Positions 1-64,000 of a stretch of 64,000 nt of DNA are shown here, one piece after another. A model generated the notes under the pieces. The model saw nothing but the letters and a program-made list of their open reading frames with translations. It was not told where the DNA came from and made no database searches. The translations under genes and the position numbers were made by a program. Where the stretch lies: positions 8,149 through 72,148 of the IMG/VR virus record IMGVR_UViG_3300021185_002720. One strand, 5' to 3'. Position 1 is the stretch's first letter, and each line of letters begins with the position of its first letter. Source of the DNA: a virus.

Positions 1-1
1 C

Positions 2-358
2 CTTGAAGAACTCGAAGAATATAGAGAAGCTTGCGAAAGGGGCGACATTGTGGAAGTTTTGGACGCTTTGTGCGACATTGCTTATGTTTCCCTTGGGAAC
101 GGTACTATGTTACACGGCCTTAAAGATAAGATATGGCCAGCATATCAAGAGGTACAAGCTTCTAATATGTCAAAAGCTTGTGAAACTGAAGAAGAAGCCA
201 TACAGAGTGTCAGCCAAAGAAGTAAGGAGCAAGGTGAGGCCTGTCATTTTGAGAAAGTTGCGGAGGGAAGGTATATTGTCTACCGATCCAGAGATATGAA
301 AGTAATGAAATCTATTAATTACTTTAGACCGGACCTTAAACAGTTCTTTAATGATTAA
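2..358 (+). CDS. MazG-like/PRA-PH family nucleoside-triphosphate pyrophosphohydrolase (5'-truncated by the window)
   Basis: Frame is open from base 2: LEELEEYREACERGDIVEVLDALCDIAYV, the EExxE...ExxDxxxD acidic helix pair of all-alpha NTP pyrophosphatases. Confidence 0.75.
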   Translation, partial: LEELEEYREACERGDIVEVLDALCDIAYVSLGNGTMLHGLKDKIWPAYQEVQASNMSKACETEEEAIQSVSQRSKEQGEACHFEKVAEGRYIVYRSRDMKVMKSINYFRPDLKQFFND

Positions 359-566
359 TTTAGAAAAACATAAAGTTACTATTGACGGCGAGGACTACTT
401 ACCGTATAATATAGTTAAAAAAGCATATTCTGAAATTTATGAATATGATAAGAATCAAAAGAAACTTGATCATGCATTAGAACTTATTGATAACTCAGTA
501 AGAACTATGTCAACACTTTTAAATACTACAAATATAGATGATAAAGATAGCACACGAGAGCCCTAA
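351..566 (+). CDS. hypothetical protein
   Basis: ORF overlapping both neighbours in a tight operon. Confidence 0.6.
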   Translation: MINLEKHKVTIDGEDYLPYNIVKKAYSEIYEYDKNQKKLDHALELIDNSVRTMSTLLNTTNIDDKDSTREP

Positions 567-1341
567 AGGTATTTTTGAAGAAGTACAAAGATTTACAGAT
601 TACGATTATGCATTAGTACACTTGTTTGAAGAAGATGAAGAATACTTACGTCAATTTAAACAAGCAGCGCTAAAAGGTAGAGAAATAATTTTAGATAACT
701 CTATTTTTGAATTAGAAGAGGCTTTCGATGCAGATAAATTTAACAAGTGGGTTAACGAACTTAAACCTACATGGTATATAGTTCCTGATGCTTTGGAAGA
801 TGCTACTAAAACTTGCGATCAAATGGAAGACTGGAATAATAAAGGTCTTGGTTATAAAGGTAGTGGTAAGATAGGAGTAGTTCAAGGTAAAACTTATGAT
901 GAAATAGTAGATTGTTATAACTATATGAATAAATCAGCAGATGTAGACATGATTGCTATCTCTTTTGATTATTCGTATTATACACATTCTGTTCCTCATG
1001 CTAACAAGTATGTTAGCTGGATGCTAGGACGTGTTAAGCTACTAGGAGACTTACTTAGAGACGGTGTAATAAATACTACAAAGCCTCATCACTTACTAGG
1101 TTGTAGTTTACCTCAAGAATTTAGTTTCTATAAGCATTCCGATTACGATTGGATATATTCACTTGATACTTCAAATCCTGTTGTACACGGTATTAAAGGT
1201 ATAACATATAGTTCAGATGGACTATGGTCTAAAGAAAGACAGAAGTTACATGAATTAATAAATTCAGATATTGACGAGCATCAGTTAGGAACTATTAGAA
1301 ATAATATTCAAAAATTTAAATGGTACACAAATGGGAACTAA
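538..1341 (+). CDS. dpdA: TGT-fold 7-deazaguanine transglycosylase-like protein (DpdA-like)
   Basis: TGT-like motifs IILDNS, IVPD, GVVQG, HHLLG, SLDTSNP; lies in the same operon as queF and a formyltransferase. Confidence 0.65.
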   Translation: MIKIAHESPKGIFEEVQRFTDYDYALVHLFEEDEEYLRQFKQAALKGREIILDNSIFELEEAFDADKFNKWVNELKPTWYIVPDALEDATKTCDQMEDWNNKGLGYKGSGKIGVVQGKTYDEIVDCYNYMNKSADVDMIAISFDYSYYTHSVPHANKYVSWMLGRVKLLGDLLRDGVINTTKPHHLLGCSLPQEFSFYKHSDYDWIYSLDTSNPVVHGIKGITYSSDGLWSKERQKLHELINSDIDEHQLGTIRNNIQKFKWYTNGN

Positions 1342-1867
1342 AGTATGGATAGCATTTTTTAGTCAGACAGGTGCTGAAATAGCTGATATAGCAGAATCAC
1401 TAGGTAGATGGCCAGATAGGATAATTACTAATGATAGACCTGAACATCTTAGAACTATTGATGAAAGAATAGAAAAGAAAGGTTACTTCACTATGAGTAA
1501 TAAACCCTCGTTAGATGAATATGAAGATACCTTAGTATACTTTCCAGAAGCATTGGTCACTTTACATGGATGGCTTAGAATAATGCCTCCTGAGATTTGT
1601 GAAAGATTTAATATAATTAATGGTCACCCAGGCCTTATAACCGAGTATCCAGAGCTTAAAGGTAAAGATCCTCAAATAAGAGCTTTTGAAGGAAAGTACC
1701 CAGTTGTTGGCACAGTATTACATAGAGTAGTAGCAGGTGTAGATGAAGGAAAAGTAATTTCTGAAGAGAGATTTAATAATTTTAATTTGGAGCTTAATGA
1801 TTTATTTCGTATCTTAAGAGATAGAGGGTTATATATGTGGTGTAACTTCCTAAAAACGGTTTTATGA
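1331..1867 (+). CDS. dpdN: PurN-like formyltransferase, probable preQ1 formyltransferase (DpdN-like)
   Basis: Formyltransferase motifs LHGWLRIMP, INGHPGL..YP.LKG, GTVLHRV..GVDEG; sits between the DpdA-like gene and queF. Confidence 0.65.
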   Translation: MGTKVWIAFFSQTGAEIADIAESLGRWPDRIITNDRPEHLRTIDERIEKKGYFTMSNKPSLDEYEDTLVYFPEALVTLHGWLRIMPPEICERFNIINGHPGLITEYPELKGKDPQIRAFEGKYPVVGTVLHRVVAGVDEGKVISEERFNNFNLELNDLFRILRDRGLYMWCNFLKTVL

Positions 1868-2385
1868 TAAAAAGAATAGCATTAGTAGGAGCAAGTAGTA
1901 CAGGTAAGACTACTGTTTATGAACTACTTAAAAATAAATTACCTAAGTATGAGTTTGTTAATGAATCTACTAGAACAGTAGGTAGTTACGGATTTCCTAT
2001 TAATGAAGAAGGAACCGATGCTACTCAATTAGCTATTAGTAGTTTTCATTTGGAAGCTTTACTTCAACCTTATAACTTAGTATTAGATAGATGTTATATG
2101 GATGTTTTAGTTTACTCTAGATTTATGAAAGGAGTAACTACATATACGAACGATTATATAGAAGATACTTGGAATAGAATAAAGAGCGAATATACTCATT
2201 ATGTTTACTTCCCTATTGAATTCGATTCAGTAGACGATGGAGTTAGAAGTGTAGATGAACAATGGAGAAAGGAAATAGATAGTGAGTTTAAAGCTGTTCT
2301 TGAAGGTGTACGTCAACCTTATTTGACGATAACTGGTTCCCCTATGCAAAGGGTAGAACAAATTTTAGATTTTATAAATGTTTAG
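1864..2385 (+). CDS. P-loop nucleoside/nucleotide kinase-like protein (AAA_28/NadR-like)
   Basis: Walker A GASSTGKTT, LDRC..D, DDGVR. Confidence 0.75.
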   Translation: MIKRIALVGASSTGKTTVYELLKNKLPKYEFVNESTRTVGSYGFPINEEGTDATQLAISSFHLEALLQPYNLVLDRCYMDVLVYSRFMKGVTTYTNDYIEDTWNRIKSEYTHYVYFPIEFDSVDDGVRSVDEQWRKEIDSEFKAVLEGVRQPYLTITGSPMQRVEQILDFINV

Positions 2386-2749
2386 ATACGGAGCAAAATT
2401 ATTAAGAGTAGTTGATGGTGACACAGCAGATGTTATGATCGACTTAGGATTCAGTACTTGGGTTAAAGCAAGGCTTAGATTCAAAGGTGTAGATACCTGG
2501 GAAAAGAGAACTAGAAATTTAGAAGAAAAAGCTAAAGGTATATTAGCTTCTGAATTTACAAAAAAACACTTAGAGCTAAATGATGGTAAGTTTATCATTC
2601 AGTCCTACGGTAAAGGTAAGTATGGAAGAGTACTTGCAGAGATTTTTATTGATCTCGATGGAGAAGAAACCTCTTTAAATAAACTATTAGTAGAAAACGG
2701 TCACGCTTATGTTTACGAAGGTGGCAAAAAACAATTATTTAAAGGATAA
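2378..2749 (+). CDS. thermonuclease (SNase) family protein
   Basis: RVVDGDT, RLRFKGVDT, KYGRVLA, LNKLLVENGHA. Confidence 0.85.
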   Translation: MFRYGAKLLRVVDGDTADVMIDLGFSTWVKARLRFKGVDTWEKRTRNLEEKAKGILASEFTKKHLELNDGKFIIQSYGKGKYGRVLAEIFIDLDGEETSLNKLLVENGHAYVYEGGKKQLFKG

Positions 2750-2753
2750 AAAT

Positions 2754-3665
2754 ATGGCAGAAGTTAAAAATTATCAAGAAGTAGTAGACATTGCGTCTAA
2801 ACACTTAGGAAAAGTAGGCGGTGATGGGTATAAAGATACCTACGCACCAGAGTTATTAGTTAAAGTACCTCGTTATTTGAATAGAGAAGGATACGGATTA
2901 ACTGATAAAGATTTTGTAGGAGTAGATACTTGGAACTGTTACGAAGTATCAGCTATTACTAAAAAAGGATTACCTGTAGCAGGTATGTTAAAAATTGTAT
3001 GTCCTTCAGATTCTGAATATCACGTAGAATCTAAGTCTATTAAGTTGTACCTAAATTCTTTTAATATGACTAGATTAGGAGAAACTTCTGTAGATTGTAT
3101 TTTAGAGATTGAAGAAAGAGTAAAAACTGATTTAGATAAGTTACTTGAAACTAATACTACTGTAAGCTTTTACACTGATTTAGACGACGGTAAAGAATTA
3201 TCTTTTGAAGGATATGAAGATTTAGGAGATATAGTAGATTTAGATCAAATAGATTTTACAGCTTTTCAGTCTGATGCTTCTCAATTACTTATAGAAGATA
3301 CCTCAGAAACCCCTAAAGAAGTAAAATTAAGATCTAACTTATTAAGATCTAACTGTAGAGTAACTAATCAACCAGATTGGGGTGATGTATTTATTAGAAT
3401 GAACGGTAAAAATTTACCTGCAGTAGATTCGGTAGCAAAATATATCGTATCTCATAGAACCGTTAGTCACTTTCATGAAGAGATTTGCGAAATGGTATTT
3501 AAGCATTTAATGGATGCATATCAACCTGATGATTTAATGGTATCATGCTTATATACTAGAAGAGGAGGATTAGATATAAATCCTATTAGAGCAACTCACT
3601 CAAGGTTCATTCCTGACTTCTTTACTGATACAGATTATAGAATTCAAAAAACATTAAGACAGTAA
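2754..3665 (+). CDS. queF: 7-cyano-7-deazaguanine (preQ0) reductase, bimodular QueF
   Basis: DTWNCYEVS, VESKSIKLYLNSF, RSNCRVTNQPDWG, FHEEICE, YTRRGGLDINP; start taken at ATG 2754. Confidence 0.92.
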   Translation: MAEVKNYQEVVDIASKHLGKVGGDGYKDTYAPELLVKVPRYLNREGYGLTDKDFVGVDTWNCYEVSAITKKGLPVAGMLKIVCPSDSEYHVESKSIKLYLNSFNMTRLGETSVDCILEIEERVKTDLDKLLETNTTVSFYTDLDDGKELSFEGYEDLGDIVDLDQIDFTAFQSDASQLLIEDTSETPKEVKLRSNLLRSNCRVTNQPDWGDVFIRMNGKNLPAVDSVAKYIVSHRTVSHFHEEICEMVFKHLMDAYQPDDLMVSCLYTRRGGLDINPIRATHSRFIPDFFTDTDYRIQKTLRQ

Positions 3666-3925
3666 TGGCTGAAATTATAATTGAAGAAGAAAAAGAGTTA
3701 ATTGCTAAAAGAAAAGCACCCGGTGATAATTGGATTCTGGAAAGAGATCAATCTACCGTTGTAGAGGGATTGGTTATGGCATTAACTATGTACATGAGAG
3801 CAACTAAATTCAAAGGTGAATACAGATTAGCTCCTTTAGACGGTAAACTTTATGCTATTAAAAAACATGAAATTGAAATCGAAGAAGAAGAACCAATGAA
3901 ATTTGACCTGTACGGGGAATACTAA
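3665..3925 (+). CDS. hypothetical protein
   Basis: Coupled ORF (TAATG junctions on both sides). Confidence 0.6.
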   Translation: MAEIIIEEEKELIAKRKAPGDNWILERDQSTVVEGLVMALTMYMRATKFKGEYRLAPLDGKLYAIKKHEIEIEEEEPMKFDLYGEY

Positions 3926-4503
3926 TGTCCAGACTGTTAAAGAAGTACTCACTTAAATACCAATACTTACAACTTGAATTAGAAGATACTCAAGAAGAGT
4001 ATGATTTACAAGAAGTAGAGTGGAAAGAGATATTTGGAAAGTACTTTAATAACATTAAAACTGAAATGTGGGTTAATCAAGAAACTGGAGAGATGCGAGA
4101 TAAACCTCCCGGTGAAGAAGAAAAAAAGAAGTCGAAAGAGAAAGCATCTAAAGTAAAGAAACTGTATCGTTCGGCTTCTAAAATAGCCCATCCAGACAGA
4201 GGAGGAAGTGAAGAGGAATTTAACAACTTAAAAAACTGTTATGAAAGTAACGACTTATTAGGGCTCATATCCTATGCTTCTGAAAAAGATATTCCTTTTG
4301 AAGTTGAGGAAGAAGATAGAGAGTTATTAGAATTAAGTTGTAAATCTGTACAAGGAAATATTCGTAAACTTCGTACATCATTAATTTGGAATTTTTTTAA
4401 CGGTGATACCCAAATGAAAACTAGGGTTATTGCTCAATTAGAATTAGAGCATAAAATTAAGATAGACTCTGCAGAGATACTCAAGGAACTTTCTAACAAA
4501 TAA
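3925..4503 (+). CDS. J-domain-containing protein
   Basis: KKLYRSASKIAHPDRGGSEEEFNNL contains the HPD motif. Confidence 0.7.
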   Translation: MSRLLKKYSLKYQYLQLELEDTQEEYDLQEVEWKEIFGKYFNNIKTEMWVNQETGEMRDKPPGEEEKKKSKEKASKVKKLYRSASKIAHPDRGGSEEEFNNLKNCYESNDLLGLISYASEKDIPFEVEEEDRELLELSCKSVQGNIRKLRTSLIWNFFNGDTQMKTRVIAQLELEHKIKIDSAEILKELSNK

Positions 4504-4563
4504 GTTGCTTCCCTGCATATTTTTTCTTATATTTAGTTATAAATAATTAGTAAAATAAAGGTT
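4503..4563 (+). promoter_or_regulatory. class I (early-type) promoter repeat AGTTG-N20-TATATTTA...AAAGGTTATG
   Basis: Motif recurs more than 15 times upstream of genes with near-constant spacing. Confidence 0.7.
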
Positions 4564-5040
4564 ATGGCGTATTACAATAATTACGAAGACGAGCGAAGAC
4601 AGAAAGCTTGGTTGGTCGATTTCATTCTAAAGATTACCAATAGAGAAAATGACGAAATACTTTCTAAAGTACTTTGGGATGTAGAAGTAGGAACATTAGC
4701 TGAAATGTTCTTTAAAAGAAAGTATAATTTACTTTCCAGCCTTACAGGTGATTATGAAGATTTTGCAAATGGTGATGATTCTAAAACGGGTACTGATCAA
4801 GATTATCAGGAGACCCATAATATGTTCCCATCTTCATATAGAATATTTTTTAGAAAATGTGGGAAAAAACACGGTGATATCAGAGGATTAGCTTTTAATA
4901 GAAGAGCAAACAGAATTGATGAATTTCATGTACCAAAAGGTTGTTTTCCTGATAATATTTCCATATCTTATAAGAAAGGAAGTAATGAAGTGTTTGGTAA
5001 ATATAAAGATAATTTAGTAAGAAGTTATATATGGGAATAG
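4564..5040 (+). CDS. hypothetical protein, possibly PD-(D/E)xK-like nuclease
   Basis: The ORF is clear; AE...DF.NGDDSK pattern only weakly suggests a nuclease. Confidence 0.5.
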   Translation: MAYYNNYEDERRQKAWLVDFILKITNRENDEILSKVLWDVEVGTLAEMFFKRKYNLLSSLTGDYEDFANGDDSKTGTDQDYQETHNMFPSSYRIFFRKCGKKHGDIRGLAFNRRANRIDEFHVPKGCFPDNISISYKKGSNEVFGKYKDNLVRSYIWE

Positions 5041-7418
5041 AAAAAAAGTATTATACAGTCCAAGACTCAGAGACTTTAAAGTTAATGTTTCAACACATAC
5101 AAGAGTCAGAAGTGATAGCAGTCGATACTGAAACGACTGGACTTAATCCTAGGAAAGATAAAATTATTGGATGGTCTATATCCGGTGATGAAGGTATAGG
5201 TTTTTACCTACCTACTTTAGTATTTGATTATGAGAAAGATGAGTTAGTTCTTCAAACTATTGATGATACTTCTACAGAGCTTTTATCAAGAAACCTACTT
5301 AAAGGGTTACTAGGAAAAAAACTTGTATTCCATAACGCTTCGTTTGACGTTCAGTTTATTAAAAATTACTTCGGTGTAGACTTACTTCCTGACGTATGGG
5401 TTGATACTGGACTACTTGTTCATACTGTTTATGAAGAAGGTGCTTTTGGTTTCGGTAATCCTTTTGGACTAAAGTCCATAGCGATAATGAACCAAAAGGC
5501 TCTAGGGCTTGATGTAGAAAAAGCTGCTAATGAAGAACAAGTTGAACTAAAAGAAAGTATTAAAAAGAATGGAGGATCCGTCACTAAAGAAAGCTTTCAG
5601 ATCTATAAAGCTGATCTGGATATTCTTAGTAAGTATGCTTCTGCTGATACCGACCTTACTCTACGTATATGTAATTTATACTTGGGAAAACTTAAAGAGG
5701 AAGGATTAGAGAAGTTTTTCTTTGAAGATGAGGTTATGCCTATCTACAGAGAAGTAACTGTGCCTATGGAAGCACAGGGAGTAGATTTAGATGTAGAGTT
5801 AATTGAAAGGATACATACTGAAATTACTGAAGATCAAGCTAAAAATAAAGAGATAGTAATGAAATCTTTACTTGACGTACCTGAGGTTAAAGCCTGGGTA
5901 GTAGATACTGCTACAGATGCTTATCCTCCGTCTCATAAAGGTAACTTTGCTCAACGACTAGTACAGCGTTATTCTCTTCCTTTACCTAAATCTGATAAAA
6001 CTGGTAAGTACTCTCTTACTCAGAAGAATATAGAAGAGTTAGAGGATTCTAAGATTAAGGAATTCTTACTTACAGGTGATTTAGAGTTAATAAACGAAGT
6101 AGAGAGAGCTAGGATATCTATGTCGCTATGGAAAGAGTCTAATGACGGTGAATACCTTAATATACAGTCTAAGAAACACTTAGGTGAGATTGTATTTAAG
6201 TACATGGGAATTAAACCTAAAGTATCAGGAGCTAATACTAAATCTGGTAGAGATAAATTTGATATGTCTATGGTAGAAGAGCTAGCAAAGACGTACCCTT
6301 GGGCTGAGAACTTACGTATATATAATAAGTTACTTAAGATAAAATCTACTTACGTAGACAGGTTTAGAGACCGTCAGGAAGACGGTAGATACTATTTCTA
6401 CTTCAAGCAAAATGGTACTGTATCTGGTCGATACGGTTCTGATGCTCAACAGTTACCGAAGCCCCTAGAAGAAGGAGAAGATGCTCCTGTAATCATGAAG
6501 TATGTGAATATAGTTAGAGAGTTCTTAGTTGCCGGACCTGGTAGAAAGGTTATTGATGCGGATTACGAATCTCTAGAACCTCACTGCTTTGCTAGCGTTA
6601 CAGGAGATAAAGCTCTTCAAGAGATCTTTAATAAAGGATGGGACTTCTATTCTACTGTAGCTATAAAAACTGAGAAGCTAAACGAGCAAAGAGATAGATT
6701 CCCTAACGGAGTCTCAGCTGATAAAAAAGCTGATAACTACCTTAAGAAGTTAGAACCTGTTGCTCGTAATAAAGCTAAAGCTTACTCATTAGGTATTGCA
6801 TACGGTATGGAAGCATATGCTCTTAAAATGACTTTAGATGTAGATCAAAAGACTGCTGAAGGACTTATTAAAGGTTACTTAGATGGTTTTCCTGAACTAG
6901 CAGCATGGAGAGAAAGATCAAGAGAAATGGTTAAGGCTTACGGTAAGATAGAAAACTATGTAGGACGTGTACGTCACTTACCTAAAGTTAAACGTATATA
7001 TGAGCAGGTTGGAGATCGTATGATGGATTGGAGATATAGAAAGCAACTAGAAACTCAGATACCTACTAAAACTAATCCAAAGACTGGTAAAATAATATCT
7101 CCTAGAGATCAAGTAACTCAAGCGTATAGAGATTATCGTAACGGACTTAATAACTGTCTTAACTTTCAATTGCAGTCATTAGCAGCTGCAGTAGTGAATA
7201 GAGCAGCTCTTGTTATTAACCGTAAAGCTAAAGAGTTAGGTATCGATGCTATATGCCAGGCACAGGTTCATGATCAATTGATAATTAACGTAGCTGAAAA
7301 AGATGCTGAAAGATTTGCTCCTTACGTTCAAGAGATAATGGAGAATACAACTAAACTACCTGGAGTAACTTTGAAAGCTCCACCAGAGATTGCTAATAAT
7401 TGGTCAGAAGGACATTAA
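5031..7418 (+). CDS. polA: family A DNA polymerase with 3'-5' exonuclease
   Basis: Exonuclease motifs DTETTG, HNASFD, YASAD; polymerase motifs TVSGR, DADYESLE, RNKAKAYSLGIAYG, VHDQL. Confidence 0.93.
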   Translation: MGIEKKYYTVQDSETLKLMFQHIQESEVIAVDTETTGLNPRKDKIIGWSISGDEGIGFYLPTLVFDYEKDELVLQTIDDTSTELLSRNLLKGLLGKKLVFHNASFDVQFIKNYFGVDLLPDVWVDTGLLVHTVYEEGAFGFGNPFGLKSIAIMNQKALGLDVEKAANEEQVELKESIKKNGGSVTKESFQIYKADLDILSKYASADTDLTLRICNLYLGKLKEEGLEKFFFEDEVMPIYREVTVPMEAQGVDLDVELIERIHTEITEDQAKNKEIVMKSLLDVPEVKAWVVDTATDAYPPSHKGNFAQRLVQRYSLPLPKSDKTGKYSLTQKNIEELEDSKIKEFLLTGDLELINEVERARISMSLWKESNDGEYLNIQSKKHLGEIVFKYMGIKPKVSGANTKSGRDKFDMSMVEELAKTYPWAENLRIYNKLLKIKSTYVDRFRDRQEDGRYYFYFKQNGTVSGRYGSDAQQLPKPLEEGEDAPVIMKYVNIVREFLVAGPGRKVIDADYESLEPHCFASVTGDKALQEIFNKGWDFYSTVAIKTEKLNEQRDRFPNGVSADKKADNYLKKLEPVARNKAKAYSLGIAYGMEAYALKMTLDVDQKTAEGLIKGYLDGFPELAAWRERSREMVKAYGKIENYVGRVRHLPKVKRIYEQVGDRMMDWRYRKQLETQIPTKTNPKTGKIISPRDQVTQAYRDYRNGLNNCLNFQLQSLAAAVVNRAALVINRKAKELGIDAICQAQVHDQLIINVAEKDAERFAPYVQEIMENTTKLPGVTLKAPPEIANNWSEGH

Positions 7419-7948
7419 TGGAAGGTATACTTATTATATCAGGTCCTAGAACTGGCAGTACTTATCTCGGTAACGAATTAAGTAAAAATTATGACTTTAA
7501 GTTCATTAGTGAACCAAGAGAGATAAAACATTTAAAGAAGGCTAAATGTATTAAATTAATACCTTTCAAAACTGTTGATTATACGTTAGATGATATAGTA
7601 GATTTTAGTAAGCGGTTTAGTAATATTATTTTACTACAACGTAAAGATAAAATTGCTCAAGCAGAATCTTGGCAAGCGCTACACGGAATGAAATACCTAA
7701 AACAAGGAGATCATTTGAAATGGCAAGCAGGAACTATAGAACCTAAATACCCTTTAGAGTTTTATGTTGATAAAGTAAAGTACTTAGATGAGAAAATAGA
7801 ATGGTTATCGGAAAAACTAAATATTCCAATCTCATTTTATGAGGATATATTCTATAAAGGTAAAGTACCTTACGATTTAATTTTTAAACCAGATCTAAGT
7901 AAGAGACTTAGACAAGAACAGAAAAAGAAAAAACAACGATATTTATAA
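7418..7948 (+). CDS. sulfotransferase-like protein
   Basis: 5'-PSB loop SGPRTGSTYL, LLQRKD...QAES, FYEDI. Confidence 0.65.
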   Translation: MEGILIISGPRTGSTYLGNELSKNYDFKFISEPREIKHLKKAKCIKLIPFKTVDYTLDDIVDFSKRFSNIILLQRKDKIAQAESWQALHGMKYLKQGDHLKWQAGTIEPKYPLEFYVDKVKYLDEKIEWLSEKLNIPISFYEDIFYKGKVPYDLIFKPDLSKRLRQEQKKKKQRYL

Positions 7949-8023
7949 TAAATGAGAAACAGCCCAGAGCGTTTTAATTTTTTTTTAACCCGACGATCTT
8001 AGGACGTCACAAATTTAAATGAT

Positions 8024-8443
8024 ATGAGTACATTAAGAAATGTAATATATGAACGTAATCCGTTCGACATCTTAGTCAGGAACTTCCTGCAAACAGCTAA
8101 CAGGTACCAACCCTTAGCAGAATCCAAATTACCTCACCCAGTAGATATTTACGAAAGAGACAACGGTCTAGGCCTCGATATAGCTTGTACCGGAATTTCT
8201 AAAGAAGATATCCAAATCCTCGTTGAGGGTAATATAATCAGAGTAAATTACGATAAACCAAAAGAAGAAGACTTAGGCGAATATATCCATAGGGGTATTG
8301 CTAAAAGATCATTCAACTTAGGTTGGAAAATAGATAGTAAGTTTGATTTAGGCAAAGCTTCGGCTGAGTTTATAAACGGACTATTGCAAGTTACTATACC
8401 TTTTGCTAAAGGTTCAGAGCCAAAAACTTTGAAAATTAGCTAA
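8024..8443 (+). CDS. small heat shock protein Hsp20
   Basis: PVDIYE, YIHRGIAKRSF, AEFINGLLQVTIP. Confidence 0.9.
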   Translation: MSTLRNVIYERNPFDILVRNFLQTANRYQPLAESKLPHPVDIYERDNGLGLDIACTGISKEDIQILVEGNIIRVNYDKPKEEDLGEYIHRGIAKRSFNLGWKIDSKFDLGKASAEFINGLLQVTIPFAKGSEPKTLKIS

Positions 8444-8507
8444 ATAAACCAGCTCTGGGTTTGTTTTTCAAATAAAAGTTCTTATATTAATATAAATAAA
8501 AAGATTT

Positions 8508-8816
8508 ATGTCAAAACAGTTATTACCAACAAATGATAGAATACTCCTTAAGCCGATCGACGAAGGAGAACAAACTTACGGAAATATTGTCATACCGGAT
8601 ATGGGTAAAGAAAAACCTGAAATGGGTGAAGTATTGGCCATTGGTCCAGGAAGACAATCCGAATTAGATCCACAAAAAGTTATTAGCGTTAGATCCTGTA
8701 AAGTAGGTGACGTAGTTTTAGTACCTAAAATTGGTACATTACGTATTGACTTTGAAGGAGATGAATACTACATCGCACAAGATAGAGAAATTTTAGCAGT
8801 TATAAAAGAAGCATAA
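8508..8816 (+). CDS. groES: co-chaperonin GroES
   Basis: PTNDRILLKP, GNIVIPD..KEKP..GEVLAIGPG, VGDVVL, REILAV. Confidence 0.93.
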   Translation: MSKQLLPTNDRILLKPIDEGEQTYGNIVIPDMGKEKPEMGEVLAIGPGRQSELDPQKVISVRSCKVGDVVLVPKIGTLRIDFEGDEYYIAQDREILAVIKEA

Positions 8817-8817
8817 T

Positions 8818-10473
8818 ATGAGTAAAGATTTAGAATTTAATCACAAAGCTAGAGTAGGACTTTCAGAAGGTATCGAAAAATTAGCAAAGACTGTTGTATG
8901 TACTTTAGGTCCAGCAGGTAGGAATGTAATTATTGAACAAACAACAGGTAATCCAATTTCTACTAAAGACGGAGTTACAGTTGCAAAGTCTATTGAATTA
9001 AAAGATCCATTAGAGAATATTGGAGCACAATTAGTTAAACAAGCATCTATTAAGACTGCAGAAGAAGCTGGTGATGGTACTACTACCTCTACACTACTAG
9101 CTAGAGAGATGTTTCAAAAAGGTTTAGGAACTATTGGAGATCATACTGCAGTACAAGTTAAGAAAGGAATAGAACTCGCTACAGAAGACGTAGTTGAGTA
9201 TTTAGAATCAGTAAGTAAAGATATAACGGACGAAGGACAGCTTAAACAGGTCGCTACTATCTCTGCCAATAACGATAATGAAGTTGGCGAATTGATTTCT
9301 ACTGCTATGGAAAAAGTAGGACAGGATGGAGTTGTGTCAATCGAAGAATCAAAGACCGGAGAAACGTATTTAGAAACAGTTGAAGGAATGCAATTCAACA
9401 GAGGTTATAAGTCTCCATACTTCGTTACAGATAACAGCACCATGACTGCTGTTCTTCGTGATCCGTTTGTATTAATTACTGATAAAAGGTTGAACCAGGT
9501 GAAGGAGTTACTTCCTGTATTAGAAGCTGTTTCTCAACAAAATAAGTCTCTGTTAGTAATTGCAGACGATATCGATGGAGAAGCATTATCTACTATGGTA
9601 GTTAATAAGATGAGAGGTATTCTTCCTGTAGCTGCAGTTAAGGCTCCTGATTTTGGAGACAGAAAGAAAGCAACGTTAGAAGATATAGCAATCATAACAG
9701 GAGGTCAAGTAATCTCATCAGATAAAGGAATGAGATTGGATAAGTTTGATCCTGCTTGGTTAGGTAAAGCTGTTAAAGCTACTGTTTCAAAAGATACCTG
9801 TACTATTATTGATGCTAAAGGAGATGAAGAAAAGATTCAAGCTAGAGTAGATGAGATCAGAACTCAGATAGACGAATCTAATTCACCTTTTGAGAAAGAA
9901 AATCTTCAAGACCGATTAGGTAAATTGATCGGCGGAGTTGCAGTGGTACACGTTGGTGGTCATACTGAAATAGAAATGAAAGAGAAGAAAGATAGAGTAG
10001 ATGATGCTCTACATGCCACCAAGGCAGCTCTAGAAGAAGGTGTTTTACCTGGAGGAGGAGTAGCATTACTTAATGCTGCTAAAAAGATTAGAGATAAGAA
10101 AGATAAAGGTAGCTACAAAGATCTTACTGCTAGTGAGCAAGTAGGAATACAGATACTTTTAGAATCAATAGAAAGACCATTCTATCAGATTCTTTTTAAC
10201 GCTGGAATTGCTGAACCAGAAATCGATGAAATAAGAAAAGCGATTGAAAAGAAAACTAAAGATAAATGGTATGGTTATAACTCAAGAGTTGAAGACTTTG
10301 CTGATATGTTTAAAGAAGGTATTATCGATCCAACTAAAGTTACTAGGTTAGCATTAGAGAATGCCGTATCAGTAGCTGGAACGATGTTAATCACTGAAGC
10401 AGTAGTATCGTTAGATAAAACTGAAGAAACAAAAGCACCATTAGACGCAGCTCAACAAATGTTACTAGGATAA
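8818..10473 (+). CDS. groEL: chaperonin GroEL
   Basis: [45 protein letters not shown]. Confidence 0.97.
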
Positions 10474-11222
10474 TGAAATATAAATTTATTACAGATTGGT
10501 TACGTAATTACAGTAAGGAAGCAAACGAAAAGACTTTTGTTGTTGGAGTAAGCGGCGGGATTGACTCCGCCGTTACCTCTACCTTATGTGCTCAAACAGG
10601 AGTACAGACATATGTAGTTTCACTTCCAATTGAGCAGAATAAAGAAGAACTTAGCAGAGCTGAAGCTCATATTGAGTGGCTCTGTAATAAGTACGATAAC
10701 GTAGTTCCTTTACAGTTTAATTTAAATGAATTATTCTGGGCATTTAAAAATGTATTTGAAAAAGAAGATAAGTTAGCATTAGCTAATTCAAGATCTAGAC
10801 TTAGGATGACTACATTGTATCATGCTGCTGCTATGGTTAATGGATTAGTAGTTGGTACAGGTAATAAGGTTGAAGACTTTGGAATAGGTTTCTATACAAA
10901 ATATGGAGACGGAGGAGTTGATATTAGCCCAATAGCTGACCTAATGAAATCAGAAGTAAAAGAAGCAGCATGTGAATTAGGACTTCTTTTAGATATCATA
11001 GAAGCAAAACCTACAGATGGTCTATGGGACGACGGAAGAACAGATGAAGATCAAATCGGATGTACTTACGATGAATTAGAATGGGCAATGACTTTTGGAG
11101 GAGATAAAAGAAAGTTAACTAAAAGAAAAAAAGAAGTATTAAAAATATTCTACGGTTTCCAACATAACAATAGGCATAAAATGGTTCCAATACCTATATG
11201 TCCAAATACTAAAGATGCATAA
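10473..11222 (+). CDS. nadE: NH3-dependent NAD+ synthetase
   Basis: GVSGGIDSAV, N.RSRLRM, GTGNKVE, GFYTKYGDGG, PTDGLW..GRTDE. Confidence 0.93.
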   Translation: MKYKFITDWLRNYSKEANEKTFVVGVSGGIDSAVTSTLCAQTGVQTYVVSLPIEQNKEELSRAEAHIEWLCNKYDNVVPLQFNLNELFWAFKNVFEKEDKLALANSRSRLRMTTLYHAAAMVNGLVVGTGNKVEDFGIGFYTKYGDGGVDISPIADLMKSEVKEAACELGLLLDIIEAKPTDGLWDDGRTDEDQIGCTYDELEWAMTFGGDKRKLTKRKKEVLKIFYGFQHNNRHKMVPIPICPNTKDA

Positions 11223-11700
11223 CCGAAAAGAAATTTTAACTTTAATGTTTGTGCTGTTAGCAGTATTTGTTAGATTGGCTCCACACCCTCCTAATTTTAC
11301 ACCTATAACAGCCTTAGCTTTATTTGGAGCTACAACATTTAGTAACAGAGTGTTAGGAACACTACTACCATTAATTGCATTAGCAATATCAGATCTTTAT
11401 TTAGGTTTCTATTCTATATCAATTTGGGTCTACAGTTCTTTCTTAGCCATCAGTTTACTAGGTCACTACTGGAAGACGATTAAGACTAAAAATATACTAA
11501 TGAGCAGTTTACTATTTTTCATTGTTACTAACTTTGGAGTATGGTTAACTGGTTATCCTAAAACTATAGAAGGGTTTGTACTTTGTTATACTTTAGCAAT
11601 TCCTTTCTTCATTAACGCAATAGCAGGAGATTTATTTTTCAGCTATATCTTAAAGTATAGTTATTCATTCACTAAATATAAATTAATTAAACAATTATGA
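11215..11700 (+). CDS. DUF6580-like membrane protein (putative ECF-type vitamin transporter S component)
   Basis: RLAPHPPNFTPITALALFG, FFIVTNFGVW, CY..AIPFF; several transmembrane segments. Confidence 0.65.
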   Translation: MHNRKEILTLMFVLLAVFVRLAPHPPNFTPITALALFGATTFSNRVLGTLLPLIALAISDLYLGFYSISIWVYSSFLAISLLGHYWKTIKTKNILMSSLLFFIVTNFGVWLTGYPKTIEGFVLCYTLAIPFFINAIAGDLFFSYILKYSYSFTKYKLIKQL

Positions 11701-11867
11701 ACAAAGAAGAATTATTCGATGAAATTGCAGAGCAATTTAACATCCTAGCTGAAAACAATAGCGGGACTACAAAAGCTTCTCAAGCAAGAGCTAGAAAAGC
11801 AGCAGGAGAGATTAAAAAGTTGATTACTCCTTACAAAAAAGCGAACATGGAGGCAACGAAGGCGTAG
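11697..11867 (+). CDS. histone H1-like (Hc1-type) small DNA-binding protein, 56 aa, missing from the ORF track
   Basis: MNKEELFDEIAEQF...GTTKASQARARKAAGEIKKLITPYKKANM. Confidence 0.7.
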   Translation: MNKEELFDEIAEQFNILAENNSGTTKASQARARKAAGEIKKLITPYKKANMEATKA

Positions 11868-11905
11868 GGGGGCGTTTCTCTCTAACCGACGAAGTCGCCA
11901 CGCGC
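11866..11905 (+). repeat. GC-rich hairpin element, copy 1 (GGGGGG-CGT-TTCTCTCT / CGAC-GAA-GTCG / CCACGCGC)
   Basis: Near-identical to 62297-62336. Confidence 0.75.
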
Positions 11906-11914
11906 GAATTTAAC

Positions 11915-11945
11915 AAACCCTGCCCTAACCGGTGGGGTTTTTTTT
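11915..11945 (+). terminator. rho-independent terminator
   Basis: aaaccctgcc-ctaacc-ggtggggttt stem-loop followed by a T run. Confidence 0.75.
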
Positions 11946-12061
11946 GTGAAATAGTTGGTAAAGTAAGAAAAAGACTGTATAGGGGAACCTTCCGGAAAAG
12001 CATAGTTGGATATTTATAATAAAAATCGTATATTGTAATATGGAATTTATTTACTTTAGTG

Positions 12062-12217
12062 ATGAGTGGAACGAAAAAAGAAAAGACGGCGATAAAACTA
12101 GAGCAGGTGGTACTCACCCACCAAGAATGGCTCCATGCTCTGCGCATGCCTACGCCAGTGAAGAACAAGAAGAAATATACCAGAAAAACAAAACACAGAA
12201 ATGATAGAGCACTTTAG
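12062..12217 (+). CDS. small basic protein with KNKKKYTRKTKH motif; an overlapping alternative ORF runs 12040-12204
   Basis: Manual translation, 51 aa, downstream of the promoter motif at 12006-12036. Confidence 0.45.
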   Translation: MSGTKKEKTAIKLEQVVLTHQEWLHALRMPTPVKNKKKYTRKTKHRNDRAL

Positions 12218-12503
12218 AAATTATATAGGCTATTATTTTATTGCAGCAGCAATTTTGCTTATAGTTGCAGGAGAATATTTTACAGGAGTCTTAATTGGGT
12301 TTGTAACCGTGTTAAAGGTACCGCCATTTGATTGGGTTGGAAGAGCAATGGACTGGTCAGCAGGAATTGGGCATAGATATGGATTGAAGCTTAAAGCCTG
12401 GAAAGAAAAGCAATCAAAACCAGTTAGGATACTGGTAACAATAATTGCTGCAATCCTGGTCTTTTTAATATGGTGGAATATGCCTGAATGTGAGTTATGT
12501 TAA
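12201..12503 (+). CDS. membrane protein
   Basis: Two hydrophobic segments. Confidence 0.6.
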   Translation: MIEHFRNYIGYYFIAAAILLIVAGEYFTGVLIGFVTVLKVPPFDWVGRAMDWSAGIGHRYGLKLKAWKEKQSKPVRILVTIIAAILVFLIWWNMPECELC

Positions 12504-12979
12504 AAGATTATATTAGAGAAGTGCCCGACTTTCCAAAAAAAGGGATTAACTATAAAGACATACAACCTTTACTTGCAGACGATAATGCATTCTTCGATGC
12601 TCTATACGACTTAGGAGAATTAGTTGATATTGAAAAAGTAGATTACTTTGTAGGGATCGAGTCGCGTGGGTTTATATTCGCGTCCGCGCTTGCCGCTATG
12701 AATATGAAAGGCTTTAAAATGATCCGTAAAGCAGGAAAATTACCTCCTGCTAATTTAGTATCTATAGAATATGGATTAGAGTACGGTAGAGATACCATAG
12801 AAATAGAAAAAGGTTTTGGAAATGTTGTAATTGTTGATGATGTATTCGCGACCGGAGGAACAATGACAGCAGCCGAAATGATCTGCGAACTTGCAGGGTA
12901 CCAAGTAGTAGATAGTATTTGCTTACTTGATATTGGAATCAACAAAAAACATACTACAAAATGCCTAATATCTTATTAG
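12497..12979 (+). CDS. apt: adenine phosphoribosyltransferase
   Basis: PDFPKKGI, GIESRGF, RKAGKLP, EYGLEYG, IVDDVFATGGT. Confidence 0.92.
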   Translation: MLKDYIREVPDFPKKGINYKDIQPLLADDNAFFDALYDLGELVDIEKVDYFVGIESRGFIFASALAAMNMKGFKMIRKAGKLPPANLVSIEYGLEYGRDTIEIEKGFGNVVIVDDVFATGGTMTAAEMICELAGYQVVDSICLLDIGINKKHTTKCLISY

Positions 12980-13494
12980 TATCAGCTACAAAGCTTGAAC
13001 ATCACGATACAGAAATAAATGGAGTGCCTATACATATAATTGGTATAGGAAAAGTTGAAGCAGCTCTCAATACCTATAAACTTATACAGAAGTATAAACC
13101 TGACCATGTAGTGAATTTTGGTTCATGTGGCAGTCTTTGTTCTGCTAGAATAGGAGAAGTTATTGAAGTTGGAGAAGTATACGATGACTTTTATGGATGT
13201 GTAGTACCAGAACATTCAAGTATAAAAGTAAGTAATACTAAAGTTAAATTATTTACTACAGATATATTTTATGACTCTTCAGCAACCTATAGTAATTCGT
13301 ATGTTGAAAATCTCCGTAAATGTGATTTAGTAGATATGGAGGGATATTCTATAGCAAAAGTTTGTTTATCTGAAAATATTTCCGTATCTTTATTTAAATG
13401 GATTAGCGACTCTGGAGACAGTACAGATTGGAGAGCTAATGCTTCAATAGGATATAATAATTTTAAAAAGGTTTTCAATGAGCGATTCAGTTAA
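12961..13494 (+). CDS. MTA/SAH nucleosidase-like protein (PNP_UDP_1 family)
   Basis: GIGKVEAA, VNFGSCG, VDMEGYSIA, KWISD. Confidence 0.8.
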   Translation: MPNILLVSATKLEHHDTEINGVPIHIIGIGKVEAALNTYKLIQKYKPDHVVNFGSCGSLCSARIGEVIEVGEVYDDFYGCVVPEHSSIKVSNTKVKLFTTDIFYDSSATYSNSYVENLRKCDLVDMEGYSIAKVCLSENISVSLFKWISDSGDSTDWRANASIGYNNFKKVFNERFS

Positions 13495-13714
13495 GAAGTA
13501 TCACGAATTAGTAGAAGAAGGAGTTTATGATAATAAACTATCTCCAGAAGAACAAAGGGATAATAAAATAATGGAACTACTTGCTAAGGCAGCTAAAGCA
13601 AATAAATTAGCACAAGTCGAAATACGAGCAGAAGAAGTTAAAAAAGAATTTGGAACAACAAGCTTGCTACTTGGTTTAGAGATAGCAGTTGATGAATTAG
13701 TTAAAGATGAGTGA
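13478..13714 (+). CDS. hypothetical protein
   Basis: Coupled ORF. Confidence 0.55.
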   Translation: MSDSVKKYHELVEEGVYDNKLSPEEQRDNKIMELLAKAAKANKLAQVEIRAEEVKKEFGTTSLLLGLEIAVDELVKDE

Positions 13715-14225
13715 TAGATATGAAATGCAGATTCATAAGAGTGAATTTAAGCCTCTGCGAATCGATAATTCATTTTCTATAAAAGTAATAGATAAATTTG
13801 AAGACGGAGAAGAACATTTCAAACAGTTTATTGAGTCAATAGATATTAACTTAAGTGATTGGGATGAAAGGCCAACTTTAAATGATGTTAAAGATAGATT
13901 AAACGGAGTATCAAAATGTACTTTATTTTTTCATGAAGATATAAAAGAGGCTATCGGATGGGGGTGGTTCTCTAGTGTGTTTACATATGACTGGGTAAAT
14001 GAAGTGCATCCTCTACCTACTGATAATTCAACATACTGGGGAGGAACATATATACGTAAAGAATTAGACATACCAAAAACTACAGGCTTACAAATGTATA
14101 ACCACGGGTTTGAATTATTTCTTAGCTTTAGTGATTATATGTACGGCTATATGGATAGCTGGAATAAAGCACCTATCAAGATTTGTCATAAGATAGGCGG
14201 CCGTGAATTTAAATTTATACAATGA
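13707..14225 (+). CDS. GNAT-like hypothetical protein
   Basis: IGWGW, YIRKE, MDSWNKAPIKI..KIG resembles the GNAT C-terminal motif. Confidence 0.45.
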   Translation: MSDRYEMQIHKSEFKPLRIDNSFSIKVIDKFEDGEEHFKQFIESIDINLSDWDERPTLNDVKDRLNGVSKCTLFFHEDIKEAIGWGWFSSVFTYDWVNEVHPLPTDNSTYWGGTYIRKELDIPKTTGLQMYNHGFELFLSFSDYMYGYMDSWNKAPIKICHKIGGREFKFIQ

Positions 14226-14731
14226 TATTAGAAATAGAACAAGACATAGTAACATTACTAGAAGAGTTTCTCGATATAGTTCCTAAGGCTGGTGAAAAGC
14301 AAATGGATAGATTAGAGAAGATAGCTCCCGGTTTAGTTCATTTCAATAGATTTACAGAAGACTCTAATGAAACAGATATTGACTTCTATTCAGTAGATAA
14401 TGAAAACTTTAATACAGCATTAGCCGCAGCTTTAAAAATAGACCTATACAACCCAATTACAATCCATAGAGTAAATTATAACGTAGGAGGTAAAGCATTA
14501 GAACATAAAGATGAAAATTCTCTTCATACTTACGTAATAATGTTGGACGATAATTTTGAAGGAGGAGATTTTTACCTTAGAGGTGAACTTACAGACTTTA
14601 GACGAAGAGGCCAAGTTGCATACTATATGGGTATGGATGCTGCTCATAGTGTATCGGAAGTAACAAAAGGCTCAAGAAAAGTACTTGTAGTATGGTACAG
14701 AGGAACAAAACCAGAATTTAAAACATTATGA
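14222..14731 (+). CDS. 2OG-Fe(II) oxygenase
   Basis: HKD, FEGGDF, H.V.EVTKGSRKVLVVW. Confidence 0.85.
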   Translation: MILEIEQDIVTLLEEFLDIVPKAGEKQMDRLEKIAPGLVHFNRFTEDSNETDIDFYSVDNENFNTALAAALKIDLYNPITIHRVNYNVGGKALEHKDENSLHTYVIMLDDNFEGGDFYLRGELTDFRRRGQVAYYMGMDAAHSVSEVTKGSRKVLVVWYRGTKPEFKTL

Positions 14732-15438
14732 GTATAAAGCTCATCAGCTGCATTGGATTAGACTACGATAGACCGTTGCTCTCCCACTTTCTCAAGCATT
14801 ATAGAGCATTGGATATTGATAGTATTCATTTGATTATACACAAAAAATCTAAATTTAATATTCAAGAGATTTATGATGAATTTGGAGATGATTTAATTTT
14901 AGAGAAATGGGTTGGACTATTTGACGGTGTTACTAAAACCAGCAAACTAAATAAAATAATAGAGAACACAGAAGAAGATTATATCATGATGGCTGATGTA
15001 GATGAACACCAGATATGGGATACACCAGTTAATGAGTATTTAAATGTGAGTAACTTTAGATGGGGTAAATTAATTGATAGAGAGTCTAAAGAAAAACAAT
15101 TAATCGAAGTTACTGATGCCCCGTTGGATGAACAGTTTCCTTTAGTGACTAATAGAACTATATGGACTGATTTATTTAAACCATGTTTATTTCCATCTAC
15201 TGATAGATTAGCTAGTCCTCATCATTTAATTATTAATCATAACAATAACAAAGATATTATAGACATACATCATTACAGATGGGTTGCTGGACGATTAGAG
15301 AAAACAAAAGAAAGAAAAGATCATTATACTGAGTTAAATAAAACAGGATACCACTTAGAAAAATCTCCATGGAAAACTATTCCTAACTGGGAAGGAGATT
15401 ACATATTAAGAATGTATAAACCGGGTAAGTTAATATGA
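14728..15438 (+). CDS. GT-A fold glycosyltransferase (GT2-like)
   Basis: LLSHFLKHY..L, MADVDE DxD motif, HHYRW. Confidence 0.65.
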   Translation: MSIKLISCIGLDYDRPLLSHFLKHYRALDIDSIHLIIHKKSKFNIQEIYDEFGDDLILEKWVGLFDGVTKTSKLNKIIENTEEDYIMMADVDEHQIWDTPVNEYLNVSNFRWGKLIDRESKEKQLIEVTDAPLDEQFPLVTNRTIWTDLFKPCLFPSTDRLASPHHLIINHNNNKDIIDIHHYRWVAGRLEKTKERKDHYTELNKTGYHLEKSPWKTIPNWEGDYILRMYKPGKLI

Positions 15439-16166
15439 AGCAAGTAACTACAGTCTTATCGGTTGTTAAGAGATTAGAGTATTTTAAATCTCAAATTGAT
15501 GCGATAGAATCTCAAACTATAGATTCAGATATATTTGTAATATGGAGAAATGCCTCTGAGTATTCATTTCCTTATCCTAGTATTATATATAAAAATGAAA
15601 CGCAACATTTCAATTCCCTATACGGTAGGTTCTATAACTCACTTCATATAAAAACACCATATACGTTTATAGTAGATGATGACATTTTACCTGGAGGAAA
15701 ATATATAGAAAGATGTATTAATTTTAGTAAAGAACATAACGATAAAGTTGTAATTGCTACATACGGGGTTAATTTTAAATCTAATACTTCTAAATATACT
15801 CCAAAAGAAAGAATAGGACCTGAGGTATTTTTAAAAGAACCTAAAAAAGTAGATATGGGAGGTCAAGGATGGTTTATGAAAACTGAACTTTTACAGCATT
15901 TCCTTTACGATAGTATATTTAACGAAGGCTCAGGGGAAGATTTACATTATTCTTATTGTTTATTCAAGAATAAAGTACCTATTTATATAATAGATAAGGA
16001 TGTTAACGACTCTAAAACTTGGCAAGACCTTACTTTAGGTAAAAGAGGGGAAGACGATCAAGCTCAATGGAAGCAAACTCAACATTTAGACATAAGAAAT
16101 AAAGTTTTAAAACACTATACTACCAAAGGATGGCTTTCCGGAAGAGGAAATTCTACCTTAATTTAG
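15435..16166 (+). CDS. GT-A fold glycosyltransferase
   Basis: QIDAIESQT, YGRF, IVDDDILPG, GEDLHYSY. Confidence 0.7.
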   Translation: MKQVTTVLSVVKRLEYFKSQIDAIESQTIDSDIFVIWRNASEYSFPYPSIIYKNETQHFNSLYGRFYNSLHIKTPYTFIVDDDILPGGKYIERCINFSKEHNDKVVIATYGVNFKSNTSKYTPKERIGPEVFLKEPKKVDMGGQGWFMKTELLQHFLYDSIFNEGSGEDLHYSYCLFKNKVPIYIIDKDVNDSKTWQDLTLGKRGEDDQAQWKQTQHLDIRNKVLKHYTTKGWLSGRGNSTLI

Positions 16167-16184
16167 TAAATGCAAATTTACCGA

Positions 16185-16192
16185 TATTTATA
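16185..16192 (+). promoter_or_regulatory. class II (late-type?) TATTTATA box
   Basis: Recurs shortly upstream of gene starts (also 7940, 18385, 24694, 29054, 33426, 44685, 46698, 56533). Confidence 0.55.
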
Positions 16193-16220
16193 AACATAAA
16201 GAGAATTATATAATACCATT

Positions 16221-17636
16221 ATGAAAGGAACACTATTATCATTCGATTACGTTAGATCACCGGAAGGAGATTTAAAGTTCATTGAGATGAACACTGATAC
16301 GACGATCGCAGCCGATCAAATAGAACCATCTATTAATTGGGACGGTTTGTTCACAGTTATGCAAGACATTAGCGCTACAAAGCTTGATGTTATTTACAAA
16401 CCAGAAATACATCAACCAATTGTAAACCACTTATCTGCATCAGCAATGTCTCCGTCAGGGAGCTTTATTACTGATTTTACACATCATAAAGAAGATTACA
16501 GAAGTATCTTCCCAACTGCTGTAGAAGATGCAGCTGATAAATTTATTTTAAGATTAGCTTACGATGATAATGCTATTTTAGATAACACATATTGTGCTAC
16601 TGGACACGCACCACTTCAATTGCTTAATGAATATAATTCTTCAAGCTTAGCAGTTCCTTTCTTTTATAGTGGTAGTGAAGGAGAAGTAGATTTATTAACA
16701 ACATCTTCTAACAGCCTTAACATTCCAGATCTTGCAGTTAAGACAAAAAGAGATACTTGGGATGCATTAAAGTTTGTAAAGGTAAGAGACTGGAGTACAG
16801 TAAAAGGAGAATTAAAAGAAGATTACTTCTTAACTAATTACTTAATTCACCCTTCTTCTGAAGATACAGAAAATGCAGTTAGTTCTTATAGATCTTATGG
16901 TATTGCTTACGGCGGAGGATTGAACTATATGCCTCTTGGAGGTTTCCAACAGTACTCTCAATTTAGTATTCCAGAGGTTCTTGATCTTGCTGATGATGGA
17001 ATGAATAAAGTACTAGATAACAAACACTACTATGAGTATTCAACTAGTACTATAAAAAGTAAGCAAAATTATAACGGAGTATTCACTACAGAGAGACTTT
17101 TAGCAGCAGATAATGGAGCTTTACAAGCTAGTGAAATAAATACTGGACAGGCAATGAAAGGTTTTCACATACCTGGCTCACCTGACACAGAAGATAAAGC
17201 TACTTACATAGCATGGAGACATGTAGGGAAATCTTTACCTGCTAATTCTGGAGTTACTTCTTCGGTAGCAGTAGCAGCTTCAAAAGTATATCCAAATATT
17301 CATAATGATCTGTTTTCAATTCATCCTTCTGGATCTACGGAACCAGTTTATATAGGAGTTGATGCTGCAATTATTACTTATAATTCAGGTTCAGATACAT
17401 GGGCATATAGAGCACCACATCAAATCAATCAAGATTTAGATTACATCTTTAACACAGATAGTGAATTAGTTCCAATCTCATCATCACAGCATATTATTCT
17501 TCATCAACCTACAGGAAGTTTCTTTACTGTCGATATTGAAACAAATGATAACTTAGTTGTTGATACAGCAGATTCGAATAATGAAATTGTAATATCTTTT
17601 CACAATCCACCAGCAAAAATTGAACCACCAAAATAA
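16221..17636 (+). CDS. ATP-grasp-like N-terminal region plus C-terminal Hint (intein-like) domain
   Basis: N-terminal SFDY...LKFIEMNT; Hint-like start GVFTTERLLAADNG...EINTGQAM and end FTVDIETNDNLVV...ISFHN, followed by 9 residues. Confidence 0.5.
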   Translation: MKGTLLSFDYVRSPEGDLKFIEMNTDTTIAADQIEPSINWDGLFTVMQDISATKLDVIYKPEIHQPIVNHLSASAMSPSGSFITDFTHHKEDYRSIFPTAVEDAADKFILRLAYDDNAILDNTYCATGHAPLQLLNEYNSSSLAVPFFYSGSEGEVDLLTTSSNSLNIPDLAVKTKRDTWDALKFVKVRDWSTVKGELKEDYFLTNYLIHPSSEDTENAVSSYRSYGIAYGGGLNYMPLGGFQQYSQFSIPEVLDLADDGMNKVLDNKHYYEYSTSTIKSKQNYNGVFTTERLLAADNGALQASEINTGQAMKGFHIPGSPDTEDKATYIAWRHVGKSLPANSGVTSSVAVAASKVYPNIHNDLFSIHPSGSTEPVYIGVDAAIITYNSGSDTWAYRAPHQINQDLDYIFNTDSELVPISSSQHIILHQPTGSFFTVDIETNDNLVVDTADSNNEIVISFHNPPAKIEPPK

Positions 17637-17645
17637 TAGTATAAT

Positions 17646-17813
17646 ATGAATAAGCCAATCGATCCTTCATTAATTTATAGATCTAAACAAACAGCTACAT
17701 CACCAACGGGTGAAGTTGAATTAGGAACTTCAAAAGTTACTTATGAAGATATACAAGAAATGAATGTTATTTCTGAAAAGATCCTTTCTTTGATTGTACA
17801 AAAACATTCATAA
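17646..17813 (+). CDS. small hypothetical protein, 55 aa, missing from the ORF track
   Basis: MNKPIDPSLIYRSKQ...LSLIVQKHS, directly after the Hint-like gene. Confidence 0.55.
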   Translation: MNKPIDPSLIYRSKQTATSPTGEVELGTSKVTYEDIQEMNVISEKILSLIVQKHS

Positions 17814-17863
17814 TTAACTAGTAAAAAAGTTGTTTTTATAAGATATATTTCTTATATTGTAAT

Positions 17864-18382
17864 ATGGTTACATCGTTAATATTACCCTATAAACCTTCGC
17901 ATGAGCTGAAGTGGTTAGAGAAATTCTTTAAGAAAGACTACTACAAGAAACCGTATGATAGATTCATGTGGTGGAGAAGCTATACCCCTAAACAGAAACC
18001 TCTTACTAATCGTCATGATTTGAGAGAACGTATCCTTAATGGAGATTTCGATGTGGCTCCCTATGCTTTCGAAGCACAGATAGTCGAACATAGAATGAAT
18101 AAGATCTTTGAGGAGTGTAAGGGATATGAAGACGTTTACAGAGAGAAGACTCAAGTAGATAAAGCAAGACGTAAGAGGCTATTAGAAGACTATGAAAAAG
18201 AAGAAGCCAGACGATTAGATGAATTGAAAAAAGCATTTGTTCTTAAGTTTAAGATGACTAAAGAGCAATACGAAAAAGAGGTAGTTAATACTAGGGCTCG
18301 TAACCTTATTAGCTTTTACGATAAAATGGAAGCAAAATACGGTACGTACTGGAAGCCTCTTAGTTATCCAAAGAAAACTTAG
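17864..18382 (+). CDS. hypothetical protein
   Basis: ORF behind the class I promoter at 17830-17860. Confidence 0.65.
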   Translation: MVTSLILPYKPSHELKWLEKFFKKDYYKKPYDRFMWWRSYTPKQKPLTNRHDLRERILNGDFDVAPYAFEAQIVEHRMNKIFEECKGYEDVYREKTQVDKARRKRLLEDYEKEEARRLDELKKAFVLKFKMTKEQYEKEVVNTRARNLISFYDKMEAKYGTYWKPLSYPKKT

Positions 18383-18423
18383 TATATTTATATAAACACA
18401 GTGTTAATCAAAATCAAAAATTC

Positions 18424-18726
18424 ATGAAACTATTTTTTATTATTTTACTTGCTGTAGCAGTAGCTGCAGTAGTAGTATGGGTAGGAACGAAGTATTTCGG
18501 ACTTGCACCAGACAAAGACAAAGACGGCATTCCAGACAAAGTTGAAGATGCAGCTGAGAAAGTAAAGGCTACAACTAAAACTGTTAAAAGAAGAGCCAAG
18601 AGAGTTAAAGAAGAAGTTAAAGATGTAGTAGAAGAGATCAAGGACGTGATTGATCAAACTAAAGACATCAAAGGAGCAGTTCAAGGTAAGCCTCGTAGAG
18701 GTAGAAAGCCAAAAGCTAAAAAATAA
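18424..18726 (+). CDS. membrane-anchored Lys-rich protein
   Basis: N-terminal TM segment, DKDKDGIPD motif, basic tail. Confidence 0.65.
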   Translation: MKLFFIILLAVAVAAVVVWVGTKYFGLAPDKDKDGIPDKVEDAAEKVKATTKTVKRRAKRVKEEVKDVVEEIKDVIDQTKDIKGAVQGKPRRGRKPKAKK

Positions 18727-18729
18727 GCT

Positions 18730-18951
18730 ATGCAGCAGCAATTAAATGTTGACTTTTCTCAAACAACTCCGGTCATATGTGAAGAATGTGCAAACCCGTT
18801 CTTTACACAAAACCTCGTCATCCGACAAGTCCCTGGACTTCTCTCAGGACAGCGAGAACCCTCATATATCCCTATCCCAGTCTTCAGCTGTACCAAATGT
18901 GGACACGTCAATGAAGCATTTCAGCCAAAAGAAGGAAAAACATTGGATTAA
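18730..18951 (+). CDS. zinc-ribbon protein
   Basis: CEEC...CTKCGH. Confidence 0.65.
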   Translation: MQQQLNVDFSQTTPVICEECANPFFTQNLVIRQVPGLLSGQREPSYIPIPVFSCTKCGHVNEAFQPKEGKTLD

Positions 18952-18986
18952 ATATTCAGGTTTACAAGGAGAGATTTATGATACAG

Positions 18987-19014
18987 AAGGGCCCAAATAA
19001 GGGTCCTTTTTTTT
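18987..19014 (+). terminator. rho-independent terminator
   Basis: aagggccc-aaataa-gggtcctt followed by a T run. Confidence 0.75.
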
Positions 19015-19189
19015 ATGCCCTTTTCTCACTAATTTAGTATAGCTTTTACTCAAACCTGTATATTTATTATTAGAATGCCGGTTAAGTCGATAAAGGTAAC
19101 CAAAAAGTCGATAAACCAATCTAATCGTTCTACATAAATTTTCTACGTTAATCGTTTTATAATTGTTGCAGTCGCAAAGCAGTAATTAT

Positions 19190-19660
19190 ATGAGACTATT
19201 ATTATTTTTATTAAGTCTCCTATTCAGTTTCTCAATCTTTGGACAAGAGATAAAAATAGGTGATGTAAGTAACAATATCGAATTAGGTAACCTAGCTGGT
19301 AACAGAGACTTAGCATTTGGTGTTAAGAATGTACTAGAAGAAGTCATCCAAGACTACGGGTATGACCTAAACCCAAACTCAAATAATATACTGGAAGTAG
19401 AATTGCTTTACTTTGATGTTCAACAGAACAATTTTCAAATAGCAGCCTACGGAAAAAATATCGATATCTATCAGATCATCGCCAGAGGCGTATATTCTAT
19501 AGACGGTAAAAAGAAGAAAAAAGCAGTAGCTAAAGGAACAGCAAAATCTATTTCTACAGCTACATTAATAATTGATAAGGGAGGTAAGTTTTCACAGGCT
19601 AACGTCTCGACAGCAATAAAAAAACTCTGTGAAGATTTAATACGTAAACTAAAACTATGA
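19190..19660 (+). CDS. exported protein (signal peptide)
   Basis: MRLLLFLLSLLFSFSIFG/Q signal peptide. Confidence 0.65.
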   Translation: MRLLLFLLSLLFSFSIFGQEIKIGDVSNNIELGNLAGNRDLAFGVKNVLEEVIQDYGYDLNPNSNNILEVELLYFDVQQNNFQIAAYGKNIDIYQIIARGVYSIDGKKKKKAVAKGTAKSISTATLIIDKGGKFSQANVSTAIKKLCEDLIRKLKL

Positions 19661-21345
19661 TGAAAAAATTATTATTTTTATTATTATTATTGCCAACGAT
19701 AGCTCTAGGACAGACCTTTGTAGTTGGTATGAACTCCGGTGCTGATGCAGACGTGGGTGAAGAAATTGAACTTAAATTTGAATTGTTTCCTGAATCAGGA
19801 CAATCAACTATGCCGGCTACATTTTTACGATTTGATGTTCAATGGAACAATAAATTACTTGAATATGTTAGCCATACATTAGATCCTTTAAATAAATTAA
19901 CTAGCGAGCAATCAGCTAGAACTCATTGGGATGGGTATAAATTTAACCAGGATATGGACTATAGTTCATCTAATTTATATAGACATTTCTTATGGTGGAA
20001 CGGAGGAGCAGCTCAAGCTGGTTCAAGTTCATACCCTACAAATAGTGACTTCTCAGTTGATAGGTTTACTATTCAAGCATCAGAAGACATTAATTTATAT
20101 GATGCTGTATTGCATATGAAATTTAAAGTATTAGATAGACAAGGTACTAACTATCAAAACTATTCTGGAGCTTTTCAAATTAACTGGGCTCAATTGGAAG
20201 ATAATAGAGATGGTACGGTACACCAACTTGGTTCTACTAATCACCAAATTGGATTAGATCCAGGAGGAGTAGGAGCAGGAGATGTTACTTTAAACTTAAC
20301 TATACCTACAGATTATAAAGCAGATTATAAATATAATATATATCTTGCAAGTCAAGTAGAGGAAACAGATTATGATGGTGATGGAACTAACGATGGATTA
20401 GAGCCTAAAGAAGGAGAGCAGCCTTTTGCTGTAGGTACCTTTAATGGCAATGGTACTGCTTCTCTTGCTACATTAACATTAGACGAGGAAGTATGGGTAC
20501 ACACTTATGTAGACGGTACTCCAGATTGGTTAGATGATGTAGTAACAGTAACAGATGTTTATAAAGCATTTCAATTCGCATTAGGTTCTACTGGTGGACC
20601 TGGAGGAGGAGCTGCTAACTGGGAGCATGAAGTACAAGCTATATTAGGAGAAGTAACTAACGATAATGTAGTAAACTTTGATGATTCTTATGAACTACTT
20701 GCTCATGTAAATGGAGTAGAGACAAGTGCTAATGTATCTTCTAAAGCAAATGGAGCTTTTAACTTCTCATCATTGATGGATAAGTACGGAGATATATCTG
20801 AATTTATGAGTGCTCGTACTTTTACTGCTACAGATGATAATAAGACATTTACTATAGGACATGGACTAAGAGGAGATTTAGATTTCTCTCACTCAACAGT
20901 TCCTACTTTTACCTCATCTGATGCTCAATCAACTTCAGCTAGAAATGCACAAGCATTTTCTATTATATCTAACAGATCAGTAGAAACAGAAACTATCGAT
21001 TTAACATCATCACTTGTCGACGGTCAAGTAATCGTAGATGTAAATTTAGACACAGCTGGACTAGTTGGATCTCAGTTTAAAATTGTATTTGATAATAACA
21101 TACTAACTTTAGATGATATCATATACGATACAGGATCTAATATGACTAACTTTGGTACGGTAAAAGGTAACGTAGTATCATTTGGTTCATTAGATTACGC
21201 TGGTGATGTATCAGTAAATACAGGAAGACCTTATAGGTTAGTCTTTACACCAAACGAAAATATAACAAACACAGCAGGACTGGTAAGCTTTAAAATCATA
21301 GAAGGAGTTAAAGCAGACGGAACTAAAGTTAAATTCCAATACTAA
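19657..21345 (+). CDS. exported cohesin/dockerin-like domain protein
   Basis: Signal peptide; cohesin-like FDVQWNNKLLEYV and QFKIVFDNNILTL; Ca-loop/dockerin-like DYDGDG, VTVTD, NDNVVNFDD. Confidence 0.55.
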   Translation: MMKKLLFLLLLLPTIALGQTFVVGMNSGADADVGEEIELKFELFPESGQSTMPATFLRFDVQWNNKLLEYVSHTLDPLNKLTSEQSARTHWDGYKFNQDMDYSSSNLYRHFLWWNGGAAQAGSSSYPTNSDFSVDRFTIQASEDINLYDAVLHMKFKVLDRQGTNYQNYSGAFQINWAQLEDNRDGTVHQLGSTNHQIGLDPGGVGAGDVTLNLTIPTDYKADYKYNIYLASQVEETDYDGDGTNDGLEPKEGEQPFAVGTFNGNGTASLATLTLDEEVWVHTYVDGTPDWLDDVVTVTDVYKAFQFALGSTGGPGGGAANWEHEVQAILGEVTNDNVVNFDDSYELLAHVNGVETSANVSSKANGAFNFSSLMDKYGDISEFMSARTFTATDDNKTFTIGHGLRGDLDFSHSTVPTFTSSDAQSTSARNAQAFSIISNRSVETETIDLTSSLVDGQVIVDVNLDTAGLVGSQFKIVFDNNILTLDDIIYDTGSNMTNFGTVKGNVVSFGSLDYAGDVSVNTGRPYRLVFTPNENITNTAGLVSFKIIEGVKADGTKVKFQY

Positions 21346-21350
21346 ATAAT

Positions 21351-21725
21351 ATGAAAAAAATAACAACATTACTAGCATTACTTGTCCTATTAGGATGTGC
21401 TAAAGACGAATTAGAATTTGAAGCACCTTTTAACGAAGTACCAGATGCATTGCAAATATTAGATCCAATCGGTCTAAAATTAGAAAGCGCTATTGTAACT
21501 AACAAAGTAGCAATCAATGCTAAGTTTGACGTAGAAGGTAGCTATAGAATAAAGATAATTGATATAAGTGGTAAAGTAGTATCACAGGATAAAATTACAG
21601 CAACAGCTGGTGATAACTTACTTAACATTTATACTACAGCTCTTGATAAAAGTTCTTATCAAGTCTATATAACAGATAACTTTAATAATGTATTAGGAAT
21701 AGAGTCCTTTACTATGATAGATTAA
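21351..21725 (+). CDS. lipoprotein with T9SS C-terminal-domain-like fold
   Basis: Lipobox LLGC; YRIKIIDISGKVV...NIYTTALDKSSYQVYI. Confidence 0.55.
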   Translation: MKKITTLLALLVLLGCAKDELEFEAPFNEVPDALQILDPIGLKLESAIVTNKVAINAKFDVEGSYRIKIIDISGKVVSQDKITATAGDNLLNIYTTALDKSSYQVYITDNFNNVLGIESFTMID

Positions 21726-21727
21726 CT

Positions 21728-21991
21728 ATGGCAGAAAAAGATAACACATTTGGAGAAATAAAAAAAGCAATAATAGGGGTCGTAACCCTAGCTATTACTA
21801 CTGCAGGTGGACTTTTTATTGCTAATATGGAAAATATCTTCAAATCAGAAGATAAGAAAGAAATTGTAACTGATGTAGATACTAACGAATCTACAAAAGA
21901 TACGATTGTTGTATTCTCGCAGCAAAAAAAGGAACCTGAAGTTGTCGCAAAACCTCAGGCTCCCGTAAAAGAGGAAAAATACGAGTGGTAA
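21728..21991 (+). CDS. single-TM protein
   Basis: Hydrophobic segment AIIGVVTLAITTAGGLFI. Confidence 0.6.
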   Translation: MAEKDNTFGEIKKAIIGVVTLAITTAGGLFIANMENIFKSEDKKEIVTDVDTNESTKDTIVVFSQQKKEPEVVAKPQAPVKEEKYEW

Positions 21992-22010
21992 CCTTTAAAA
22001 ATTAAAAACT

Positions 22011-22238
22011 ATGATTAACGTAATTAACTTTTTCGCATCTCCCTTCATATCAATATATGAAGAAATATTCGAACAGCCAACTTTATTATGGAAAATTTGG
22101 CATTCTTTTTTGCTACTATGGGTAAGTAGCTTATTTTTATTATTCGTTGTTGGATGGACTTTTTTGGTATTTAACTTAATAACCAATCCTAGTTCATTCG
22201 AAAACGCTACGTTCGGGGTCTTCGATACACTTGGTTAA
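22011..22238 (+). CDS. membrane protein
   Basis: Hydrophobic ORF within the operon. Confidence 0.5.
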   Translation: MINVINFFASPFISIYEEIFEQPTLLWKIWHSFLLLWVSSLFLLFVVGWTFLVFNLITNPSSFENATFGVFDTLG

Positions 22239-22947
22239 GAAGATACTTCTTGTACTATTACTAAGTACAGGATTTATAAATGGACAAGTCGTAGGAAAGA
22301 CCACTACTGAGGATTATCAGGCTGAATTCGAAAGACAGGCCTCGTTATTTTCGATACCAGAATACTTTGGTGATCCAGTACCAGTAGCTCTACTCAACGT
22401 AGGTATTACAGATGATATATTAATTCAGTATCCTGAACTAGGAGACTATAGAGTTGGACTAGGTTTAACAAATATAACTGTTGCTTTCTTAGATGAAACA
22501 TTCAGATTTGAATTTGTTGAAACTAAAGATGCTATCAAAGAAAGAATGATAGTTCAATTCAAAGCTTCCCAGAAAGGGTTTACTGCTAATGAGATTGAGA
22601 TTAGAGGAAAGATAACTCTTGCAGCATATTTTGCTTATGTAGAGATATATGATTTTTCTATATCTGAAGATGAAACTATTAATTTAAAAGACGGAGTAAA
22701 AAATACTCTTGTGACCAGACTTGGACTTCAAGTTAAAATGGTCGATGCACAAACCGGACTATATATGACAGGCTCCGGATTAGGACTCGCAACAACTACT
22801 AGAGAGGTAACTCTCCTTAATGATCAAAACTTAGATGAAGTTCAGTTTAATTCCTCATCAATTGGAATTAGTACTAGAAAGGCATTAGAGACAGCAGTTG
22901 CTAAAATAGTGAAGCGTATGATACGCAAGAAAATATTTGATCACTAA
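22231..22947 (+). CDS. CsgG/HfaB-like outer-membrane channel family protein
   Basis: Signal peptide; LDETFRFEFVE, EIYDFSISE, RLGLQVKMVDAQTG resemble CsgG-family motifs. Confidence 0.6.
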   Translation: MVKKILLVLLLSTGFINGQVVGKTTTEDYQAEFERQASLFSIPEYFGDPVPVALLNVGITDDILIQYPELGDYRVGLGLTNITVAFLDETFRFEFVETKDAIKERMIVQFKASQKGFTANEIEIRGKITLAAYFAYVEIYDFSISEDETINLKDGVKNTLVTRLGLQVKMVDAQTGLYMTGSGLGLATTTREVTLLNDQNLDEVQFNSSSIGISTRKALETAVAKIVKRMIRKKIFDH

Positions 22948-22952
22948 GGGTT

Positions 22953-24689
22953 ATGAGATGGTTACTATTCATAGTAATTGCTGCGATGGGGATGTTCGAG
23001 GGTCATAGTCAGACCCTCGTTCAAACCTATACTGATAGATGTACCGGAGAGGTAAAAGTATTCTCTGTTCAAATGGGAGGCCAAACAGTGGTCGCTTATT
23101 ATAATAAATCGAGAGTATTTACTTCTACTGAATTTACTAACGGTACTTTACAAGCATGGCTAGAAGAAACTTATTCTTGGTTTCAAGCTTTATCACCATG
23201 CTCCTCTGGGAATGCTAATTCTCAAACAACTCAACAGACAACAAATCAAGCAACAACAAATGCTACAAATGCAGCTAATAACGCTACATCTGGAGCAACT
23301 CAAAATACCGGAACAACAAATACCGGAACAACAAATACTAACACAGGCAATGGAAGCACAGGAAATACAGGATCAAGTGGAGGAACAGGAGGTTCTTCTG
23401 GATCAGGCAATTCAGGAAGCAGCGGAAGCAGCTCCGGTAATAACGGAGGAGGATCAGGCTCTGGGGGCAGCGATGGCTCAGGAGGCAATTCAGGATCTTC
23501 TGACAACAGTGGCTCAGGAGGAAATGATTCCGGAAACGGTGGAGGAGGAGACTCTTCTGGCGGCAGCGATTCAGGAGGGAGTGACGATTCAGGTGGGTCT
23601 GATAGCTCGGGTGATAACGGTGGTTCGTCAGATTCAGATAACTCTTCTGGGGATGGAGATAGCAGCGATGATAATTCGTCAGGAGGAGAAGAAAGCGATT
23701 CAGGCGGTGAAGGAGAAGAAAATAAAGACGATTCGAAAAATGAGGAAAGTAAGGATGAAAAGTCTGATGAAAAGTCTGAAGAGAAATCTGAAGAAAAAGA
23801 AAAAGAAGAAGAAGTAGAAGAAGAAAAGAAAGAAGAAAAAGAAGAGGAAAAAGAAGAAGAAAAGAAAGAAGATAAAGAAGAAGAAGAGGAAGAGGAAAAA
23901 AAGGAAGATAGTAAAGAAGAGGAAGAGGAAGAAGAAGAGGAGGAGAAAGAAAAGACTTTAGCACCACCAATCGTAACTGCTAATTTAGTTACTATGCAAA
24001 TGATGGATGGTGTATTGCAACAAGCAGCTTCATTTGGATACTCACAATCTTCTTTAACCGGAAGAGAAACATACTCAGCTAATGCTATGGTATGGTCTAA
24101 CCTTAAGCAATTTAGTTTAAACCTTTCACAGAGTACTGTATACTTTAATTACGATAGAGAAGTTCCTGTAATGGTACTGGATCCTGAAACAGGAAAGAAG
24201 TATAAATTTGGTAGCTATATGGACAAAGGATCCATAATGATGGTACAATCAGTCTCAGCTGGCTATATGAAGATGTTTTCAACTCATGTTGTTACAGCAG
24301 GTATAAGTAATGTATATTTAGGTCAGAAAGAAAATGGTTGGAAAGGATTCGTAGGTGGATTTGCTTTAACTAGTATGGGAGTATTTTTAGAAGGCGGTGA
24401 AAAAATAGCTACTATGTCAATTACTGGATTTGCTACTAAACCATTTAACGTTAAAGATAGAGTAGTAATATCCCCTATGGTAGCCTATTCTCATTCTCCT
24501 ATGACTTATGCTGTAAAAGCTAAAACAGCAACTTGGACTGAATACGGTACATATATTTTAGGTAGTAACTTTGACTTTAAACTTTCTCAGAGGTTTAATG
24601 CAAATATAGGAGGAACAGTTATTGGAAATACTCAACCAGGTATACCAATGTCTTATGCTATAACCGTTGGATCACGATTTCAATTCTAA
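22953..24689 (+). CDS. exported protein with G/S/N- and E/K-rich linker and C-terminal beta-barrel-like domain
   Basis: Signal peptide, long low-complexity stalk, amphipathic strands ending in GSRFQF (terminal Phe). Confidence 0.6.
   Translation: MRWLLFIVIAAMGMFEGHSQTLVQTYTDRCTGEVKVFSVQMGGQTVVAYYNKSRVFTSTEFTNGTLQAWLEETYSWFQALSPCSSGNANSQTTQQTTNQATTNATNAANNATSGATQNTGTTNTGTTNTNTGNGSTGNTGSSGGTGGSSGSGNSGSSGSSSGNNGGGSGSGGSDGSGGNSGSSDNSGSGGNDSGNGGGGDSSGGSDSGGSDDSGGSDSSGDNGGSSDSDNSSGDGDSSDDNSSGGEESDSGGEGEENKDDSKNEESKDEKSDEKSEEKSEEKEKEEEVEEEKKEEKEEEKEEEKKEDKEEEEEEEKKEDSKEEEEEEEEEEKEKTLAPPIVTANLVTMQMMDGVLQQAASFGYSQSSLTGRETYSANAMVWSNLKQFSLNLSQSTVYFNYDREVPVMVLDPETGKKYKFGSYMDKGSIMMVQSVSAGYMKMFSTHVVTAGISNVYLGQKENGWKGFVGGFALTSMGVFLEGGEKIATMSITGFATKPFNVKDRVVISPMVAYSHSPMTYAVKAKTATWTEYGTYILGSNFDFKLSQRFNANIGGTVIGNTQPGIPMSYAITVGSRFQF
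23220..23955 (+). repeat. low-complexity coding tract (T/N-rich, then G/S/D-rich, then GAA-rich E/K)
   Basis: Directly visible in DNA and translation. Confidence 0.85.
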
Positions 24690-24731
24690 CAACTATTTAT
24701 ATAAAAGAACGTTTCACTTAAATTGTTATTT

Positions 24732-24989
24732 ATGTTTAAAAATTTAAAACGTAAATGGATGGCTTTTAAAGACATATTCAAAGATGAAAATGATATCAAC
24801 GAAAAATCAGTAGTTGGTTTCGCAGCATTTGTAATAATGGTATTATTCGCATGTGCTGATTTATTAACTGGTTATCTAGGTAAAGACCTAGTTATAAATG
24901 AATTTATCTATAACTCCTTTGTATGGGTAGTTTTAGGTGCTTTCGGAATTGCTGAAGCTGGTAAAGCATTCGGGCAAAGAAATAAATAA
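24732..24989 (+). CDS. holin-like membrane protein
   Basis: Two TM segments, immediately upstream of the putative endolysin; alternative ATG at 24759. Confidence 0.5.
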   Translation: MFKNLKRKWMAFKDIFKDENDINEKSVVGFAAFVIMVLFACADLLTGYLGKDLVINEFIYNSFVWVVLGAFGIAEAGKAFGQRNK

Positions 24990-24991
24990 GT

Positions 24992-25600
24992 ATGTATACA
25001 TTAGAACAAATAAAAAAAGCAGTTAGATCAAAAGGATATGTTTGGTTTGACTCTACGAAAGGATACGATGTAAATATCGTAGGAGTAAGAAACTCATCAA
25101 CTAATAATAGAATTACAAATAGATTTGACGATCATGTAACTATATCATTTGTTGATTTCGATGGTAACTGGCAGTTTAAATGCTATGAAGCAACTACTGA
25201 TCCAGGAACACATTGGACAGAAAATTTACTAAACCCTGATGGAGTAGCTATTCTTAAACCTGGACAATATAGAGGTTCACATAAGATTAGATTACACGCA
25301 GGTAAGTATGAAGCATTAGGTCAGAAGAAACCATTAAAAGTATATAGAGATGGTGATAAAGATAATGAGTATGACTTAATTGAAGAGAATGTTAAGGAAG
25401 GTATCTACGGAATTAATATTCATAGAGCTACTGCTAAGGAAGGTGGTAAATCTATTAGAGTAGACAAATGGTCTGCTGGGTGTCAAGTAATTGCAGCTAA
25501 TTCTGATTTCAAAGAATTTATGGAAATCTGTCATGAAGCTAAGAATATATGGGGGAACTCATTTACTTACACATTAATAGAATCGAAAGATATCGTCTAA
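24992..25600 (+). CDS. putative endolysin (YkuD/L,D-transpeptidase-like catalytic motif)
   Basis: TTDPG, PGQY, GINIH...WSAGCQV (His...Ser-x-Gly-Cys). Confidence 0.6.
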   Translation: MYTLEQIKKAVRSKGYVWFDSTKGYDVNIVGVRNSSTNNRITNRFDDHVTISFVDFDGNWQFKCYEATTDPGTHWTENLLNPDGVAILKPGQYRGSHKIRLHAGKYEALGQKKPLKVYRDGDKDNEYDLIEENVKEGIYGINIHRATAKEGGKSIRVDKWSAGCQVIAANSDFKEFMEICHEAKNIWGNSFTYTLIESKDIV

Positions 25601-25638
25601 TAGTTGCTCGTTTAAATTAAATTTCTTATATTGTAGTT

Positions 25639-26010
25639 ATGAATGTACAACGACCACAAGGTTTACAAGGTTATCTATTGTTTGCTATCCTAGGAGGATT
25701 TGTAGCTTGGATGGTTTGGGGACAACCTAAAATAGAAGTAGACGTTGAATCTTATCAGCTTAAAATTGAGCTGTTAGAGAGGAAGATAGATTCCATTAAG
25801 GTAGAGAACTCAGGATTAAAAGTAGAAGCTGACTCTCTTAACCTTAAGATAGGAGAATACGATAGTAAAATCAAAAAATTAAATTCAAGAATTTATGTTA
25901 TTAAAAAGGAGACTAAGCAAAAGCTTGACGCTGTTGATAATCTTGTCGATGATGAGCTTCAAAGCTTTTTCACAGAACGCTACCGACAGTACCAGGATTC
26001 AATTAACTAA
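25639..26010 (+). CDS. TM plus coiled-coil protein (i-spanin-like)
   Basis: N-terminal TM, heptad repeats, located after the lysin. Confidence 0.5.
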   Translation: MNVQRPQGLQGYLLFAILGGFVAWMVWGQPKIEVDVESYQLKIELLERKIDSIKVENSGLKVEADSLNLKIGEYDSKIKKLNSRIYVIKKETKQKLDAVDNLVDDELQSFFTERYRQYQDSIN

Positions 26011-26323
26011 GCCTATAGCTAAGTTAGTTATTAAAGATCTTATACAGTTCGATGGTTTGTCTACTGAAATGCAAACTATGCAAACTATTCTATCAGAGAC
26101 TAACAATAAACTAGTAACGCAGAACCAATTAGTAGTTAATTTACAGCTACAAAACAATAATTTAGAGTCTGTAATTAGAGAATTAAACAAAAAATACGAT
26201 ACTCAATCTTCATTAACTAAAGATTTTGAAGTGGCTCTTAAGCGGCAAAAGAGACAATCAACTATTTATAAGATAGGAACTACTGTTGGAGCAGTAGCGA
26301 CTCTTTTATTATTAGTGCAATGA
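25895..26323 (+). CDS. exported coiled-coil protein overlapping the previous gene (spanin-like partner)
   Basis: Signal peptide-like N-terminus, coiled coil, hydrophobic C-terminus. Confidence 0.45.
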   Translation: MLLKRRLSKSLTLLIILSMMSFKAFSQNATDSTRIQLTKPIAKLVIKDLIQFDGLSTEMQTMQTILSETNNKLVTQNQLVVNLQLQNNNLESVIRELNKKYDTQSSLTKDFEVALKRQKRQSTIYKIGTTVGAVATLLLLVQ

Positions 26324-27501
26324 TAAACAAAATCAGACGTAATTTTTTTCCGTCGATAATAGCATTATCTGCTTTATCGGTGTCTGCCTCTGCTGCCTTT
26401 TATTCGGTAAGTGGGCTAAGTAAACTATTTGCTGGAGCTACATTTGAGGTAATAATTATGGCTGGTTCTTTAGAGGTGGCTAAACTAGTCACTGCTTCTC
26501 TTCTATATCAGCACTGGAATACTATAAATAAACTTCTTAGAACGTATCTCTCCATTGCTACTATTATATTAGTACTAATTACTAGTATGGGTATATACGG
26601 CTTTCTAAGTGCAGCATATCAAGAAACTTATCAAAAGTTAACTGTACAAGAGAATCAAATAGAATTCTTAGAAAACAAAGCTAAATTTTATGAAGATGAT
26701 GTTACAAGGTATGATCAAGAACTTGAAAGAATCTCTAATAACATTTCTACTCTCAGTGGTGCTAAGGCAACCTCAATCCAGGTACGGGACACATCGGCTG
26801 TGGGCGGTGTTAGATCCACAGTATCCACAGCTGAGTTACGCTTGGCACAAAGTCGTATCAATGTTGAAGAAGAAAATAGGACGGCTGTTAATGTGAAAAG
26901 AACTGTAGCTGCTGACAGCTTACAGACAATTAAGTTAGAGATACTATCTTTACAGAACAATGCGGATACAGTAGGAGAATTAGGTCCTTTACAGTATCTA
27001 TCAGGTCTTACAGGTACTCCTATGGATAAGATCATTAACATCCTACTTCTTATTATTATATTTGTCTTTGATCCTTTAGCTATATCCTTAGTTATAGCAG
27101 CTAACTTTGCATTCGATCAAGCTAATAGAAAGAATCTATATGATGAGTATGAAGATGAGATAGAAGATGACTTGTGGGACGATGATCCGTATGATGATAT
27201 TAATGATATAGAGGTTGACACTGAAGAAGTACTTCCAGATGAAGCAAGAGGGGTTAAACCTCCTAAAGAAGATCCTTTATCAAATTACGATGAAGAAGCT
27301 GAAAGAAGAATGGACATAGTTGGGCAAAACGGTAATGAAGGAGAACATTATGACGAGGAAGTTATCGTAGTCGATTCTAAAGACGGTCCTGCACAACCTG
27401 TTAAAATCTTACAGAAAGGTCCTTCAATACACAGAGTACTCTTTAGCGATGGCTCTGAAAAAAAAGTTAATAAAGATGATAATATTATTAGATACCTGTA
27501 G
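26320..27501 (+). CDS. multi-TM coiled-coil membrane protein
   Basis: AAFYSVSGL, LEVAKLV, GIYGFLS, IIFVFDPLA; acidic tail. Confidence 0.7.
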   Translation: MINKIRRNFFPSIIALSALSVSASAAFYSVSGLSKLFAGATFEVIIMAGSLEVAKLVTASLLYQHWNTINKLLRTYLSIATIILVLITSMGIYGFLSAAYQETYQKLTVQENQIEFLENKAKFYEDDVTRYDQELERISNNISTLSGAKATSIQVRDTSAVGGVRSTVSTAELRLAQSRINVEEENRTAVNVKRTVAADSLQTIKLEILSLQNNADTVGELGPLQYLSGLTGTPMDKIINILLLIIIFVFDPLAISLVIAANFAFDQANRKNLYDEYEDEIEDDLWDDDPYDDINDIEVDTEEVLPDEARGVKPPKEDPLSNYDEEAERRMDIVGQNGNEGEHYDEEVIVVDSKDGPAQPVKILQKGPSIHRVLFSDGSEKKVNKDDNIIRYL

Positions 27502-27550
27502 GTTATCTTAAATATTTTTCTTATCTTTATATAAACACTAAATTTTTGTT

Positions 27551-27769
27551 ATGGCACAATACAGAGTTATTAAGATGCTTCGAAAGACCTTTGAAGCACA
27601 GAAAGAAAAGGCACTTATGACATTCGATCTTCTTACAGAAAGCCCAGCAGGGATAGGAGATCATTCTACTACAGATTTTTATAACAACGCAGAAGAAGCA
27701 GCTAGAGCATTAGCTGAAGCTGATGACGTATTACAAACCCTTGAAAGATATTACAGCAACAATGAGTGA
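27551..27769 (+). CDS. conserved small phage protein
   Basis: PAGIGDHS helical-hairpin motif. Confidence 0.6.
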   Translation: MAQYRVIKMLRKTFEAQKEKALMTFDLLTESPAGIGDHSTTDFYNNAEEAARALAEADDVLQTLERYYSNNE

Positions 27770-28133
27770 TAGAGAAATAATGAATGCTAAGAATCCTCCT
27801 TCAGCAAGAGAAATTCTAAAAGAAGAGTACCCTACAATCTATAACGGCTATCAGTCTATTATCGATGAACAGTTTGAACTATTTGCCAGAAAGCATCTAG
27901 ACTATGGTATGCATAATGTAAGTGCAGGCACCAATCTAGATAACTCCGACGAAGTAGAATTTGCAATGACTGGTTTATGGTATAGACTTTCAGATAAGAT
28001 TAACAGATGGAAGAATATGATCATTTCAGGTCGTAAAGCTCAAAACGAAACACTAATAGATACTTTTCAAGACGTTACTAACTACGGTATCATAGCTCAG
28101 TTAGTTAAGAGAGGTATGTGGAAAAACGATTAA
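27762..28133 (+). CDS. nucleotide modification-associated domain 1 (DUF1599-like) protein
   Basis: FARKHLDYG, RLSDKINR, ETLIDTFQDVTNYGII. Confidence 0.75.
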   Translation: MSDREIMNAKNPPSAREILKEEYPTIYNGYQSIIDEQFELFARKHLDYGMHNVSAGTNLDNSDEVEFAMTGLWYRLSDKINRWKNMIISGRKAQNETLIDTFQDVTNYGIIAQLVKRGMWKND

Positions 28134-29048
28134 ATGGCGAAAAAGCTCAAAGGTCTTGTAAAAAAGGTATGGGAGAGTAAAATCAAACAAACACCTTCTA
28201 AATATACTCATGTATCCTATAGTTCGGTTAGTACTTATAATAAGTGCCCCAAGCTATGGGAGATGCAGTATCTTCGGAAAGAAATACCTTTTACTCAAAA
28301 TATATATACATGCTTCGGTACTGCAATGCATGAAACTATGCAAGAGTGGTTAACAGTAATGTATCATGATAAAGTTAAGACTGCTAATGAGATAGATTTA
28401 GGTCAACTGTTATACGTTAATATGGTCAAAGCATATAAGAGAGGAAGAGCTCAAATGGAAGGTCAACATTTCTCTAATATGGATGAAATGACTCAATTTT
28501 GGTTAGACGGAAAACATATATTAGAGTACCTAACTAAAAAGAGAGCAGCATACTTTAGTACTAAAACAGCTATGCTTGCAGGAGTAGAAACATTACTCTA
28601 TCAGGAAATTAAACCAGGAGTAGCATTTAAAGGATTAATTGATCTAGTATTCTATCACCCTACTACTGATAGATGGACTGTTGTAGATATTAAAACCTCT
28701 ACCTCTGGATGGAGAGACCATCAAAAGAAGAACCCTAACCTTACTGCTCAGGTAGTAATGTATAAAGAGTACTTCTCTAAACAATTTGATATCGATAAAG
28801 ATAAAATCGACGTACAGTACTTTATAGTTAAACGGAGAGTACCAGCAGAAGCAGAATTTGCTATTATGCAAAGAAGAGTTCAGGAATTTAGCCCTCCAGC
28901 TGGACCTAGAAAGACTAAGGAAGTTATGACGAAGATGAATAATTTTATAGATAACGTACTTGATTCAACAGGAGCATACATTGATAAAGAACATAAATGT
29001 ACTAATCCTTTTGGAAAATGTGAACATTGTTCTCCTTTTCTGAATTAA
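28134..29048 (+). CDS. PD-(D/E)xK exonuclease (RecB/AddB/Cas4-like)
   Basis: SYSS...CP, FGTAMHE, GLIDLV, VVDIKT, C-terminal Cys cluster. Confidence 0.85.
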   Translation: MAKKLKGLVKKVWESKIKQTPSKYTHVSYSSVSTYNKCPKLWEMQYLRKEIPFTQNIYTCFGTAMHETMQEWLTVMYHDKVKTANEIDLGQLLYVNMVKAYKRGRAQMEGQHFSNMDEMTQFWLDGKHILEYLTKKRAAYFSTKTAMLAGVETLLYQEIKPGVAFKGLIDLVFYHPTTDRWTVVDIKTSTSGWRDHQKKNPNLTAQVVMYKEYFSKQFDIDKDKIDVQYFIVKRRVPAEAEFAIMQRRVQEFSPPAGPRKTKEVMTKMNNFIDNVLDSTGAYIDKEHKCTNPFGKCEHCSPFLN

Positions 29049-29079
29049 GTATATATTTATATAAAGATATATTAAAGTT

Positions 29080-29265
29080 ATGAAACACGATGAACACCTT
29101 ACTTCGGTAAAAATTACAAAACCATTATTCGATAAATTTAAGCATGCATGTTTAGAAGATAATTTTTCTTTTAAAAAGCTTGCTGATAGAGCAATTTTTC
29201 TCTATCTTACTAATAATGAGTTTAGAGAAAAAATACATAAGATTAACAACATAAAAATTAAATAA
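29080..29265 (+). CDS. small ribbon-helix-helix-like protein
   Basis: LTSVKI...FDKFK...SFKKLADRAIFLYL. Confidence 0.55.
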   Translation: MKHDEHLTSVKITKPLFDKFKHACLEDNFSFKKLADRAIFLYLTNNEFREKIHKINNIKIK

Positions 29266-29270
29266 GGTTG

Positions 29271-30707
29271 ATGGAAGGTTATATTAAAAAAGAAGATAGG
29301 AAAAAGATACTCCTACTATGTGATGATATTCGAATGCATTCTGGAATAGCTACAATGGCTAGAGAGTTTGTAGTCAATAATGGTCATCGATACAATTGGT
29401 TTAACGTAGGTGCTGCAGTCAATCATGCAGATAAAGGTAAGGTATTAGATCTATCAGCCGATATTAATAAACAATTAAATATAGAAGATGCAGATGTAAG
29501 GATACTCCCTTACAATGGATACGGAGATGCTCAGTTAGTTAGAGACATTATGAAGAGAGAAAAGCCAGATGCTATTTTTATCTTTACTGATCCAAGATAT
29601 TGGACTTGGCTATTCGAAATTGAAAGAGAAGTAAGAAGTCAAGTTCCAATCATCTGGTTAAATATTTGGGATGAATTTCCTTCACCTAAATACAATGAAC
29701 ATTTTTACGATTCAGTAGATGCTTTGTTAAGTATCTCTAAACAAACTAAACTGATAAACGAATTAGTATTAGGGAATAAAGCTGATGATAAGGTATTAAA
29801 GTATATTCCTCATGGAATAGATAACGATATATTTAGACCTATAGAAGATCCTGAGAATAATAAAGAGTTCCAAGGATTTAAAAAAGGAGTATTTAACAAT
29901 AAAGATTATGAATTCGTCGCTTTCTTTAACTCTAGAAACATTCAACGTAAAAGACCAGCAGATGTTATGCTAGCTTTTAAGCTCTTCTGTGATAGTATAG
30001 GTAAAGAGAAAGCTAAGAAATGTGCTTTAGTAATGCATACTGCTCCTGTAGACCAACACGGAACTGATCTAAATGCAGTTAAGAATGCAATATGTGATCC
30101 TGAATATGTAAACGTATTTTTCTCTACTACTAAAATTAATCCTATTCAAATGAACGGGATGTATAATTTAGCAGATGTAACTATGTTGATATCGTCTAAC
30201 GAAGGATGGGGATTATCATTAACTGAGTCTATGTTAGCAGGTACAATGACAATCTCAAACGTAACAGGAGGAATGCAAGACCAAAGTAGATTTGTAGATG
30301 AAAACGGAGAATGGTTTACTCCATCAGCTGATATACCTTCTAACCATAGAGGTACATATAAAGAACATGGTGAATGGAACCTACCGGTATTCCCATCTAA
30401 TATTTCTTTAGCAGGTTCAGTACCTACTCCTTATATTTTTGACGATAGATGTTCACCAGAAGAAGTAGCTCAAGCGTTAGAGGTAATCTACGACATGAGT
30501 CCTGAGGAAAGAAATGAAAGAGGTTTAAAAGGAAGAGAATGGGCTATGTCTGAAGAAGCAGGACTTACAGCTAAAATAATGAGTGATAGAATAGCAGAAG
30601 CTATTGATGAAACTTTAGAGAGCTTTGTTCCAAGACCTAGATACGATCTTTTAAAAGTAGAAGATAAACCAAGTAAATTAATTGAACACAAATTAACAGG
30701 TTATTAA
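29271..30707 (+). CDS. GT4 glycosyltransferase
   Basis: SGIATMARE, IPHGID, RNIQRKR, NEGWGLSLTESM. Confidence 0.85.
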   Translation: MEGYIKKEDRKKILLLCDDIRMHSGIATMAREFVVNNGHRYNWFNVGAAVNHADKGKVLDLSADINKQLNIEDADVRILPYNGYGDAQLVRDIMKREKPDAIFIFTDPRYWTWLFEIEREVRSQVPIIWLNIWDEFPSPKYNEHFYDSVDALLSISKQTKLINELVLGNKADDKVLKYIPHGIDNDIFRPIEDPENNKEFQGFKKGVFNNKDYEFVAFFNSRNIQRKRPADVMLAFKLFCDSIGKEKAKKCALVMHTAPVDQHGTDLNAVKNAICDPEYVNVFFSTTKINPIQMNGMYNLADVTMLISSNEGWGLSLTESMLAGTMTISNVTGGMQDQSRFVDENGEWFTPSADIPSNHRGTYKEHGEWNLPVFPSNISLAGSVPTPYIFDDRCSPEEVAQALEVIYDMSPEERNERGLKGREWAMSEEAGLTAKIMSDRIAEAIDETLESFVPRPRYDLLKVEDKPSKLIEHKLTGY

Positions 30708-30708
30708 T

Positions 30709-31989
30709 ATGAGTAAATCAACATTAGTTATTAGCTGCCCTATTGATACTTATTCAGGATATGGAGCAAGATCAAGAGACCTAGTAAAAGCTATCATAGC
30801 AACAGGTAAATATAACGTAAACATAATTGGACAACGATGGGGTAATACTAGATTCGGTTACTTAGATGATCATAAAGAAACTGATCTCAAAAGCCTAATC
30901 ATACCTGGACTACAGACTCAACCTGATATATGGATACAAGTTACTGTACCTAACGAATTTCAAAAGGTAGGTAAATATAATATCGGTGTTACAGCTGGAA
31001 TAGAGACTGACCAATGTCACGGTAGTTGGATAGAGGGTTGTAATAGAATGGACCTTATACTAACCTCATCAGAGCACTCTAAAAAGGTATTCGTTAATAC
31101 TATAGTAGATGCTATGGATCAAAAGACCGGTCAGAAAATTAAAGAAATTAAACTAGAAAAACCAGTCGAAGTATTATTTGAAGGGGTAGATACAACTAAG
31201 TACTTTCAAACTAAAACATCAGCTAAGACAGAGTTTACTTTAGACATCAACACTATACCAGAATCATTTTGCTACCTTAGTGTAGGACATTGGATGCAAG
31301 GAGATTTTGGACACGATAGAAAGAATATAGGGTATACTGTTAAGACATTTTTAGAGACTTTTAAAACTAAGAAAAATCCTCCTGCTTTAATACTTAAATG
31401 TAGTACAGCTTCTACATCTATTTTAGATAGAGAAAGGATTTTAGATAAGATAGATGCTATTAGAAAGACCATTAAAGGTGGTAGGTTAGCTAATATCTAT
31501 TTGCTTCATGGAGAGATAACAGATGGAGAAATGAATGATCTATATAACCATCCTAAAGTTAAAGTAATGGTTAGTCATACTAAAGGAGAAGGATATGGAA
31601 GACCCCTTGCTGAGTTTGCTGTTACAGGAAAGCCTATCATTGCATCAGGATGGTCCGGTCATACAGACTTTTTAGATAAAGATCTTTCTATACTACTCGG
31701 TGGTACAATAGATAGAGTTCATCCATCGTCTGTTCTCAAAGATATGATCATTACAGAAGCTAGTTGGTTTACACCTAGTGATCCAGATACTTCTAAAGCA
31801 TATAAGAAAACATTTAAACATTACAAGGACTGTATACCTGGAGCTAGAAAACAGAGAAGAGTTATATTAGACAACTTTACATACGAAGATATGTGCAAGA
31901 GAGTTGATAACATATTAGAGAGTAATATTCCAGACTTTCCTAAGCAAATACAATTAACATTACCTAAATTAGATTTACCAAAATTATAA
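30709..31989 (+). CDS. GT4 glycosyltransferase
   Basis: SGYGARSR, DRKN, KGEGYGRPLAE, WSGHTDF. Confidence 0.85.
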   Translation: MSKSTLVISCPIDTYSGYGARSRDLVKAIIATGKYNVNIIGQRWGNTRFGYLDDHKETDLKSLIIPGLQTQPDIWIQVTVPNEFQKVGKYNIGVTAGIETDQCHGSWIEGCNRMDLILTSSEHSKKVFVNTIVDAMDQKTGQKIKEIKLEKPVEVLFEGVDTTKYFQTKTSAKTEFTLDINTIPESFCYLSVGHWMQGDFGHDRKNIGYTVKTFLETFKTKKNPPALILKCSTASTSILDRERILDKIDAIRKTIKGGRLANIYLLHGEITDGEMNDLYNHPKVKVMVSHTKGEGYGRPLAEFAVTGKPIIASGWSGHTDFLDKDLSILLGGTIDRVHPSSVLKDMIITEASWFTPSDPDTSKAYKKTFKHYKDCIPGARKQRRVILDNFTYEDMCKRVDNILESNIPDFPKQIQLTLPKLDLPKL

Positions 31990-31992
31990 GTT

Positions 31993-32463
31993 ATGATAGA
32001 TAAAGATTCATTAGTAGAGGGACCATTTGGAAGTGATGCATGTTATGAAACATCATTTGAACAAGAAGGAAAAACAATAACAACGTGGCTATGTTTCGGT
32101 AGTGGCTTTACTACTTCAACAATAATGACTGAAGGTTCATCAGCAGTAAGTAATTTACTAGAAACAGCTCCTTCGTTGTATAAAGATTTACTCCATACAG
32201 ATAAAGATAAAAAAGTATGGTTACCTGCTACGATTACTTTACCAGAAAAAGGTATGGTATTTTTAGACGGTACTAATACTGATAACTGGAACTGGACTGC
32301 TGTAAAAGCAGCAAGGTTAACAAAAGAAGATAAAGAGTCTGGTAAGTTTCCTGAAGGTAATGAATGGAAAATGGAGATGAAAAATAAGAAAGTATTTGGT
32401 CAAACCGATTTCATGGATGCTATGGATCATATTGGCTTCTTTGCTTTAGAACCTCAAGTATGA
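31993..32463 (+). CDS. hypothetical protein
   Basis: ORF within the glycosyltransferase operon. Confidence 0.65.
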   Translation: MIDKDSLVEGPFGSDACYETSFEQEGKTITTWLCFGSGFTTSTIMTEGSSAVSNLLETAPSLYKDLLHTDKDKKVWLPATITLPEKGMVFLDGTNTDNWNWTAVKAARLTKEDKESGKFPEGNEWKMEMKNKKVFGQTDFMDAMDHIGFFALEPQV

Positions 32464-33083
32464 AAATAAGCTATGCCATAACGGTTTGTAATGAATTCGA
32501 AGAGATTCAAAAACTTGTATCTACACTAATGTTAAATATTAGAGAAGAAGATGAAGTTATAATTCTATTCGATAAACGTAACGGCACAGCAGAGGTATGG
32601 GACTACCTAGTAGGTCTACAGAGCCAAAACCTAGTACTTACATTTCCTGAAACGTTTAAAGGGCACTTTGCTGATTGGAAAAATAAACTTACCTCTTTAT
32701 GTGGCGGGGATTATATCTTTCAGATAGATGCAGATGAAGTACCTAACGAAGCTTTGATAGCTAATCTTCCAGGCATATTAGAATCTAATCCTGATAATGA
32801 AGTTTACTTAGTTCCTAGAGTTAACACTGTTGATGGATTAACAGATGAACATATTAATAAATGGGGTTGGAATATAAATGATTCAGGTTGGGTTAACTGG
32901 CCTGATTATCAATGGAGAATCTATAAAAACTCAGATGATATAAGCTGGGTTAATAAGGTGCATGAAAGGCTTGAAGGGTTCAAGACGTATGCTCCATTGC
33001 CTCAAATAGAATCTATGGCACTTTACCACCCTAAAGACATAGAGAGGCAAGAAAAGCAAAACCAATATTACGAAACATTATGA
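32460..33083 (+). CDS. GT2 glycosyltransferase
   Basis: ISYAITVCNE, FQIDADE, PDYQWRIY, VHE. Confidence 0.85.
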   Translation: MKISYAITVCNEFEEIQKLVSTLMLNIREEDEVIILFDKRNGTAEVWDYLVGLQSQNLVLTFPETFKGHFADWKNKLTSLCGGDYIFQIDADEVPNEALIANLPGILESNPDNEVYLVPRVNTVDGLTDEHINKWGWNINDSGWVNWPDYQWRIYKNSDDISWVNKVHERLEGFKTYAPLPQIESMALYHPKDIERQEKQNQYYETL

Positions 33084-33262
33084 AAAAGAAACTAATATCA
33101 ATAGCTTTAGTTAGTACATTATTAATCGGCTGTGGCTCTTCAAAGGCATCAGCTAATACTACTACACAGACAGAAGTTATTAGTCAAGAAAATGATCCTC
33201 TGATGAAATTATTAATATCAGGATTAATTATATATACAGTTCAATTACTATTTGCAAGATAA
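33080..33262 (+). CDS. small lipoprotein-like protein
   Basis: Lipobox LIGC. Confidence 0.5.
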   Translation: MKKKLISIALVSTLLIGCGSSKASANTTTQTEVISQENDPLMKLLISGLIIYTVQLLFAR

Positions 33263-33263
33263 C

Positions 33264-33422
33264 ATGATTAAGATAGATGTCAAAGTAGGAGATACTATCA
33301 TGGTTGGTAGATTTAAAAATAAAAGAGTTAAGGTTAAGACTATAGAGTATGATGAATTTGGAATGCCGATGATAAATGGAAAGCCTGGCTGTAATTTTAG
33401 ATTGGTACCTAATCCAAGATAA
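33264..33422 (+). CDS. small hypothetical protein, 52 aa, missing from the ORF track
   Basis: MIKIDVKVGDTIMVGRFKNKRVKVKTI... Confidence 0.6.
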   Translation: MIKIDVKVGDTIMVGRFKNKRVKVKTIEYDEFGMPMINGKPGCNFRLVPNPR

Positions 33423-33436
33423 ACCTATTTATAAAT

Positions 33437-34024
33437 ATGGAATATAAAGACGCACTTAAATTAGCAGATGCAGTACCTGGATCTCTGATAGAATTAGGAT
33501 TTGGTAGAGGTAATAGTTTGAAAGAATTTATTTCCTATATGAATAATATTGAAATAAATAAAAGGAACATATGGATATATGAATCCTTTGACGGTTATAA
33601 TAACCCTACCCCTGAAGATAATAAAGCGTTTAAGAAAGGAGACTTTAAAAGACCTCCACAACCAGCTTATGATATTAGAAATACTATCAACACTAAAGTT
33701 GAGTTAGTTAAAGGCTACATAGAAGAGACATTACCAGCTAAGTATGATAAGTCTCCAGTTTCTATTGTGCACTCACATTTAATAAGCTATTCAAGTACTT
33801 TACATGGGTTAGAGAATTTCGAAAAATACATGCCTCCTGGTAGTGTAATTATAGTTACCGACTATCAAGCATTCGAAGGAACCAAACAAGCAGTAGATGA
33901 GTTTTTAATTAAGTTTGCTCCTAAATTTAAAACTATAGAAGTAAACGATACATTTATAGTTCTACAGACACAAAAGGTTCAAACATTAACTAATAAAGTA
34001 TTAAGAACTAGATCAGAATTTTAG
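33437..34024 (+). CDS. TylF/MycF-like O-methyltransferase
   Basis: PGSLIELGFGRG, YESFDG, LVKGYIEETLP, GTKQAVDEF; several canonical Asp residues are substituted. Confidence 0.7.
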   Translation: MEYKDALKLADAVPGSLIELGFGRGNSLKEFISYMNNIEINKRNIWIYESFDGYNNPTPEDNKAFKKGDFKRPPQPAYDIRNTINTKVELVKGYIEETLPAKYDKSPVSIVHSHLISYSSTLHGLENFEKYMPPGSVIIVTDYQAFEGTKQAVDEFLIKFAPKFKTIEVNDTFIVLQTQKVQTLTNKVLRTRSEF

Positions 34025-34027
34025 TTA

Positions 34028-34498
34028 ATGCATAGTATTCCAGAGCATTTAGAATATCATCTTAAAACTATTCTTTATCATACGGAAGATGCTTACATAG
34101 GAGGAAGTATAGAAGATTATTTCCTTTTAGGTTTCTCTGATAAGGTAATTAACGATGTAGATGTATTTACATATGACCATAAAGACCTTGAGAGACTTAT
34201 GGATTATTATGGAGAACCATTAGAAGTAGTTAAGAATAAAAAGAGAGCAGCTTTGATAGGAGATGTTTCTCATTTATATAAGTATAAAGATGTAGACATA
34301 CATTATATTGAGAGTTCAACATACCCTCATGAATTTATGACTACCAGATATAAAGATATGGTAATCACTCATCATACCTTAAAAAGTAAAAAAGGTATAG
34401 CAAAAATAGAAAGTGATTGGTTCCTGAAAAATGGAATAGAACTAGAGAAAGGAAAATCAATAGAAAGGATTTTAAAAACACAAAATAAGTTGCTTTAA
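34028..34498 (+). CDS. nucleotidyltransferase-like protein
   Basis: YIGGS...NDVDVF. Confidence 0.5.
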   Translation: MHSIPEHLEYHLKTILYHTEDAYIGGSIEDYFLLGFSDKVINDVDVFTYDHKDLERLMDYYGEPLEVVKNKKRAALIGDVSHLYKYKDVDIHYIESSTYPHEFMTTRYKDMVITHHTLKSKKGIAKIESDWFLKNGIELEKGKSIERILKTQNKLL

Positions 34499-34523
34499 CA
34501 AGTTATTTTTCTTATATTTAATT

Positions 34524-34835
34524 ATGGTTATATATGTAGATATCGATGATACGATTGCTGATTACGATGTAAATGACAGCAGTACTGATTATTATAAAGC
34601 ACGTCCTATATCAATTAATATAGATAAGATTAATAATCTCTACGACGAAGGTAATACCATAATTTACTATACAGCTAGAGGTTCTCTCAATACTCATAGA
34701 AAAGAAGAGTATACTGAGTTAACTAAAAGACAGCTTAAAGAATGGGGCGCTAAATACCATGAAGTAAGTGTAGGTGATAAACCTGCTTATGATTTATTAA
34801 TTTGTGATAAAAGTAAAAGAATAGAAGAGTTATGA
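34524..34835 (+). CDS. HAD-family phosphatase (capsule biosynthesis-type)
   Basis: YVDIDDTI, YTARG, KP.YD...DK. Confidence 0.8.
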   Translation: MVIYVDIDDTIADYDVNDSSTDYYKARPISINIDKINNLYDEGNTIIYYTARGSLNTHRKEEYTELTKRQLKEWGAKYHEVSVGDKPAYDLLICDKSKRIEEL

Positions 34836-35683
34836 AAAAAACGTACATTATTGGAGAGATTGGAATAAATCATCAAGGAAATTTAGAGATTGCAAAAAAG
34901 TTAATTGATATTGCAGCCGCAGCAGGCTGTGATGCAGTAAAGTTTCAAAAGAGAAACCCAGACGTTTGTGTTCCAGAAGCACAAAAAAACAAACCGAGAA
35001 GCTGGCAAGGAGTAGATATGACTTATCTTGAATACAAACATAAAGTTGAGTTTGGTAAAGAAGAGTATGATGAGATAGATCGTTACTGCAAGCAACAGAA
35101 GATTGCCTGGTCAGCTTCACCCTGGGATATGGATTCAGTAGAGTTTTTGAGACAGTACAACATACCATTCATTAAACTACCTTCTGCATCTTTAACTGAC
35201 GATGAGTTACTTACTGCTTGTGTGGAGAAATTTCCAAGGGTTATTTTTTCAACTGGTATGTCTACCGAAGATGAAGTCGATCATGCAGTAGACACATTAA
35301 GAATAGCTAAGGCATATTATAATAAGAAAGAGCCTATAGGGTTACTACATTGCAATTCTACTTACCCAGCTCCTGTTAATGAGTTAAATCTATCAGCTAT
35401 CAAAACCTTAGCAAATAAGTATCCTGATTTTGAAATAGGATATTCAGGACATGAAATGTTGTTAGGTACTACAGTAGCATCAGTCTTATTAGGAGCAAGT
35501 ATTATTGAGAGACATATTACATTAGACAGAACTATGGAAGGTTCAGATCATAGTGCTTCAGTTACACCTCATGGATTATTTAAATTAGTATCTGGCATTA
35601 GAGAGTTAGAACAAGCATACGGTGACGGTAACATAGTTGTTACTGAGTCAGAAAAGCCTGTTAGAGAAAAACTAAGAGGTTAA
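34832..35683 (+). CDS. neuB: N-acetylneuraminate/nonulosonate synthase lacking the SAF domain
   Basis: IGEIGINHQG, DAVKFQKR, LHCNSTYP, GYSGHE, IERHITLDR..GSDH. Confidence 0.92.
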   Translation: MKKTYIIGEIGINHQGNLEIAKKLIDIAAAAGCDAVKFQKRNPDVCVPEAQKNKPRSWQGVDMTYLEYKHKVEFGKEEYDEIDRYCKQQKIAWSASPWDMDSVEFLRQYNIPFIKLPSASLTDDELLTACVEKFPRVIFSTGMSTEDEVDHAVDTLRIAKAYYNKKEPIGLLHCNSTYPAPVNELNLSAIKTLANKYPDFEIGYSGHEMLLGTTVASVLLGASIIERHITLDRTMEGSDHSASVTPHGLFKLVSGIRELEQAYGDGNIVVTESEKPVREKLRG

Positions 35684-36780
35684 TGCATAGCATATTAGTA
35701 CTTAATGATACAATAAGGAGCAAAAACTTTGGTTGTCAACTAGTAAGCCATTCCCTCAGAAAGACTTTAAATGAAGTTTACCCAGACAGTAACGTAACTT
35801 TTGTTCCAGTAAACGATAAAGGATTCAGACCTGAACTAGGATACGATTTGGTAATTGTAAATGGAGAAGGAAGCTTTGGTCACCATTATAAAATGCCTGA
35901 CGGCTTTCCAAACAATGGTCCAATAATGAGATGGTATATGGATCGAGGAGTAGATGTTTATTTAGTAAACCTATCTATTCAATGTAGCTTAGATATGTTA
36001 AAAGCTCATGAGGAGTTTTTATCTAGATGTAAGTTGGTAACATTACGAGAGCCAATATCATATCTATTTCTGTTAAAGAATACTTCACTTACTAATATTA
36101 AACTTTACCCTGATTTAGGTACTAATTACTTTGAAGATGAAAAAGTAGAAAAGGATTTAGATTTCTGTTTCGGCTTTGGAGCATTAGCTAAAGAACATGA
36201 ATCAATAGGACCTCAAATAAATGCTTACTTTAAAGCAATCAATGTTATAAAAGAAGAAGGATACTCAGCAAAGTATTTAGGCTTCCCTGGTAATCCTTTT
36301 AGTGATGGAGAACTAGCTACCGATAAACTAGACGATATAGTAATCGAAGAAGGCACTTTTGAACAGTATTATCATTCAGTTAAGAGAGCTAAAATTAACG
36401 TTACAGGTAGGCACCATGGGGCAATAATGTCCTTCCTAGGTAAGACTCCATTTTTTACTTTTAATGCTAATATGTGGAAAACAGAAGGAGATCAAATACT
36501 ATATGGTCCTTATGATTACTTTAATTTTAGACATTTAAACACAGGACAGCTTGTAGACTATCTAAAAAATTCGTATATTAATTATAATAAACAATCAGCT
36601 TTTTTAGAAAAGAGATATGAGGAACTAGCTCCAATGTTTGATGCTCATATAAGATGTACTAAAGAAGATGTAAAAGACGTAATTGAAAGAGGAATTCTTA
36701 CTCCTGAATATATCAGTAGATGTGTACAAGAGTTAAGCTATATAGATTTAAACAAATATGGACTTTCAGAAAAAGTATAA
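35683..36780 (+). CDS. polysaccharide pyruvyl transferase-like protein
   Basis: NFGCQLV, VNGEGS, LREPIS, PDL, TGRHHG. Confidence 0.7.
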   Translation: MHSILVLNDTIRSKNFGCQLVSHSLRKTLNEVYPDSNVTFVPVNDKGFRPELGYDLVIVNGEGSFGHHYKMPDGFPNNGPIMRWYMDRGVDVYLVNLSIQCSLDMLKAHEEFLSRCKLVTLREPISYLFLLKNTSLTNIKLYPDLGTNYFEDEKVEKDLDFCFGFGALAKEHESIGPQINAYFKAINVIKEEGYSAKYLGFPGNPFSDGELATDKLDDIVIEEGTFEQYYHSVKRAKINVTGRHHGAIMSFLGKTPFFTFNANMWKTEGDQILYGPYDYFNFRHLNTGQLVDYLKNSYINYNKQSAFLEKRYEELAPMFDAHIRCTKEDVKDVIERGILTPEYISRCVQELSYIDLNKYGLSEKV

Positions 36781-37504
36781 CAATAAAGAGATATTAGTTA
36801 TTGGAGGAGGAACATCTACCTTGGATGTTAAATGGGAAGGCGTTATTAATCCAGATACTTACATATGGACCTGTAATGACTTTTATAGGAATGAAAGAGT
36901 TAGATCACAGAACATAGATCTATACCAATTAGGTTATCAAACAGACTTAACTAATATCATACTAAAAGATAAACTAAGAACTAATAAACCTTTTGCTTAT
37001 TTTGAACCTGAGCATTATAGAGGTAAACAAAACTCACAGGAGTTTAAAAAGTTTGTTGAAGATATAGGGTACGGAGTCTATAATATGGATATTGATTATA
37101 GTAATTTATTTGAAACAAAAAGCAGATATACTCTCGATGGATATAAATATAGTTATAGACCAGCACAAAAGTCTGGAGCTATACTTAGATTGATTATACT
37201 TGCTTTATCTACAAGAGCACGTAAAGTATACTTTGTAGGTTTTGATGGATTCAATAAAGACTTTTCTAATAAACATGCATTTACTGGCCATGTAGGATTA
37301 AAAGACTCAGATCAAAGAAGAGACTGGGATAAGACTCCTATGTCGTATGTAGGTGTATTTGAAGATGCTTATAGACTTCTAGCAAGCAGAGAAGATAATA
37401 AAAGATTACAGAACTTAGGTGAAGGTTTTGATTATAACTTAGGCACTAGACTAAGTAAAGAGTATTTTAAACTAACAGACGAAACTTATGAAGCCATTAG
37501 ATAG
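36758..37504 (+). CDS. GT42/Maf-like (sialyltransferase-like) protein
   Basis: LVIGGGTS, TCNDFY, SGA...AL...KVYFVGFDG. Confidence 0.55.
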   Translation: MDFQKKYNNKEILVIGGGTSTLDVKWEGVINPDTYIWTCNDFYRNERVRSQNIDLYQLGYQTDLTNIILKDKLRTNKPFAYFEPEHYRGKQNSQEFKKFVEDIGYGVYNMDIDYSNLFETKSRYTLDGYKYSYRPAQKSGAILRLIILALSTRARKVYFVGFDGFNKDFSNKHAFTGHVGLKDSDQRRDWDKTPMSYVGVFEDAYRLLASREDNKRLQNLGEGFDYNLGTRLSKEYFKLTDETYEAIR

Positions 37505-38174
37505 CGTAGCAATTATAGTTCAAGCAAGACTGAACAGTCAAAGAGTTCCACAGAAAATGATCAGACCTTTTTATGGGACTACATTATTTGATTTAGTATT
37601 AGAAAAAATTAAAGAAGCCTTGCCAAGTAAACAAGACAATATATGGGCTTCAGTATACGAACCTGAGTTAGTTGATATAGCTAAAAAGCAAGGAGTAAAT
37701 ATATTCAATAGAAGTAGAGCATCAGCTAATAATGATAACTCTCTTCAAATGATATACGAATGGCATGATAAGCTTCCGGAAAATTATAAGTATGTTATGT
37801 TAGTATCAGGGTGTAATCCTTTATTAGAACCTAAAACTATAAGAGACTTCTACAATACCTTTAACATGCAAGAAGAAGAAAACCTATTTGCAGTAATGGA
37901 GAAGAAACAATACTATTGGAATAAAGAAGGTTCTTTAGTTACCCCTTGGCCTGAAGGTCAAACTATTATGAATACAAAAGCAGTAGAGCCTACTTATGAA
38001 GCAGCTCATGTTCTGTATGCCTCAAGATTAGATCTCATTAAACAAGATAAGTTTATGGGAGACTTTGAAGCACCAGGAGGAATAAAACTATTCCAAATGC
38101 CTGAGTTAGAAGCATTCGATATTGATTACGAATGGCAATTTAAAGTAGCAGAAAAATTATTTGAAACATTATGA
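37488..38174 (+). CDS. neuA: CMP-nonulosonic acid synthetase
   Basis: QARLNSQRVPQKMIRPF, NPLL, FDIDYEWQF. Confidence 0.85.
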   Translation: MKPLDSVAIIVQARLNSQRVPQKMIRPFYGTTLFDLVLEKIKEALPSKQDNIWASVYEPELVDIAKKQGVNIFNRSRASANNDNSLQMIYEWHDKLPENYKYVMLVSGCNPLLEPKTIRDFYNTFNMQEEENLFAVMEKKQYYWNKEGSLVTPWPEGQTIMNTKAVEPTYEAAHVLYASRLDLIKQDKFMGDFEAPGGIKLFQMPELEAFDIDYEWQFKVAEKLFETL

Positions 38175-38608
38175 TATATTGGTTTACAGGCCAGCCAGGA
38201 GCTGGTAAGACAACATTAGCAAAGATGCTAAAGAAAGCATTACCTCATTCATTCCATATAGATGGAGATGATTTAAGAGCATTAACTACAAATAAAGACT
38301 ATTCTATTAACGGTAGAGTTAACAACGTAAACACAGCACAAAAGATAGCACACTACTTACATAATCAGGGGAGTGTTGTTATAGTTTCCGTAGTAGCTCC
38401 TTACATAGATCAGAGAGAAGAATTTAAAAAATTGATAGGGGATGATATTAGAGAGTTCTATGTTCATACAACTCAAGAAAGAGAAAGAGATCATTTTAAA
38501 ACTGATGCTTATGTTCCTCCTAAGGAGAATTTTATTGATATAGATACAACATACGAGAGTCCAGAGGGAACATATAACATAATAGAACATTTAGTATTTG
38601 GTATATGA
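38171..38608 (+). CDS. cysC: adenylylsulfate kinase
   Basis: WFTGQPGAGKTT, IDGDDLR, YS..GR..N, VAPY...R. Confidence 0.85.
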   Translation: MIYWFTGQPGAGKTTLAKMLKKALPHSFHIDGDDLRALTTNKDYSINGRVNNVNTAQKIAHYLHNQGSVVIVSVVAPYIDQREEFKKLIGDDIREFYVHTTQERERDHFKTDAYVPPKENFIDIDTTYESPEGTYNIIEHLVFGI

Positions 38609-38943
38609 TTAAAAAGAAAACATTTTTTTGTGATATAGATGGTACATTAATAAAGTATCGTGAATTTGTAACGTATCAGACTAATCCTGCAGTTCCAATT
38701 GAAAGTACTATAAACTATATTACTGAGCAGTTTAATGATGGTCATATGATTATACTAACTACAGCTAGACCTGAAGAGTTAAGAAGGCATACAGAATTAG
38801 AATTAGAGATGAATCATATTCCTTTTCATAGATTGATAATGGGAATAGAAAGAGGACCTAGATACTTAATAAATGATATGTCTCCTAATGAACCAGGTGA
38901 AAGAGCAATAGGTATTAATTTAGTAAGAGATCAAGGCATATGA
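38605..38943 (+). CDS. HAD-family phosphatase
   Basis: FCDIDGTL, TTARP, R.LIND. Confidence 0.75.
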   Translation: MIKKKTFFCDIDGTLIKYREFVTYQTNPAVPIESTINYITEQFNDGHMIILTTARPEELRRHTELELEMNHIPFHRLIMGIERGPRYLINDMSPNEPGERAIGINLVRDQGI

Positions 38944-39338
38944 AAAAGTATTTAGCACAAGCAGCTTTCCAGTCATCATACAATCCAAATAAATTCTCTA
39001 TGTATATAGGAAGGTGGCAGCCTTGGCATGGAGGTCATAGATGGTTAATAGACCAGAGGTTAGAAGAAGGTAAGAATGTATGGATCGCTATTAGAGATAT
39101 TCCACCTGATGAGAAGAATCCTTGGACAGCTCAAGAGGTTTTAGTTAACTTAGGACATGAGCTTAAAGAGTTAATTGAACAAGGAAGAGTAAAATGTACT
39201 ATTGTTCCTGATATCGAATCAATTAATATAGGTAGAGGAGTAGGTTATGACGTCATAGAGCATTGCCCTCCTGATGATGTTAAGAATATATCAGCTACTA
39301 AAATTAGGGAACAGATGAAAAAAGACGGTAAATTATAA
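38940..39338 (+). CDS. HIGH-motif nucleotidyltransferase (candidate minimal sulfate adenylyltransferase)
   Basis: GRWQPWHGGH, ISATKIR; in the cysC cluster. Confidence 0.7.
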   Translation: MKKYLAQAAFQSSYNPNKFSMYIGRWQPWHGGHRWLIDQRLEEGKNVWIAIRDIPPDEKNPWTAQEVLVNLGHELKELIEQGRVKCTIVPDIESINIGRGVGYDVIEHCPPDDVKNISATKIREQMKKDGKL

Positions 39339-39339
39339 A

Positions 39340-39921
39340 ATGAAGACTTTAATTATCAACGCTTGTAGAACAGGTTCAACTACTCTGTATAACAATTTGC
39401 TAAAGGAAAGAAATTGCAAAGGGTATTTTAACCCATGGGCTACAGGTAAGGAAGATGATATACTTTGGTCTTTAGAGTCATTTGTTTTAAAGTGTGGAGT
39501 AATGTATAATCCTATTAGGCTTACTGAAGGTGGAAGTAAGGTTTACTTTCTACAGCAACAAGTTAATTGGTTTAAAGAATTAGCTGAAAAGTTTGATGAA
39601 GTAATATTACTCTCAAGAAAAAATACTACAGCTCATATTGAAAGCTTTATGCATTTGATTACTCACAGCACTCCAGACCAATATGAAGCAGCAGTAAAAG
39701 GAGATCCTTTAGCTCATACCTCTACGAGTCAATGGGTATATAATAAAGATGACTATGATAAAGATACTATAAGTAGAGCTCATGTAGATATATCAGATCA
39801 AAATAAAGTATTAAGAATGTTATCTAAGCAATTAGATATTCCTCTTAGTTACTATGAAGATTACTTTGACCCTAATGGTCCAAATAGATATAGGAAAATA
39901 AAAGGTAAGACCTTAATATAA
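39340..39921 (+). CDS. sulfotransferase-like protein
   Basis: NACRTGSTTL, LLSRKN...ES, YYED. Confidence 0.6.
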   Translation: MKTLIINACRTGSTTLYNNLLKERNCKGYFNPWATGKEDDILWSLESFVLKCGVMYNPIRLTEGGSKVYFLQQQVNWFKELAEKFDEVILLSRKNTTAHIESFMHLITHSTPDQYEAAVKGDPLAHTSTSQWVYNKDDYDKDTISRAHVDISDQNKVLRMLSKQLDIPLSYYEDYFDPNGPNRYRKIKGKTLI

Positions 39922-40145
39922 TGGTAAGTAGAAAAAGACATATACTTAAAACAGTTAGTTGGAGAATAATAGGAACAGTTGATACAATTGTTCTCTCTGG
40001 TTTTATAACAGGTTCGTGGAAATTTGGACTTGCTATAGGAGGAGTAGAAGTTATAACAAAAATGGTTCTTTATTATTTTCATGAAAGAGCCTGGTATAAA
40101 TTTAGTCGTTATGGAGTTAAAGGAAAAAATAAGTCAAGTAACTGA
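39921..40145 (+). CDS. DUF2061 family membrane protein
   Basis: RHILKTVSWRIIGTVDT, YYFHERAW. Confidence 0.85.
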   Translation: MVSRKRHILKTVSWRIIGTVDTIVLSGFITGSWKFGLAIGGVEVITKMVLYYFHERAWYKFSRYGVKGKNKSSN

Positions 40146-40902
40146 TAGTTACGAAAGAATTAAACTGTTAAAAGATGCTTGTAAAGGTGAAACAATTTAC
40201 CTAGTTACTTGTGGACCTTCTTTAACTACTCACAATAGAGAAAAACTTTTAGAAAAGCTAGACGGTAAGATAGTATTAGCAGCAAAGCAAGCTTACGAAT
40301 ATGTAAAAGAAGTAGCTACATTTCATTTGATGTCTGCATATTCATACCAACCTTACGAATACTATTCAGAAGATACAATCGTTCATTGGCAGCTAACAGC
40401 TATGAATATACCTGGTGAGTTAGAGAGAATAAATAATGAATGGAAACATAAAATGGATATTGCTATTCCTTGTTACTCTACTCCTTGGGTTGATATGAAT
40501 AATACAACAGCGTTTAGCAGAAGAATAGATCAGTTTGAAAAGTATAGCGAAGGACAGATTATTTGGGGTCCTGGTATAATGTATGAGTCTGGATTTCCTT
40601 TGGCTATGCATCTTGGTGCTAAAGAAATTGTTACTATAGGATGGGACATAGGAGATATATCTAAGTTTGAAAAGAAACATGGATACAAATTAGGGGATGA
40701 TAACTGGATAAAAGAACATGCAGATTCTTTATACAAAACTCATGCTGGATCTGGTCCTGATTATACTGAGTTGAGAGAAACTATAGACTGTACGAAAGAA
40801 ATGTATGATTATTTCTTGGATAAGAACATAAAAGTTCGTATCTTATCTAATAGTAACCCAGCTGATAAACGCTTTGAACGTATAACTTTAGATGAATTAT
40901 AA
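40111..40902 (+). CDS. Maf/DUF115-like glycosyltransferase
   Basis: YLVTCGPSL, LAMHLGAKEIVTIGWD. Confidence 0.55.
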   Translation: MELKEKISQVTDSYERIKLLKDACKGETIYLVTCGPSLTTHNREKLLEKLDGKIVLAAKQAYEYVKEVATFHLMSAYSYQPYEYYSEDTIVHWQLTAMNIPGELERINNEWKHKMDIAIPCYSTPWVDMNNTTAFSRRIDQFEKYSEGQIIWGPGIMYESGFPLAMHLGAKEIVTIGWDIGDISKFEKKHGYKLGDDNWIKEHADSLYKTHAGSGPDYTELRETIDCTKEMYDYFLDKNIKVRILSNSNPADKRFERITLDEL

Positions 40903-41707
40903 ACTAGCATTATATTGTAAAACATACCCAGGCGATTTTGATAGAGTCGCAGTGCTTATAGAGAGTATCAATAAACACAATGTAGATAATATACCTCTAT
41001 TTATTTCCTGTGAAGGTAAATTTAAAGATTTATTAGAAGCTAAGATAGGTACTGAAGCATATACCTTTATTGCTGATGAAGATTTATATATTCCTTCTAG
41101 ACAGATGGCAGGATGGGAACATCAAATGCTTGTTAAACTTAATGCATTCGAAGGTATAGCAACTGATAACCTATTAATATTAGATTCAGATGCATACTTT
41201 ATTAGAGACTTTTATGAAGCTGATTTTATAGCTTACGATAGTATCCCTTATACTATCATTCACGAAAACGTACAAGTATCAGAATATGAAGCTCTTTTAA
41301 AAGGAGGAGATTATTCTAAGACTGGATACGCAAAAGCTGTTCAAGCCTATAGGAGTATTTTTGGAGGTAAGTCAAATAGAGTTTATGACTATGGACCTAA
41401 TCCTCATTTATGGAATAGAAAAGTAATAGAAGACTTTAAAGTAAACTACTTACAACATAATAATTTATCTTTAGATGATTTTTGCTTTGGTATTAAACAG
41501 CAATTTGGTATACATTTTAGAGAGACTCTTACTTATGGAGAATATTTACTTGCTACTAAGGTAATAGATATAGTCCCTTGTGGTCCTTTATTTAAAGTTT
41601 ACCATTGGAAAGAGTTATATGATTTTGAATCTAAATTAGATTGGGTTAAAGAAGAAGAAATAAAGAAAACTTACTTAGGAATAATTAAACAAAGTAACTG
41701 GTCATGA
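40892..41707 (+). CDS. GT-A-like protein (DUF6492-like)
   Basis: KTYPGDFDR, GWEHQMLVKL, ILDSDAYFIR. Confidence 0.6.
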   Translation: MNYKLALYCKTYPGDFDRVAVLIESINKHNVDNIPLFISCEGKFKDLLEAKIGTEAYTFIADEDLYIPSRQMAGWEHQMLVKLNAFEGIATDNLLILDSDAYFIRDFYEADFIAYDSIPYTIIHENVQVSEYEALLKGGDYSKTGYAKAVQAYRSIFGGKSNRVYDYGPNPHLWNRKVIEDFKVNYLQHNNLSLDDFCFGIKQQFGIHFRETLTYGEYLLATKVIDIVPCGPLFKVYHWKELYDFESKLDWVKEEEIKKTYLGIIKQSNWS

Positions 41708-42582
41708 TAGTATATCAAGTACACCATATGTGGTATGAGTCTAACATGATTGATGAGTGTTGGCATTCACTACTAAATGCATTAAGAGCAGCACCAGACG
41801 TTGAAGTAAAGATAAAGATATGTTTTAACTTCCAAACTTATATAGAAGAACCTGAGGTAGAAGAGTTTGAATATATGCTTAAGAAGCATACTACACATCC
41901 TTTGTTTAGAGATTATAAACCTGAAGTTACAATTAAGACTAATGATGATCCATTTTACAATATAGCGGATTGGAGAAGAGAAGTATACGATACTAATGCT
42001 AAGTATACAGTATGGGGAGAAACAGATACAATATTACCTAGAGATATATTTGCAATACTAAACTCAGTTAATATAGATCAACCTCATGCTTTAACATTTG
42101 CTGGAAGACCAATGTGGGATGATAGTTGGGATGTAGTTACTCATGAAAAGTTAAGAGGGTATAGTAAACCTTGCCAATGTAATCCTCATAAAGATGATTG
42201 TATAGAATTATTAGAATCACCATGGAAGTATAAAGACTATATAACTCAAGAGGAGCTAGATAAATTTAACGATGAATCTGGTGATATAAAAATACAACAA
42301 GTACCTCACAAGTTAGACGGTAGCACTGTATGTCTATCAGGAGGAATAGAAACACCTTTTATAGCTCCTGGAATGCATTTTGTTAGAGAAGATACTTGTT
42401 TAGAGTATTTTTTAAGAGCTAAAGGTATCCCTCAAGTATGTATCACGACAAGACTTAAGGGGCATAATTACAAACACCCTCATAAAAGAGTTGGAACAAA
42501 TGCTACTAGAAACGATGAGGTATTTAAAAAGTACGCTGATGAATCAATAAAAGCGATGAATAAATTTTTAAGTGAACTATGA
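41704..42582 (+). CDS. putative glycosyltransferase
   Basis: WGETD and REDT motifs; position in the GT cluster. Confidence 0.5.
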   Translation: MIVYQVHHMWYESNMIDECWHSLLNALRAAPDVEVKIKICFNFQTYIEEPEVEEFEYMLKKHTTHPLFRDYKPEVTIKTNDDPFYNIADWRREVYDTNAKYTVWGETDTILPRDIFAILNSVNIDQPHALTFAGRPMWDDSWDVVTHEKLRGYSKPCQCNPHKDDCIELLESPWKYKDYITQEELDKFNDESGDIKIQQVPHKLDGSTVCLSGGIETPFIAPGMHFVREDTCLEYFLRAKGIPQVCITTRLKGHNYKHPHKRVGTNATRNDEVFKKYADESIKAMNKFLSEL

Positions 42583-43412
42583 TAACATTTTGTATAAGTA
42601 CATATAATAATCTACCATACCTTAAACTAGCAGTACAGTCTGTTAGAGCTCATTCATATTGGAAAGATGCTCCATTTATTATTCATGCTGAAAACTGTAC
42701 TGACGGTACTAATGAATGGTTAAGAGCTATGGCCGATCAATACAATTTAACTTACTATGTAGATGAGAATGATAATCCTAAAGGTATAGGAGGAGGAATG
42801 AACTTCTGTGCTGAGAAAGTTAAGACAGAATACATAATGTTTCTTCATTCAGACTTCTATGTTACTCCTAATTGGGATTTAGAGCTGATGAAAGTTCATG
42901 AAAAGTATGATGATGAAAAGCTATGGGTTAATTCATTTAGGATTGAACCTAATATGTTTAACGACTCAGATAGACCGGGTACTCATTTCGTACCTAAAGA
43001 AGCATTTGGAGCTTACCATGATGAGTTTAAAGATAAAGAATTAATAGAGTATGCTAGACAAATTGCAGAAGCTAATGACTTTGAAATCGCTAAAGGAGAA
43101 GGTGTTTCCGGACTTGTTAGAAAGTCTTGGTGGGATCATATTGGTGGCAACGATCCTTTATTTGCTCCTACTTCATGGGATGACTATGATTTGTTCCTCA
43201 GGATGTTAAACGAAGGAGGTAGGTTCTTAATGCCTACTAAATCTATAGTATGGCACTTTGGTGCTAGAGGTTCTCATAGGTTAGAAGAAAATAATAATAA
43301 ATCATCTGATAGGCAGCAAAAAGCTGAAGCAGCAAATGCTCAAAAGTTCTACAACAAATGGGGTGGAATGCCTAAAAAAGATATAAACGGAATGATATGC
43401 GGCATACAGTAA
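42579..43412 (+). CDS. GT2 glycosyltransferase
   Basis: ISTYNN, TDGT.EWL, FLHSD, GGNDPLF, DDYDLFLR. Confidence 0.85.
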   Translation: MITFCISTYNNLPYLKLAVQSVRAHSYWKDAPFIIHAENCTDGTNEWLRAMADQYNLTYYVDENDNPKGIGGGMNFCAEKVKTEYIMFLHSDFYVTPNWDLELMKVHEKYDDEKLWVNSFRIEPNMFNDSDRPGTHFVPKEAFGAYHDEFKDKELIEYARQIAEANDFEIAKGEGVSGLVRKSWWDHIGGNDPLFAPTSWDDYDLFLRMLNEGGRFLMPTKSIVWHFGARGSHRLEENNNKSSDRQQKAEAANAQKFYNKWGGMPKKDINGMICGIQ

Positions 43413-44530
43413 TTATACCTTCATATAATACATTACCTCATCTTAAAAATACTTACGAAAGTATCAAGCTTTGGGGTAAAGACGCAACTATAATTATTAT
43501 AGATGATGCATCAGAGGATGGTACTGCTGAATGGTTAGGTACCTTAAGAGATAAAATGCTTAAGATTATCATTAGCAAAGAGAGAAAAGGACATACATAT
43601 TGGTACGATGAAGGAATGAGGTTAGCTGAAACAGATATAGTTTCTATACTTCATTCAGATATGATTATAGGTCCAAATTACTTTGAGAACTTATTCAAAC
43701 ATTTAGAGAGAGGTAAAGTAGTATGTGCTACTAGAATAGAACCTCCTATTCATCCTGCTGGTAGAGAAAAGATAGTAAGAAACTTTGGTGATGAAGCTCA
43801 TAACTTTATGTGGGATGCTTTTAAGAAGTTTGTTATTCAGGAAAAAGCTGATAGTGTTAATGATACTACAAGAGGTATATTTGCTCCTTGGATGCTATAT
43901 AAAGAAGATCATTTATCAATAGGAGGACATGATCAAAGGTTCGCCCCATTTGGATACGAAGACTCAGACATTTTTAATAGATGGATTAATAATGGATATG
44001 AAATGATTCAATCTAGAGACTCATTAGTCTATCATATGACTTGTAGAGGACATAAATGGAACGCAGGAGTAGGAATAGAGAATCATGACTATAGAGAGAT
44101 AATGACTCGTTGTGAAAGAGAGTACCAACGTAAGTGGGGTGATTGGATACAAAATGATAATTACCAATACCCTATCATTTATCCAAAATATGATAAAGGA
44201 ATTATAATAAAGAATTGTAAACCAGAACTGATAGGACAGTTGGAACCTTGGGCGGATAATTTATATGTTGATATAGATTATAAATCTTATATAGAAACAG
44301 AGCAAACACGCACAGTCACAGACTTATACGATAGAATAAAGCCTTTCGATAATGAGAAACAAAACCATATATTAATCGAAGTAGACGGTAATACATTTAC
44401 GCAGCAGGATTATATTTATATTAGACAGTTAAGTGCTATTCTAAAACAAAATCAACCTAAGCCTGGAAGTGTTACATTAGGAAACCTTAACATTAACATT
44501 ATTAATTATGAAGAAAAAATACTTAGTTGA
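43397..44530 (+). CDS. GT2 glycosyltransferase
   Basis: IIPSYN, IDDASEDGT, LHSDM, GGHD.RF...EDSD. Confidence 0.85.
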   Translation: MRHTVIIPSYNTLPHLKNTYESIKLWGKDATIIIIDDASEDGTAEWLGTLRDKMLKIIISKERKGHTYWYDEGMRLAETDIVSILHSDMIIGPNYFENLFKHLERGKVVCATRIEPPIHPAGREKIVRNFGDEAHNFMWDAFKKFVIQEKADSVNDTTRGIFAPWMLYKEDHLSIGGHDQRFAPFGYEDSDIFNRWINNGYEMIQSRDSLVYHMTCRGHKWNAGVGIENHDYREIMTRCEREYQRKWGDWIQNDNYQYPIIYPKYDKGIIIKNCKPELIGQLEPWADNLYVDIDYKSYIETEQTRTVTDLYDRIKPFDNEKQNHILIEVDGNTFTQQDYIYIRQLSAILKQNQPKPGSVTLGNLNINIINYEEKILS

Positions 44531-44684
44531 GTTTACGTACGCAAGCGGAGACGTAGAAAAAATTGAATTAGAGACTGATAACATCGAATGGAGTATCAAT
44601 CAATTTACTCGAAACAGACATATTGTCAAGCATGAAATTATTAACGAAGGTAGTGCCAATAGTAAACAAATGCTATTCGGTTGA
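44508..44684 (+). CDS. small hypothetical protein, 58 aa, missing from the ORF track
   Basis: MKKKYLVEFTY...SKQMLFG. Confidence 0.55.
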   Translation: MKKKYLVEFTYASGDVEKIELETDNIEWSINQFTRNRHIVKHEIINEGSANSKQMLFG

Positions 44685-44707
44685 TATTTATATAAAAGAC
44701 TATAACA

Positions 44708-45085
44708 ATGAAAAAAATTGAAAAGTATATTAAGTCTCTTCTTTCTGAAGCAGCAAAGATTAATTTTGCAGGACATACATTTGTTCTTAAAATAGATACT
44801 AATGAAGATCCTCAAAAGAAAGGAGTAAAAGTACAATTTCTTCCTACCAAATTTGGCTCAATCACTTCTACAGAGCAGAATGATATTGCAATTGAGCTAG
44901 AAAAAAGACTAGAAGCTGGATTAGCAGAGTATGAACTTAGAGTAGAAAGAGATAGAAATTTAAAAGATAAAACAATTATAGGTTTTTTCATCTACATAGA
45001 GTATTTTGATAAGATAATTAGAAAAGCATTATCAGGTCAAAACCCAAGAACAGATATAGAAGAAACTCCAGGATCAGAAATCTAA
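44708..45085 (+). CDS. hypothetical protein (possible virion protein)
   Basis: TATTTATA box upstream; N-terminal IKSLLSE. Confidence 0.6.
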   Translation: MKKIEKYIKSLLSEAAKINFAGHTFVLKIDTNEDPQKKGVKVQFLPTKFGSITSTEQNDIAIELEKRLEAGLAEYELRVERDRNLKDKTIIGFFIYIEYFDKIIRKALSGQNPRTDIEETPGSEI

Positions 45086-45092
45086 AAAATAT

Positions 45093-45251
45093 ATGGCAGG
45101 TTATAAATTTTATGTTAAGAACGATATTAAGAAAGAAGCTATTACCTCTTGGCCAGCAGAAAGTAAAGAACATGCAATAGCTAACTTTGCTAAAATGAAA
45201 CAGATGTCAATTGAAAGCTTCAATAAAATTTTTGAAGTAGAAAAGATATGA
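45093..45251 (+). CDS. small hypothetical protein, 52 aa, missing from the ORF track
   Basis: MAGYKFYVKND...AIANFAKMKQMSIESFNKIFEV. Confidence 0.55.
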   Translation: MAGYKFYVKNDIKKEAITSWPAESKEHAIANFAKMKQMSIESFNKIFEVEKI

Positions 45252-45652
45252 AGGAACCAAAAAAAGTATTACGAGCAACTTTATATTCAATACATAAACT
45301 AGGATATAGAATTAAAACTATAACTCCAGACAAAGTTACTATGACTAAATTAGCATTTATTAGAATAATGAGACATCTGAAAGATATCGAGGATAGGAGA
45401 GATTTTATGAGTGCAGAAATAGGAATGGATATGACTACATACGAAGATAAATTCTTTTCAGTTATAGAAGACCTATTGAAATTAGTATTCAATAAAGAGC
45501 AATTAGGACTTATCCAAATGTATCTATTCCAATTGCATCCTGATAAAGATTGGGATGGTACTATTACTATACAAAAAGGAAAACAAGAGAAGGTTGTTGC
45601 CTTTAAAACACCTGAACAAGTATGGGATGTTATTAGCGAAATAGCTAGTTAA
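45248..45652 (+). CDS. hypothetical protein
   Basis: Coupled ORF. Confidence 0.6.
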   Translation: MKEPKKVLRATLYSIHKLGYRIKTITPDKVTMTKLAFIRIMRHLKDIEDRRDFMSAEIGMDMTTYEDKFFSVIEDLLKLVFNKEQLGLIQMYLFQLHPDKDWDGTITIQKGKQEKVVAFKTPEQVWDVISEIAS

Positions 45653-45654
45653 AA

Positions 45655-45709
45655 AGTTGCCTCCCTGCGTATTTTTTCTTATATTTAGTATAAATAAAAT
45701 AAAAGTTAT
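45655..45709 (+). promoter_or_regulatory. class I promoter, AGTTGCCTCCCTGCGT subfamily
   Basis: TTG 45657, TATATTTA 45680; identical core at 54804 and 57091. Confidence 0.75.
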
Positions 45710-46066
45710 ATGAATCTACAAAATCTAAAAATGATTCCATGCCCGAAGTGTGGAGATCCCTACCCTGAGTTAAGGAAAACTAAATACGGATACAACTTCT
45801 GTGTTAATTGTTCAACAGTAGAATCTGTTGTTGGTATTACTACTGTCGAAGGTACAGGGGATCATACCTATAATGATATAATCATTATGGATGCAGCAAA
45901 AGCTAGAAGAATAGCCGCTGCAGAAGCTGAAATGAAAGGAGATAAAAAAGGTCTGCTTGAAATTTTAGACTATGATGAAGTAGATAGAGATGAGAATGCT
46001 GTCTCACAATCAATTAAAGACAACGTAGCTGCAAATCAAGACCCCGACTTAGGCGAAAACTTCTAA
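45710..46066 (+). CDS. C4 zinc-finger protein (DksA/TraR-like finger)
   Basis: CPKCG..YP.LR......FCVNC. Confidence 0.6.
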   Translation: MNLQNLKMIPCPKCGDPYPELRKTKYGYNFCVNCSTVESVVGITTVEGTGDHTYNDIIIMDAAKARRIAAAEAEMKGDKKGLLEILDYDEVDRDENAVSQSIKDNVAANQDPDLGENF

Positions 46067-46696
46067 ATGGCTAGACCTTCCAAGATAATAACAAAGGAAG
46101 ATATCCTTAGAGCTCAGAAGATGACTCGATCTAATATGGCAGCAGCCAGGTACCTTCATGTATCTTATAATCATTATAAGAAGTACGCAAAAATGTACAA
46201 GAATGAAGAAGGAGTTAATCTTCTGGAAGCTCATAAGAATCAAGCTGGTGAAGGTATTCCTAAATTTGCTTTAGCTGGTAAGGATAAAATTCCTTTAATG
46301 GATTTGTTAGAAGGTAGAGTTCCAATAGAACATTTTGATGCTAGAAAGATAAAACAGAGACTAATCTTTGAAGGTCTTATAGAAGAGAAATGTAATAGAT
46401 GTGGATTCTCAGAAAGAAGAGTTACAGACTTAAAAGTACCAATTATACTTAATTTTAAAGATAAAAATAAAAAAAATTGGAATCTTGATAACATTGAGTT
46501 TCTCTGTTACAATTGCTCCTTCCTATATGGCGAATCGCCTATCGAAGAGAAACAAGCAGAGGCAATGGAAGACTACGTCAAAACTAAGAAAGATGAACCT
46601 GATTGGGAGATGAATCAAGCTCATATAGATCACTTAAAAGATTTAGGGTTATATGACGAAGAAGAAGACGGAAGTGAATATATCTCAAGGCTTTAA
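46067..46696 (+). CDS. HNH-like zinc-binding protein with N-terminal HTH-like region
   Basis: CNRCG...LNFKDKNKKNW.LDNIEFLCYNC; the catalytic His appears replaced. Confidence 0.6.
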   Translation: MARPSKIITKEDILRAQKMTRSNMAAARYLHVSYNHYKKYAKMYKNEEGVNLLEAHKNQAGEGIPKFALAGKDKIPLMDLLEGRVPIEHFDARKIKQRLIFEGLIEEKCNRCGFSERRVTDLKVPIILNFKDKNKKNWNLDNIEFLCYNCSFLYGESPIEEKQAEAMEDYVKTKKDEPDWEMNQAHIDHLKDLGLYDEEEDGSEYISRL

Positions 46697-46708
46697 CTAT
46701 TTATAATC

Positions 46709-46861
46709 ATGGCTAAGAAAAAAAATAATAAATTTTCTACCTGGAAAAAGAAGAAACCCCTCGAAAGAAAAGTTGCTGATGACCTTGTAAAGCAACATGA
46801 ACGTAATGAAAAGTTACGAGAAAAAAGGATAGGAACTAGCTTCCTCGATATGTTTAACTAA
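46709..46861 (+). CDS. small basic protein, 50 aa, missing from the ORF track
   Basis: MAKKKNNKF...; TATTTATA box immediately upstream. Confidence 0.55.
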   Translation: MAKKKNNKFSTWKKKKPLERKVADDLVKQHERNEKLREKRIGTSFLDMFN

Positions 46862-46870
46862 AACTATTAT

Positions 46871-47464
46871 ATGAATAAATTTCGAACAATTATTTTGTGT
46901 GCTATAACTATGTTTAGTGTTATGGCTTTCACTACAGTAAAGAAGCGATTTGCAATCATCAAACCAATAGAATTAGAACCACAACCTGCAATCATAATAG
47001 AAAATAAAATCCCAGAAGTAGAACTAGAAATAGTCATCAAAGGACATGAAGAGTTCCTTGAAGCTATTGGTCATAGAGAATCTGGTAATAGATATACTAT
47101 TGTAAATAAGTATGGGTATATGGGTAGGTATCAATTTGGTAAATCGACTCTAAAAGGACTAGGATTTAAAGTAACGAAGGATGAATTCCTTAACAGTCCG
47201 TACATACAGGAAAAGGCTATGCAAAAACTTTTGTTGCATAATCGAAAAAGACTTCGTAAATTAATAGATGAACACTGTGGAACTGTAGTACATGGAGTGT
47301 ACATAACAGAATCAGGGTTACTTGCTGCAGCTCATTTAGGAGGAGCAGGAAGTGTTAGAAAATGGTTTAGAACTGGAAAAGTTAGAAAAGATGGATTTGG
47401 TACAAAGATTACCTCTTACATGATCCAGTTCAACGGTTATACATTAGATTTAAATGGAGTATAA
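46871..47464 (+). CDS. lysozyme-like/lytic transglycosylase with N-terminal membrane anchor
   Basis: AIGHRESGNRY, GYMGRYQFG, LAAAHLGGAG. Confidence 0.75.
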   Translation: MNKFRTIILCAITMFSVMAFTTVKKRFAIIKPIELEPQPAIIIENKIPEVELEIVIKGHEEFLEAIGHRESGNRYTIVNKYGYMGRYQFGKSTLKGLGFKVTKDEFLNSPYIQEKAMQKLLLHNRKRLRKLIDEHCGTVVHGVYITESGLLAAAHLGGAGSVRKWFRTGKVRKDGFGTKITSYMIQFNGYTLDLNGV

Positions 47465-48191
47465 AAGAGTAATAATTTTAGGAGACTCACATGCTAGAGG
47501 AGATGGAGCTGAATGGCCAGGAATATATGGTCATTTAGGTCCTATTCCTCATGAGTATAGAGCAAATACATGGAAATTAAAAGTAAAAACAGCTAAACCA
47601 GAGGAGTACCCTAAACTTCATCAAGAGTTTTACGGTGCTCTGTATGAAAAGTTAGTAAAGAATAGTGAAGAAGTACTTAAGTTACGTAAGACTCAATCGT
47701 GGGGAGCACATTTTGCTAAGCTTATACCTAATTGTAAGTATGAAAATTACAGTACTAAAGATAATGAAATAGAATCAGTACTTCCTTTCTTCAAAGGCAA
47801 CTGTGAAGATATGGACTTGAGAGATAGTTTAGTTATTTTAGGAGTTGGTAACTCTGGTGCTAACATAACATTCAGACAAAATGGAACTAAACTAAAAAAT
47901 ATAAGTGTAGTACATATTGCTCAATCGATTATGCTTATAAAGGAGTTTGTAGAAAATAGAGGAGGTCATTTAGTTGTAATACATCCAGAAGAGTTTCCAG
48001 AAAGCTTATATGACCCAGAACTTAATCCCTATTGGATAGACTTAAGTCCTTTACTAATACATGAGGGTAATTTTGAATCGATGTTAGGTACAGGTTTGTA
48101 TTGGAGAAGATTTGATGGAAGACATTATGATGCAGGAGTACAGAAAGTTTTAGGGCAGAATATCTTCAATTTAGTTGCAGATATGCATTAA
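47454..48191 (+). CDS. SGNH/GDSL-like protein
   Basis: ILGDSHARG at the N-terminus, DGRH near the C-terminus. Confidence 0.55.
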   Translation: MEYKRVIILGDSHARGDGAEWPGIYGHLGPIPHEYRANTWKLKVKTAKPEEYPKLHQEFYGALYEKLVKNSEEVLKLRKTQSWGAHFAKLIPNCKYENYSTKDNEIESVLPFFKGNCEDMDLRDSLVILGVGNSGANITFRQNGTKLKNISVVHIAQSIMLIKEFVENRGGHLVVIHPEEFPESLYDPELNPYWIDLSPLLIHEGNFESMLGTGLYWRRFDGRHYDAGVQKVLGQNIFNLVADMH

Positions 48192-48222
48192 TTTTCTTAT
48201 ATTTAGATATAAAATAAAGGTT

Positions 48223-48552
48223 ATGGCAGAAAAAAGAGGACATTTAGAAAAGATGCGATATGACTTTCCTACTGAAGCAGTACTGGAAGTTAAGATTAAA
48301 GATAAATGGTATAGAACTACCTCTAGAGAATTTAGATCTTTCGATGGTCATAGACGATACACTAAACCAGAACGTCAACCAGGTTTAGGTATGAAAGATA
48401 TGAAAGATATTAAATGGATAACTGTTGACTGTGATAATCTTCCGCTCTATATGTTCGGTACTAATATTGCAGTAGAGAGAGAATGGAATGAAAAGATAGT
48501 TAACAGTCCATATTACGAAGAAACTAACGCAACATCAGCAAGCAGAGGGTAA
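48223..48552 (+). CDS. hypothetical protein
   Basis: Starts at AAAGGTTATG behind the class I promoter at 48175-48205. Confidence 0.65.
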   Translation: MAEKRGHLEKMRYDFPTEAVLEVKIKDKWYRTTSREFRSFDGHRRYTKPERQPGLGMKDMKDIKWITVDCDNLPLYMFGTNIAVEREWNEKIVNSPYYEETNATSASRG

Positions 48553-48851
48553 TGAAAAAGATACAATTTGAAAACGCAGCAGAGTTTGAAACATTATTCA
48601 AAAGAAAAACTGAAGAAGTAACAGATGCTATAGTAGAGTCTATTGAACAAGCTATTACAGATAGAAAAAAAGTAGCTGATTTGTTTGAAGTAAGCTTCGT
48701 TAACGTTGAAGAGGCATTTATTATTTCACTTAACCGCTCGCAATGGGTTACAGCTTTAAATTCCTGCTTAGATCACTACCATGAAAACTCTAGTGATCCA
48801 GACAAAGCTATTGATACATGGAAGTTATTAGAAATAGCTAAGGTATATTAA
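48552..48851 (+). CDS. hypothetical protein
   Basis: Coupled ORF. Confidence 0.6.
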   Translation: MKKIQFENAAEFETLFKRKTEEVTDAIVESIEQAITDRKKVADLFEVSFVNVEEAFIISLNRSQWVTALNSCLDHYHENSSDPDKAIDTWKLLEIAKVY

Positions 48852-50053
48852 TGAGTGGAATAAAAGCCATACAGAGCTTCGTTAACTTCGGTACTCCGAA
48901 TAGTACTTTTCCTTTAAATAAAGACTATGCTTATATTGCTAAGCTAAGTAGTCTACTCTTAAAAGAACATTATGGAGAGGTTACCCTTTATACAAACAAG
49001 TATCATAAGAGTGCCTTTGAACTAATGAACTTCCCATATGAATACGATACTAATGTACTTTCAAAAGAGAAAGCAAAGATATTTTCTGAGGTAAAGCTAC
49101 AAGCATTTGCAGCACAAGATAAACCTTATATACATTTTGATTTAGATACTATAGTTGGTACGAAGCTAGACATTTATAGTAAGACATCTCCTTTTATATT
49201 CTCTCATCCTGATAAAAATAGAATAGGATTTAGAAAAGATGGAAAGATCAAAGGAGGAAAGAAGCATAAAGTTCTGCACTCTTTTCTAAACGATAGATGG
49301 TTTCATGATATATTCTCTACGTACTTTAAGTATCTTTGGACCTTAAAACTACCTAAAGACTGGCCTACTCATCTTATATTTCCAGAATTAATTCCTAATA
49401 TGAATATCGTTGGAGTTAAAGATCCTACTACGTTTAATAAAGCTGTAGAGAAAGCATTATGGATTGCTAATAACAATAGAGATAAGCTTACAGATTGGGA
49501 ATCAGCCTGCTTTATAGAACAATTAGTTATACCTCTTTACCTTTCGTTTATTAGCCCTGAGTATAGAGAAGCACAGAAAGCTCATAAGAATAAAATAGGT
49601 ATAGATTCTTTCTTACTAGCTAACTATGAGCTTAATGAAGTCCCTTCGATAAATTTAAAAGGTGATTACGATGAGAGTATATACCATACAACTCCTCTGA
49701 AGTTTCCTTATAAGTATATTAATAATTATTCTTGCTCTGAATGCTCAGACTTCCATAAAAGAGAGTATGAGATAAACTCTGATGAAGATTTAGTTAAAAT
49801 TTTAGACTTAAAAGATTATAAGTTAACACACATTGGTGGGTTTAATAAATCAGTTATAATCTATCAGGTAATGGTTCTTTACACACTTAAGAAATACTTT
49901 GGTGATGATGCAATTTTGGATGTAACGAAAGCTTATTTAGGTAAGAGAAAGAAAGCTAGACTGTCGCCTGGTGAAGCAGAATATGAAAGACTAACAGGTG
50001 ATTATTTATTTACAGATTTTTATGGTTTTCCAAGAAAAAAACTGTTACTTTAG
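48851..50053 (+). CDS. GT-A-like protein (DUF6734-like)
   Basis: VTLYTN, KL......PYIHFDLD, NMNIVG, FIEQ. Confidence 0.55.
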   Translation: MSGIKAIQSFVNFGTPNSTFPLNKDYAYIAKLSSLLLKEHYGEVTLYTNKYHKSAFELMNFPYEYDTNVLSKEKAKIFSEVKLQAFAAQDKPYIHFDLDTIVGTKLDIYSKTSPFIFSHPDKNRIGFRKDGKIKGGKKHKVLHSFLNDRWFHDIFSTYFKYLWTLKLPKDWPTHLIFPELIPNMNIVGVKDPTTFNKAVEKALWIANNNRDKLTDWESACFIEQLVIPLYLSFISPEYREAQKAHKNKIGIDSFLLANYELNEVPSINLKGDYDESIYHTTPLKFPYKYINNYSCSECSDFHKREYEINSDEDLVKILDLKDYKLTHIGGFNKSVIIYQVMVLYTLKKYFGDDAILDVTKAYLGKRKKARLSPGEAEYERLTGDYLFTDFYGFPRKKLLL

Positions 50054-50126
50054 TTGCCTAGGAACTTAATTTTTCTTATATTTAAGTATAAATAAGTTAC
50101 TAATATAAATTAAAAAGGTTATTATT
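50051..50126 (+). promoter_or_regulatory. class I promoter, TAGTTGCCTAGGAACTTA subfamily
   Basis: TTG 50054, TATATTTA 50077; identical core at 58049 and 59255. Confidence 0.75.
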
Positions 50127-50969
50127 ATGTCAGATGTAATGTTAAATTTTCAAGGTGAGCAAACTTATATGAATAAGGAACAGCTCAAAGAAGTATGCCC
50201 TTTGGCATTCGCAACAGAAGCTACTAATCCAAAAGTTAGTGGTAGGTATTTATTCGTTAATACGGAAACGATTATTGACGATTTAGATAAGTTAGGCTGG
50301 AAGCCAGTTCAAGCTGCTCAAAGAAAAGGTAGAGGTAAGTCTACTATATTCAGTAAGCATATGATTGCTTTCCAAAATCCTGAATTAAAGATTAAAGGTA
50401 AAGATGGAGACGATTCTTTTCCTAGAATTATCATGACTAACTCTCATGACGGTATGCAAGCGTTTAAGTTTAGCGTTGGTATCTTTAGATTAGTTTGTTC
50501 TAATGGTTTAGTTGTTGCTGATGAGCAGTTTTCTGATTTTAAGATCAAACATAAAGGTTATACTTTCGAAGAGCTTAGAGGAGTTGTTAATCAAGCTGTT
50601 GAAGATCTTCCGAATAAAGTTGAGGTTCTTAATCAAATGAAGAATAGAATCTTAACTCAAGAAGAGAAGAATAAGTTAGCTTTAGATGCTATGTTAGTAA
50701 GAGCTGGTATAACTCCAGGTTCAGATAAGGCTAAGAAGTTCAACTACGATGATGAAACTATTATCGACATCTTAGATCCTAAAAGGAAAGAAGATGAAGG
50801 AAGTGATCTATGGAAAGTTTTTAACGTTATCCAGGAGAAGATTACTCAAGGAGACTTTCATGCTGCTTTAACTGGAGCTAAAGTTAGAAAGGTTAGAAAG
50901 ATTAAGTCTTTTGAAAAAGATCTTAAGGTCAATAAAGAGTTATTTAAACTAGCAACTGCTTTAGTATAA
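50127..50969 (+). CDS. DUF932/DUF945 family protein
   Basis: SKHMIAF, NSHDG..AFKF..GIFRLVCSNGLV, DLWKVFNVIQE. Confidence 0.85.
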   Translation: MSDVMLNFQGEQTYMNKEQLKEVCPLAFATEATNPKVSGRYLFVNTETIIDDLDKLGWKPVQAAQRKGRGKSTIFSKHMIAFQNPELKIKGKDGDDSFPRIIMTNSHDGMQAFKFSVGIFRLVCSNGLVVADEQFSDFKIKHKGYTFEELRGVVNQAVEDLPNKVEVLNQMKNRILTQEEKNKLALDAMLVRAGITPGSDKAKKFNYDDETIIDILDPKRKEDEGSDLWKVFNVIQEKITQGDFHAALTGAKVRKVRKIKSFEKDLKVNKELFKLATALV

Positions 50970-51166
50970 TGGAGCTTTATAACGTACCTAGAAATAGTAG
51001 GATTAAAGTAGTGGGGGACATAAAAGTCCCTCCTGCTTCCCCTATGGTAGAGGGAGGAGAAATTCTGAACTTTAGAAGTATAGACGGAATGTACAGTTAC
51101 TGTACTAGAGATGATGGTGAAGTAGTTCACTTAGCTGCTTGGACTGAAGTTGAGGTAATCGATTGA
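50969..51166 (+). CDS. hypothetical protein
   Basis: IDGMYSYC motif; coupled ORF. Confidence 0.6.
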   Translation: MELYNVPRNSRIKVVGDIKVPPASPMVEGGEILNFRSIDGMYSYCTRDDGEVVHLAAWTEVEVID

Positions 51167-51179
51167 TATTTATTATTCT

Positions 51180-51347
51180 ATGATTGAAGTAATTAAACAC
51201 ACACTTGGATTCTGTGGAGAACACTGGCATCCTAATATATGGACAGCAATGGCAGGATCGCCATTGATAGCAACAACTGCTTATTGGATTAAATGTAAAT
51301 GTGGCGGTTGGTTTAACAAACACGATAAAAACTGTAAGCATGACTAG
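51180..51347 (+). CDS. small Cys/His-rich membrane peptide, 55 aa, missing from the ORF track
   Basis: MIEVIKHTLGFCGEHWHPNIW... Confidence 0.55.
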   Translation: MIEVIKHTLGFCGEHWHPNIWTAMAGSPLIATTAYWIKCKCGGWFNKHDKNCKHD

Positions 51348-51609
51348 AGCAAAAAAATGGTGGAGATCAGTCCTCAAGCAAATGGTTAGAGATAAAAGAC
51401 TAACCCCTGCTCAAAGACTAGGAACTAGGATAGGTTATATGGGAGTAGGATTCTTAATTGCTGGTCAATGGACATTAGAACCAGCTCTTTATATGCTAGG
51501 CTTTGGATGCGTACTCATTCAAGTATCAGTCCGAAGACAATGGAATCTAGTAGCCTTACAGCTTAACGGTCTAGTAGCTTGGACAATACATTTCTTTACT
51601 AATGGTTAA
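51340..51609 (+). CDS. membrane protein
   Basis: Hydrophobic; start taken at ATG 51340. Confidence 0.55.
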   Translation: MTRAKKWWRSVLKQMVRDKRLTPAQRLGTRIGYMGVGFLIAGQWTLEPALYMLGFGCVLIQVSVRRQWNLVALQLNGLVAWTIHFFTNG

Positions 51610-52009
51610 AGGAGTTATTGCAGGAAACTTTGACGTATTACATCCAGGTTATATTGAGATGTTTAAGGAAATGAAGGAAAACTGTACTTGCTTAATAGTA
51701 TTATTACATACAGATCCTTCAATTGAAAGACCTCATAAACTTAGACCTATCCTTTCTTCTAAAGAAAGAAAAGAGATGTTAGAAAGTATTAGATATGTAG
51801 ATGATGTGATCAGATATACCTATGAAGAACAATTGCTGGATTTACTTAAAGTAGGTGAGTTTGATATTAGATTCTTAGGTGATGATTACATCAATAAGCC
51901 ATTCACTGGTGATAACTTAAAGATACCTATTCACTATATGAGTAGAGATCATGGTTGGTCTACAACTAAATTTAAAAGATTAATAGCAGAAAGTTTGACT
52001 TCTGCATAA
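51602..52009 (+). CDS. cytidylyltransferase (TagD/GCT-like)
   Basis: GNFDVLHPGY, ER.EML.SIRYVD, LGDDY, R.HGWSTT. Confidence 0.85.
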   Translation: MVKGVIAGNFDVLHPGYIEMFKEMKENCTCLIVLLHTDPSIERPHKLRPILSSKERKEMLESIRYVDDVIRYTYEEQLLDLLKVGEFDIRFLGDDYINKPFTGDNLKIPIHYMSRDHGWSTTKFKRLIAESLTSA

Positions 52010-52050
52010 ATTTTCTTATCTTTATTATTAATAAATTAAACAAATGTTAT

Positions 52051-52239
52051 ATGATTGAAAAGTATTTTTTATCCCGATTAAAGATCAACGCAAAAACTTC
52101 TGAGTTAGTAATTCCTGGTGAACATATCAACATGGATGGCTATACCTATGAACAACTATCAAGACGACCAAAAGGTAGAACTATCTTTAGAAAGTTAATC
52201 AACGAAAAAACTAACGAAAGATTTACCGTGTATGCTTAA
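52051..52239 (+). CDS. hypothetical protein
   Basis: ORF behind the promoter at 51995-52024. Confidence 0.5.
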   Translation: MIEKYFLSRLKINAKTSELVIPGEHINMDGYTYEQLSRRPKGRTIFRKLINEKTNERFTVYA

Positions 52240-52600
52240 ACTTACTGACTTAGCATTTGGATGCCTAGCGTTCTTAGGTGCTCATTTGCTCACTTTCTAC
52301 CAACTGAATGGACAGTTTTTAAAATCAACAGATTGGTTTAGAAAGAATGAATTTTGGGTAGCAGCAGCAGGAATACTTCTATCGTATTTTTACATTTATG
52401 GAACTAAGTATACCGTTTCCGGAATGGGAGGATTGTTGTGGCCAGCTAGATTTATAGGGTTTAGTATTGGAATGTTTCTTTATGCTCTGATGGTTAATTA
52501 TCACTTTGCTGAAGGAATGAATGCTAAAACTTGGGTTAGCTTAGCTTTATGTATGCTTCTAATCTGCATTCAGGTATTTTGGAAAACAACAACAGCATAA
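52232..52600 (+). CDS. multi-TM membrane protein
   Basis: YQLNGQF, WPARFIGF; four hydrophobic segments. Confidence 0.65.
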   Translation: MLKLTDLAFGCLAFLGAHLLTFYQLNGQFLKSTDWFRKNEFWVAAAGILLSYFYIYGTKYTVSGMGGLLWPARFIGFSIGMFLYALMVNYHFAEGMNAKTWVSLALCMLLICIQVFWKTTTA

Positions 52601-52603
52601 TAT

Positions 52604-53365
52604 ATGACTATATACGGGTACGGAGATAGCTTTACAGCAGGAGATGGAACTAGAGTTCCCTTAACAATAGATAAAAAGGATTATGACCTTCCAAACCCTA
52701 AGGGGTATAAGTTCTGGCTAGATGCTTTAGGTGATAATTTTAAAGCTGATAAAGTAGTTAATGAAGGAGTAGGAGGATTGTCTAATGATGTAGTTCTATA
52801 TAAACTACTAGCAGATTTAGGTAAGTTTGAAAAAGGAGATATGGTTATCGTAAGTGTAGGTTTTATTGAACGTACAGACTTCGTTTATGACGATGCTTCC
52901 AGAGAAACTCTAACCTCAGTAAAAGAAGTATCTGGCTGTGATGGCAGTCCTACATACTGTTGCACTACTAGTGTTCCTACCTACTATCCACAAGATTCAC
53001 CTGGACCTCAATATTTTCAAATATTTCAAGACACAGAACAATTAAATAAGTTCCGTGAAGAAATGCTTCACAATCATGGTAGAACACCAGAAGATATGTT
53101 GACTGCTGTGTACAATTATAATGCTAATTATAAAGCACCTAACAATAAGTACATTAGAGCTGAACATACCTTCAGAGTTAAATTAGTAACGGAGTATCTA
53201 GAATCAAAAGGAGTGAAGTGTTTGGTATGGGACTTACCTTCTATTGCTTTTAAGTATGAGACAATTGATACTGCAACGAGAGGTAAGGTAAAAGATTATC
53301 ATTGGAGCTGGAAAGGTAATAATCAATTTGCTCAATATTTAACTAAAAAACTAAAAAGTCTATGA
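52604..53365 (+). CDS. SGNH/GDSL-like protein
   Basis: YGDSFTAG, N.GVGG.SN, DYHWS..GN. Confidence 0.7.
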   Translation: MTIYGYGDSFTAGDGTRVPLTIDKKDYDLPNPKGYKFWLDALGDNFKADKVVNEGVGGLSNDVVLYKLLADLGKFEKGDMVIVSVGFIERTDFVYDDASRETLTSVKEVSGCDGSPTYCCTTSVPTYYPQDSPGPQYFQIFQDTEQLNKFREEMLHNHGRTPEDMLTAVYNYNANYKAPNNKYIRAEHTFRVKLVTEYLESKGVKCLVWDLPSIAFKYETIDTATRGKVKDYHWSWKGNNQFAQYLTKKLKSL

Positions 53366-53562
53366 TTTATATTATATCTAAAATATTAATATACATTCTG
53401 ATTGGAATGGTATGGAAGGATTGGTTAGAGTATTATACCAATAAACATTTTGAAGGTAGAATGGGTGAGAGGTTTACACTTCGTGAAACTTTAACACAAG
53501 TTTTCCTCTGGCCTGTATTCGTATTAATATTTATCACAGAATTCATAAGAAACATTTTATAA
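53362..53562 (+). CDS. membrane protein
   Basis: Two hydrophobic segments, LWPV. Confidence 0.55.
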   Translation: MIYIISKILIYILIGMVWKDWLEYYTNKHFEGRMGERFTLRETLTQVFLWPVFVLIFITEFIRNIL

Positions 53563-54287
53563 TGAACGTAGCTGTATTAGTAGACATAATTAAAGAAACA
53601 AAAATGAATTGGAGGTTTATATTTGAATCTCCTCTTTATGATAATATCAATTTCATACCTGGTCAATTAGTACAGATAGGTATTCCCTGGAATGAAAAAT
53701 GGGGCTCTGGAGGAGATTGGCTTACTAGAAATTACTCTGTAGCTTCCTACCCTGACAATACTAATAAGTTTGAACTTATAGTGACTTATCTTCCTGGAGG
53801 TAAAATGTCAGATTACTTATTTAATGAAGCTAAGATTGGAGACGAAATTATTTATAGAGGTCCTATGGGAGTATTTACTCTGCCTGATAATCTACTAGAG
53901 AGAGATATATTTTTAGTATCAACAGGTTCAGGAGTTAGTCCTTTTCGTTCTATGATTAATAATATTTACAATAAGAACATACCTTTTAAGAAAATTAATC
54001 TTTATTTTGGTACTAGAAAAGAATCTGATTTACTGTATCGACAAGAGTTTGAAAAGATAGCTAAAGAGTTACCTAACTTTAACTATAGACCTACTCTGTC
54101 ACAAGAAGATAAACTAGGTTTTAGGAAAGGACACGTTCACGAACATTACCTAAATGATATCAATACTGATGATAAACCATTAGTCTACTTCTGTGGATGG
54201 GATCGAATGATTACTGAGGGAAGGATAAAATTAGATGCAATGGGATTCAAAATGCAAAAAGATATTAGAGTAGAAATATTCGGTTAA
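53562..54287 (+). CDS. FAD/NAD(P)-binding oxidoreductase (ferredoxin-NADP reductase family)
   Basis: PGQ, RNYSVAS, GKMS.YL, GPMG.F, TGSGVSPFRSM, FCGW. Confidence 0.9.
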   Translation: MNVAVLVDIIKETKMNWRFIFESPLYDNINFIPGQLVQIGIPWNEKWGSGGDWLTRNYSVASYPDNTNKFELIVTYLPGGKMSDYLFNEAKIGDEIIYRGPMGVFTLPDNLLERDIFLVSTGSGVSPFRSMINNIYNKNIPFKKINLYFGTRKESDLLYRQEFEKIAKELPNFNYRPTLSQEDKLGFRKGHVHEHYLNDINTDDKPLVYFCGWDRMITEGRIKLDAMGFKMQKDIRVEIFG

Positions 54288-54805
54288 TGGAAGAGCAATT
54301 ATTATTTACAGAAGAAGAATGTAATTGGTTATTAGATCATGCTACTGATTACCACGATAGTACTGTTTCTTATGATTGGAATAGAACACCTGAGCTGCAA
54401 AGGATAAAGAACGATAAAGAGAGAATATCAGAGCAATGTGAACTAGGTCAACCAGAAGGTCCATTAAAAGACTTTCTATTAGAGAAATTAAAACCTTTAG
54501 GATTTCAAAACTTAGATGGAGCATTCTTAAACTACGTAAGGTATTTCAAAGGAGGGTTTTTTACCAAACATATAGATGGTCCTGAAAGACATAAGACTTG
54601 TATTATTCAATTAACTCCTGAAGAAGTTTATAAAGGAGGTGATTTAATCGTTAGAGATAAAATAGTAAGTAAAGAAGTTGGTACAACTGTAATATTCGGT
54701 TCTAATGTTCCTCATGAGCTAACTCTAGTAGAAGAAGGTTATAGAAACTGCTTAGTTGTATGGACGAAAAAAGGTAATTTAATTGAAAAAAATACATTGA
54801 TTTAG
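54287..54805 (+). CDS. 2OG-Fe(II) oxygenase
   Basis: FTEEEC, HID, YKGGDL, HEL..V.EG.RNCLVVW. Confidence 0.85.
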   Translation: MEEQLLFTEEECNWLLDHATDYHDSTVSYDWNRTPELQRIKNDKERISEQCELGQPEGPLKDFLLEKLKPLGFQNLDGAFLNYVRYFKGGFFTKHIDGPERHKTCIIQLTPEEVYKGGDLIVRDKIVSKEVGTTVIFGSNVPHELTLVEEGYRNCLVVWTKKGNLIEKNTLI

Positions 54806-54865
54806 TTGCCTCCCTGCGTTATTCTTCTTATATTAAGGTATAATTAAAAAGGTAAAATAAAGGTT
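54803..54865 (+). promoter_or_regulatory. class I promoter
   Basis: TTG 54806, TATATTAA 54829. Confidence 0.75.
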
Positions 54866-55633
54866 ATGACAAAAGCACAGATTTTAGATCAAATTATTGA
54901 AAAGAAGAGCCAAGAGCTCAAAGAGCTTACTAAGACTTATGTTGAAGTAGAAAAGAAGAGAGACTCTAAGTACTTCGAAATTATTCAAGAGTATTTCGGA
55001 GGAGAGTTTACTCTAGATGATGTATACTTTCATCATGATTACAGTACTAGCTTTGTAGTTAAACGTCCTCATAAGGAATATAACTATGACAAAGAAATGA
55101 TTACTCTTAGGTTTAGAGATGATTGGAAGACTGGAGAGTTTACTGACATCGAAACTAGTATGTACTCTACTAATGATAATTCTCAGTGGGAACTAGAAAG
55201 ATTATTTACTGCTGGTGAGGTAGCTAAAGTATTATTGGATCATGGAGATGATATTCTTGCTAAGTTTAATACTTATAAAGAGACTTTTGCTAATGAGTAT
55301 AAAGATGCTAGAGATGCTAAGTGGAAGTGTGAAAGTGAGATTCAAAAGTTAAAAGATGAGAAAAATGAAACTTATTTATCTCAAGCTGAAACTTTACTTG
55401 AAGGAGAAGGATTAACGTTTGAAGGAAAGGATAAAGGTTCTATCGATCTTAGATGGGATTGGACGTTGAGAGGTATTACTTCTGCTAAGATTCTTTCTAA
55501 AACTGCTTCCGGAAAGTCTGCTGATATAGAGATTAGTACTTACGGAGAAACTCCTAGAGTATACGAAAAAGTAAGAATGAGTAATATCGATGTCCTTAAA
55601 TGGCAGTATAGAGATTACGTTATTAAAGCATAA
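54866..55633 (+). CDS. hypothetical early protein
   Basis: ORF behind the class I promoter at 54806-54836. Confidence 0.65.
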   Translation: MTKAQILDQIIEKKSQELKELTKTYVEVEKKRDSKYFEIIQEYFGGEFTLDDVYFHHDYSTSFVVKRPHKEYNYDKEMITLRFRDDWKTGEFTDIETSMYSTNDNSQWELERLFTAGEVAKVLLDHGDDILAKFNTYKETFANEYKDARDAKWKCESEIQKLKDEKNETYLSQAETLLEGEGLTFEGKDKGSIDLRWDWTLRGITSAKILSKTASGKSADIEISTYGETPRVYEKVRMSNIDVLKWQYRDYVIKA

Positions 55634-55694
55634 AGATTCATAACCTGGAGATGGGGGCGTCCTGCCCCCTGATCCTAACCTTAATTCAAAAGCA

Positions 55695-55955
55695 ATGAGA
55701 ATAAAAAATATAGGTTTTATACAACACCCAACTATTAAAAAAGCTATTATGGCTCATGTGATTACTGACGAAGGTAAACGCATTTCCATAGTATGTGGAG
55801 AGGGTATGTACAGTTCATCAAGAGCTGGGAATCGAGCAGAGTGTACAAGCATAGAAGATGCTTCAAGCTTTGAGGTCCTTGTTGATGGAGAAGATGATGT
55901 AAGAGGATGGCAGTCAAGAGAAGATATAGATAAACTCTTGGCAGAGAACTTCTAA
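55695..55955 (+). CDS. hypothetical protein
   Basis: ORF with ISIVCG..MY...FEV...DVRGW. Confidence 0.6.
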   Translation: MRIKNIGFIQHPTIKKAIMAHVITDEGKRISIVCGEGMYSSSRAGNRAECTSIEDASSFEVLVDGEDDVRGWQSREDIDKLLAENF

Positions 55956-55961
55956 CAACAT

Positions 55962-56035
55962 GGATCAGTAGCTCAGCTGGATAGAGCATTAGCCTTCTAA
56001 GCTAACGGTCGTAGGTTCGAATCCTACCTGATTCA
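55962..56035 (+). tRNA. tRNA-Arg (anticodon UCU), CCA not encoded
   Basis: Acceptor ggatcag/ctgattc, D-arm gctc..gagc, anticodon arm ttagc-cTTCTaa-gctaa, T-loop ggttcgaatcc. Confidence 0.95.
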
Positions 56036-56044
56036 CAAAGAAAA

Positions 56045-56095
56045 AGTTGCTAGTCTGCGTTTTTTTTCATATATTTAGGTATAAAAGGTTACGAT
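56045..56095 (+). promoter_or_regulatory. class I promoter
   Basis: TTG 56047, TATATTTA 56070. Confidence 0.7.
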
Positions 56096-56569
56096 ATGAA
56101 TGTTTGGTATTTACATGGTTTAGAGTCTGCTGTCGGAGGTCCGAAGGTAGAGTTTCTGTGTGAAAATGCTGATAAAGTATTTGCTCCTTATATGAACTAC
56201 AATGACCTTGCATTGTTTGAATCGTTATTAAAGTTAGCTAAGTTAGATAAGCCTGACTTAATTATAGGTTCTTCTATGGGTGGTTATTTTGCTGATGCAT
56301 TAGGTAGTCATATAGATACGGAGGTACTTCTCTTTAATCCTGCTCTTCATAGTAGATCTATGGAACCTGAAGGAGTTACTTATGGTGAAACTAATTGGGA
56401 AAGAAACTTTGTAGTAGGGACTGAGGATGATGTTATTGATCCTAAAGCTACTAGAGTGTATAAGGATCTAGCTAAGAGTTGGACTGAAGTAGAGGGGATG
56501 GGTCATAGAACTGATCTTAATACATTTAAAGCTATTTATAAGAAAGTAGTAAAGAATGAAACTAACTAG
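56096..56569 (+). CDS. alpha/beta hydrolase (YqiA/UPF0227-like esterase)
   Basis: YLHGLES, GSSMGG, FNPAL, DDVI, GH. Confidence 0.85.
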   Translation: MNVWYLHGLESAVGGPKVEFLCENADKVFAPYMNYNDLALFESLLKLAKLDKPDLIIGSSMGGYFADALGSHIDTEVLLFNPALHSRSMEPEGVTYGETNWERNFVVGTEDDVIDPKATRVYKDLAKSWTEVEGMGHRTDLNTFKAIYKKVVKNETN

Positions 56570-57080
56570 AATATTATTAGAAAATGATTGGAGACCTTTA
56601 ACTTCAGCAGAAGTTCAAGATGGTAAAGATGATCTTTTTAAAATGATAGATAATGCATATGCTCCTCTAGGAGGTCATCCTAATGTAAAAAATGCAGACG
56701 ATGTTAAATCAGCAGCAGATGGATATGAAGTTATAGATTTAGATGATGATCCAGAAGACGATGCTGCTATAATGACTAAGCAAAGAGCTGGAGGAACTAA
56801 GTTAGTAGGTATGGGTCATGATGGATCTAAACCAGCTAGATCAGCAGCAGTAGCTAAAACAGTTAGTACTTTAAATAAAAAGGGTTATTACATAGAAGTT
56901 TCCGGAAAGATATTAGATATTCTTAAAGCTAAAGGAGTTGCAATAGTAAATGATGAGGAAACAGTCAGAAATGCTCTTAAAGGTAAGGATATCAAATGGC
57001 ATGGGGACGGATCTTATGATAGGAATTTAGGAGGAACAGTACACCGAAAGGTAATGATGGGGAAACCTAATACAAAATAA
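56556..57080 (+). CDS. hypothetical protein (possible virion-packaged protein)
   Basis: N-terminal MKLTRILLE; TATTTATA box upstream. Confidence 0.6.
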   Translation: MKLTRILLENDWRPLTSAEVQDGKDDLFKMIDNAYAPLGGHPNVKNADDVKSAADGYEVIDLDDDPEDDAAIMTKQRAGGTKLVGMGHDGSKPARSAAVAKTVSTLNKKGYYIEVSGKILDILKAKGVAIVNDEETVRNALKGKDIKWHGDGSYDRNLGGTVHRKVMMGKPNTK

Positions 57081-57089
57081 CTTAGTAAG

Positions 57090-57142
57090 TAGTTGCCTCC
57101 CTGCGTTATTTTTCTTATATTTAAGTATAAATAATAAAGGTT
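57090..57142 (+). promoter_or_regulatory. class I promoter
   Basis: TTG 57093, TATATTTA 57116. Confidence 0.75.
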
Positions 57143-57325
57143 ATGGTATTAAGTGATATGAAAGTTGGTGATGAATTTTACATGGATGGGCTCAGCTTCC
57201 CAGATAATAATCCTGTAAAAACTATATGTACTCTTATAGAATATAAAGGAATGAATCGATACGTTATCGATACGGAGGACTGTTTAGTTCTTGCTGATGG
57301 TGACGATAAAGTTTATTCGATATGA
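57143..57325 (+). CDS. hypothetical protein
   Basis: Behind the class I promoter at 57093-57123. Confidence 0.55.
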   Translation: MVLSDMKVGDEFYMDGLSFPDNNPVKTICTLIEYKGMNRYVIDTEDCLVLADGDDKVYSI

Positions 57326-57564
57326 GAAATCTAACTACTGATTATGTGATATCGGAGATACTAGATACTGTATCTTTAATGCAATTGAATAAGGAAGATG
57401 TCCCTATTATAGAAAATACTCAGATAGATGAAATCGCTGATAGATTCTTATTTGAGTGGAATGAGGTCGGTGACTATGAAGCTGACTTTAGTAGAACTCT
57501 TCTAGAGTATTTGAGAGATGAGTTTGTTATTAATAAAATAAATTATAAAGGTTATGCAAGATAA
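57322..57564 (+). CDS. hypothetical protein
   Basis: Coupled ORF. Confidence 0.55.
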   Translation: MRNLTTDYVISEILDTVSLMQLNKEDVPIIENTQIDEIADRFLFEWNEVGDYEADFSRTLLEYLRDEFVINKINYKGYAR

Positions 57565-57784
57565 AAAACGTTATGTGGTTACTATGGACATGTATGTCTA
57601 TGCTGAGAATGATTATATGGCTCGTAAAAGAGCTCATAAAATGAAGAACTCTCTCGATAATTATAATCGAAGACCTTCTATTACTGAGATAGGAGAGCAG
57701 CCCTTTGCCTCCATGAGCTATAGAAAGCTAGAAGATATCTCAGAACCTACCTCTAAAGTTAAAGACGCACCTTTACCATTTTAA
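57554..57784 (+). CDS. hypothetical protein
   Basis: Starts at AAAGGTTATG. Confidence 0.55.
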   Translation: MQDKKRYVVTMDMYVYAENDYMARKRAHKMKNSLDNYNRRPSITEIGEQPFASMSYRKLEDISEPTSKVKDAPLPF

Positions 57785-57785
57785 T

Positions 57786-58022
57786 ATGAATTGTTGTAAA
57801 TGTACTAAGGAGATAAATCCGTTAAGGTTGAAAGCTTTACCTGATACTAAGACTTGTGTCAATTGTTCTGATACTTCTCGATGGTATGTAAGGAATATAA
57901 TTTCAGGTAAAACTACTTATTGTGAAACTGAAGTGATTAAAGATCCAGAAGCTGCTAAAACTATTGCTGCTATGGACCGAAGAACTGGTTGGGGATCGAA
58001 TCTCCATAAGGTAAGAAAGTAA
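57786..58022 (+). CDS. DksA/TraR-type C4 zinc-finger protein
   Basis: CCKCTKEINPLRLKALPDTKTCVNC. Confidence 0.75.
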   Translation: MNCCKCTKEINPLRLKALPDTKTCVNCSDTSRWYVRNIISGKTTYCETEVIKDPEAAKTIAAMDRRTGWGSNLHKVRK

Positions 58023-58048
58023 AACTTTCCGGAAAATAACTGTGGGAA

Positions 58049-58108
58049 TAGTTGCCTAGGAACTTAATTATTCATATATTTAGGTATAAAGGTTAAAGGT
58101 TATAAATT
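58049..58108 (+). promoter_or_regulatory. class I promoter
   Basis: TTG 58052, TATATTTA 58075. Confidence 0.75.
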
Positions 58109-58864
58109 ATGAATACAAAGGTTATGAATTTAAAAACAGTAAAAATGTCGGATCTTACTTTTGATCCGCAATTGTTCCGTCCTATGAAATCTGGACGTGT
58201 TATCGATGCTCACTTCTCTTCTGAAGGTGGATTGATGAAAGGTACTAACTATGCAATCGTAGGTGATCCTGGAATTGGTAAGACTACAGTAATGCTTGAT
58301 ATGCTTGCTGACTTACAAGAGAAAGGTCAAAAGGTTTTATTTATCTCTGGTGAGATGAATCAGATCGATATGTTTGGATATGTAAAACGTTTTCCTAAGT
58401 TTGGTCAATTACCTATTTTGTTTATGGGTGACTACTGTGAGGATAATGCATTGGATGTTGTTAAGTCAATCTTATCAGAAGGATGGGATACTGTACTTAT
58501 CGATTCAATGGCAGAGATTCAGAATGCTGTAGTTGATACTACTAAAGGTTGGATGTCTGGAAAGAAAGCTGAAACTGAATTGCTTAACTTATTTGAGAAG
58601 CATAACATGGGTGAGAATGATTCTGAGATCAATACTTCATTCTTAGTTATTCAGCAGGTTACTAAAGGCGGAGAGTTCGCTGGTAGTAATAGATTCAAGC
58701 ATATGATGACTGGTATGGCTCATATGAAATGGACTAAAGAAGGTGATAGAACTTTCTTCTTCTCAAAGAACCGAAGAGGTGGAGATATGTCTGTTAGAAT
58801 GTTTAACCTTAGTACTCCTAATAGAGTTGGTTGGATGGGTACTTTAGCAGCTGGTCAAGAGTAA
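58109..58864 (+). CDS. RecA-superfamily ATPase (RadA/Sms-like ATPase domain)
   Basis: GDPGIGKTT, LFISGEM, LIDS, QVTKGGEFAG...KHM, KNRRG. Confidence 0.8.
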   Translation: MNTKVMNLKTVKMSDLTFDPQLFRPMKSGRVIDAHFSSEGGLMKGTNYAIVGDPGIGKTTVMLDMLADLQEKGQKVLFISGEMNQIDMFGYVKRFPKFGQLPILFMGDYCEDNALDVVKSILSEGWDTVLIDSMAEIQNAVVDTTKGWMSGKKAETELLNLFEKHNMGENDSEINTSFLVIQQVTKGGEFAGSNRFKHMMTGMAHMKWTKEGDRTFFFSKNRRGGDMSVRMFNLSTPNRVGWMGTLAAGQE

Positions 58865-59265
58865 TGGCGCTGTGGAATGTAAATGGAGAGATTGTTTATT
58901 CGGAAGGAGCACTTTCAGTAAGCAATCCTCCATCTAACCTTTGGGTTAAGCGACATGTGTATGAGGTGCCTTATAGTAATGTTGGAAAAGGAGGCTTTAT
59001 AATGAAAGATGGAAAGAAACTACATACTCCTTCTTGGACTGAAGTTCATCCCGAGACTACTCATGATGATATAGTCGTAAAGAAGAATCCTTTCGAAGAG
59101 TTATTCGTTGAGGAGAAGCAATGGAAGTTTAAATCAGGCTCTAGTAATAAAGAATATACCGTAAGGCATAATGCTAAAGGTAATCTGAGCTGTGATTGTA
59201 TGGGGTATATTGCTCATAGAAAGTGTAAACATATACGGGAAGTATCTAGTGAAATAGTTGCCTAG
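58864..59265 (+). CDS. SWIM zinc-finger protein
   Basis: YTV......SCDCMGY....KCKHI. Confidence 0.75.
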   Translation: MALWNVNGEIVYSEGALSVSNPPSNLWVKRHVYEVPYSNVGKGGFIMKDGKKLHTPSWTEVHPETTHDDIVVKKNPFEELFVEEKQWKFKSGSSNKEYTVRHNAKGNLSCDCMGYIAHRKCKHIREVSSEIVA

Positions 59266-59314
59266 GAACTTATTTATTCGTATATTTAAGTATAATTAAA
59301 AACAAATAAAGGTT
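59255..59314 (+). promoter_or_regulatory. class I promoter
   Basis: TTG 59258, TATATTTA 59281. Confidence 0.75.
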
Positions 59315-59818
59315 ATGTATTTATCAGTAAACAAAAATTATTCAAAGACAGATTGTAAAATTGCTAAGGCAGAAAAGAATGACTGTGTTGTCAGATCTAT
59401 TGCTGCTGCTACCGGCGTTAGTTACAGAACAGCTCATGCTTTTTGTAAAGAAGAGTTGGGTAGAGAAGATAAGAAAGGAACTAATAATATGCTTCTTTCT
59501 ACTACGTTCCTGAAAGCTCAGGACGATGGCTTAAAGTTAGGTAATAAAGTATTCGATGTTTACGGACTTAAGAAAGAAGAAGTAAAGAATAAATATAAGC
59601 TTAAAGGCGAAGAGATTTGGAGACAGAAGACTCTTAAAAGCTTTATTCAATCTCATCCTAAAGGTACTTTTATGGTACTAGTTGCTAGACATGCTCTTGT
59701 AGTTAAAGATGGAGAGTTGTTAGATTGGGAGAATAATAAGTTCGAACCTACTCGTAAGGTTATGGGTGCTTATAAAATTACTGAGAAGAGTTCTGTAACT
59801 CAATTAAGCTTATTTTAA
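59315..59818 (+). CDS. hypothetical protein ending in QLSLF
   Basis: NDCVVRSIAAATG...HPKG.F.V.V..H; class I promoter upstream. Confidence 0.65.
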   Translation: MYLSVNKNYSKTDCKIAKAEKNDCVVRSIAAATGVSYRTAHAFCKEELGREDKKGTNNMLLSTTFLKAQDDGLKLGNKVFDVYGLKKEEVKNKYKLKGEEIWRQKTLKSFIQSHPKGTFMVLVARHALVVKDGELLDWENNKFEPTRKVMGAYKITEKSSVTQLSLF

Positions 59819-59819
59819 T

Positions 59820-60053
59820 ATGGGACCTAATATATTTGAAACGTATAGAAAAGCAAAGAAGGTAGTTGCATCATGTGACTCCTTCTTGCACTATAGGACT
59901 GCTCAAAAGTATATATCTCTATGGTTTAAACAGCATAGCGTTTATCATACTAAAACCAGAACCTATTCAGCAGAACCTCTTCAACAGGAGTTATATGCTA
60001 AGTTACAATCACTATTGTATTTAAAGAAGTATGAATTAAAAAAGAAAAGCTAA
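59820..60053 (+). CDS. hypothetical protein
   Basis: KAKKVVASC motif. Confidence 0.55.
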   Translation: MGPNIFETYRKAKKVVASCDSFLHYRTAQKYISLWFKQHSVYHTKTRTYSAEPLQQELYAKLQSLLYLKKYELKKKS

Positions 60054-60214
60054 TGAACAATCACTGGTATAACGAAGGTAAGGAGATTATCAATCAAGGA
60101 CGGACTAGACGCCAAACAGAAGGTAACTATAAAGTAATGGGTATAGTACTTGTTGCTTTAGTAGTAGGAATTATAATTACACTTGTATGTGGCGTCTTTG
60201 GGCAAGGGCTTTAG
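60053..60214 (+). CDS. small membrane protein, 53 aa, missing from the ORF track
   Basis: MNNHWYNEG...QGRTRRQ followed by a TM segment. Confidence 0.5.
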   Translation: MNNHWYNEGKEIINQGRTRRQTEGNYKVMGIVLVALVVGIIITLVCGVFGQGL

Positions 60215-60345
60215 GAGAGAAGATAGGTGCTACCAAGAAGGAAGCAGATGCAGTAGCTAGGTTTAGAACCATTATAGTTGCTCAAGCAGTAATAACGAAT
60301 ATATTAATCGCAGTAAATATTATAATCAATTGGTTAAAGAATTAA
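60187..60345 (+). CDS. small membrane protein, 52 aa, missing from the ORF track
   Basis: MWRLWARALGEK...EADAVARFRT..., a pattern recalled from aquatic phages. Confidence 0.6.
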   Translation: MWRLWARALGEKIGATKKEADAVARFRTIIVAQAVITNILIAVNIIINWLKN

Positions 60346-61253
60346 ATAAATTTATATACGAGAGTAAGATAAACGTTCCAGTTGATCCTACCTTTGAACT
60401 AAGACCTGGAGTCTATGGATGGTGTGGTTCAGATGATCCTGAAACGTTTGAGAAGAATATTACATCAGATGTAAGAAGAAAGTATCTTGAAGAGTATATA
60501 GATAAACCAATAGAGTATAAACTTAATAAGCAGATGCTAAGATGTGATCTCGATATAGAAGAGATTAGAGATAAACCTGTTGACCTATACTTAGGATGTT
60601 CACATACATTCGGTACTGGACATTATAAAGAGAATACCTGGCCTTACCAAATGTCTAAGTATACCGGTAATATAGAAGTTAATCTAGGAAGACCTGGAGG
60701 TGATATAGAAGCTTCATATATGAGATTACTTCAGTACGTTAGGAGATTAAATGTAGCTAACGTATTTCATCTACAACCTCCTTATTATAGGTATGGCTAT
60801 AGGACGCATAATACTCATTCTACCTGGATGGTATGGAATGCTGAGAAAGAGATGAAAGACTTCTATGGTCAAGATTACGTTTGGAATAACTACCTCACAG
60901 ATGGTGCTAGAGAGTATAACTATATGAAATACCTAAACCTTATCAGGTATGAATGTAACAAACTAAACATTCCTTATTACCATTCTAACATTCGTAATAT
61001 AGAAGAAGCAGATACTGATTATATTCTAAAAGAGTATAAAAAGCTATGGACTGAAGAAGAGACTATGGAGGAAGCATTAGACTTTACTAAGTACGGAGAT
61101 GTACCTGCAAGAGATCTAATGCATTACCCAGTGAGTATAATGAAGAGAGCAAGTAGAATGTTCATAGATCTTTACGATGAGTATGAAGAAGGTCATGTTA
61201 ACGAAGCATTCGATACTGAGAAAGCATTAACCTATAACAATACATTAATATGA
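60330..61253 (+). CDS. SGNH-like protein
   Basis: LGCSHTFG, WP, NLGRPGG, ARDLMHY. Confidence 0.6.
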   Translation: MVKELNKFIYESKINVPVDPTFELRPGVYGWCGSDDPETFEKNITSDVRRKYLEEYIDKPIEYKLNKQMLRCDLDIEEIRDKPVDLYLGCSHTFGTGHYKENTWPYQMSKYTGNIEVNLGRPGGDIEASYMRLLQYVRRLNVANVFHLQPPYYRYGYRTHNTHSTWMVWNAEKEMKDFYGQDYVWNNYLTDGAREYNYMKYLNLIRYECNKLNIPYYHSNIRNIEEADTDYILKEYKKLWTEEETMEEALDFTKYGDVPARDLMHYPVSIMKRASRMFIDLYDEYEEGHVNEAFDTEKALTYNNTLI

Positions 61254-61801
61254 GTTCATTAGCATTTTATCCTATGCTCACTCCTAGAGAGGTAATAGAA
61301 GCAGGAGCGTTTGGAGGTTGTTACTTCGGTCTACCGATAGAAGAGTATACTAACTTCGAGTATCAAGAGTTATTCGATTATCATTTCGATGGCTTAGACA
61401 TGAGCTTATACTTAGGAGAAACGTATAAACCTCGTATGAATAAGTTTAAGATTAGATCTGGAATGGACTATGAGTACTGGAAGCGTATGAAATGGATGCA
61501 TGAAAGAGATCCATATGGTTGGTTTGAATGGTACTGTAAGTACAGTATGGGCTATAGAGGAGAGGATGATGATAGACAGATAAGACGTTGGCAGGACTTC
61601 TGTGGTGATAAAGGTAGATGGCGTAATAGAATCTATACTAGAATAGAAGAGACTGATGACTGGGAAGTAAGCCCGCGCATTCAACAATCATTACTCCATT
61701 GGGGTTATAGAGTTAATAAAGAAGATTACGAACAGTATAAAGCATATAAACATTATAGAAATGAACCAGAATATAATTCCTATAGCAGTAGTATATACTA
61801 A
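61250..61801 (+). CDS. conserved hypothetical protein
   Basis: LTPREV..GAFGG.YF, DPYGWFEWYC, DDRQI.RW, SPRIQQSLLHWG. Confidence 0.7.
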   Translation: MSSLAFYPMLTPREVIEAGAFGGCYFGLPIEEYTNFEYQELFDYHFDGLDMSLYLGETYKPRMNKFKIRSGMDYEYWKRMKWMHERDPYGWFEWYCKYSMGYRGEDDDRQIRRWQDFCGDKGRWRNRIYTRIEETDDWEVSPRIQQSLLHWGYRVNKEDYEQYKAYKHYRNEPEYNSYSSSIY

Positions 61802-61964
61802 AGGAGCAGGTATAAAGAAGTACCTAAAGGTATTTAACAACATAAGGCTTGTAGATAAGATAATAGCTCCTAGAAGCAAAGTACTTCCAGACAATGCTGT
61901 TATAGTAGATATAGGACAGGGTAGTGACTTTGAAGAGAAGTATAAGAAGAAGCATAAGTTATGA
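61761..61964 (+). CDS. hypothetical protein
   Basis: Coupled ORF. Confidence 0.5.
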   Translation: MNQNIIPIAVVYTKGAGIKKYLKVFNNIRLVDKIIAPRSKVLPDNAVIVDIGQGSDFEEKYKKKHKL

Positions 61965-62149
61965 TCAATAGCGGAAGAGAATGGGATTGGATGGATGAGC
62001 CTAAGGAGTTAGACTATAGTAAGGCATGGGAGGTATTCCAGAAGGACTATGGAGGACTATCATATGAGGACTTTAAAGCAAATGTATTCGCATATGATGA
62101 ATTAAAAGAAGAGTATGTGTTTAAAGATTTAATCAAGTTAATCAAATAA
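61961..62149 (+). CDS. hypothetical protein
   Basis: MINSGREWDWMD N-terminus. Confidence 0.5.
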   Translation: MINSGREWDWMDEPKELDYSKAWEVFQKDYGGLSYEDFKANVFAYDELKEEYVFKDLIKLIK

Positions 62150-62160
62150 ATAAATAAGTT

Positions 62161-62430
62161 ATGTGTACAAGTGGAATAATGTATGAGTTCGAAGATGAAC
62201 AAATAGAAGATTGTAGAATACAAAAAGACATTGAAGCGTCTATGGTAGAGGATTTAGAGGGATGGGGCTTTGATATGGAACGCTTGAGGGAGAGTGAGGG
62301 GGGTCGTCTCTCTCTCGACCGAAGGTCGCCACGCGCATTTTCGACGAATGTCTCAAATGATACCACCATCCAAACTACCAACCGTTGTAGTTATTCCGGT
62401 CTTAGGAGTACCTCTTCATATATGGAGTAA
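62161..62430 (+). CDS. hypothetical protein containing the in-frame hairpin element
   Basis: ORF ending CSYSGLRS..SY; the element at 62297-62336 is read in frame. Confidence 0.45.
   Translation: MCTSGIMYEFEDEQIEDCRIQKDIEASMVEDLEGWGFDMERLRESEGGRLSLDRRSPRAFSTNVSNDTTIQTTNRCSYSGLRSTSSYME
62297..62336 (+). repeat. GC-rich hairpin element, copy 2 (CGACC-GAA-GGTCG / CCACGCGC)
   Basis: Near-identical to 11866-11905. Confidence 0.75.
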
Positions 62431-62717
62431 TAGTGTCTAAGGTAGTGTACGGCTGAGGCTACACATAGATATTAATCATATAAGATATAGGGAGAGACTA
62501 AGGGTATCATATGTAGATCCTACGTAGAATGACCTATTATCCAATGAAGCCTATTAATAATAGCGAGTGTATATATTCATATAAAGATATAGCTATATAA
62601 ACCTATATAATGTATAGAGATAAACGTAGGTAATGTATGTATTTTAAGATAGGAACATCAGGCTTGGCCCTACCCCTGTTCTTTTTTTCTCTCTATATAG
62701 CAAAATAACCAGTGAAA

Positions 62718-62769
62718 TAGTTGGATCCTATTGTTTTTTTTCTTATATTAAGGTATAATAATAAAGGTT
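62718..62769 (+). promoter_or_regulatory. class I promoter
   Basis: TTG 62721, TATATTAA 62744. Confidence 0.7.
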
Positions 62770-63072
62770 ATGACATATACAGACAAGGTAAAAGGCTCTA
62801 AGGCAGTCCTTACGGCCATCCAATCACTTAAGAATGAAGAGAAGTTAAAGGTACAATATGGTACAGGCTATAAAGGCAAGCCTAACATATATACCATACA
62901 TGCCTATAGTGGTAGTAAAGGAGATATGTCCTATAGTATCTGGAGTAGCTTTAGTGGTATGAATATAGACTCTTTGGGTCCTACTATGGCTAAGGCCTAT
63001 ACCTTTGACATGATGTCACAGAAGACTAGCTATAACTTCCCATTATACCAGATGGAGATAGTTAGTGAATAA
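62770..63072 (+). CDS. hypothetical early protein
   Basis: Behind the class I promoter at 62721-62751, with AAAGGTTATG start. Confidence 0.65.
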   Translation: MTYTDKVKGSKAVLTAIQSLKNEEKLKVQYGTGYKGKPNIYTIHAYSGSKGDMSYSIWSSFSGMNIDSLGPTMAKAYTFDMMSQKTSYNFPLYQMEIVSE

Positions 63073-63124
63073 GTTGGTAGTCTGAATTATTATTCGTATA
63101 TTGTATATATAAAGAGAGATAGAT

Positions 63125-63331
63125 ATGGACAAGTTAATTAGATATACCGGCCTTACAGTACTAACCCTATTGGTACTTAGCATAGGTATAGCTGCCATAC
63201 ATGGCATTATCTGGATAGGAGTAAGAGGCTTAGGTCTAATGCTCAACTACCCACTAGAGGCCTTTGCCTTGACTTCGGTCCTAACTATCCTTATGTTGCT
63301 ACCTTGGGACAGGAATCCTTCCGGAAGCTAG
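63125..63331 (+). CDS. membrane protein
   Basis: Behind the promoter at 63074-63104; hydrophobic. Confidence 0.5.
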   Translation: MDKLIRYTGLTVLTLLVLSIGIAAIHGIIWIGVRGLGLMLNYPLEAFALTSVLTILMLLPWDRNPSGS

Positions 63332-63469
63332 ACGGCAGGTTGCCCTAACCTTGCCATAACACTGACGGTATAGTTCCCTTATAGGTACGCTATCGGCATG
63401 GCTGCGCCATACTAAGTTGCATATTTCTTATGATTTTTATGGGTATAGGTAATATATATTTATATATTG

Positions 63470-63937
63470 TTATAATAATGAGTTATTACCTTGTGGTACC
63501 GTCCATAGGTTTAAAGCTATTCGCGAGCCATTAGAGACTTTCTCTACACCGTGTAATATCTTACCGCCATTTAACACTATAGTATCTCCTTTAGCCATCT
63601 CTATATATGTCTTCTTCTTTATAACGAATCTTCCTCCTGTATAACCATCATTGAGTGCTGAGATTATAGTATAGTTGCTAGCTTTAGCGTCTCTATGGTG
63701 GGCTAATCCTTCTCCAATATTGTATTCATTTATATTCATCCACCTTTCGTTGAATTTCCAGGGAACTAGGGGAGAAAAAAATTCCAAAATTTTCGTATAT
63801 AGGGGGCCTTTGTTTAAGGTATATGGATATGTATCCCATTCTCCTCTTATATCTTCATATCCTTCGTTCTTATATGTAGAGACAATCTCATCACATAGAT
63901 CATTTGGTACGAAATTCTTATATATCTTATATTCCAT
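63470..63937 (-). CDS. 2OG-Fe(II) oxygenase
   Basis: HRD, YTGGRF, HGVEKV..G.RIALNLW. Confidence 0.85.
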   Translation of the reverse strand: MEYKIYKNFVPNDLCDEIVSTYKNEGYEDIRGEWDTYPYTLNKGPLYTKILEFFSPLVPWKFNERWMNINEYNIGEGLAHHRDAKASNYTIISALNDGYTGGRFVIKKKTYIEMAKGDTIVLNGGKILHGVEKVSNGSRIALNLWTVPQGNNSLL

Positions 63938-64000
63938 TATAGTGAATGTTGCTTGTACATGTATATATCATCTATTAGATAATCTATCTTCTGTATAGCA

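Follow-up and report, generated by a model that had tools for sequence, protein, structure and literature searches.

A highly probable fdPreQ1-type guanine-replacement module in an uncultured marine relative of phage immuto, and a possible route through free nucleotides

The 64,000-nucleotide stretch of DNA analysed here (the window) opens with a compact operon on the + strand, in which six named genes with overlapping or abutting ends occupy positions 2-3665; these encode a MazG-like pyrophosphatase, a TGT-like protein, a formyltransferase, a P-loop kinase, a staphylococcal-type nuclease (SNase) and QueF. All six were found where the first-pass annotation had placed them. Within the locus, no promoter- or terminator-like signals stood above shuffled controls, and a riboswitch search found none. 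The contig that carries the window measures 72 kb and is 44% complete. Conservation of gene neighbourhoods was scored within 3.5 kb of the TGT-like gene (DpdA3, below), using loci with enough flank on the relevant side (n=72 upstream, n=61 downstream); fractions of 72 or 61 refer to these sets.

The first gene (2..358, +) is the 3' part of a gene for an all-alpha NTP pyrophosphohydrolase of the MazG/PRA-PH type and encodes the C-terminal 118 aa of 175; the full gene (G000:C1:7979-8506, 175 aa) starts 170 nt before the window. The whole protein scored 41.4 bits and the fragment 23.4 bits against PF01503 (cut-off 21.3), phrog_671 'nucleotide pyrophosphohydrolase' was matched at 1.5e-23, and the acidic motif EExxE...ExxD is conserved in 42 family members. 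The protein is 78% identical to its homologue in Flavobacterium phage immuto, and such a gene lies upstream of DpdA3 in 39/72 loci.

The 267-aa product of 538..1341 (+) had no match in Pfam or NCBIfam. Its AF2 model (pLDDT 97.7) is, as had been anticipated from the sequence, a TGT-fold (beta/alpha)8 barrel, in a minimal form without the zinc subdomain; the best 50 Foldseek matches were all tRNA-guanine transglycosylases, and 234/267 residues aligned with 1iq8_A (VIA Z 18.5, rmsd 2.9 A). The protein is 74.5% identical to the immuto 'DpdA' and about 43% identical to the homologue of Campylobacter phage CP220, and hhalign related it to CGPG_00065 of Cellulophaga phage phiST at 99.0%, identifying it as a DpdA3-type guanine transglycosylase. 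Residues D53, D84 and D210 are invariant across 67 sequences, and D210 lines up with the part of the bacterial DpdA 7ui4 around its nucleophile; the modelled fold and the conserved aspartates are as expected for a guanine transglycosylase.

The formyltransferase (1331..1867, +) matched PF00551 Formyl_trans_N with 31.7 bits (cut-off 26.1) and is 52% identical to the DpdN region of immuto, in agreement with its earlier description as a PurN-like, DpdN-type enzyme. Its residues N97, H99 and D138 are conserved in 66 sequences, and DpdN follows DpdA3 in 54/61 loci. QueF, the two-domain reductase that converts preQ0 to preQ1, is encoded at 2709..3665 (+); it matched PF14819 QueF_N (98.5 bits) and PF14489 QueF (62 bits), scored 239 bits against TIGR03138, under the cut-off of 293, and is 63% identical to immuto QueF. 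As no family match starts before residue 20, translation probably begins at the second ATG (2754), directly past the SNase stop. C216 and the motif ESKS.KLY are conserved in 61 sequences, and QueF lies downstream of DpdA3 in 58/61 loci.

Between these two genes, positions 1864..2385 (+) encode a small P-loop nucleoside or nucleotide kinase of the AAA_28 / NadR-RNK / dNK / TMPK fold (PF13521 AAA_28, 68.3 bits, cut-off 27). Comparison of its AF2 model (pLDDT 90.2) with known structures gave VIA Z scores of 18.1 for the NadR kinase domain (RNK), 16.9 for dCK, 16.6 for TMPK and 16.4 for dGK, a spread of about 2 Z units that leaves the four tied; against TIGR00041 dTMP kinase the protein scored only 24.4 (cut-off 83.25). 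Its identity is 65.5% to the immuto counterpart and 27% (E 2e-16) to gp057 of CP220, whose gene likewise adjoins DpdA3. A kinase homologue was found downstream of DpdA3 in 53/61 loci and in none of the other 8, five of which carry a DUF3310 protein there instead; among seven MAG-derived DpdA3 loci examined, just 3 have the kinase.

Genes for the synthesis of the base had been expected upstream, and inspection of the 8.1 kb preceding the window on the same contig revealed FolE, QueD, QueE and QueC, the last truncated at the contig end, together with a phosphoribosyltransferase (PRTase) that most closely resembles purine and xanthine-guanine PRTases and retains the PRPP-binding motif. A ferredoxin gene follows QueE and a cupin gene precedes the MazG-like gene; a carbamoyltransferase gene is also present on the contig.

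The arrangement is that of immuto, in which an NTP pyrophosphohydrolase, a small ORF, DpdA, a formyltransferase, a 'thymidylate kinase', QueF, two small ORFs and PolA follow one another in the same order, and in which QueD, QueE, a PRTase and FolE likewise lie upstream of DpdA. From QueD to PolA the two phages thus agree in gene content as well as gene order, and both belong to a low-GC marine Bacteroidota-phage setting; the carbamoyltransferase gene, the ferredoxin gene after QueE and the cupin gene before MazG, however, have no equivalent in the immuto stretch. Since fdPreQ1 was measured in place of every G in the DNA of immuto (Cui et al. 2023), the locus is a member of a known system; the excerpted text of PMC10516641 gives 345,000 fdPreQ1 per 10^6 nucleotides of immuto DNA, with the dG peak absent. 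Whereas the DNA chemistry of immuto was measured, the present uncultured phage is known from its genes alone. The immuto-like gene order, the DpdA3 and the DpdN orthologue bear out the assignment of the locus, made in the first-pass annotation, to formyl-preQ1-type 7-deazaguanine DNA modification, and the locus is very probably an fdPreQ1-type guanine-replacement module. The cluster is the distal half of the already published immuto-type guanine-replacement system, and its source is an uncultured marine relative of immuto.

How such a module replaces guanine may be pictured as follows. FolE, QueD, QueE (with the adjacent ferredoxin), QueC and QueF would convert GTP to the free base preQ1, and DpdA3, a stripped-down TGT barrel, would exchange guanine for the deazaguanine base. 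We consider it about an even chance (roughly 0.5) that this exchange is pre-replicative, its substrate being a free deoxyguanosine nucleoside or nucleotide and not completed DNA. The MazG-like enzyme would then hydrolyse dGTP to dGMP, both removing the competing dGTP and supplying the deoxyribose-phosphate donor; DpdA3 would swap the base on the free dG nucleotide and the adjacent kinase would phosphorylate the product, after which an NDP kinase of the host and the PolA encoded nearby could finish the incorporation. DpdN would transfer a formyl group onto the aminomethyl group, such that virion DNA would carry fdPreQ1 instead of G, and the purine-type PRTase might return the released guanine to GMP and GTP, feeding FolE. 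The hydroxymethylcytosine pathway of phage T4 employs the dCTPase gp56, the dCMP hydroxymethylase gp42 and the dNMP kinase gp1. If our reading holds, the two pathways would be alike in that a canonical dNTP is hydrolysed, the mononucleotide is modified, a phage kinase re-phosphorylates it and the base is fully replaced; they have no homologous component, however, and the modifying enzyme proposed here, in place of one of the thymidylate-synthase type, is a transglycosylase that replaces the base in its entirety.

The three cultured phages for which replacement of all G is reported, immuto, CP220 and phiST, carry fdPreQ1, dADG and dDG, respectively, and each has a dNTP hydrolase (MazG or HD) near DpdA3. 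In CP220 the homologous kinase adjoins DpdA3, next to an HD-phosphohydrolase fused to an AAA_33 kinase domain; in phiST, DpdA3 is flanked by a MazG-like gene and a kinase-like gene of an unrelated family (AAA_18), of which the P-loop alone aligns. With a kinase or kinase-like gene and a dNTP hydrolase beside DpdA3 in each, the trio is common to all three phages despite their differing final bases, although DpdN and QueF are absent from the DpdA3 neighbourhoods of both CP220 and phiST. Small proteins bearing an N-terminal Walker A motif are encoded within 3.5 kb in 64/85 DpdA3 loci versus 0/17 DpdA1 loci, the latter being a small set of the partially modified phage 9g type, mostly from close relatives of one phage. 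In CP220-infected cells, ADG nucleoside was detected in the cytoplasm, according to the available part of PMC10516641. Together the kinase linkage, the kinase fold, the DpdA1 contrast, the cytoplasmic ADG nucleoside and the purine-type PRTase lend nucleotide-level exchange real support, short of proof. The pre-replicative route suggested by the first-pass annotation is therefore sustained in part: the kinase and dNTP-hydrolase genes do accompany DpdA3 across distant phages and the kinase fold fits, while the route itself is plausible but unproven. Against it count the 8/61 loci and the several MAG-derived ones that lack the kinase, as well as the narrowness of the DpdA1 contrast set. The kinase family moreover extends beyond deazaguanine phages (homologues occur in 118 phage records, 89 of them Streptomyces phages, and the one inspected has no que genes nearby), and MazG homologues are generic in phages.

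In the published view, DpdA3 swaps G for preQ1 in replicated DNA and DpdN formylates dPreQ1 there, the kinase, MazG and PRTase being merely supportive, for example in pool cleaning or in recycling guanine to GTP for FolE; PRTase and kinase could serve such recycling equally well. We regard this as a tenable though somewhat less than even possibility. The characterised relatives all act on polynucleotides, bDpdA on DNA (Asp95/Asp256 chemistry) and TGT on tRNA, and the presence of DpdA in every deazaguanine phage has been argued to indicate post-replicative insertion (PMC10516641, in part). DpdA3 has the same TGT-type barrel, catalytic aspartates and HLLG...D(S/T)(S/T) motif as bacterial DpdA/DpdB and phage 9g DpdA1, and it is fused in nature to DpdN (the DpdA3-formyltransferase proteins P0162 and P0191), QueF or DUF3310; neither 150 representatives nor 6 long homologues yielded a fusion to a kinase. 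Small size, acidic pI and lack of a CxCxxC zinc motif do not separate DpdA3 from DNA-acting enzymes, for the DNA-acting 9g DpdA1 is likewise small and acidic (317 aa, pI 5.64, no CxCxxC). Unlike bDpdA, however, DpdA3 has just 57 residues past the nucleophile aspartate and no Ins8/zinc DNA-binding platform, and the DpdA3 profile (A2) fails to recognise DpdA1 (hhalign 1.6%). Post-replicative exchange also leaves unexplained why DpdA3 is accompanied by a nucleoside/nucleotide-fold kinase and a dNTP hydrolase in each of three phage groups that are mutually unrelated and differ in their final base, when neither was present in the 17 DpdA1 loci inspected, and a dGTP-hydrolysing MazG would oppose replication with dGTP. 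As far as the excerpt of PMC10516641 extends, complete replacement is given by DpdA3 alone among the subfamilies, modification by bacterial DpdA/DpdB and DpdA1 being partial, and DpdA3 alone was unsuccessful in the authors' E. coli DNA-modification model.

A quite unlikely alternative is a ribonucleotide route, in which preQ1 or formyl-preQ1 is joined to PRPP by the PRTase, taken to the diphosphate by the kinase, reduced to the deoxy form by ribonucleotide reductase and incorporated by the polymerase, with DpdA3 only proofreading or repairing residual G. A purine-type PRTase does lie upstream of DpdA3 in 36/72 loci and a second PRTase type in 4 more, the PRPP-binding motif is intact, and phiST encodes both a PRTase and a ribonucleotide reductase; the route nevertheless assigns no main function to DpdA3, which is universally conserved, a PRTase is missing near DpdA3 in about half of the loci and in CP220, and a ribonucleotide reductase was not found on the 72-kb, 44%-complete contig. 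Most improbable is the view that the kinase, the MazG-like enzyme, the PRTase and the SNase are ordinary nucleotide-metabolism passengers of an early-gene region, engaged for example in NAD salvage and functionally unconnected with the modification. In its favour, the kinase model matches the ribosylnicotinamide kinase domain of NadR best, an NAD synthase (NadE) is encoded at 10473-11222 of the window, and relatives of the kinase and of MazG are found in phages that lack que genes; against it, the NadR match is tied with the others, the order DpdA3-DpdN-kinase-QueF is kept in loci with other genes rearranged, and the CP220 kinase adjoins DpdA3 with no NadE nearby.

The SNase gene (2378..2749, +) encodes a minimal staphylococcal-nuclease-fold protein of 123 aa without a signal peptide (PF00565, 43 bits, cut-off 21; phrog_452, 3e-38), whose motifs DGDT, DTWE and GR are conserved in 16 sequences. 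Here it separates the kinase from QueF, whereas no SNase was found anywhere in the immuto, CP220 or phiST genomes. Only 13/50 loci carry it and 16/50 carry an Endonuclease_NS gene, never both in one locus; the Endonuclease_NS gene of immuto lies elsewhere in its genome. The SNase is thus an optional accessory gene of the module, and a core role for it is not supported. The suggested membership of a DUF1599 protein in the same system is likewise unsupported, its match being under the Pfam cut-off and its gene 24 kb distant, with no counterpart in immuto, CP220 or phiST.

Two conserved small ORFs were missing from the first-pass list. A 71-aa ORF (351..566, +) lies between MazG and DpdA3, overlaps both and has no Pfam or PHROG family; when 117 sequences were clustered, 56 held a member of its cluster, and it lies upstream of DpdA3 in 29/72 loci. 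An 86-aa ORF without a family match (3665..3925, +) directly follows QueF; members of its cluster occur in 52/117 sequences, and it is 56% identical to its immuto counterpart.

The window covers positions 8149-72148 of a linear IMG/VR virus record of 72,148 bases, 44% complete by CheckV, with a GC content of ~0.33 and almost all window ORFs on the + strand. ORF calls, together with Pfam, PHROGs and NCBIfam matches, agreed with the gene list of the first-pass annotation and resolved the cluster into consecutive, overlapping + strand ORFs: the C-terminal portion of a MazG/PRA-PH pyrophosphohydrolase (2-358; the whole 175-aa gene begins at G000:C1:7979, in the numbering of the source contig), a small ORF without family (351-566), the 267-aa DpdA3 (538-1341), a Formyl_trans_N protein, DpdN (1331-1867), an AAA_28 kinase (1864-2385), an SNase (2378-2749), a protein with QueF_N and QueF domains (2709-3665; probable start 2754) and a further small ORF (3665-3925); a family A DNA polymerase is encoded at 5031-7418. 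It had been predicted that folE and queCDE would lie upstream, and all four are present on the same contig, where the order is QueC (truncated by the contig end), tRNA-Ala, a NodU/CmcH-type carbamoyltransferase, QueD, QueE, a 4Fe-4S ferredoxin, a phosphoribosyltransferase (PRTase), FolE, a cupin and MazG. The genes for synthesis of the 7-deazaguanine base are thus co-encoded with DpdA3 on one contig, QueC, QueD, QueE and FolE upstream and QueF downstream. No preQ1 riboswitch or other Rfam element was detected in the cluster, tRNA genes being the only matches, and promoter-like and terminator-like sites did not exceed those of shuffled controls.

DpdA3 itself gave no Pfam or NCBIfam match and hit only a PHROG of unknown function (phrog_19058, 1e-51). 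In order to model it, the window protein was aligned with representatives of clusters at 50% identity (67 sequences in total; hereafter the A2 alignment), and the resulting AlphaFold model (pLDDT 97.7, pTM 0.93) displayed a (beta/alpha)8 topology. Failure of this protein to model as a TGT barrel, an outcome which the first-pass annotation had named as refuting its reading, did not occur; the 50 best PDB matches by Foldseek were all tRNA-guanine transglycosylases (E about 1e-7), and VIA-align superposed the model on an archaeal TGT with Z 18.5 and rmsd 2.9 A over 234 of 267 residues, and on the Z. mobilis TGT with preQ1 with Z 18.0. The link to solved structures rests on this fold, because by sequence the best PDB match of the A2 profile was the bacterial DpdA 7ui4 at an E of only 0.099, with HLLG...SxDTSNP aligned to HLLG...SIDSTTP, and a narrower DpdA3 alignment matched no solved structure. 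D53, D84 and D210 were invariant in the 67 sequences, with a spacing of 31/126 as against 35/126 for Asp95, Asp130 and Asp256 of 7ui4, which are essential aspartates according to PMC10164549; the region of D210 is the only part aligned to 7ui4, at an E of 0.099. The window protein is 74.5% identical to the immuto DpdA and about 43% identical to a CP220-type Campylobacter phage protein, and the A2 profile recognized the phiST protein CGPG_00065 (hhalign 99.0%, E 6e-18), but not the DpdA1 of phage 9g. On the grounds of the TGT fold and of homology to the DpdA3 proteins of these three cultured phages, we assign the gene at 538-1341 to DpdA3, a large family of which 4608 proteins were found at E <= 0.001 in the 90% collection, and 1475 clusters at 50% identity.

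Residues conserved in DpdN, QueF, MazG, PRTase and SNase were intact in the families of the window contig. DpdN scored 31.7 bits against PF00551 (cut-off 26.1), and N97, H99 and D138, corresponding to the Asn-His-Asp catalytic residues of PurN, were conserved in at least 95% of 66 sequences. QueF matched PF14819 (98.5 bits) and PF14489 (62 bits), with the catalytic Cys (C216) and the QueF motif E107-S-K-S-x-K-L-Y conserved, and reached 239 bits against TIGR03138, under the equivalog cut-off of 293. MazG matched PF01503 (41.4 bits; cut-off 21.3) with E59, E60, E63, E75, D78 and D82 of the acidic metal-binding motif conserved and found no PDB sequence at E <= 1; the PDB sequences nearest to the PRTase were purine and xanthine-guanine PRTases.

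The DpdA3 phages of Cui et al. 2023 (PMC10516641) number three, immuto, CP220 and phiST, and that article gives complete replacement of G in virion DNA as measured for these three only; immuto DNA contained 345,000 fdPreQ1 per 10^6 nucleotides, with no dG peak. The same article named DpdN for the PF00551 protein adjoining the immuto cluster, and defined its group 1 as short forms encoded together with DpdA and FolE-QueF. The window protein is such a short form (178 aa), adjoins DpdA3, is 52% identical to the immuto protein and falls in group 1. The gene order is likewise shared: in immuto, QueD, QueE, PRTase, FolE, DUF4494, an NTP pyrophosphohydrolase and a small ORF precede DpdA, which is followed by a small ORF, the formyltransferase, a 'thymidylate kinase', QueF, two ORFs and PolA. 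The locus is a new uncultured marine member of the published immuto-type fdPreQ1 system, and the assignment of a pathway from GTP to the preQ1 base, a DpdA3 transglycosylase and a DpdN formyltransferase is well founded by homology to an experimentally characterised phage.

Neighbourhoods of DpdA3 homologues were surveyed on viral contigs, on three stretches of cultured phages and on the window's own contig. A total of 2267 ORFs were called in 117 sequences and clustered, leaving out L001 and L002 (the latter being the upstream stretch of the window's contig) and dropping L037, which has no complete DpdA3 ORF; collapsing identical DpdA3 proteins left 85 loci, among which both the window's contig and its near-identical twin, L004, were kept. 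Within 3.5 kb downstream of DpdA3, the 61 loci with enough sequence encoded DpdN in 54 cases, the kinase in 53 and QueF in 58; a free-standing DUF3310 gene took the place of the kinase in 5/61, such that one or the other was present in 58/61. Within 3.5 kb upstream (72 loci), FolE was found in 56, MazG in 39 and PRTase in 36, with a second type of PRTase in 4 more. Of nine MAG-derived contigs, seven were surveyed; an AAA_28 kinase followed DpdA3 in 3/7, and MazG plus DUF3310 preceded it in 1/7. On two MAG contigs (L146:5001-8640 and L148:4983-8332) distant DpdA3 homologues (35-43% identity) adjoin a family B DNA polymerase, which in L148 contains an intein, and no que genes lie within 3 kb of either homologue.

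The kinase (PF13521, 68.3 bits over positions 1-164 of 164) was modelled from a 47-sequence alignment with a pLDDT of 90.2. Its structural matches were deoxynucleoside kinases, the ribosylnicotinamide kinase domain of NadR and thymidylate kinases, and the four families were effectively tied by VIA-align, at Z 16-18 over 160-173 of 173 residues (NadR Z 18.1, rmsd 2.5 A, 167 residues; dCK Z 16.9; TMPK Z 16.6; dGK Z 16.4). G9, G14, K15, T17, D75, R76, R128 and R163 were invariant in the 47 sequences. The label 'thymidylate kinase' carried by the immuto and CP220 homologues is unsupported, since the protein scored 24.4 bits against TIGR00041 (equivalog cut-off 83.25), as well as 19.7 bits against PF02223 (cut-off 27), and its fold is equally common to thymidylate, deoxynucleoside and NadR ribosylnicotinamide kinases. 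The protein is a small-molecule kinase of nucleosides or nucleotides. The family was rejected as a marker of deazaguanine phages in particular: 89 of the 118 phage records with a homologue were Streptomyces phages, and in the one inspected, Jay2Jay, no que genes occurred within 7 kb.

A small kinase-like gene directly beside DpdA3, with a dNTP-hydrolase-type gene nearby, was found in all three of the cultured phages that are reported to be fully replaced. In CP220, DpdA3 (gp056) is flanked on one side by gp055, a fusion of an HD phosphohydrolase with AAA_33, and on the other by gp057, an AAA_28 kinase with 27% identity to the window kinase (E 2e-16). The phiST order is FolE, MazG-like, DpdL, CGPG_00066 and DpdA3; here CGPG_00066, a P-loop protein matching AAA_18 (29.8 bits; cut-off 29.4), has only the P-loop in common with the window kinase. 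The final bases of the three phages differ (fdPreQ1 in immuto, dADG in CP220 and dDG in phiST), and that the trio of genes is kept regardless favours a kinase acting on what the three share, namely the sugar or its phosphate, over one acting on the C7 substituent. In contrast, neither a kinase nor MazG flanks the DpdA of phage 9g, a DpdA1 phage whose modification is partial. A crude, family-free test, which asked for a Walker A motif among the first 40 residues of a 130-260-aa protein encoded no more than 3.5 kb away, was positive in 64/85 DpdA3 loci but in 0/17 DpdA1 loci, the DpdA1 set being small and mostly composed of close 9g relatives.

The SNase matched PF00565 at 43 bits (cut-off 21) and its catalytic motifs are intact: D13, D15, R34, D39, T40, E42 and R84, which include the catalytic Asp, Arg and Glu residues known from S. 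aureus, were conserved in 16 sequences. Of the 50 loci having both flanks, 13 encoded SNase, 16 an unrelated Endonuclease_NS, placed near the PRTase or, like the SNase, between kinase and QueF, and none encoded both (hypergeometric P 0.0026, relatedness ignored); loci in which Endonuclease_NS alternates with SNase include L006, L011, L015, L018, L052, L054, L058-L061, L064 and others. On a DpdA3 tree of these 50 loci, an immuto-like clade of 31 rows comprised 15 with Endonuclease_NS, 13 with SNase and three with none, and more distant DpdA3 loci had neither nuclease nearby. The nuclease labels change 9 to 11 times on this tree, with well-supported branches forcing at least 4 and 5 changes. Immuto is one of the three rows without, its Endonuclease_NS gene lying elsewhere in the genome. 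Such alternation suggests that the module of the immuto-like clade favours a nuclease as an accessory.

The first-pass annotation had proposed that the SNase could degrade unmodified host DNA. Immuto, CP220 and phiST have no SNase, so the gene is optional and was rejected as a core component. All Endonuclease_NS proteins (20 unique sequences, inspected by eye) begin with a hydrophobic, signal-peptide-like N-terminus and the SNase has no signal peptide, so that they may reside in different compartments. Benzonase belongs to the Serratia-type nuclease family. In the immuto LC-MS protocol of PMC10516641, DNA containing fdPreQ1 was digested with Benzonase and DNase I, which argues against an intrinsic resistance of such DNA to a Serratia-type nuclease. 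Together, the absences, the differing N-termini and the digestible DNA count against a core or host-selective role; degradation of unmodified host DNA is possible, though not supported as it was stated. The DUF1599 protein had been proposed as a further member: its ORF (27723-28133), situated 24 kb away from the cluster and adjoining a PD-(D/E)XK nuclease, scored 23.5 bits (cut-off 25) and has neither a homologue nor any PF07659 match in immuto, CP220 or phiST, and the link of this family (nucleotide-modification-associated domain 1) to DpdA3 was rejected on the sub-cut-off score and the lack of co-occurrence.

A pre-replicative pathway, following the logic of T4 or S-2L, is one whose modifying enzyme works on free nucleotides and whose product triphosphate serves the polymerase as a substrate. 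Gene linkage leads us to prefer an exchange made on free dG, dGMP or dGTP, with a probability of about 0.5. MazG would convert dGTP to dGMP, at once removing dGTP and supplying dGMP; DpdA3 would swap the base on the free nucleoside or nucleotide, and the dedicated kinase would re-phosphorylate the product of the exchange. The purine-type PRTase could return the released guanine to the GTP pool and hence, through FolE, to further base synthesis. Three statements in PMC10516641 fit the pre-replicative reading: DpdA3 is the only subfamily achieving complete replacement, it failed in the authors' E. coli DNA-modification model, and ADG nucleoside was present in the cytoplasm of CP220-infected cells. 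The fuller proposal, that DpdA3 is a nucleoside or nucleotide rather than a DNA transglycosylase, that complete replacement is pre-replicative in immuto-, CP220- and phiST-type phages and that in the immuto clade the operon nuclease, SNase or Endonuclease_NS and never both, feeds host deoxynucleotides into the cycle, is a tentative one which we would place a little short of even odds.

The published view is that modification is post-replicative, as the authors of PMC10516641 conclude, and this we hold to be doubtful, if far from improbable. Every characterised relative of DpdA3 acts on a polynucleotide, and no sequence feature was found which separates DpdA3 from the DNA-acting DpdA1; CxCxxC was present in 0/67 DpdA3 sequences, whose median pI was 5.54, but the 9g DpdA1 also lacks CxCxxC and has a pI of 5.64, and size, missing zinc motif and acidity, being common to both, were rejected as evidence that DpdA3 cannot bind DNA. 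Natural fusions of DpdA3 join it to DpdN (2), QueF (3), DUF3310 (1) or a NUMOD3-bearing tail (1), and not to the kinase; the formyltransferase (2), QueF (3) and DUF3310 (1) fusions are proteins of relatives outside the window (P0162, P0191, P0271-P0273 and P0267). The kinase HMM revealed no fusion with DpdA3 among the homologues collected, including 150 listed representatives, and there was none among the 6 homologues of at least 469 aa; these results say nothing about the rest of the family. A PRTase and a kinase could recycle guanine in a post-replicative scheme as well.

As a hypothesis, the pre-replicative route is well motivated and testable; it is unproven. Among the papers listed by the literature searches, none, PMC10653934 included, appeared to connect DpdA3 with a kinase or with an exchange at the nucleotide level. 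The locus bears on how replacement comes to be complete (100%) in DpdA3 phages, other DpdA enzymes reaching 30% or less; the linkage of a kinase and a dNTP hydrolase across differing final bases, absent from the examined DpdA1 loci, makes this testable at the bench. Should the nucleotide-level route prove true, it would be the first transglycosylase-based pre-replicative replacement of a DNA base, and the locus described here offers one more uncultured marine example of the system published in 2023.

Several further genes were noted on the contig. The carbamoyltransferase between QueC and QueD (G000:C1:1314-2972; PF02543 and PF16861, E 1e-60 or better) has homologues in 11/85 DpdA3 loci and none in the immuto stretch; it might carbamoylate an amine, for instance the one on preQ1, or else be an unrelated auxiliary gene. 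The 4Fe-4S ferredoxin gene (G000:C1:5869-6177) directly follows the radical-SAM QueE, occurs in 18 of the 117 clustered sequences and likely encodes the electron donor of QueE. A tRNA-Ala(tgc) gene (L002:577-651, on the upstream stretch) separates QueC from the ORF that follows, and a tRNA-Arg(tct) lies late in the window (55962-56036). After the DNA polymerase, at 8024-11700, come genes for Hsp20, GroES, GroEL, NAD synthase (NadE) and a DUF6580 protein, with GroES and GroEL in the same position in immuto. An adenine phosphoribosyltransferase gene (NF002636, 158.8 bits; cut-off 125) overlaps an MTA/SAH-nucleosidase-like gene (below cut-offs) at 12497-13494, a pair which would serve in the clearing and salvage of adenosine-type by-products of SAM enzymes. 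A large sugar/nonulosonic-acid cluster occupies 29268-44530 and encodes NeuB, a CMP-sugar-type cytidylyltransferase, an APS-kinase-like protein, a TylF methyltransferase, a pyruvyl transferase and several GT1/GT2 glycosyltransferases. Three dispersed genes encode 2OG-Fe(II) oxygenases (14222-14731, 54287-54805 and 63470-63937), the last of which is one of only two minus-strand ORFs in the window.

Follow-up and report, generated by a model that had tools for sequence, protein, structure and literature searches.

A short, strand-specific signal that is not matched in the RNA-family library occurs twice in the window (the whole 64-kb stretch of viral DNA analysed here) and varies hardly at all within a family of large marine Flavobacterium phages. 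Its function is probably to steer transcription, or possibly to start replication. The element consists, in order, of a purine tract with a terminal G-run, a CU tract, an optional C-GNA-G mini-hairpin, the word CACGCGC and an RWWUU tail, and it is retained both in uncultured phage contigs and in the cultured Flavobacterium phage immuto. To our knowledge, almost nothing has been established about the timing of gene expression or the start of replication in the large marine phages of Flavobacteriia; a sharply defined, near-invariant signal in a cultured phage makes this open question testable. The core of the original prediction, namely that the motif is structured, conserved and strand-specific, was upheld.

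Two Copies in the Window

Copy 1 lies on the plus strand. Its purine-rich tract (11852..11872) has the G-run at its end (11867-11872), overlapping the TAG stop codon (11865-11867) of ORF 11697-11867; then follow the CU (pyrimidine) tract TTTCTCTCT (11875..11883), which is the possible 3' strand of a first hairpin (P1), the mini-hairpin P2 with the sequence CGAC-GAA-GTCG (11887..11897), and C-CACGCGC with the tail GAATT (11898..11910; CACGCGC at 11899-11905; tail consensus R-W-W-T-T). Copy 2, also on the plus strand, comprises the purine tract GAGGGAGAGTGAGGGGGG (62286..62303; G-run 62298-62303), the pyrimidine (CU) tract TCGTCTCTCTCTC (62304..62316), P2 with the sequence CGACC-GAA-GGTCG (62316..62328, codons D-R-R-S) and C-CACGCGC with the tail ATTTT (62329..62341; CACGCGC at 62330-62336, codons P-R-A-F). 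The sequences and coordinates first given for both copies proved correct, and the extra C-G pair noticed in P2 of copy 2 is real: it is one of at least 10 stem variants with compensatory changes in relatives.

Chance is excluded as the origin of the two copies. The 12-mer that they share, GTCGCCACGCGC, was matched twice in the window with at most one mismatch, versus 0.01 matches expected, and none of 100 shuffles reached two; the pattern AGGGGGGN{3,7}TCTCTCT also matched twice (0 expected in the window), and CACGCGC occurs only twice on both strands together. A covariance model and a comparison with Rfam had been proposed as checks. With filters off, the model scored the copies at 68.0 and 49.4 bits, the next best match in the 64 kb reaching 7.4 bits, and no Rfam 15 family was found at the element: at gathering thresholds the whole window returned a tRNA alone, and with E up to 5 nine loci (23,973 bases) returned three weak matches, all of them elsewhere. 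An assembly artefact is ruled out, since other assemblies contain the element at these two sites as well.

Anatomy and Base Pairing

The purine tract terminates in G5-6. In 57 of 71 distinct instances, purines make up at least 80% of the 20 nt that end at the G-run, a level reached by only 4.2% of window 20-mers; the 16 nt 3' of the G-run have a mean pyrimidine content of 84%. Two hairpins had been claimed, and the second of them (P2) stands. It is 100% paired, both partners have changed in two of its pairs (10 and 8 sequences, respectively), it measures 9-13 nt with a stem of 3-5 bp, and its closing pair is C:G in 42/42 aligned sequences having letters there. The loop is GAA in 41/44 sequences and GCA in 3/44, hence G-N-A in 44/44, and G-T wobble is absent among 81 perfect P2 stems drawn from two overlapping listings. 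The GNA triloop was rightly recognized, C:G closure and G-N-A loop fitting the rule for stable DNA mini-hairpins. The first hairpin (P1, GGGGGG with TCTCTCT) fared less well: the G-run is 96% paired with the CU tract, but this needs G-U or G-T pairs, and the changes are one-sided only, without compensatory support. P1 as an RNA hairpin is plausible rather than demonstrated. In 38 of 45 instances the plus strand gives a better fold than the minus strand, as a role for G-U pairs would predict.

CACGCGC is the invariant part of the element, while P2 is absent from L324, L337, L432, L465, L446 and the second copy of immuto. Positions 4 and 5 of the tail are T in 44/45 and 43/45 sequences, positions 6-12 are variable between copies, and a C-rich stretch lies 3' of the tail in both classes of locus (class A, that of copy 1, and class B, that of copy 2).

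The Class A and Class B Loci

The class A copy adjoins the stop codon of a 56-aa Lys/Ala-rich gene (11697..11867, plus strand), which we label ‘H1-like’ and which had no match in Pfam or PHROG. An intrinsic terminator with a 10-pair stem and a T-run (11915..11945, plus strand) stands directly 3' of the copy, which bears out its predicted position between a stop codon and a terminator. The element itself was considered as an intrinsic terminator and rejected, as it has no U-run of its own and the terminator is separate. After the terminator comes a promoter-like site (12007..12034, plus strand) of a recurrent AGTTG..TATATT motif family. Copy A thus sits at the end of a groES-groEL-...-H1-like gene run, and 3' of it extends a one-strand block of about 30 kb that is rich in sugar and polysaccharide genes. 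H1-like relatives numbered 157 in viral contigs. In the best 80 of these 157, on which the locus counts rest, the element lies within 200 nt after the stop in 37 and 950-1141 nt downstream in 5, and 38 loci have none. All 42 elements are on the plus strand when the 80 loci are oriented by the H1-like gene; two minus-strand regex matches were counted, and the one inspected is not an element.

Copy 2 is in frame inside a small class B gene of 89 aa (62161..62430, plus strand) beside a non-coding gap, as had been proposed. This small gene is a real gene. We found 135 homologs, and the element-coded SPRA motif is present in 118 of the 120 among those listed; the best conserved stretch of the protein is LRESEG..SLDRRSPRAFSTNVSND. 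Relatives read PPKV, STKS or SPKV at the P2 position, with base pairing retained. The conserved non-coding region (62431..62769, plus strand), aligned in seven relatives, carries AT-rich repeat blocks and a promoter-like motif (62715-62752), and it showed no terminator, no covarying RNA fold and, in locus L002, no Rfam match; 3' of it lies a 100-aa ‘MTYTDKV’ gene (62770-63072). Copy B closes a promoter-dense early region, and the structural genes begin a few kb further on. In region B the element is found at several neighbouring places, namely 5' of a 183-aa gene, 5' of the small gene or within it, and between genes, as would fit a signal that acts on anything passing through it.

Distribution in Phages and Bacteria

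The original prediction was to be given up if relatives held no further copies; they do hold them, and the element is conserved there. Genomes of 156-191 kb carry 1-3 copies at two syntenic places, and near-complete genomes have one or two strong copies on the same strand, 32-50 kb apart in nine genomes. The relative G002 has only one copy, as has immuto (host Flavobacterium sp. LMO8) if full copies are counted; in L389 and L392 the element occurs as a tandem pair 100 nt apart, and in L007 a terminator-linked copy after the tail genes represents an independent place. In immuto its conservation is extreme while the neighbouring proteins are only ~55% identical, which points to a partner that is itself conserved, such as RNA polymerase or a factor. 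One complete relative (191 kb) has both copies and all 212 ORFs of 80 aa or more on a single strand, and its GC skew shows no origin-like switch at either copy.

Among 69 distinct instances, 28 have an intrinsic terminator 0-30 nt after the element, at fixed spacing (41 have none), 12 have a start codon 13-31 nt after it, and 17 lie within a translated frame. The adjacency to terminators and start codons places these instances at the joints of transcription units. RNA-library contigs provided no readable transcript ends.

Among bacteria, with one genome per species, the full element was present in 0 of 48 pattern matches, and 151 genomes of one Bacteroidota class gave only weak matches (23 bits at most), apparently chance matches in coding regions. 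A CRISPR repeat-like decoy was ruled out, there being no full element in the bacterial genomes searched. As to partner proteins, a NusG-like gene (PF02357) was found in 0/5 phage records, the positive control matching 11 of 14 genomes, and a Y1/HUH transposase (PF01797) likewise in 0/5, with 7 of 14 control genomes matched; single-subunit RNAP (PF00940) also gave 0/5, but its control matched nowhere either.

Discussion

We tentatively favor, at well under even chances, a co-transcriptional elongation or antitermination signal. The transcription machinery would read the strand-specific element while passing, and the element would act as a pause and factor-loading site beyond which RNA polymerase behaves differently, for instance by reading through terminators. 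It may be read as nascent RNA (purine tract, CU tract, hairpin and single-stranded CACGCGC-RWWUU); alternatively, or additionally, the displaced non-template DNA strand with its C-GNA-G mini-hairpin may be what is read. Going by the observed anatomy, conservation, strandedness, copy number and contexts, we infer a reading by RNA polymerase or a factor, with antitermination as the outcome; as no NusG-like gene was found in the five phage records, such a factor would come from the host or be of a new kind. The missing compensatory support for P1 and the missing hairpin in several copies speak against this. The 17 instances in a translated frame count against an RNA structure, since ribosomes would unfold it. 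Moreover, the promoter-like site after the class A terminator means that read-through is not obviously needed there, and the association with terminators is largely that of one orthologous site, so that it represents few independent events.

Several known systems invite comparison. The ops element has 12 nt (GGCGGTAGnnTG), in which a single base pair forms the stem and a T is flipped out. The element described here differs in its length of ~45-60 nt, its purine and CU tracts, its stem of 3-5 bp and CACGCGC; the 12-nt ops consensus with its TG pause was rejected as a candidate, no GGCGGTAG-like word being seen by eye in the element alignment. As described in PMC5995543, non-template DNA hairpins of the same 9-13 nt size act as recruiters in ops/RfaH, likewise a short strand-specific signal read during elongation, with few sites per genome, before long one-strand blocks; unlike there, a NusG paralog was found in none of our five phage records. 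In number, with one or two strong copies per 156-191 kb genome, the element also recalls nutL/nutR, putL/putR or ops. Through RNA hairpins, lambda nut (boxA-boxB) and HK022 put render RNA polymerase resistant to terminators; each phage genome has two copies, and lambda nutR, like copy 1, is flanked by the stop codon of a small gene and a terminator. In lambda nut, a GCUCUUUAACAA-like boxA stands beside a boxB hairpin whose GNRA-like loop has 5 nt. Here there is no conserved boxA (‘UUUAACAA’ occurs in copy 1 only, at the variable tail positions 6-12), the GNA loop has 3 nt, the hairpin is dispensable and some copies are translated; in boxA and boxB, the element does not match a lambda-type nut site. 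The LoaP leader hairpin and the bipartite conAn system are also small elements 5' of intrinsic terminators, and direct processive antitermination of long accessory operons; unlike the element here, theirs lie in promoter-proximal leaders, with protein partners encoded nearby. The N4 virion-RNAP early promoter hairpins, as described in PMC4496689, obey the same hairpin rule, with C:G closure and a loop of three nucleotides that begins with G and ends in A (5' to 3'), and number a handful per phage genome; the N4 hairpin, however, is on the template strand with a stem of 5-7 bp, whereas ours, with 3-5 bp, lies on the coding strand. Of the suggested likeness to N4, the hairpin rule thus holds, but an N4-type promoter is unlikely, the purine loop being on the coding strand.

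An R-loop type of replication origin or primer signal fits the features about as well as the elongation or antitermination signal, doubtful though we hold it to be. A transcribed purine- and G-rich tract would leave a stable RNA:DNA hybrid, the C-GNA-G hairpin would keep the displaced strand open, and the RNA, which may stop at the nearby terminator or be trimmed by RNase H, would prime synthesis into AT-rich DNA. The purine enrichment with its terminal G-run, the DNA mini-hairpin rule and the lack of G-T wobble agree with this, as do the conserved AT-rich repeat blocks ~230 nt 3' of copy B, which have no RNA fold, and a strand-specific placement, once or twice per genome, that is regional and not tied to one gene; such a function would also operate within a coding region. 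ColE1 RNA II, mitochondrial CSB II and the retroviral polypurine tract likewise have a G-rich purine tract followed by termination or processing, and are strand-specific with one or few per genome, but the CU tract and CACGCGC have no counterpart there. The GC skew at either copy in the complete relative speaks against an origin, several copies adjoin a start codon instead of AT-rich repeats, and the CU tract right after the purine tract could fold back and compete with the hybrid. With somewhat poor prospects in our estimation, the element might instead be an RNA processing or stability site, at which an endoribonuclease cuts the single-stranded RWWUU tail, GC-rich structures shield the new upstream 3' end and the downstream message gains a short leader. 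The conserved tail (R-N-W-U-U) resembles the RNase E preference, RN|WUU, and the placement at gene joints before start codons or terminators is consistent with processing, as are few sense-orientation sites per genome, a trait also of T7 RNase III sites. This would leave the invariant CACGCGC and the DNA-type loop rule unexplained; in the translated instances the class B message would not survive a cut, and a protective hairpin is redundant just 5' of a terminator hairpin.

We consider unlikely a double-stranded or nicked DNA site on which a phage nickase or recombinase would act, or which would join a like site in terminase-type synapsis; parallels are the nick sites of T5 and, in T4, the pac synapsis of gene 16/19. 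Two direct copies at fixed relative places, 32-50 kb apart, a CACGCGC that resembles a protein recognition word and a function independent of translation would suit it, but pairing-preserving covariation argues for a folded single strand and not a protein operator, and G002 and immuto have a single (full) copy. Less credible still is an attenuator or riboswitch-like switch, in which the G-run would pair with either the CU tract or the C-rich 5' arm of the terminator, as decided by a ligand or protein. The C-rich stretch after the tail, the fixed spacing and a purine tract that, by eye, matches the terminator's 5' arm in some relatives (e.g., L341) point that way; against it, most instances lack a terminator, the alternative pairing has no covariation support, downstream genes vary among relatives and no Rfam aptamer matches. 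As for a selfish mini-element or functionless leftover (REP/MITE-like), which we think highly improbable, its several contexts, including the inside of a gene and the tandem pair, would be in keeping with one, but copies are few and syntenic, purifying selection is strong (SPRA is missing in only 2/120 class B proteins listed), and neither an HUH transposase nor a full bacterial copy was found. The suggested tiny mobile palindrome or REP/HUH target accordingly loses support; a REP, MITE or IS200-IS605 target, for which many dispersed copies are expected, was rejected on the same copy number (two in the window). Of the functions first suggested, replication priming, recombination or packaging, and a structured RNA are still candidates.

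The DNA of immuto is reportedly one in which G was measured as a 7-deazaguanine derivative, and G in these phages is probably such a derivative throughout. It is conceivable, if doubtful, that the purine tract and the non-template C-GNA-G DNA mini-hairpin in G-modified DNA form a new transcription-coupled signal, either an R-loop seed whose polypurine RNA primes replication or a recruiter of an elongation factor by way of folded non-template DNA; by an equally uncertain extension, the same 45-nt word would act both in a 3' untranslated region and in coding sequence. A hairpin read as non-template DNA would mean that the ops principle is not confined to NusG paralogs and operates in fully guanine-modified DNA as well, while an origin mark would be the first origin signal for large marine phages of Flavobacteriia. 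The element is also useful in annotation, as a boundary between the chaperonin gene run and the following block and as an end mark of the early region.

The Two Copies in the Window

A GC-rich, two-hairpin element had been claimed in two copies from the sequence alone, and both copies were confirmed in the window, in sequence as well as in position. Copy 1 follows a 56-aa Lys/Ala-rich gene, which we call “H1-like”: its G-run (11867-11872, + strand) overlaps the TAG stop of ORF 11697-11867 and is followed, on the same strand, by the stretch TTTCTCTCT, the hairpin CGAC-GAA-GTCG (11887-11897), C-CACGCGC (ending at 11905) and an intrinsic terminator (11915-11945). Copy 2, also on the + strand, consists of a G-run (62298-62303), the hairpin CGACC-GAA-GGTCG (62316-62328) and CACGCGC (62330-62336); it does lie in frame within an ORF (62161-62430), with a 339-nt non-coding gap downstream. 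Stop-codon read-through of the H1-like gene was ruled out, with a TAA lying five codons downstream in copy 1. Further along, a very basic 52-aa ORF at 12059-12217 (..THQEW..AL.IPTPVKNKKKY.RK.KHKN..), kept in two relatives' loci (L003 and L021), overlaps a second ORF in a different frame (12040-12204).

Three tests exclude chance for both copies: in the window, a 12-mer common to them has two matches (0.01 expected), the G-run/CU-run pattern has two matches (0 expected), and a home-built covariance model, whose E-values are rough, scores the copies at 68.0 and 49.4 bits and everything else on both strands, searched with no filters, at 7.4 bits or less. The 72-kb source record (rated 44% complete), of which the window is most, holds just these two copies, both forward.

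Anatomy and Folding

Comparison of 45-71 distinct sequences resolves the element into five parts: a purine tract closing in G3-7 (the final 20 nt at least 80% purine in 57/71 instances vs. 4.2% of window 20-mers); a short CG(U/C)UU spacer and then a CU tract (the 16 nt after the G-run average 84% pyrimidine); a mini-hairpin, P2; one or two bases and then an invariant CACGCGC (CACGCGA in one relative); and a tail, R-W-W-U-U, whose fourth and fifth positions are U in 44/45 and 43/45 sequences. On the 3' side of the tail come an A-C..AAC stretch and a C-rich stretch.

Only part of the predicted two-hairpin structure held up. Covariation proves the second hairpin, P2, which is 100% paired and has two-sided changes at two pairs (in 10 and 8 sequences); its stems include CGAC/GTCG, CGACC/GGTCG, CAC/GTG, CACC/GGTG, GCACC/GGTGC, CTCC/GGAG, CGCC/GGCG, AACC/GGTT, CCAC/GTGG, GCAC/GTGC and CCCC/GGGG, with no G-T wobble among the perfect stems listed, although P2 is missing from several copies intact elsewhere. 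The first, P1, which would pair the purine tract with the CU tract, is 96% paired with one-sided changes only (G-U, G-C, A-U); it is not proven, because any purine tract opposite a pyrimidine tract would give such changes. The GNA triloop was borne out, the P2 loop being GAA in 41/44 and GCA in 3/44 sequences with a closing C:G pair in 42/42. P2 thereby shares the rule of a C:G-closed G-N-A loop known for very stable DNA mini-hairpins and for N4 promoter hairpins (PMC4496689). In 38/45 instances the + strand gives a better fold than the − strand, which is consistent with a reading in RNA. A pseudoknot between the loop GCG(Y) and the GCGC of CACGCGC was considered by eye and dropped, being broken in several loci (L008/L313, L356, L007, L312, L402 and L389b). 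A tRNA-like CCA end was rejected, the position being CCA, UCA or ACA depending on the copy.

Conservation and Distribution

Copies in relatives, which the original prediction had made a test of its claim, were found in viral contigs, in near-complete relatives (one or two strong copies each) and in the cultured Flavobacterium phage immuto. An exact-pattern scan of viral contigs gave 19 loci and a looser pattern 74 loci with 43 distinct cores, two of them chance matches; two loose collection scans returned mostly chance among the matches listed, one new variant (L215) and the already known L124 and L157. Among the best 80 of 157 relatives of the 56-aa gene, the element lies within 200 nt of the stop in 37 loci and 950-1141 nt downstream, beyond an inserted gene, in 5, and is missing from the locus in 38; all four loci with sufficient DNA upstream of relatives of the gene at 62770 carry it. 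Immuto, whose host is Flavobacterium sp. LMO8, has a full copy directly after its own 56-aa gene homolog (42,440-42,496; 70 bits) and a degenerate second one lacking the hairpin (64,751-64,796; 18 bits). In nine genomes the two copies form a pair that shares a strand, with 32-50 kb between them. This pattern of conservation identifies the window's two copies as two orthologous sites, class A, which follows the 56-aa gene, and class B, close to the small gene (62161-62430).

With the 51-nt element as query, blastn matched none of 50,697 GenBank phage records, a false negative, since immuto has the element, and one attributable to the low-complexity filter or to short words. The comparison with Rfam, one of the checks suggested earlier, found no match at the element. 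Among bacteria (one genome per prokaryote species), none of 48 pattern matches had a G-run plus hairpin, all being high-GC chance, and in 151 genomes of one Bacteroidota class the covariance model gave weak matches of at most 23 bits that resemble chance in coding regions. So far as these searches reach, the element is phage-specific.

Four loci (L343, L345, L346 and L355) have, right after the stop of the 56-aa homolog and replacing the element, a different GC-rich sequence (GAGTTTGAACGACCTCGAGCCCGATC...), conserved and about 100 nt long, which may be another structured RNA. L345 and L355 have the element itself some 1.1 kb further downstream; none was found in L343 or L346.

Genomic Contexts and Region B

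In 69 distinct instances with enough flank, the element has an intrinsic terminator downstream in 28 (an association that is largely one orthologous site), lies within an open frame in 17, stands 13-31 nt upstream of a start codon in 12 and is otherwise intergenic in 12.

The class B frame is a real gene, with 135 homologs, the element-coded SPRA motif in 118 of the 120 listed and a frame that runs on past the element into a second conserved block. Across relatives its hairpin codons read DRRS, PPKV, STKS or SPKV with pairing maintained, so the constraint acts on the nucleic acid and is laid over the coding sequence. Elsewhere in region B the element is found upstream of either a 183-aa gene or the small gene, or in intergenic DNA, and an extra copy upstream of the small gene makes a tandem pair in two loci (L389 and L392); its position is regional and independent of any single gene.

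Between copy 2's gene and a 100-aa gene at 62770 lies a conserved non-coding region (62431-62769; about 340 nt, put at 430 nt where it is described as following copy B). It carries the blocks AACATCAGG and TTCTCTATATAG, a palindrome (CTATTAATAATAG) and repeats rich in AT (TATATATTCATATAAAGATATA..CATATAAA..TATAT); no terminator, Rfam match or covarying RNA fold was found in it, and it is a possible origin or regulatory region. A long-range RNA fold in the gap was rejected (RNAalifold −0.74 kcal/mol, no real covariation). In a complete relative, the baseplate genes start about 8-9 kb beyond copy B. A promoter-like motif, AGTTGC-N~17-TTCTTATATTTAGGTATAA, occurs in at least 12 copies (4499-4536, 34484, 45651, 48169, 50048, 54800, 56041, 57087, 58046, 59252, 62715 and others), mostly before small genes at 45-63 kb, with spacer subclasses CCTCCCTGCGT and CTAGGAACTT and, in relatives, TTCCGGAA. 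It resembles the Bacteroidetes promoter type (−33 TTG / −7 TAnnTTTG) and probably marks the early region.

Possible Functions of the Element

The element is a signal under strong selection, specific to one strand and found once or twice in each genome. It sits either where transcription units meet or within a fixed region, and part of it is a hairpin folded from a single strand. Ranked first, as a tentative reading, is a co-transcriptional elongation-control signal: the element would make the polymerase pause or would load a factor, leading to antitermination, and it would be read in the nascent RNA, in the non-template DNA or in both. This ranking rests on strandedness, on placement before terminators and at gene starts, on copy number and on earlier examples of such signals, namely ops, nut (boxA), put and the LoaP type. 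Against it count the translated copies, the promoter-like site that follows the class A terminator and a search of five phage records that found no NusG paralog. No literature on a Flavobacterium phage with antitermination was found, and among the matches listed for immuto no title concerned regulatory motifs. The 8-13 kb stretch of the window is present as contigs in six metatranscriptome runs; those from four runs are short and shallow, none of the pieces listed bridges 11797-12027, and such contigs cannot show RNA ends and say nothing on termination or processing.

An R-loop origin or primer signal, for which ColE1 and CSB II are the comparison systems, would fit the purine tract and the DNA-type hairpin, as well as the copy in a coding region and the AT-rich repeats that lie beyond copy B; GC skew gives it no support, and we consider it unlikely. 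A site of RNA processing and stability, using the RWWUU tail, which resembles the preference of RNase E, is a doubtful reading placed after the origin, and a site of DNA nicking, recombination or synapsis, as in T5 nicks and T4 pac synapsis, is quite improbable. We give very little weight to an attenuator, and least of all to a mini-element with no function. Two parallels named in the original prediction fail on defining features: copy number and a search that found no HUH transposase in five records speak against a REP/HUH target, and the strand of the hairpin against an N4-type promoter.

In immuto DNA, 7-(formylamino)methyl-7-deazaguanine stands in place of all dG; the phage substitutes fdPreQ1 for dG by means of FolE-QueF plus DpdA3 and the formyltransferase DpdN (PMC10516641). 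The DNA of the window phage is probably modified too, and may carry this very modification, because a formyltransferase-like gene (1331-1867) and a GTP cyclohydrolase (FolE) gene (2709-3665) are present. With modified G, the G-run could not act as a DNA G-quadruplex, and any DNA reader of the element would have to accept the modified base.

The Genome Carrying the Element

The window, with almost all of its genes on the + strand, encodes a family A DNA polymerase, Hsp20, GroES, GroEL, NAD synthetase and GTP cyclohydrolase, together with many glycosyltransferase and sialic-acid-type genes. In the 191-kb relative G003 (191,416 bp, rated 100% complete), 212/212 ORFs of 80 aa or longer share one strand, so that transcription runs in a single direction over the entire genome. 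Its GC skew dips at 50-75 kb, beginning directly after its class B copy. At gathering thresholds, the only Rfam match in the window is a tRNA-Arg (anticodon TCT; 55962-56036), which lies in the early region. A GAA/AAG-rich tandem low-complexity stretch (23692-23958, within ORF 22953-24689) has periods of 9-15 nt and a Glu/Lys-rich product region. A long one-strand sugar/polysaccharide block (29268-44530), unusual as phage cargo, contains glycosyltransferases, NeuB, a pyruvyl transferase, cytidylyltransferases, an APS-kinase-like gene and a GtrB-like gene.

Follow-up and report, generated by a model that had tools for sequence, protein, structure and literature searches.

A short hydrophobic C-terminal tail on unrelated tailoring enzymes of GroEL-encoding marine phages: a candidate recognition motif

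Short C-terminal signals in described systems

The PTS1 signal is a C-terminal tripeptide of the Ser-Lys-Leu type that is read by Pex5. It has a counterpart in a tail found in the window, that is, the 64,000 nucleotides at positions 8,149 to 72,148 of IMG/VR virus record IMGVR_UViG_3300021185_002720. The consensus of this tail is [K/N]-K-[S/N/T]-[L/I]-I-COOH, placed behind a flexible K/N/S-rich linker. PTS1 and the phage tail are both three-residue signals at the free C-terminus of metabolically related but structurally unrelated enzymes; in both, basic residues often precede and conservative variation is tolerated. PTS1 is, however, basic at position −1, where the phage tail is hydrophobic (Leu or Ile in 120 of 167 dereplicated tails, Lys in only 10), and it depends on an organelle and a TPR-type receptor, whereas the phage infects a bacterium, which lacks an organelle of this kind, and no TPR-type receptor was recognised. 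We found no account of a comparable tag for phages.

Encapsulin cargo-loading peptides are likewise short, disordered C-terminal tails that dock unrelated enzymes on one protein, and because the encapsulin shell protein has the phage-capsid (HK97) fold, they provide a precedent from the phage-related world. Their consensus nevertheless differs from that of the phage tail, the tail genes do not lie with the capsid genes, and Pfam annotation of the tail blocks revealed no encapsulin- or shell-like gene. In cellulosomes, which are built by dockerin–cohesin pairing, swappable enzymes plug into one scaffold through a common C-terminal module; the dockerin, however, is a folded domain of ∼70 residues, whereas the phage module comprises 3–5 residues and has a candidate scaffold only. 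RiPP pathways, where a leader peptide is read by RRE domains, resemble the phage arrangement in that hydroxylases, a halogenase, and glycosyl- and sulfotransferases are grouped around one protein with a hypervariable C-terminal peptide. The RiPP tag, however, sits on the substrate and the phage tag on the enzymes, so that recognition would be inverted, and no RRE domain was observed.

Class I PDZ ligands ([S/T]-x-hydrophobic-COOH), to which a sequence-only reading of the window had likened the tail, share with it the free carboxylate and the hydrophobic last residue (163 of 167 tails). Ser (61) or Thr (23) occupies position −2 in 84 of the 167 tails, and Asn (27), Pro (12), Asp (11), Lys and Arg occur there too. 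A phage-encoded PDZ reader does not find support: the models PF13180, PF17820 and PF00595, each of which matched all 14 control genomes, had no match at E ≤ 1 in three tail-bearing genomes (G000, G001, which is 94% complete, and G002). A PDZ protein of the host may act as reader; bacterial PDZ proteins are mostly periplasmic, whereas the tail-bearing enzymes have no signal peptides. The sliding-clamp motif is another short, often C-terminal and disordered motif that tethers many enzymes to a hub. In PMC11139829 it is given as Q-aliphatic-x-[L/M]-[F/L]; it requires Gln at a defining position at which the phage tails have Lys or Asn, followed by an aliphatic residue where they have Lys. One ORF of the window, 59315–59818, ends in QLSLF, a true match to the β-clamp motif as worded there.

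Tail-bearing genes of the window and their relatives

The sequence-only reading had listed nine ORFs with similar ends, and the coordinates, endings, codons and stop codons of all nine proved correct. A GT-A glycosyltransferase of the GT64/KfiA/heparosan-synthase-like type (15435–16166, plus strand; Pfam Glyco_transf_64, E 3.5e-5) ends in GNSTLI, with the tail codons at 16155–16163 followed by the stop TAG. The top Foldseek matches of its AF2 model are PmHS2, KfiA and EXTL2. The model has an overall pLDDT of 90.5 and values below 50 for the last 6 residues (238–243), which supports a tail that extends freely and without order from the C-terminus. In all 43 homologs whose end is intact, the last residue is Ile, Leu, Val or Met, preceded in 35 of them by a hydrophobic residue. 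Across the family, 26 different terminal tripeptides occur and the linker after the conserved GW.F varies from 5 to 13 residues, with a hydrophobic end in 46 of 47 members. A second glycosyltransferase-like gene (14728–15438, plus strand; weak Pfam Glyco_tranf_2_4 match) ends in PGKLI, and its stop overlaps the start of the next gene (ATGA). Its family, fam2, illustrates the looseness of the motif: the last residue is hydrophobic in 28 of 29 members, the residue before it in only 14.

The end KGKTLI is found on a sulfotransferase-like protein (39340–39921, plus strand), and a paralog of the same family, missed in the earlier reading, lies at 7400–7948 (plus strand) and ends in KKKKQRYL. In an alignment of this family at 25–54% identity, Ile or Leu is last in 26 of 26 members and Leu, Ile or Phe precedes it in 24. 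The earlier label of sulfotransferase is kept tentatively: the family motifs PRSGST and RKN..H..S are consistent with it, the CurM sulfotransferase is the sole PDB match of 39340–39921 (E 0.95), and an adjacent tail-less gene encodes an APS kinase (38171–38608, plus strand; Pfam APS_kinase, E 5.7e-20) that would supply PAPS for the sulfotransferase-like enzymes. The same caution applies to the SGNH/GDSL-like hydrolase at 60330–61253 (plus strand, ending in YNNTLI), whose putative assignment derives from a profile match to a GDSL-family PDB structure (E 0.003); among 150 distant representatives only 42 have a hydrophobic-hydrophobic end, a further sign that the motif is loose, and the last residue is Ile in 37 and Leu in 28.

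A P4H-like 2OG-Fe(II) oxygenase (54287–54805, plus strand; PF13640, E 1.2e-8) ends in EKNTLI and is separated from the next gene by 61 nt; all 18 homologs, at 49–99% identity, have an x-L-[I/L] end. Its paralog on the minus strand (63470–63937; PF13640) ends in GNNSLL, and an ortholog of the latter keeps the tail end. Two ORFs are provisional members, since their endings are real but each has a single close ortholog: 34028–34498 (plus strand, QNKLL), function unassigned, has an ortholog ending in ENKLL and no family match in Pfam, NCBIfam or PHROG, and the DUF6734 protein at 48851–50053 (plus strand; E 2e-12) shares RKKLLL with its ortholog. A further tail-bearing ORF, also missed earlier, lies upstream of the window at contig positions 665–1318 and ends in NLI. 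The 2OG oxygenase at 14222–14731 (plus strand, ending in KTL), regarded earlier as a weak case, must be excluded: an ortholog with 79% identity ends in ADKK. The carbamoyltransferase of G002, which ends in KTLL, was likewise rejected: an 86%-identical homolog ends in KTT, and of 120 homologs only 4 have a hydrophobic-hydrophobic end. In related phages the tail is conserved in orthologs, as the earlier reading would have it, and extends to GT8 enzymes, an Asp/Asn hydroxylase, radical SAM and DUF6071 proteins and a Trp halogenase.

Enrichment and constraint at the protein end

Among the 167 dereplicated tails the last residue is Ile in 125, Leu in 23, Val in 8, Phe in 5 and Met in 2, and the logo has Lys or Asn at −4 and Lys at −3. 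In four large families the residue entropy falls from 2.3–3.5 bits in the linker to 0.6–1.6 bits at the last position; fam4 and fam5, two tail-less families encoded nearby, have 2.9–3.0 bits at their ends. We took a census of 126 non-overlapping ORFs over the whole 72,148-base contig. Four of them, belonging to four unrelated families, end in TLI, where 0.055 are predicted from its internal frequency (10 in 22,851 positions), and nine of the 126, from seven sequence families, end in L-[I/L] versus 1.67 expected (binomial p 5e-5). In the related contig G004, 23 of 183 ORFs have such ends (4.9 expected, p 1e-9), and in a second, independently fetched set of 76 further IMG/VR loci 157 of 1474 (32 expected). 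At the level of families the excess is no more than moderate: of 96 families, 13 end mostly in two hydrophobic residues (7.4 expected, p 0.034), and 8 in [LI][LI] (2.4 expected, p 0.003). The comparison of genes shared with phage immuto (2/83 versus 10/121) was not significant (p 0.13). The shared ends first seen in the window are confirmed, and more strongly than originally stated.

The tail is also confined largely to one class, in agreement with the earlier reading. By our own classification, it is carried by 8 of 20 tailoring-type ORFs of the contig and by 1 of 106 others (Fisher p 8e-7). The core proteins PolA, GroEL, QueF, NadE and NeuB lack it, as had been claimed. Not all tailoring enzymes are tailed: the glycosyltransferases shared with immuto, NeuB, the TylF-type methyltransferase and the pyruvyl transferase are without it.

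Selection on the peptide and not on the DNA, also proposed in the sequence-only reading, is supported by hydrophobic ends kept behind variable linkers in the GT64-like, 2OG-oxygenase and sulfotransferase-like families, by synonymous codons (terminal Ile outside stop/start overlaps is encoded by ATT 31, ATA 18 and ATC 3 times, tail Ser by AGT, TCA and TCT), by the use of all three stops within one block, by tails without an adjoining downstream gene and by the disorder in the AlphaFold model. Were the tail a nucleotide-level by-product, the last codons of packed genes would be shaped by AT-rich codon bias, ATGA/TAATG overlaps and an A/U-rich start context of the Bacteroidota type. Several observations fit this account: tail codons are A/T-rich, an overlap with the next start is present for 93 of the 167 tails, Leu or Ile is last in 17 of the 28 ATGA-overlap ORFs of the contig regardless of family, and ATA is over-used as last codon (87 of 125 terminal Ile versus 47% genome-wide). 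With a gap of at least 25 nt to the next gene, however, the tail is kept in 44 of 47 cases compared with 21 of 278 for other families, and even tightly coupled genes of other families carry it in only 37 of 336. Moreover, between homologs at 45–60% identity the linker drifts and the hydrophobic end stays, Ser switches between AGT and TCN, immuto has an equal GC content (34.5%) without tail enrichment, and cyanophage 2OG homologs lack the tail. At positions −1 and −2 the by-product account is largely refuted, and as a whole we give it a slim chance. The modest family-level excess, the partly post hoc motif and the ascertainment of loci through tail families could instead reflect chance and inheritance, with hydrophobic ends that arose by accident in a few families and a phylogenetic inertia that selected examples bring into view. 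That 13 of 14 adjacent genes from unrelated families carry the tail, that terminal entropy is low after linkers variable in length and sequence while control families differ, and that the independently fetched contigs are enriched too makes this reading very unlikely, its probability being close to negligible.

The tail-less fam26 protein as candidate partner

The gene at 16221–17636 (plus strand) encodes a tail-less protein, fam26, with a conserved N-terminal domain and a Hint-like C-terminal part. In G004 the tail is present on 13 of 14 consecutive ORFs, the sole exception being the fam26 homolog, and L093, L095 and L096 have the same block pattern with the same exception. Blocks of the G004 type lie in more distant GroEL-encoding phage contigs and include 2OG oxygenases and a Trp halogenase. 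A fam26 homolog was found by hmmsearch in every tail-rich contig (19 matches); tails occur together with a single fam26 gene in each of G000, G001, G002 and G004, and the complete genome of immuto has neither. Within six genes of fam26, 67 of 148 ORFs carry the tail compared with 186 of 2121 elsewhere. In G001 the tail genes are scattered across ∼70 kb, most of them not beside fam26. Tail genes lie in the early/metabolic half of the genome, apart from the capsid genes. Tails of different families resemble each other within a contig, with 12 identical tripeptides versus 4.1 expected (7 of 2000 shuffles reach this value; 25 contig clusters), which is the pattern that a shared reader would produce. 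This test and the fam26 association use related contigs fetched via tail-bearing families, and the co-variation signal could be inflated by lineage-specific amino-acid composition.

The Hint-like part of the window copy ends in His-Asn (residues 461–462), a pair conserved without exception in the 11 aligned members, and is followed by a hypervariable end, here PPAKIEPPK and sometimes Cys-rich in other members. Alignment of the fam26 body by hhalign with canonical Hint inserts of relatives gave a probability of 90.7% (E 1e-6, 82 columns), and the family profile matched the KlbA intein 2jmz (E 0.009) and the RadA intein 4e2u (E 0.018). The single sequence had no match in the PDB, 16221–17636 had none in Pfam, and its AF2 model was poor (mean pLDDT 47.6). 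In an Atlas feature search, residues 1–130 gave GshA (0.86) and GSP_synth/CP_ATPgrasp (0.82), both below the noise mark of 0.9; a resemblance of the N-terminal part to ATP-grasp-type ligases is thus a lead only. ATP-grasp enzymes acting on protein C-termini include RimK and tubulin-tyrosine ligase, and the earlier suggestion of a carboxylate-activating ligase gains a lead from this putative likeness together with the Hint-like domain. The fam26 protein is the leading candidate for a reader of the tail.

A reader may alternatively be provided by the host, if the tail were a degron for an AAA+ protease (ClpXP-, FtsH- or Lon-like) and the tailoring enzymes were thereby given a short life or cleared at a fixed point in the infection. 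The exposed, disordered tail with two nonpolar residues after Lys would suit this role: it is similar to the ssrA- and MuA-type signals that ClpX reads at C-termini, a nonpolar C-terminus as a rule makes a protein unstable in E. coli, and a host-encoded reader would explain the lack of a recognisable reader domain in the phage. Turnover does not, however, predict restriction to one functional class, clustering around fam26 or, unless hosts differ, co-variation of tails within genomes, and the strong bias towards terminal Ile (125 of 167) is unlike the Ala-rich ssrA type; we regard it as unlikely. The tail might also act without a reader, its basic stretch and two hydrophobic residues mediating weak membrane or self-association, by which enzymes that build glycans would reach the inner membrane or assemble as homo-oligomers. 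Lys at −3 or −4 followed by L/I-I, the resemblance of 15435–16166 to KfiA and heparosan synthase, whose pathway operates at the membrane, and adjacent genes for small membrane proteins and lipoprotein-like proteins are in line with such a role. Two hydrophobic residues, however, fall far below known amphipathic membrane-targeting helices, soluble-type 2OG hydroxylases and the Trp halogenase are tailed as well, and the basic part may be background, as K-rich ends are usual in these AT-rich genomes whether or not the hydrophobic pair follows. We consider this physical role quite improbable.

The tail resembles an address label that a partner would read, and we judge it somewhat probable that it is a short linear recognition motif coupling tailoring enzymes to one partner, most likely 16221–17636. 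The earlier interpretation is partly supported: selection on the peptide, the free disordered end, the tie to one functional class and the conservation in orthologs agree with it, and docking or sorting is a proposed role. Binding of the tail, the identity of the partner and the end that it serves are what we infer from these patterns. The fam26 protein, the sole one without a tail in the tail blocks, could bind the tails and so recruit the enzymes onto itself or its own hypervariable C-terminal peptide, or it could act chemically on their C-terminal carboxylates. In a group of large GroEL-encoding marine phages, the tail would accordingly mark a swappable set of glycosyltransferases, P4H-type and Asp/Asn-type 2OG hydroxylases, sulfotransferase-like enzymes and SGNH/GDSL esterases, joined in relatives by a Trp halogenase, and through it every marked enzyme would be coupled to a single common partner.

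Conservation of the C-terminal ending

The sequence-only reading, which had reported a short hydrophobic tail shared by unrelated tailoring enzymes, was correct throughout in the ORFs, endings, codons and stop codons it quoted. TLI stands at the C-terminus of 4 of the 126 non-overlapping ORFs of the source contig (G000; 72,148 bases, 33-36% GC, nearly all genes on one strand), compared with 0.055 predicted from the frequency of internal TLI, and 9 ORFs, representing 7 sequence families, end in L-[I/L] (1.67 expected; p 5e-5). Two members had been overlooked, 7400-7948 (RYL) and an ORF ending NLI that lies immediately 5' of the window; each is a paralog of the sulfotransferase-like gene at 39340-39921. 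The 2OG oxygenase at 14222-14731, put forward as a weak member, has to be withdrawn, its ortholog ending in ADKK. With families as the counting unit, there is a moderate excess (13/96 vs 7.4, p 0.034; for [LI][LI], 8 vs 2.4, p 0.003). Flavobacterium phage vB_FspM_immuto, a 160-kb T4-like myovirus of equal base composition whose PolA is 67.5% identical to that of G000, shows no enrichment (3 such endings in 223, 2.7 expected). It has homologs of 38 of the 126 G000 ORFs, including the 7-deazaguanine genes, GroES/GroEL and the glycosyltransferase cluster, and of none of the tail-bearing ones. Closer relatives are the uncultured contigs G001 (156 kb, 94% complete) and G002 (91 kb).

When 1230 ORFs, taken from G000-G002 and from 60 loci retrieved via the GT64-like glycosyltransferase family (15435-16166 in the window), were clustered, the tail turned out to be distributed bimodally across families. 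It is carried by 38 of 47 GT64-like proteins (46 of which have a hydrophobic last residue), 25 of 30 members of the 2OG oxygenase family, 25 of 27 sulfotransferase-like proteins and all clustered members of the second 2OG (8), GT8 (9), fam40 (6), DUF6071 (7) and SGNH-like (4; 60330-61253) families. PolA, GroEL, GroES, Hsp20 and the conserved families fam4 and fam5, with 0-1 cases each, lack it. In large protein collections, all 43 GT64-like homologs with an intact end finish in I, L, V or M, and the linker preceding the tail, 5-13 residues, varies in both length and sequence; 18 of 18 2OG homologs end x-L-[I/L], and 26 of 26 sulfotransferase-like proteins end in I or L at 25-54% identity. The entropy of the last position is 0.6-1.6 bits, compared with 2.3-3.5 bits for the linker and 2.9-3.0 bits for the ends of fam4 and fam5. 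Across 167 dereplicated tails, the last position is I (75%) or L (14%), preceded by L (47%) or I (25%) at -1, S (37%), N (16%) or T (14%) at -2, K (43%) at -3, and K (25%) or N (21%) at -4. The AF2 model of the glycosyltransferase displays a GT-A fold (pLDDT 90.5); because the pLDDT of its last six residues is below 50, the tail is predicted to be a free extension outside the fold.

Where genes of G000 overlap through an ATGA stop/start, 17 of 28 ORFs end in L or I, irrespective of family (for example, at 14731, 15438 and 61253). This is a nucleotide-level bias, the last codon being TTA or ATA, that needs controlling in any tabulation of C-termini in these genomes, and it favors an origin of the tail as a nucleotide-level by-product. 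However, tail families retain the ending in 44 of 47 cases with a gap of at least 25 nt to the next gene (21 of 278 in other families), and only 37 of 336 tightly overlapping genes of other families have a tail-like ending. The overlap bias does not explain the tail, and we regard a by-product as very improbable. Genes not overlapping the next one use ATT (31), ATA (18) and ATC (3) for the terminal Ile; within one block, Ser is encoded by AGT, TCA or TCT and Leu by TTA, TTG or CTA, and all three stop codons occur. The ending is thus kept without overlap, with varied codons and behind drifting linkers, which bears out the proposal that selection acts on the peptide and not on the DNA.

Tails also co-vary within genomes. 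When tails were shuffled within families across contigs, using one contig per 80%-identity cluster, identical tripeptides shared across families in one contig numbered 12 in the data and 4.1 after shuffling (reached by 7 of 2000 shuffles), a figure that includes any effect of lineage-specific composition. Examples are TLI in four G000 families and, in another lineage, S-K-I together with T-K-I. The four TLI tails differ in their codons, which makes recent gene conversion unlikely.

Distribution among phage lineages

Conservation of the ending is uneven at its margins. In the glycosyltransferase-like family of 14728-15438, only 14 of 29 members have a hydrophobic residue at -1, and the last residue alone is strictly kept; among 150 distant SGNH-like representatives, only 42 carry the tail. 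A carbamoyltransferase of G002 (KTLL) was dropped as a member, its 86%-identical homolog ending in KTT and the ending occurring in 4 of 120 homologs. A tblastn search of 50,697 cultured-phage records gave no match for the GT, SGNH-like or sulfotransferase-like proteins and, for the 2OG oxygenase, only ∼30%-identical cyanophage and other homologs; both that were examined, from cyanophage S-CAM7 and marine virus AG-345-E15, are devoid of the tail. The tail thus belongs to one clade and to certain families, and the folds as such do not entail it. No cellular relatives of the 2OG oxygenase or the GT came up in pattern scans of 185,579 species genomes, and a PHROGs search with ten block or neighbor proteins gave no match.

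In 76 further IMG/VR loci fetched with the SGNH-like family profile, 157 of 1474 ORFs end in [LI][LI] (32 expected), and the tail dominates some contigs, being present on 13 of 17 genes of L100 and 12 of 16 of L098. G004, a 103-kb phage contig with 32% GC whose GroEL is 52% identical to that of the window, bears it on 23 of 183 ORFs (4.9 expected; p 1e-9). Between 10408 and 20710 of G004, 13 of 14 consecutive ORFs end K/N/T-x-[L/I]-[I/L]; among their products Pfam recognizes at least four 2OG oxygenases together with a tryptophan halogenase that ends KELI (E 9e-85), and members of the SGNH-like and sulfotransferase-like families are also present. Elsewhere among the relatives, the tail is found on an Asp/Asn beta-hydroxylase, a radical-SAM protein, a GDSL lipase (S-Y-I), GT8, GT25 and Sulfotransfer_2 proteins.

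The closest structural matches to the predicted fold of 15435-16166 are the GlcNAc-transferase domain of heparosan synthase PmHS2, KfiA and EXTL2; together with the sulfotransferase-like genes and an APS kinase, this fold hints at a possible sulfated heparosan-like product. The window further contains a tail-free sugar cluster (33437-44530) encoding a TylF-type O-methyltransferase, HAD, NeuB, polysaccharide pyruvyl transferase, two cytidylyltransferase-like proteins, the APS kinase, MptE-like and DUF6492 proteins and glycosyltransferases, which suggests that nonulosonic acid and PAPS are supplied for a modified glycan. A TTCTTATATTTAA-like motif, often behind TTGCCT, recurs downstream of several genes, in the intergenic stretches 34499-34523, 50054-50126 and 54806-54865; it may be promoter-like for this phage group.

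A tail-less protein in the tailed-enzyme blocks

The sole tail-less gene of the G004 block is a homolog of 16221-17636 (family fam26), which in the window lies directly downstream of two tailed glycosyltransferases. The fam26 HMM matched 19 ORFs, and the family is present in every tail-rich lineage inspected (G000/G001, G002, L034, L052/L057, L086, L093, L095, L096 and the G004 group), with one copy each in G000, G001, G002 and G004; its relatives include L023:6778-8604, L052:3349-5334, L086:4016-6217, L093:4327-6150, L095:699-2543, L096:6187-7683 and L100:6436-7926. The complete immuto genome, searched in called ORFs and six frames, contains none. Within six genes of fam26, 67 of 148 ORFs carry the tail, compared with 186 of 2121 elsewhere (odds ratio 8.6), a proximity whose p-value is inflated because the contigs are related and were ascertained via tail families.

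Other conserved genes accompany the tailed-enzyme block. In most related loci it is bracketed by the 172-aa proteins fam5 (13707-14225) and fam4 (17864-18382), which belong to no known family and never carry the tail. Downstream of it, again in most related loci, lies a module of three consecutive genes with signal-peptide or lipoprotein-like N-termini (19163-19660; 19657-21345, 562 aa; and 21351-21725, with a weak Por_Secre_tail/DUF3244 match), flanked by small membrane proteins at 18424-18726 and 21728-22238.

The fam26 N-terminus is invariant (M-K-x-T..S.D...E.N-T). In a language-model atlas, the protein lies close to GshA, GSP_synth and circularly permuted ATP-grasp ligases (0.82-0.86); since this is below the tool's mark of 0.9, the likeness serves as a lead only. 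The C-terminal body is predicted to be Hint-like: it aligns with the canonical Hint inserts of relatives (hhalign 90.7%, E 1e-6), and the profile matches the KlbA (E 0.009) and RadA (E 0.018) inteins. An invariant His-Asn (11/11) at the end of this body is followed by a hypervariable end, which is PPAKIEPPK (9 residues) in the window, a single K in L034 and a Cys-rich peptide of 30-36 residues in L100 and L096; the L100 peptide contains two Trp, and its block holds a halogenase. In five lineages, the end consists of one or two complete Hint/intein-like domains (Pfam) terminating in VHN-K. A splicing intein requires Cys, Ser or Thr after its final Asn; because Lys occupies this position in the Hint ends of the family, their sequences suggest cleavage or ligation and not splicing. 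The AF2 model of the window protein (mean pLDDT 47.6, poor beyond residue 110) was too poor for a fold search.

Possible readers and function of the tail

The likeness to PDZ ligands pointed out earlier found no phage-encoded counterpart, three Pfam PDZ models matching nothing in G000-G002 at E<=1. Complex prediction for the GT64-like protein with fam4, run without controls, gave 0.01 against a mark of 0.32, which speaks neither for nor against their interaction. Chaperones of the window comprise Hsp20 (8024-8443), GroES/GroEL (8508-10473) and a weak J-domain match (3925-4503); Hsp20 is missing from immuto and 84-94% conserved in the relatives. The Hsp20 groove accommodates I-x-I motifs. Hsp20 was set aside as a reader, the hydrophobic residues of the tails being adjacent and not alternating; moreover, S-CAM7 has an Hsp20 yet a tail-free 2OG oxygenase. 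The phage GroEL was also considered, the GroES loop reading G-N-I-V-I; immuto possesses GroEL and GroES, and tails are absent there, so the balance tips neither towards nor away from this reader. The tails match neither the PTS1 definition nor the clamp-binding one given in PMC11139829. A separate protein, 59315-59818 (167 aa, unknown family), ends T-Q-L-S-L-F, an exact match, retained in its ortholog, to the high-affinity beta-clamp binding consensus QLxLF stated in that paper; by this ending, it may dock on the host sliding clamp.

The tail is a conserved, exposed motif anchored at the C-terminus of a defined enzyme class and linked genomically and phyletically to fam26. The docking proposal stands in part: its observation is confirmed and fam26 is now a concrete candidate, and binding by a partner is what we infer. 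On balance, we lean towards a recognition tag read by one partner; fam26 is our preferred candidate for this role, a tentative assignment. Chance is scarcely credible. Recognition of the exposed tail as a degron by a host protease is unlikely, and weak membrane or self-association through its hydrophobic residues appears somewhat less probable still.

As a receptor, fam26 would gather tailed enzymes onto itself and its variable peptide; alternatively, it could be an enzyme acting on the carboxylates of the tails. ATP-grasp and Hint chemistry both centre on C-terminal carbonyls. We speculate, with slightly less confidence than we place in fam26 as the partner, that the tails are handles of an undescribed precursor-centred modification machine. 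At its center would stand a single tail-less phage protein of the fam26 type, made up of an N-domain resembling ATP-grasp, an autoprocessing Hint-like domain with His-Asn at its end, and a hypervariable peptide at the C-terminus that is Cys-, Trp- and Pro-rich in some lineages. This protein would hold, by binding or covalent capture, the tails of up to 13 hydroxylases, a halogenase and glycosyl-, sulfo- and acyl-transferases. These enzymes would then act in turn on its peptide, and the address code would drift jointly across enzyme families within each phage lineage. Such a machine would resemble RiPP pathways with inverted recognition, in which it is the enzymes that bear the address and the substrate that bears the receptor.

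Short C-terminal address tags organise enzymes in eukaryotic organelles, encapsulins and replisomes, and peroxisomes, encapsulins, clamps and PDZ networks offer examples of tags common to unrelated enzymes. In contrast to the latter four, the tail described here has a phage setting and a Hint-like association, and its sequence and enzyme class match none of them. In keeping with the earlier statement of novelty, a full-text literature search brought up no description of a tag of this kind on accessory metabolic enzymes of tailed phages.

Should the tail prove a genuine address, it would flag hypothetical marine-phage genes as belonging to one pathway, providing a cheap annotation rule, and would indicate fam26 (16221-17636), with its Hint-like domain and hypervariable peptide, as their common target. 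It would also offer a portable tag of 4-5 residues for recruiting enzymes to a scaffold, and would make testable the abundance of 2OG oxygenases and glycosyltransferases in marine phage genomes, which has long gone unexplained.
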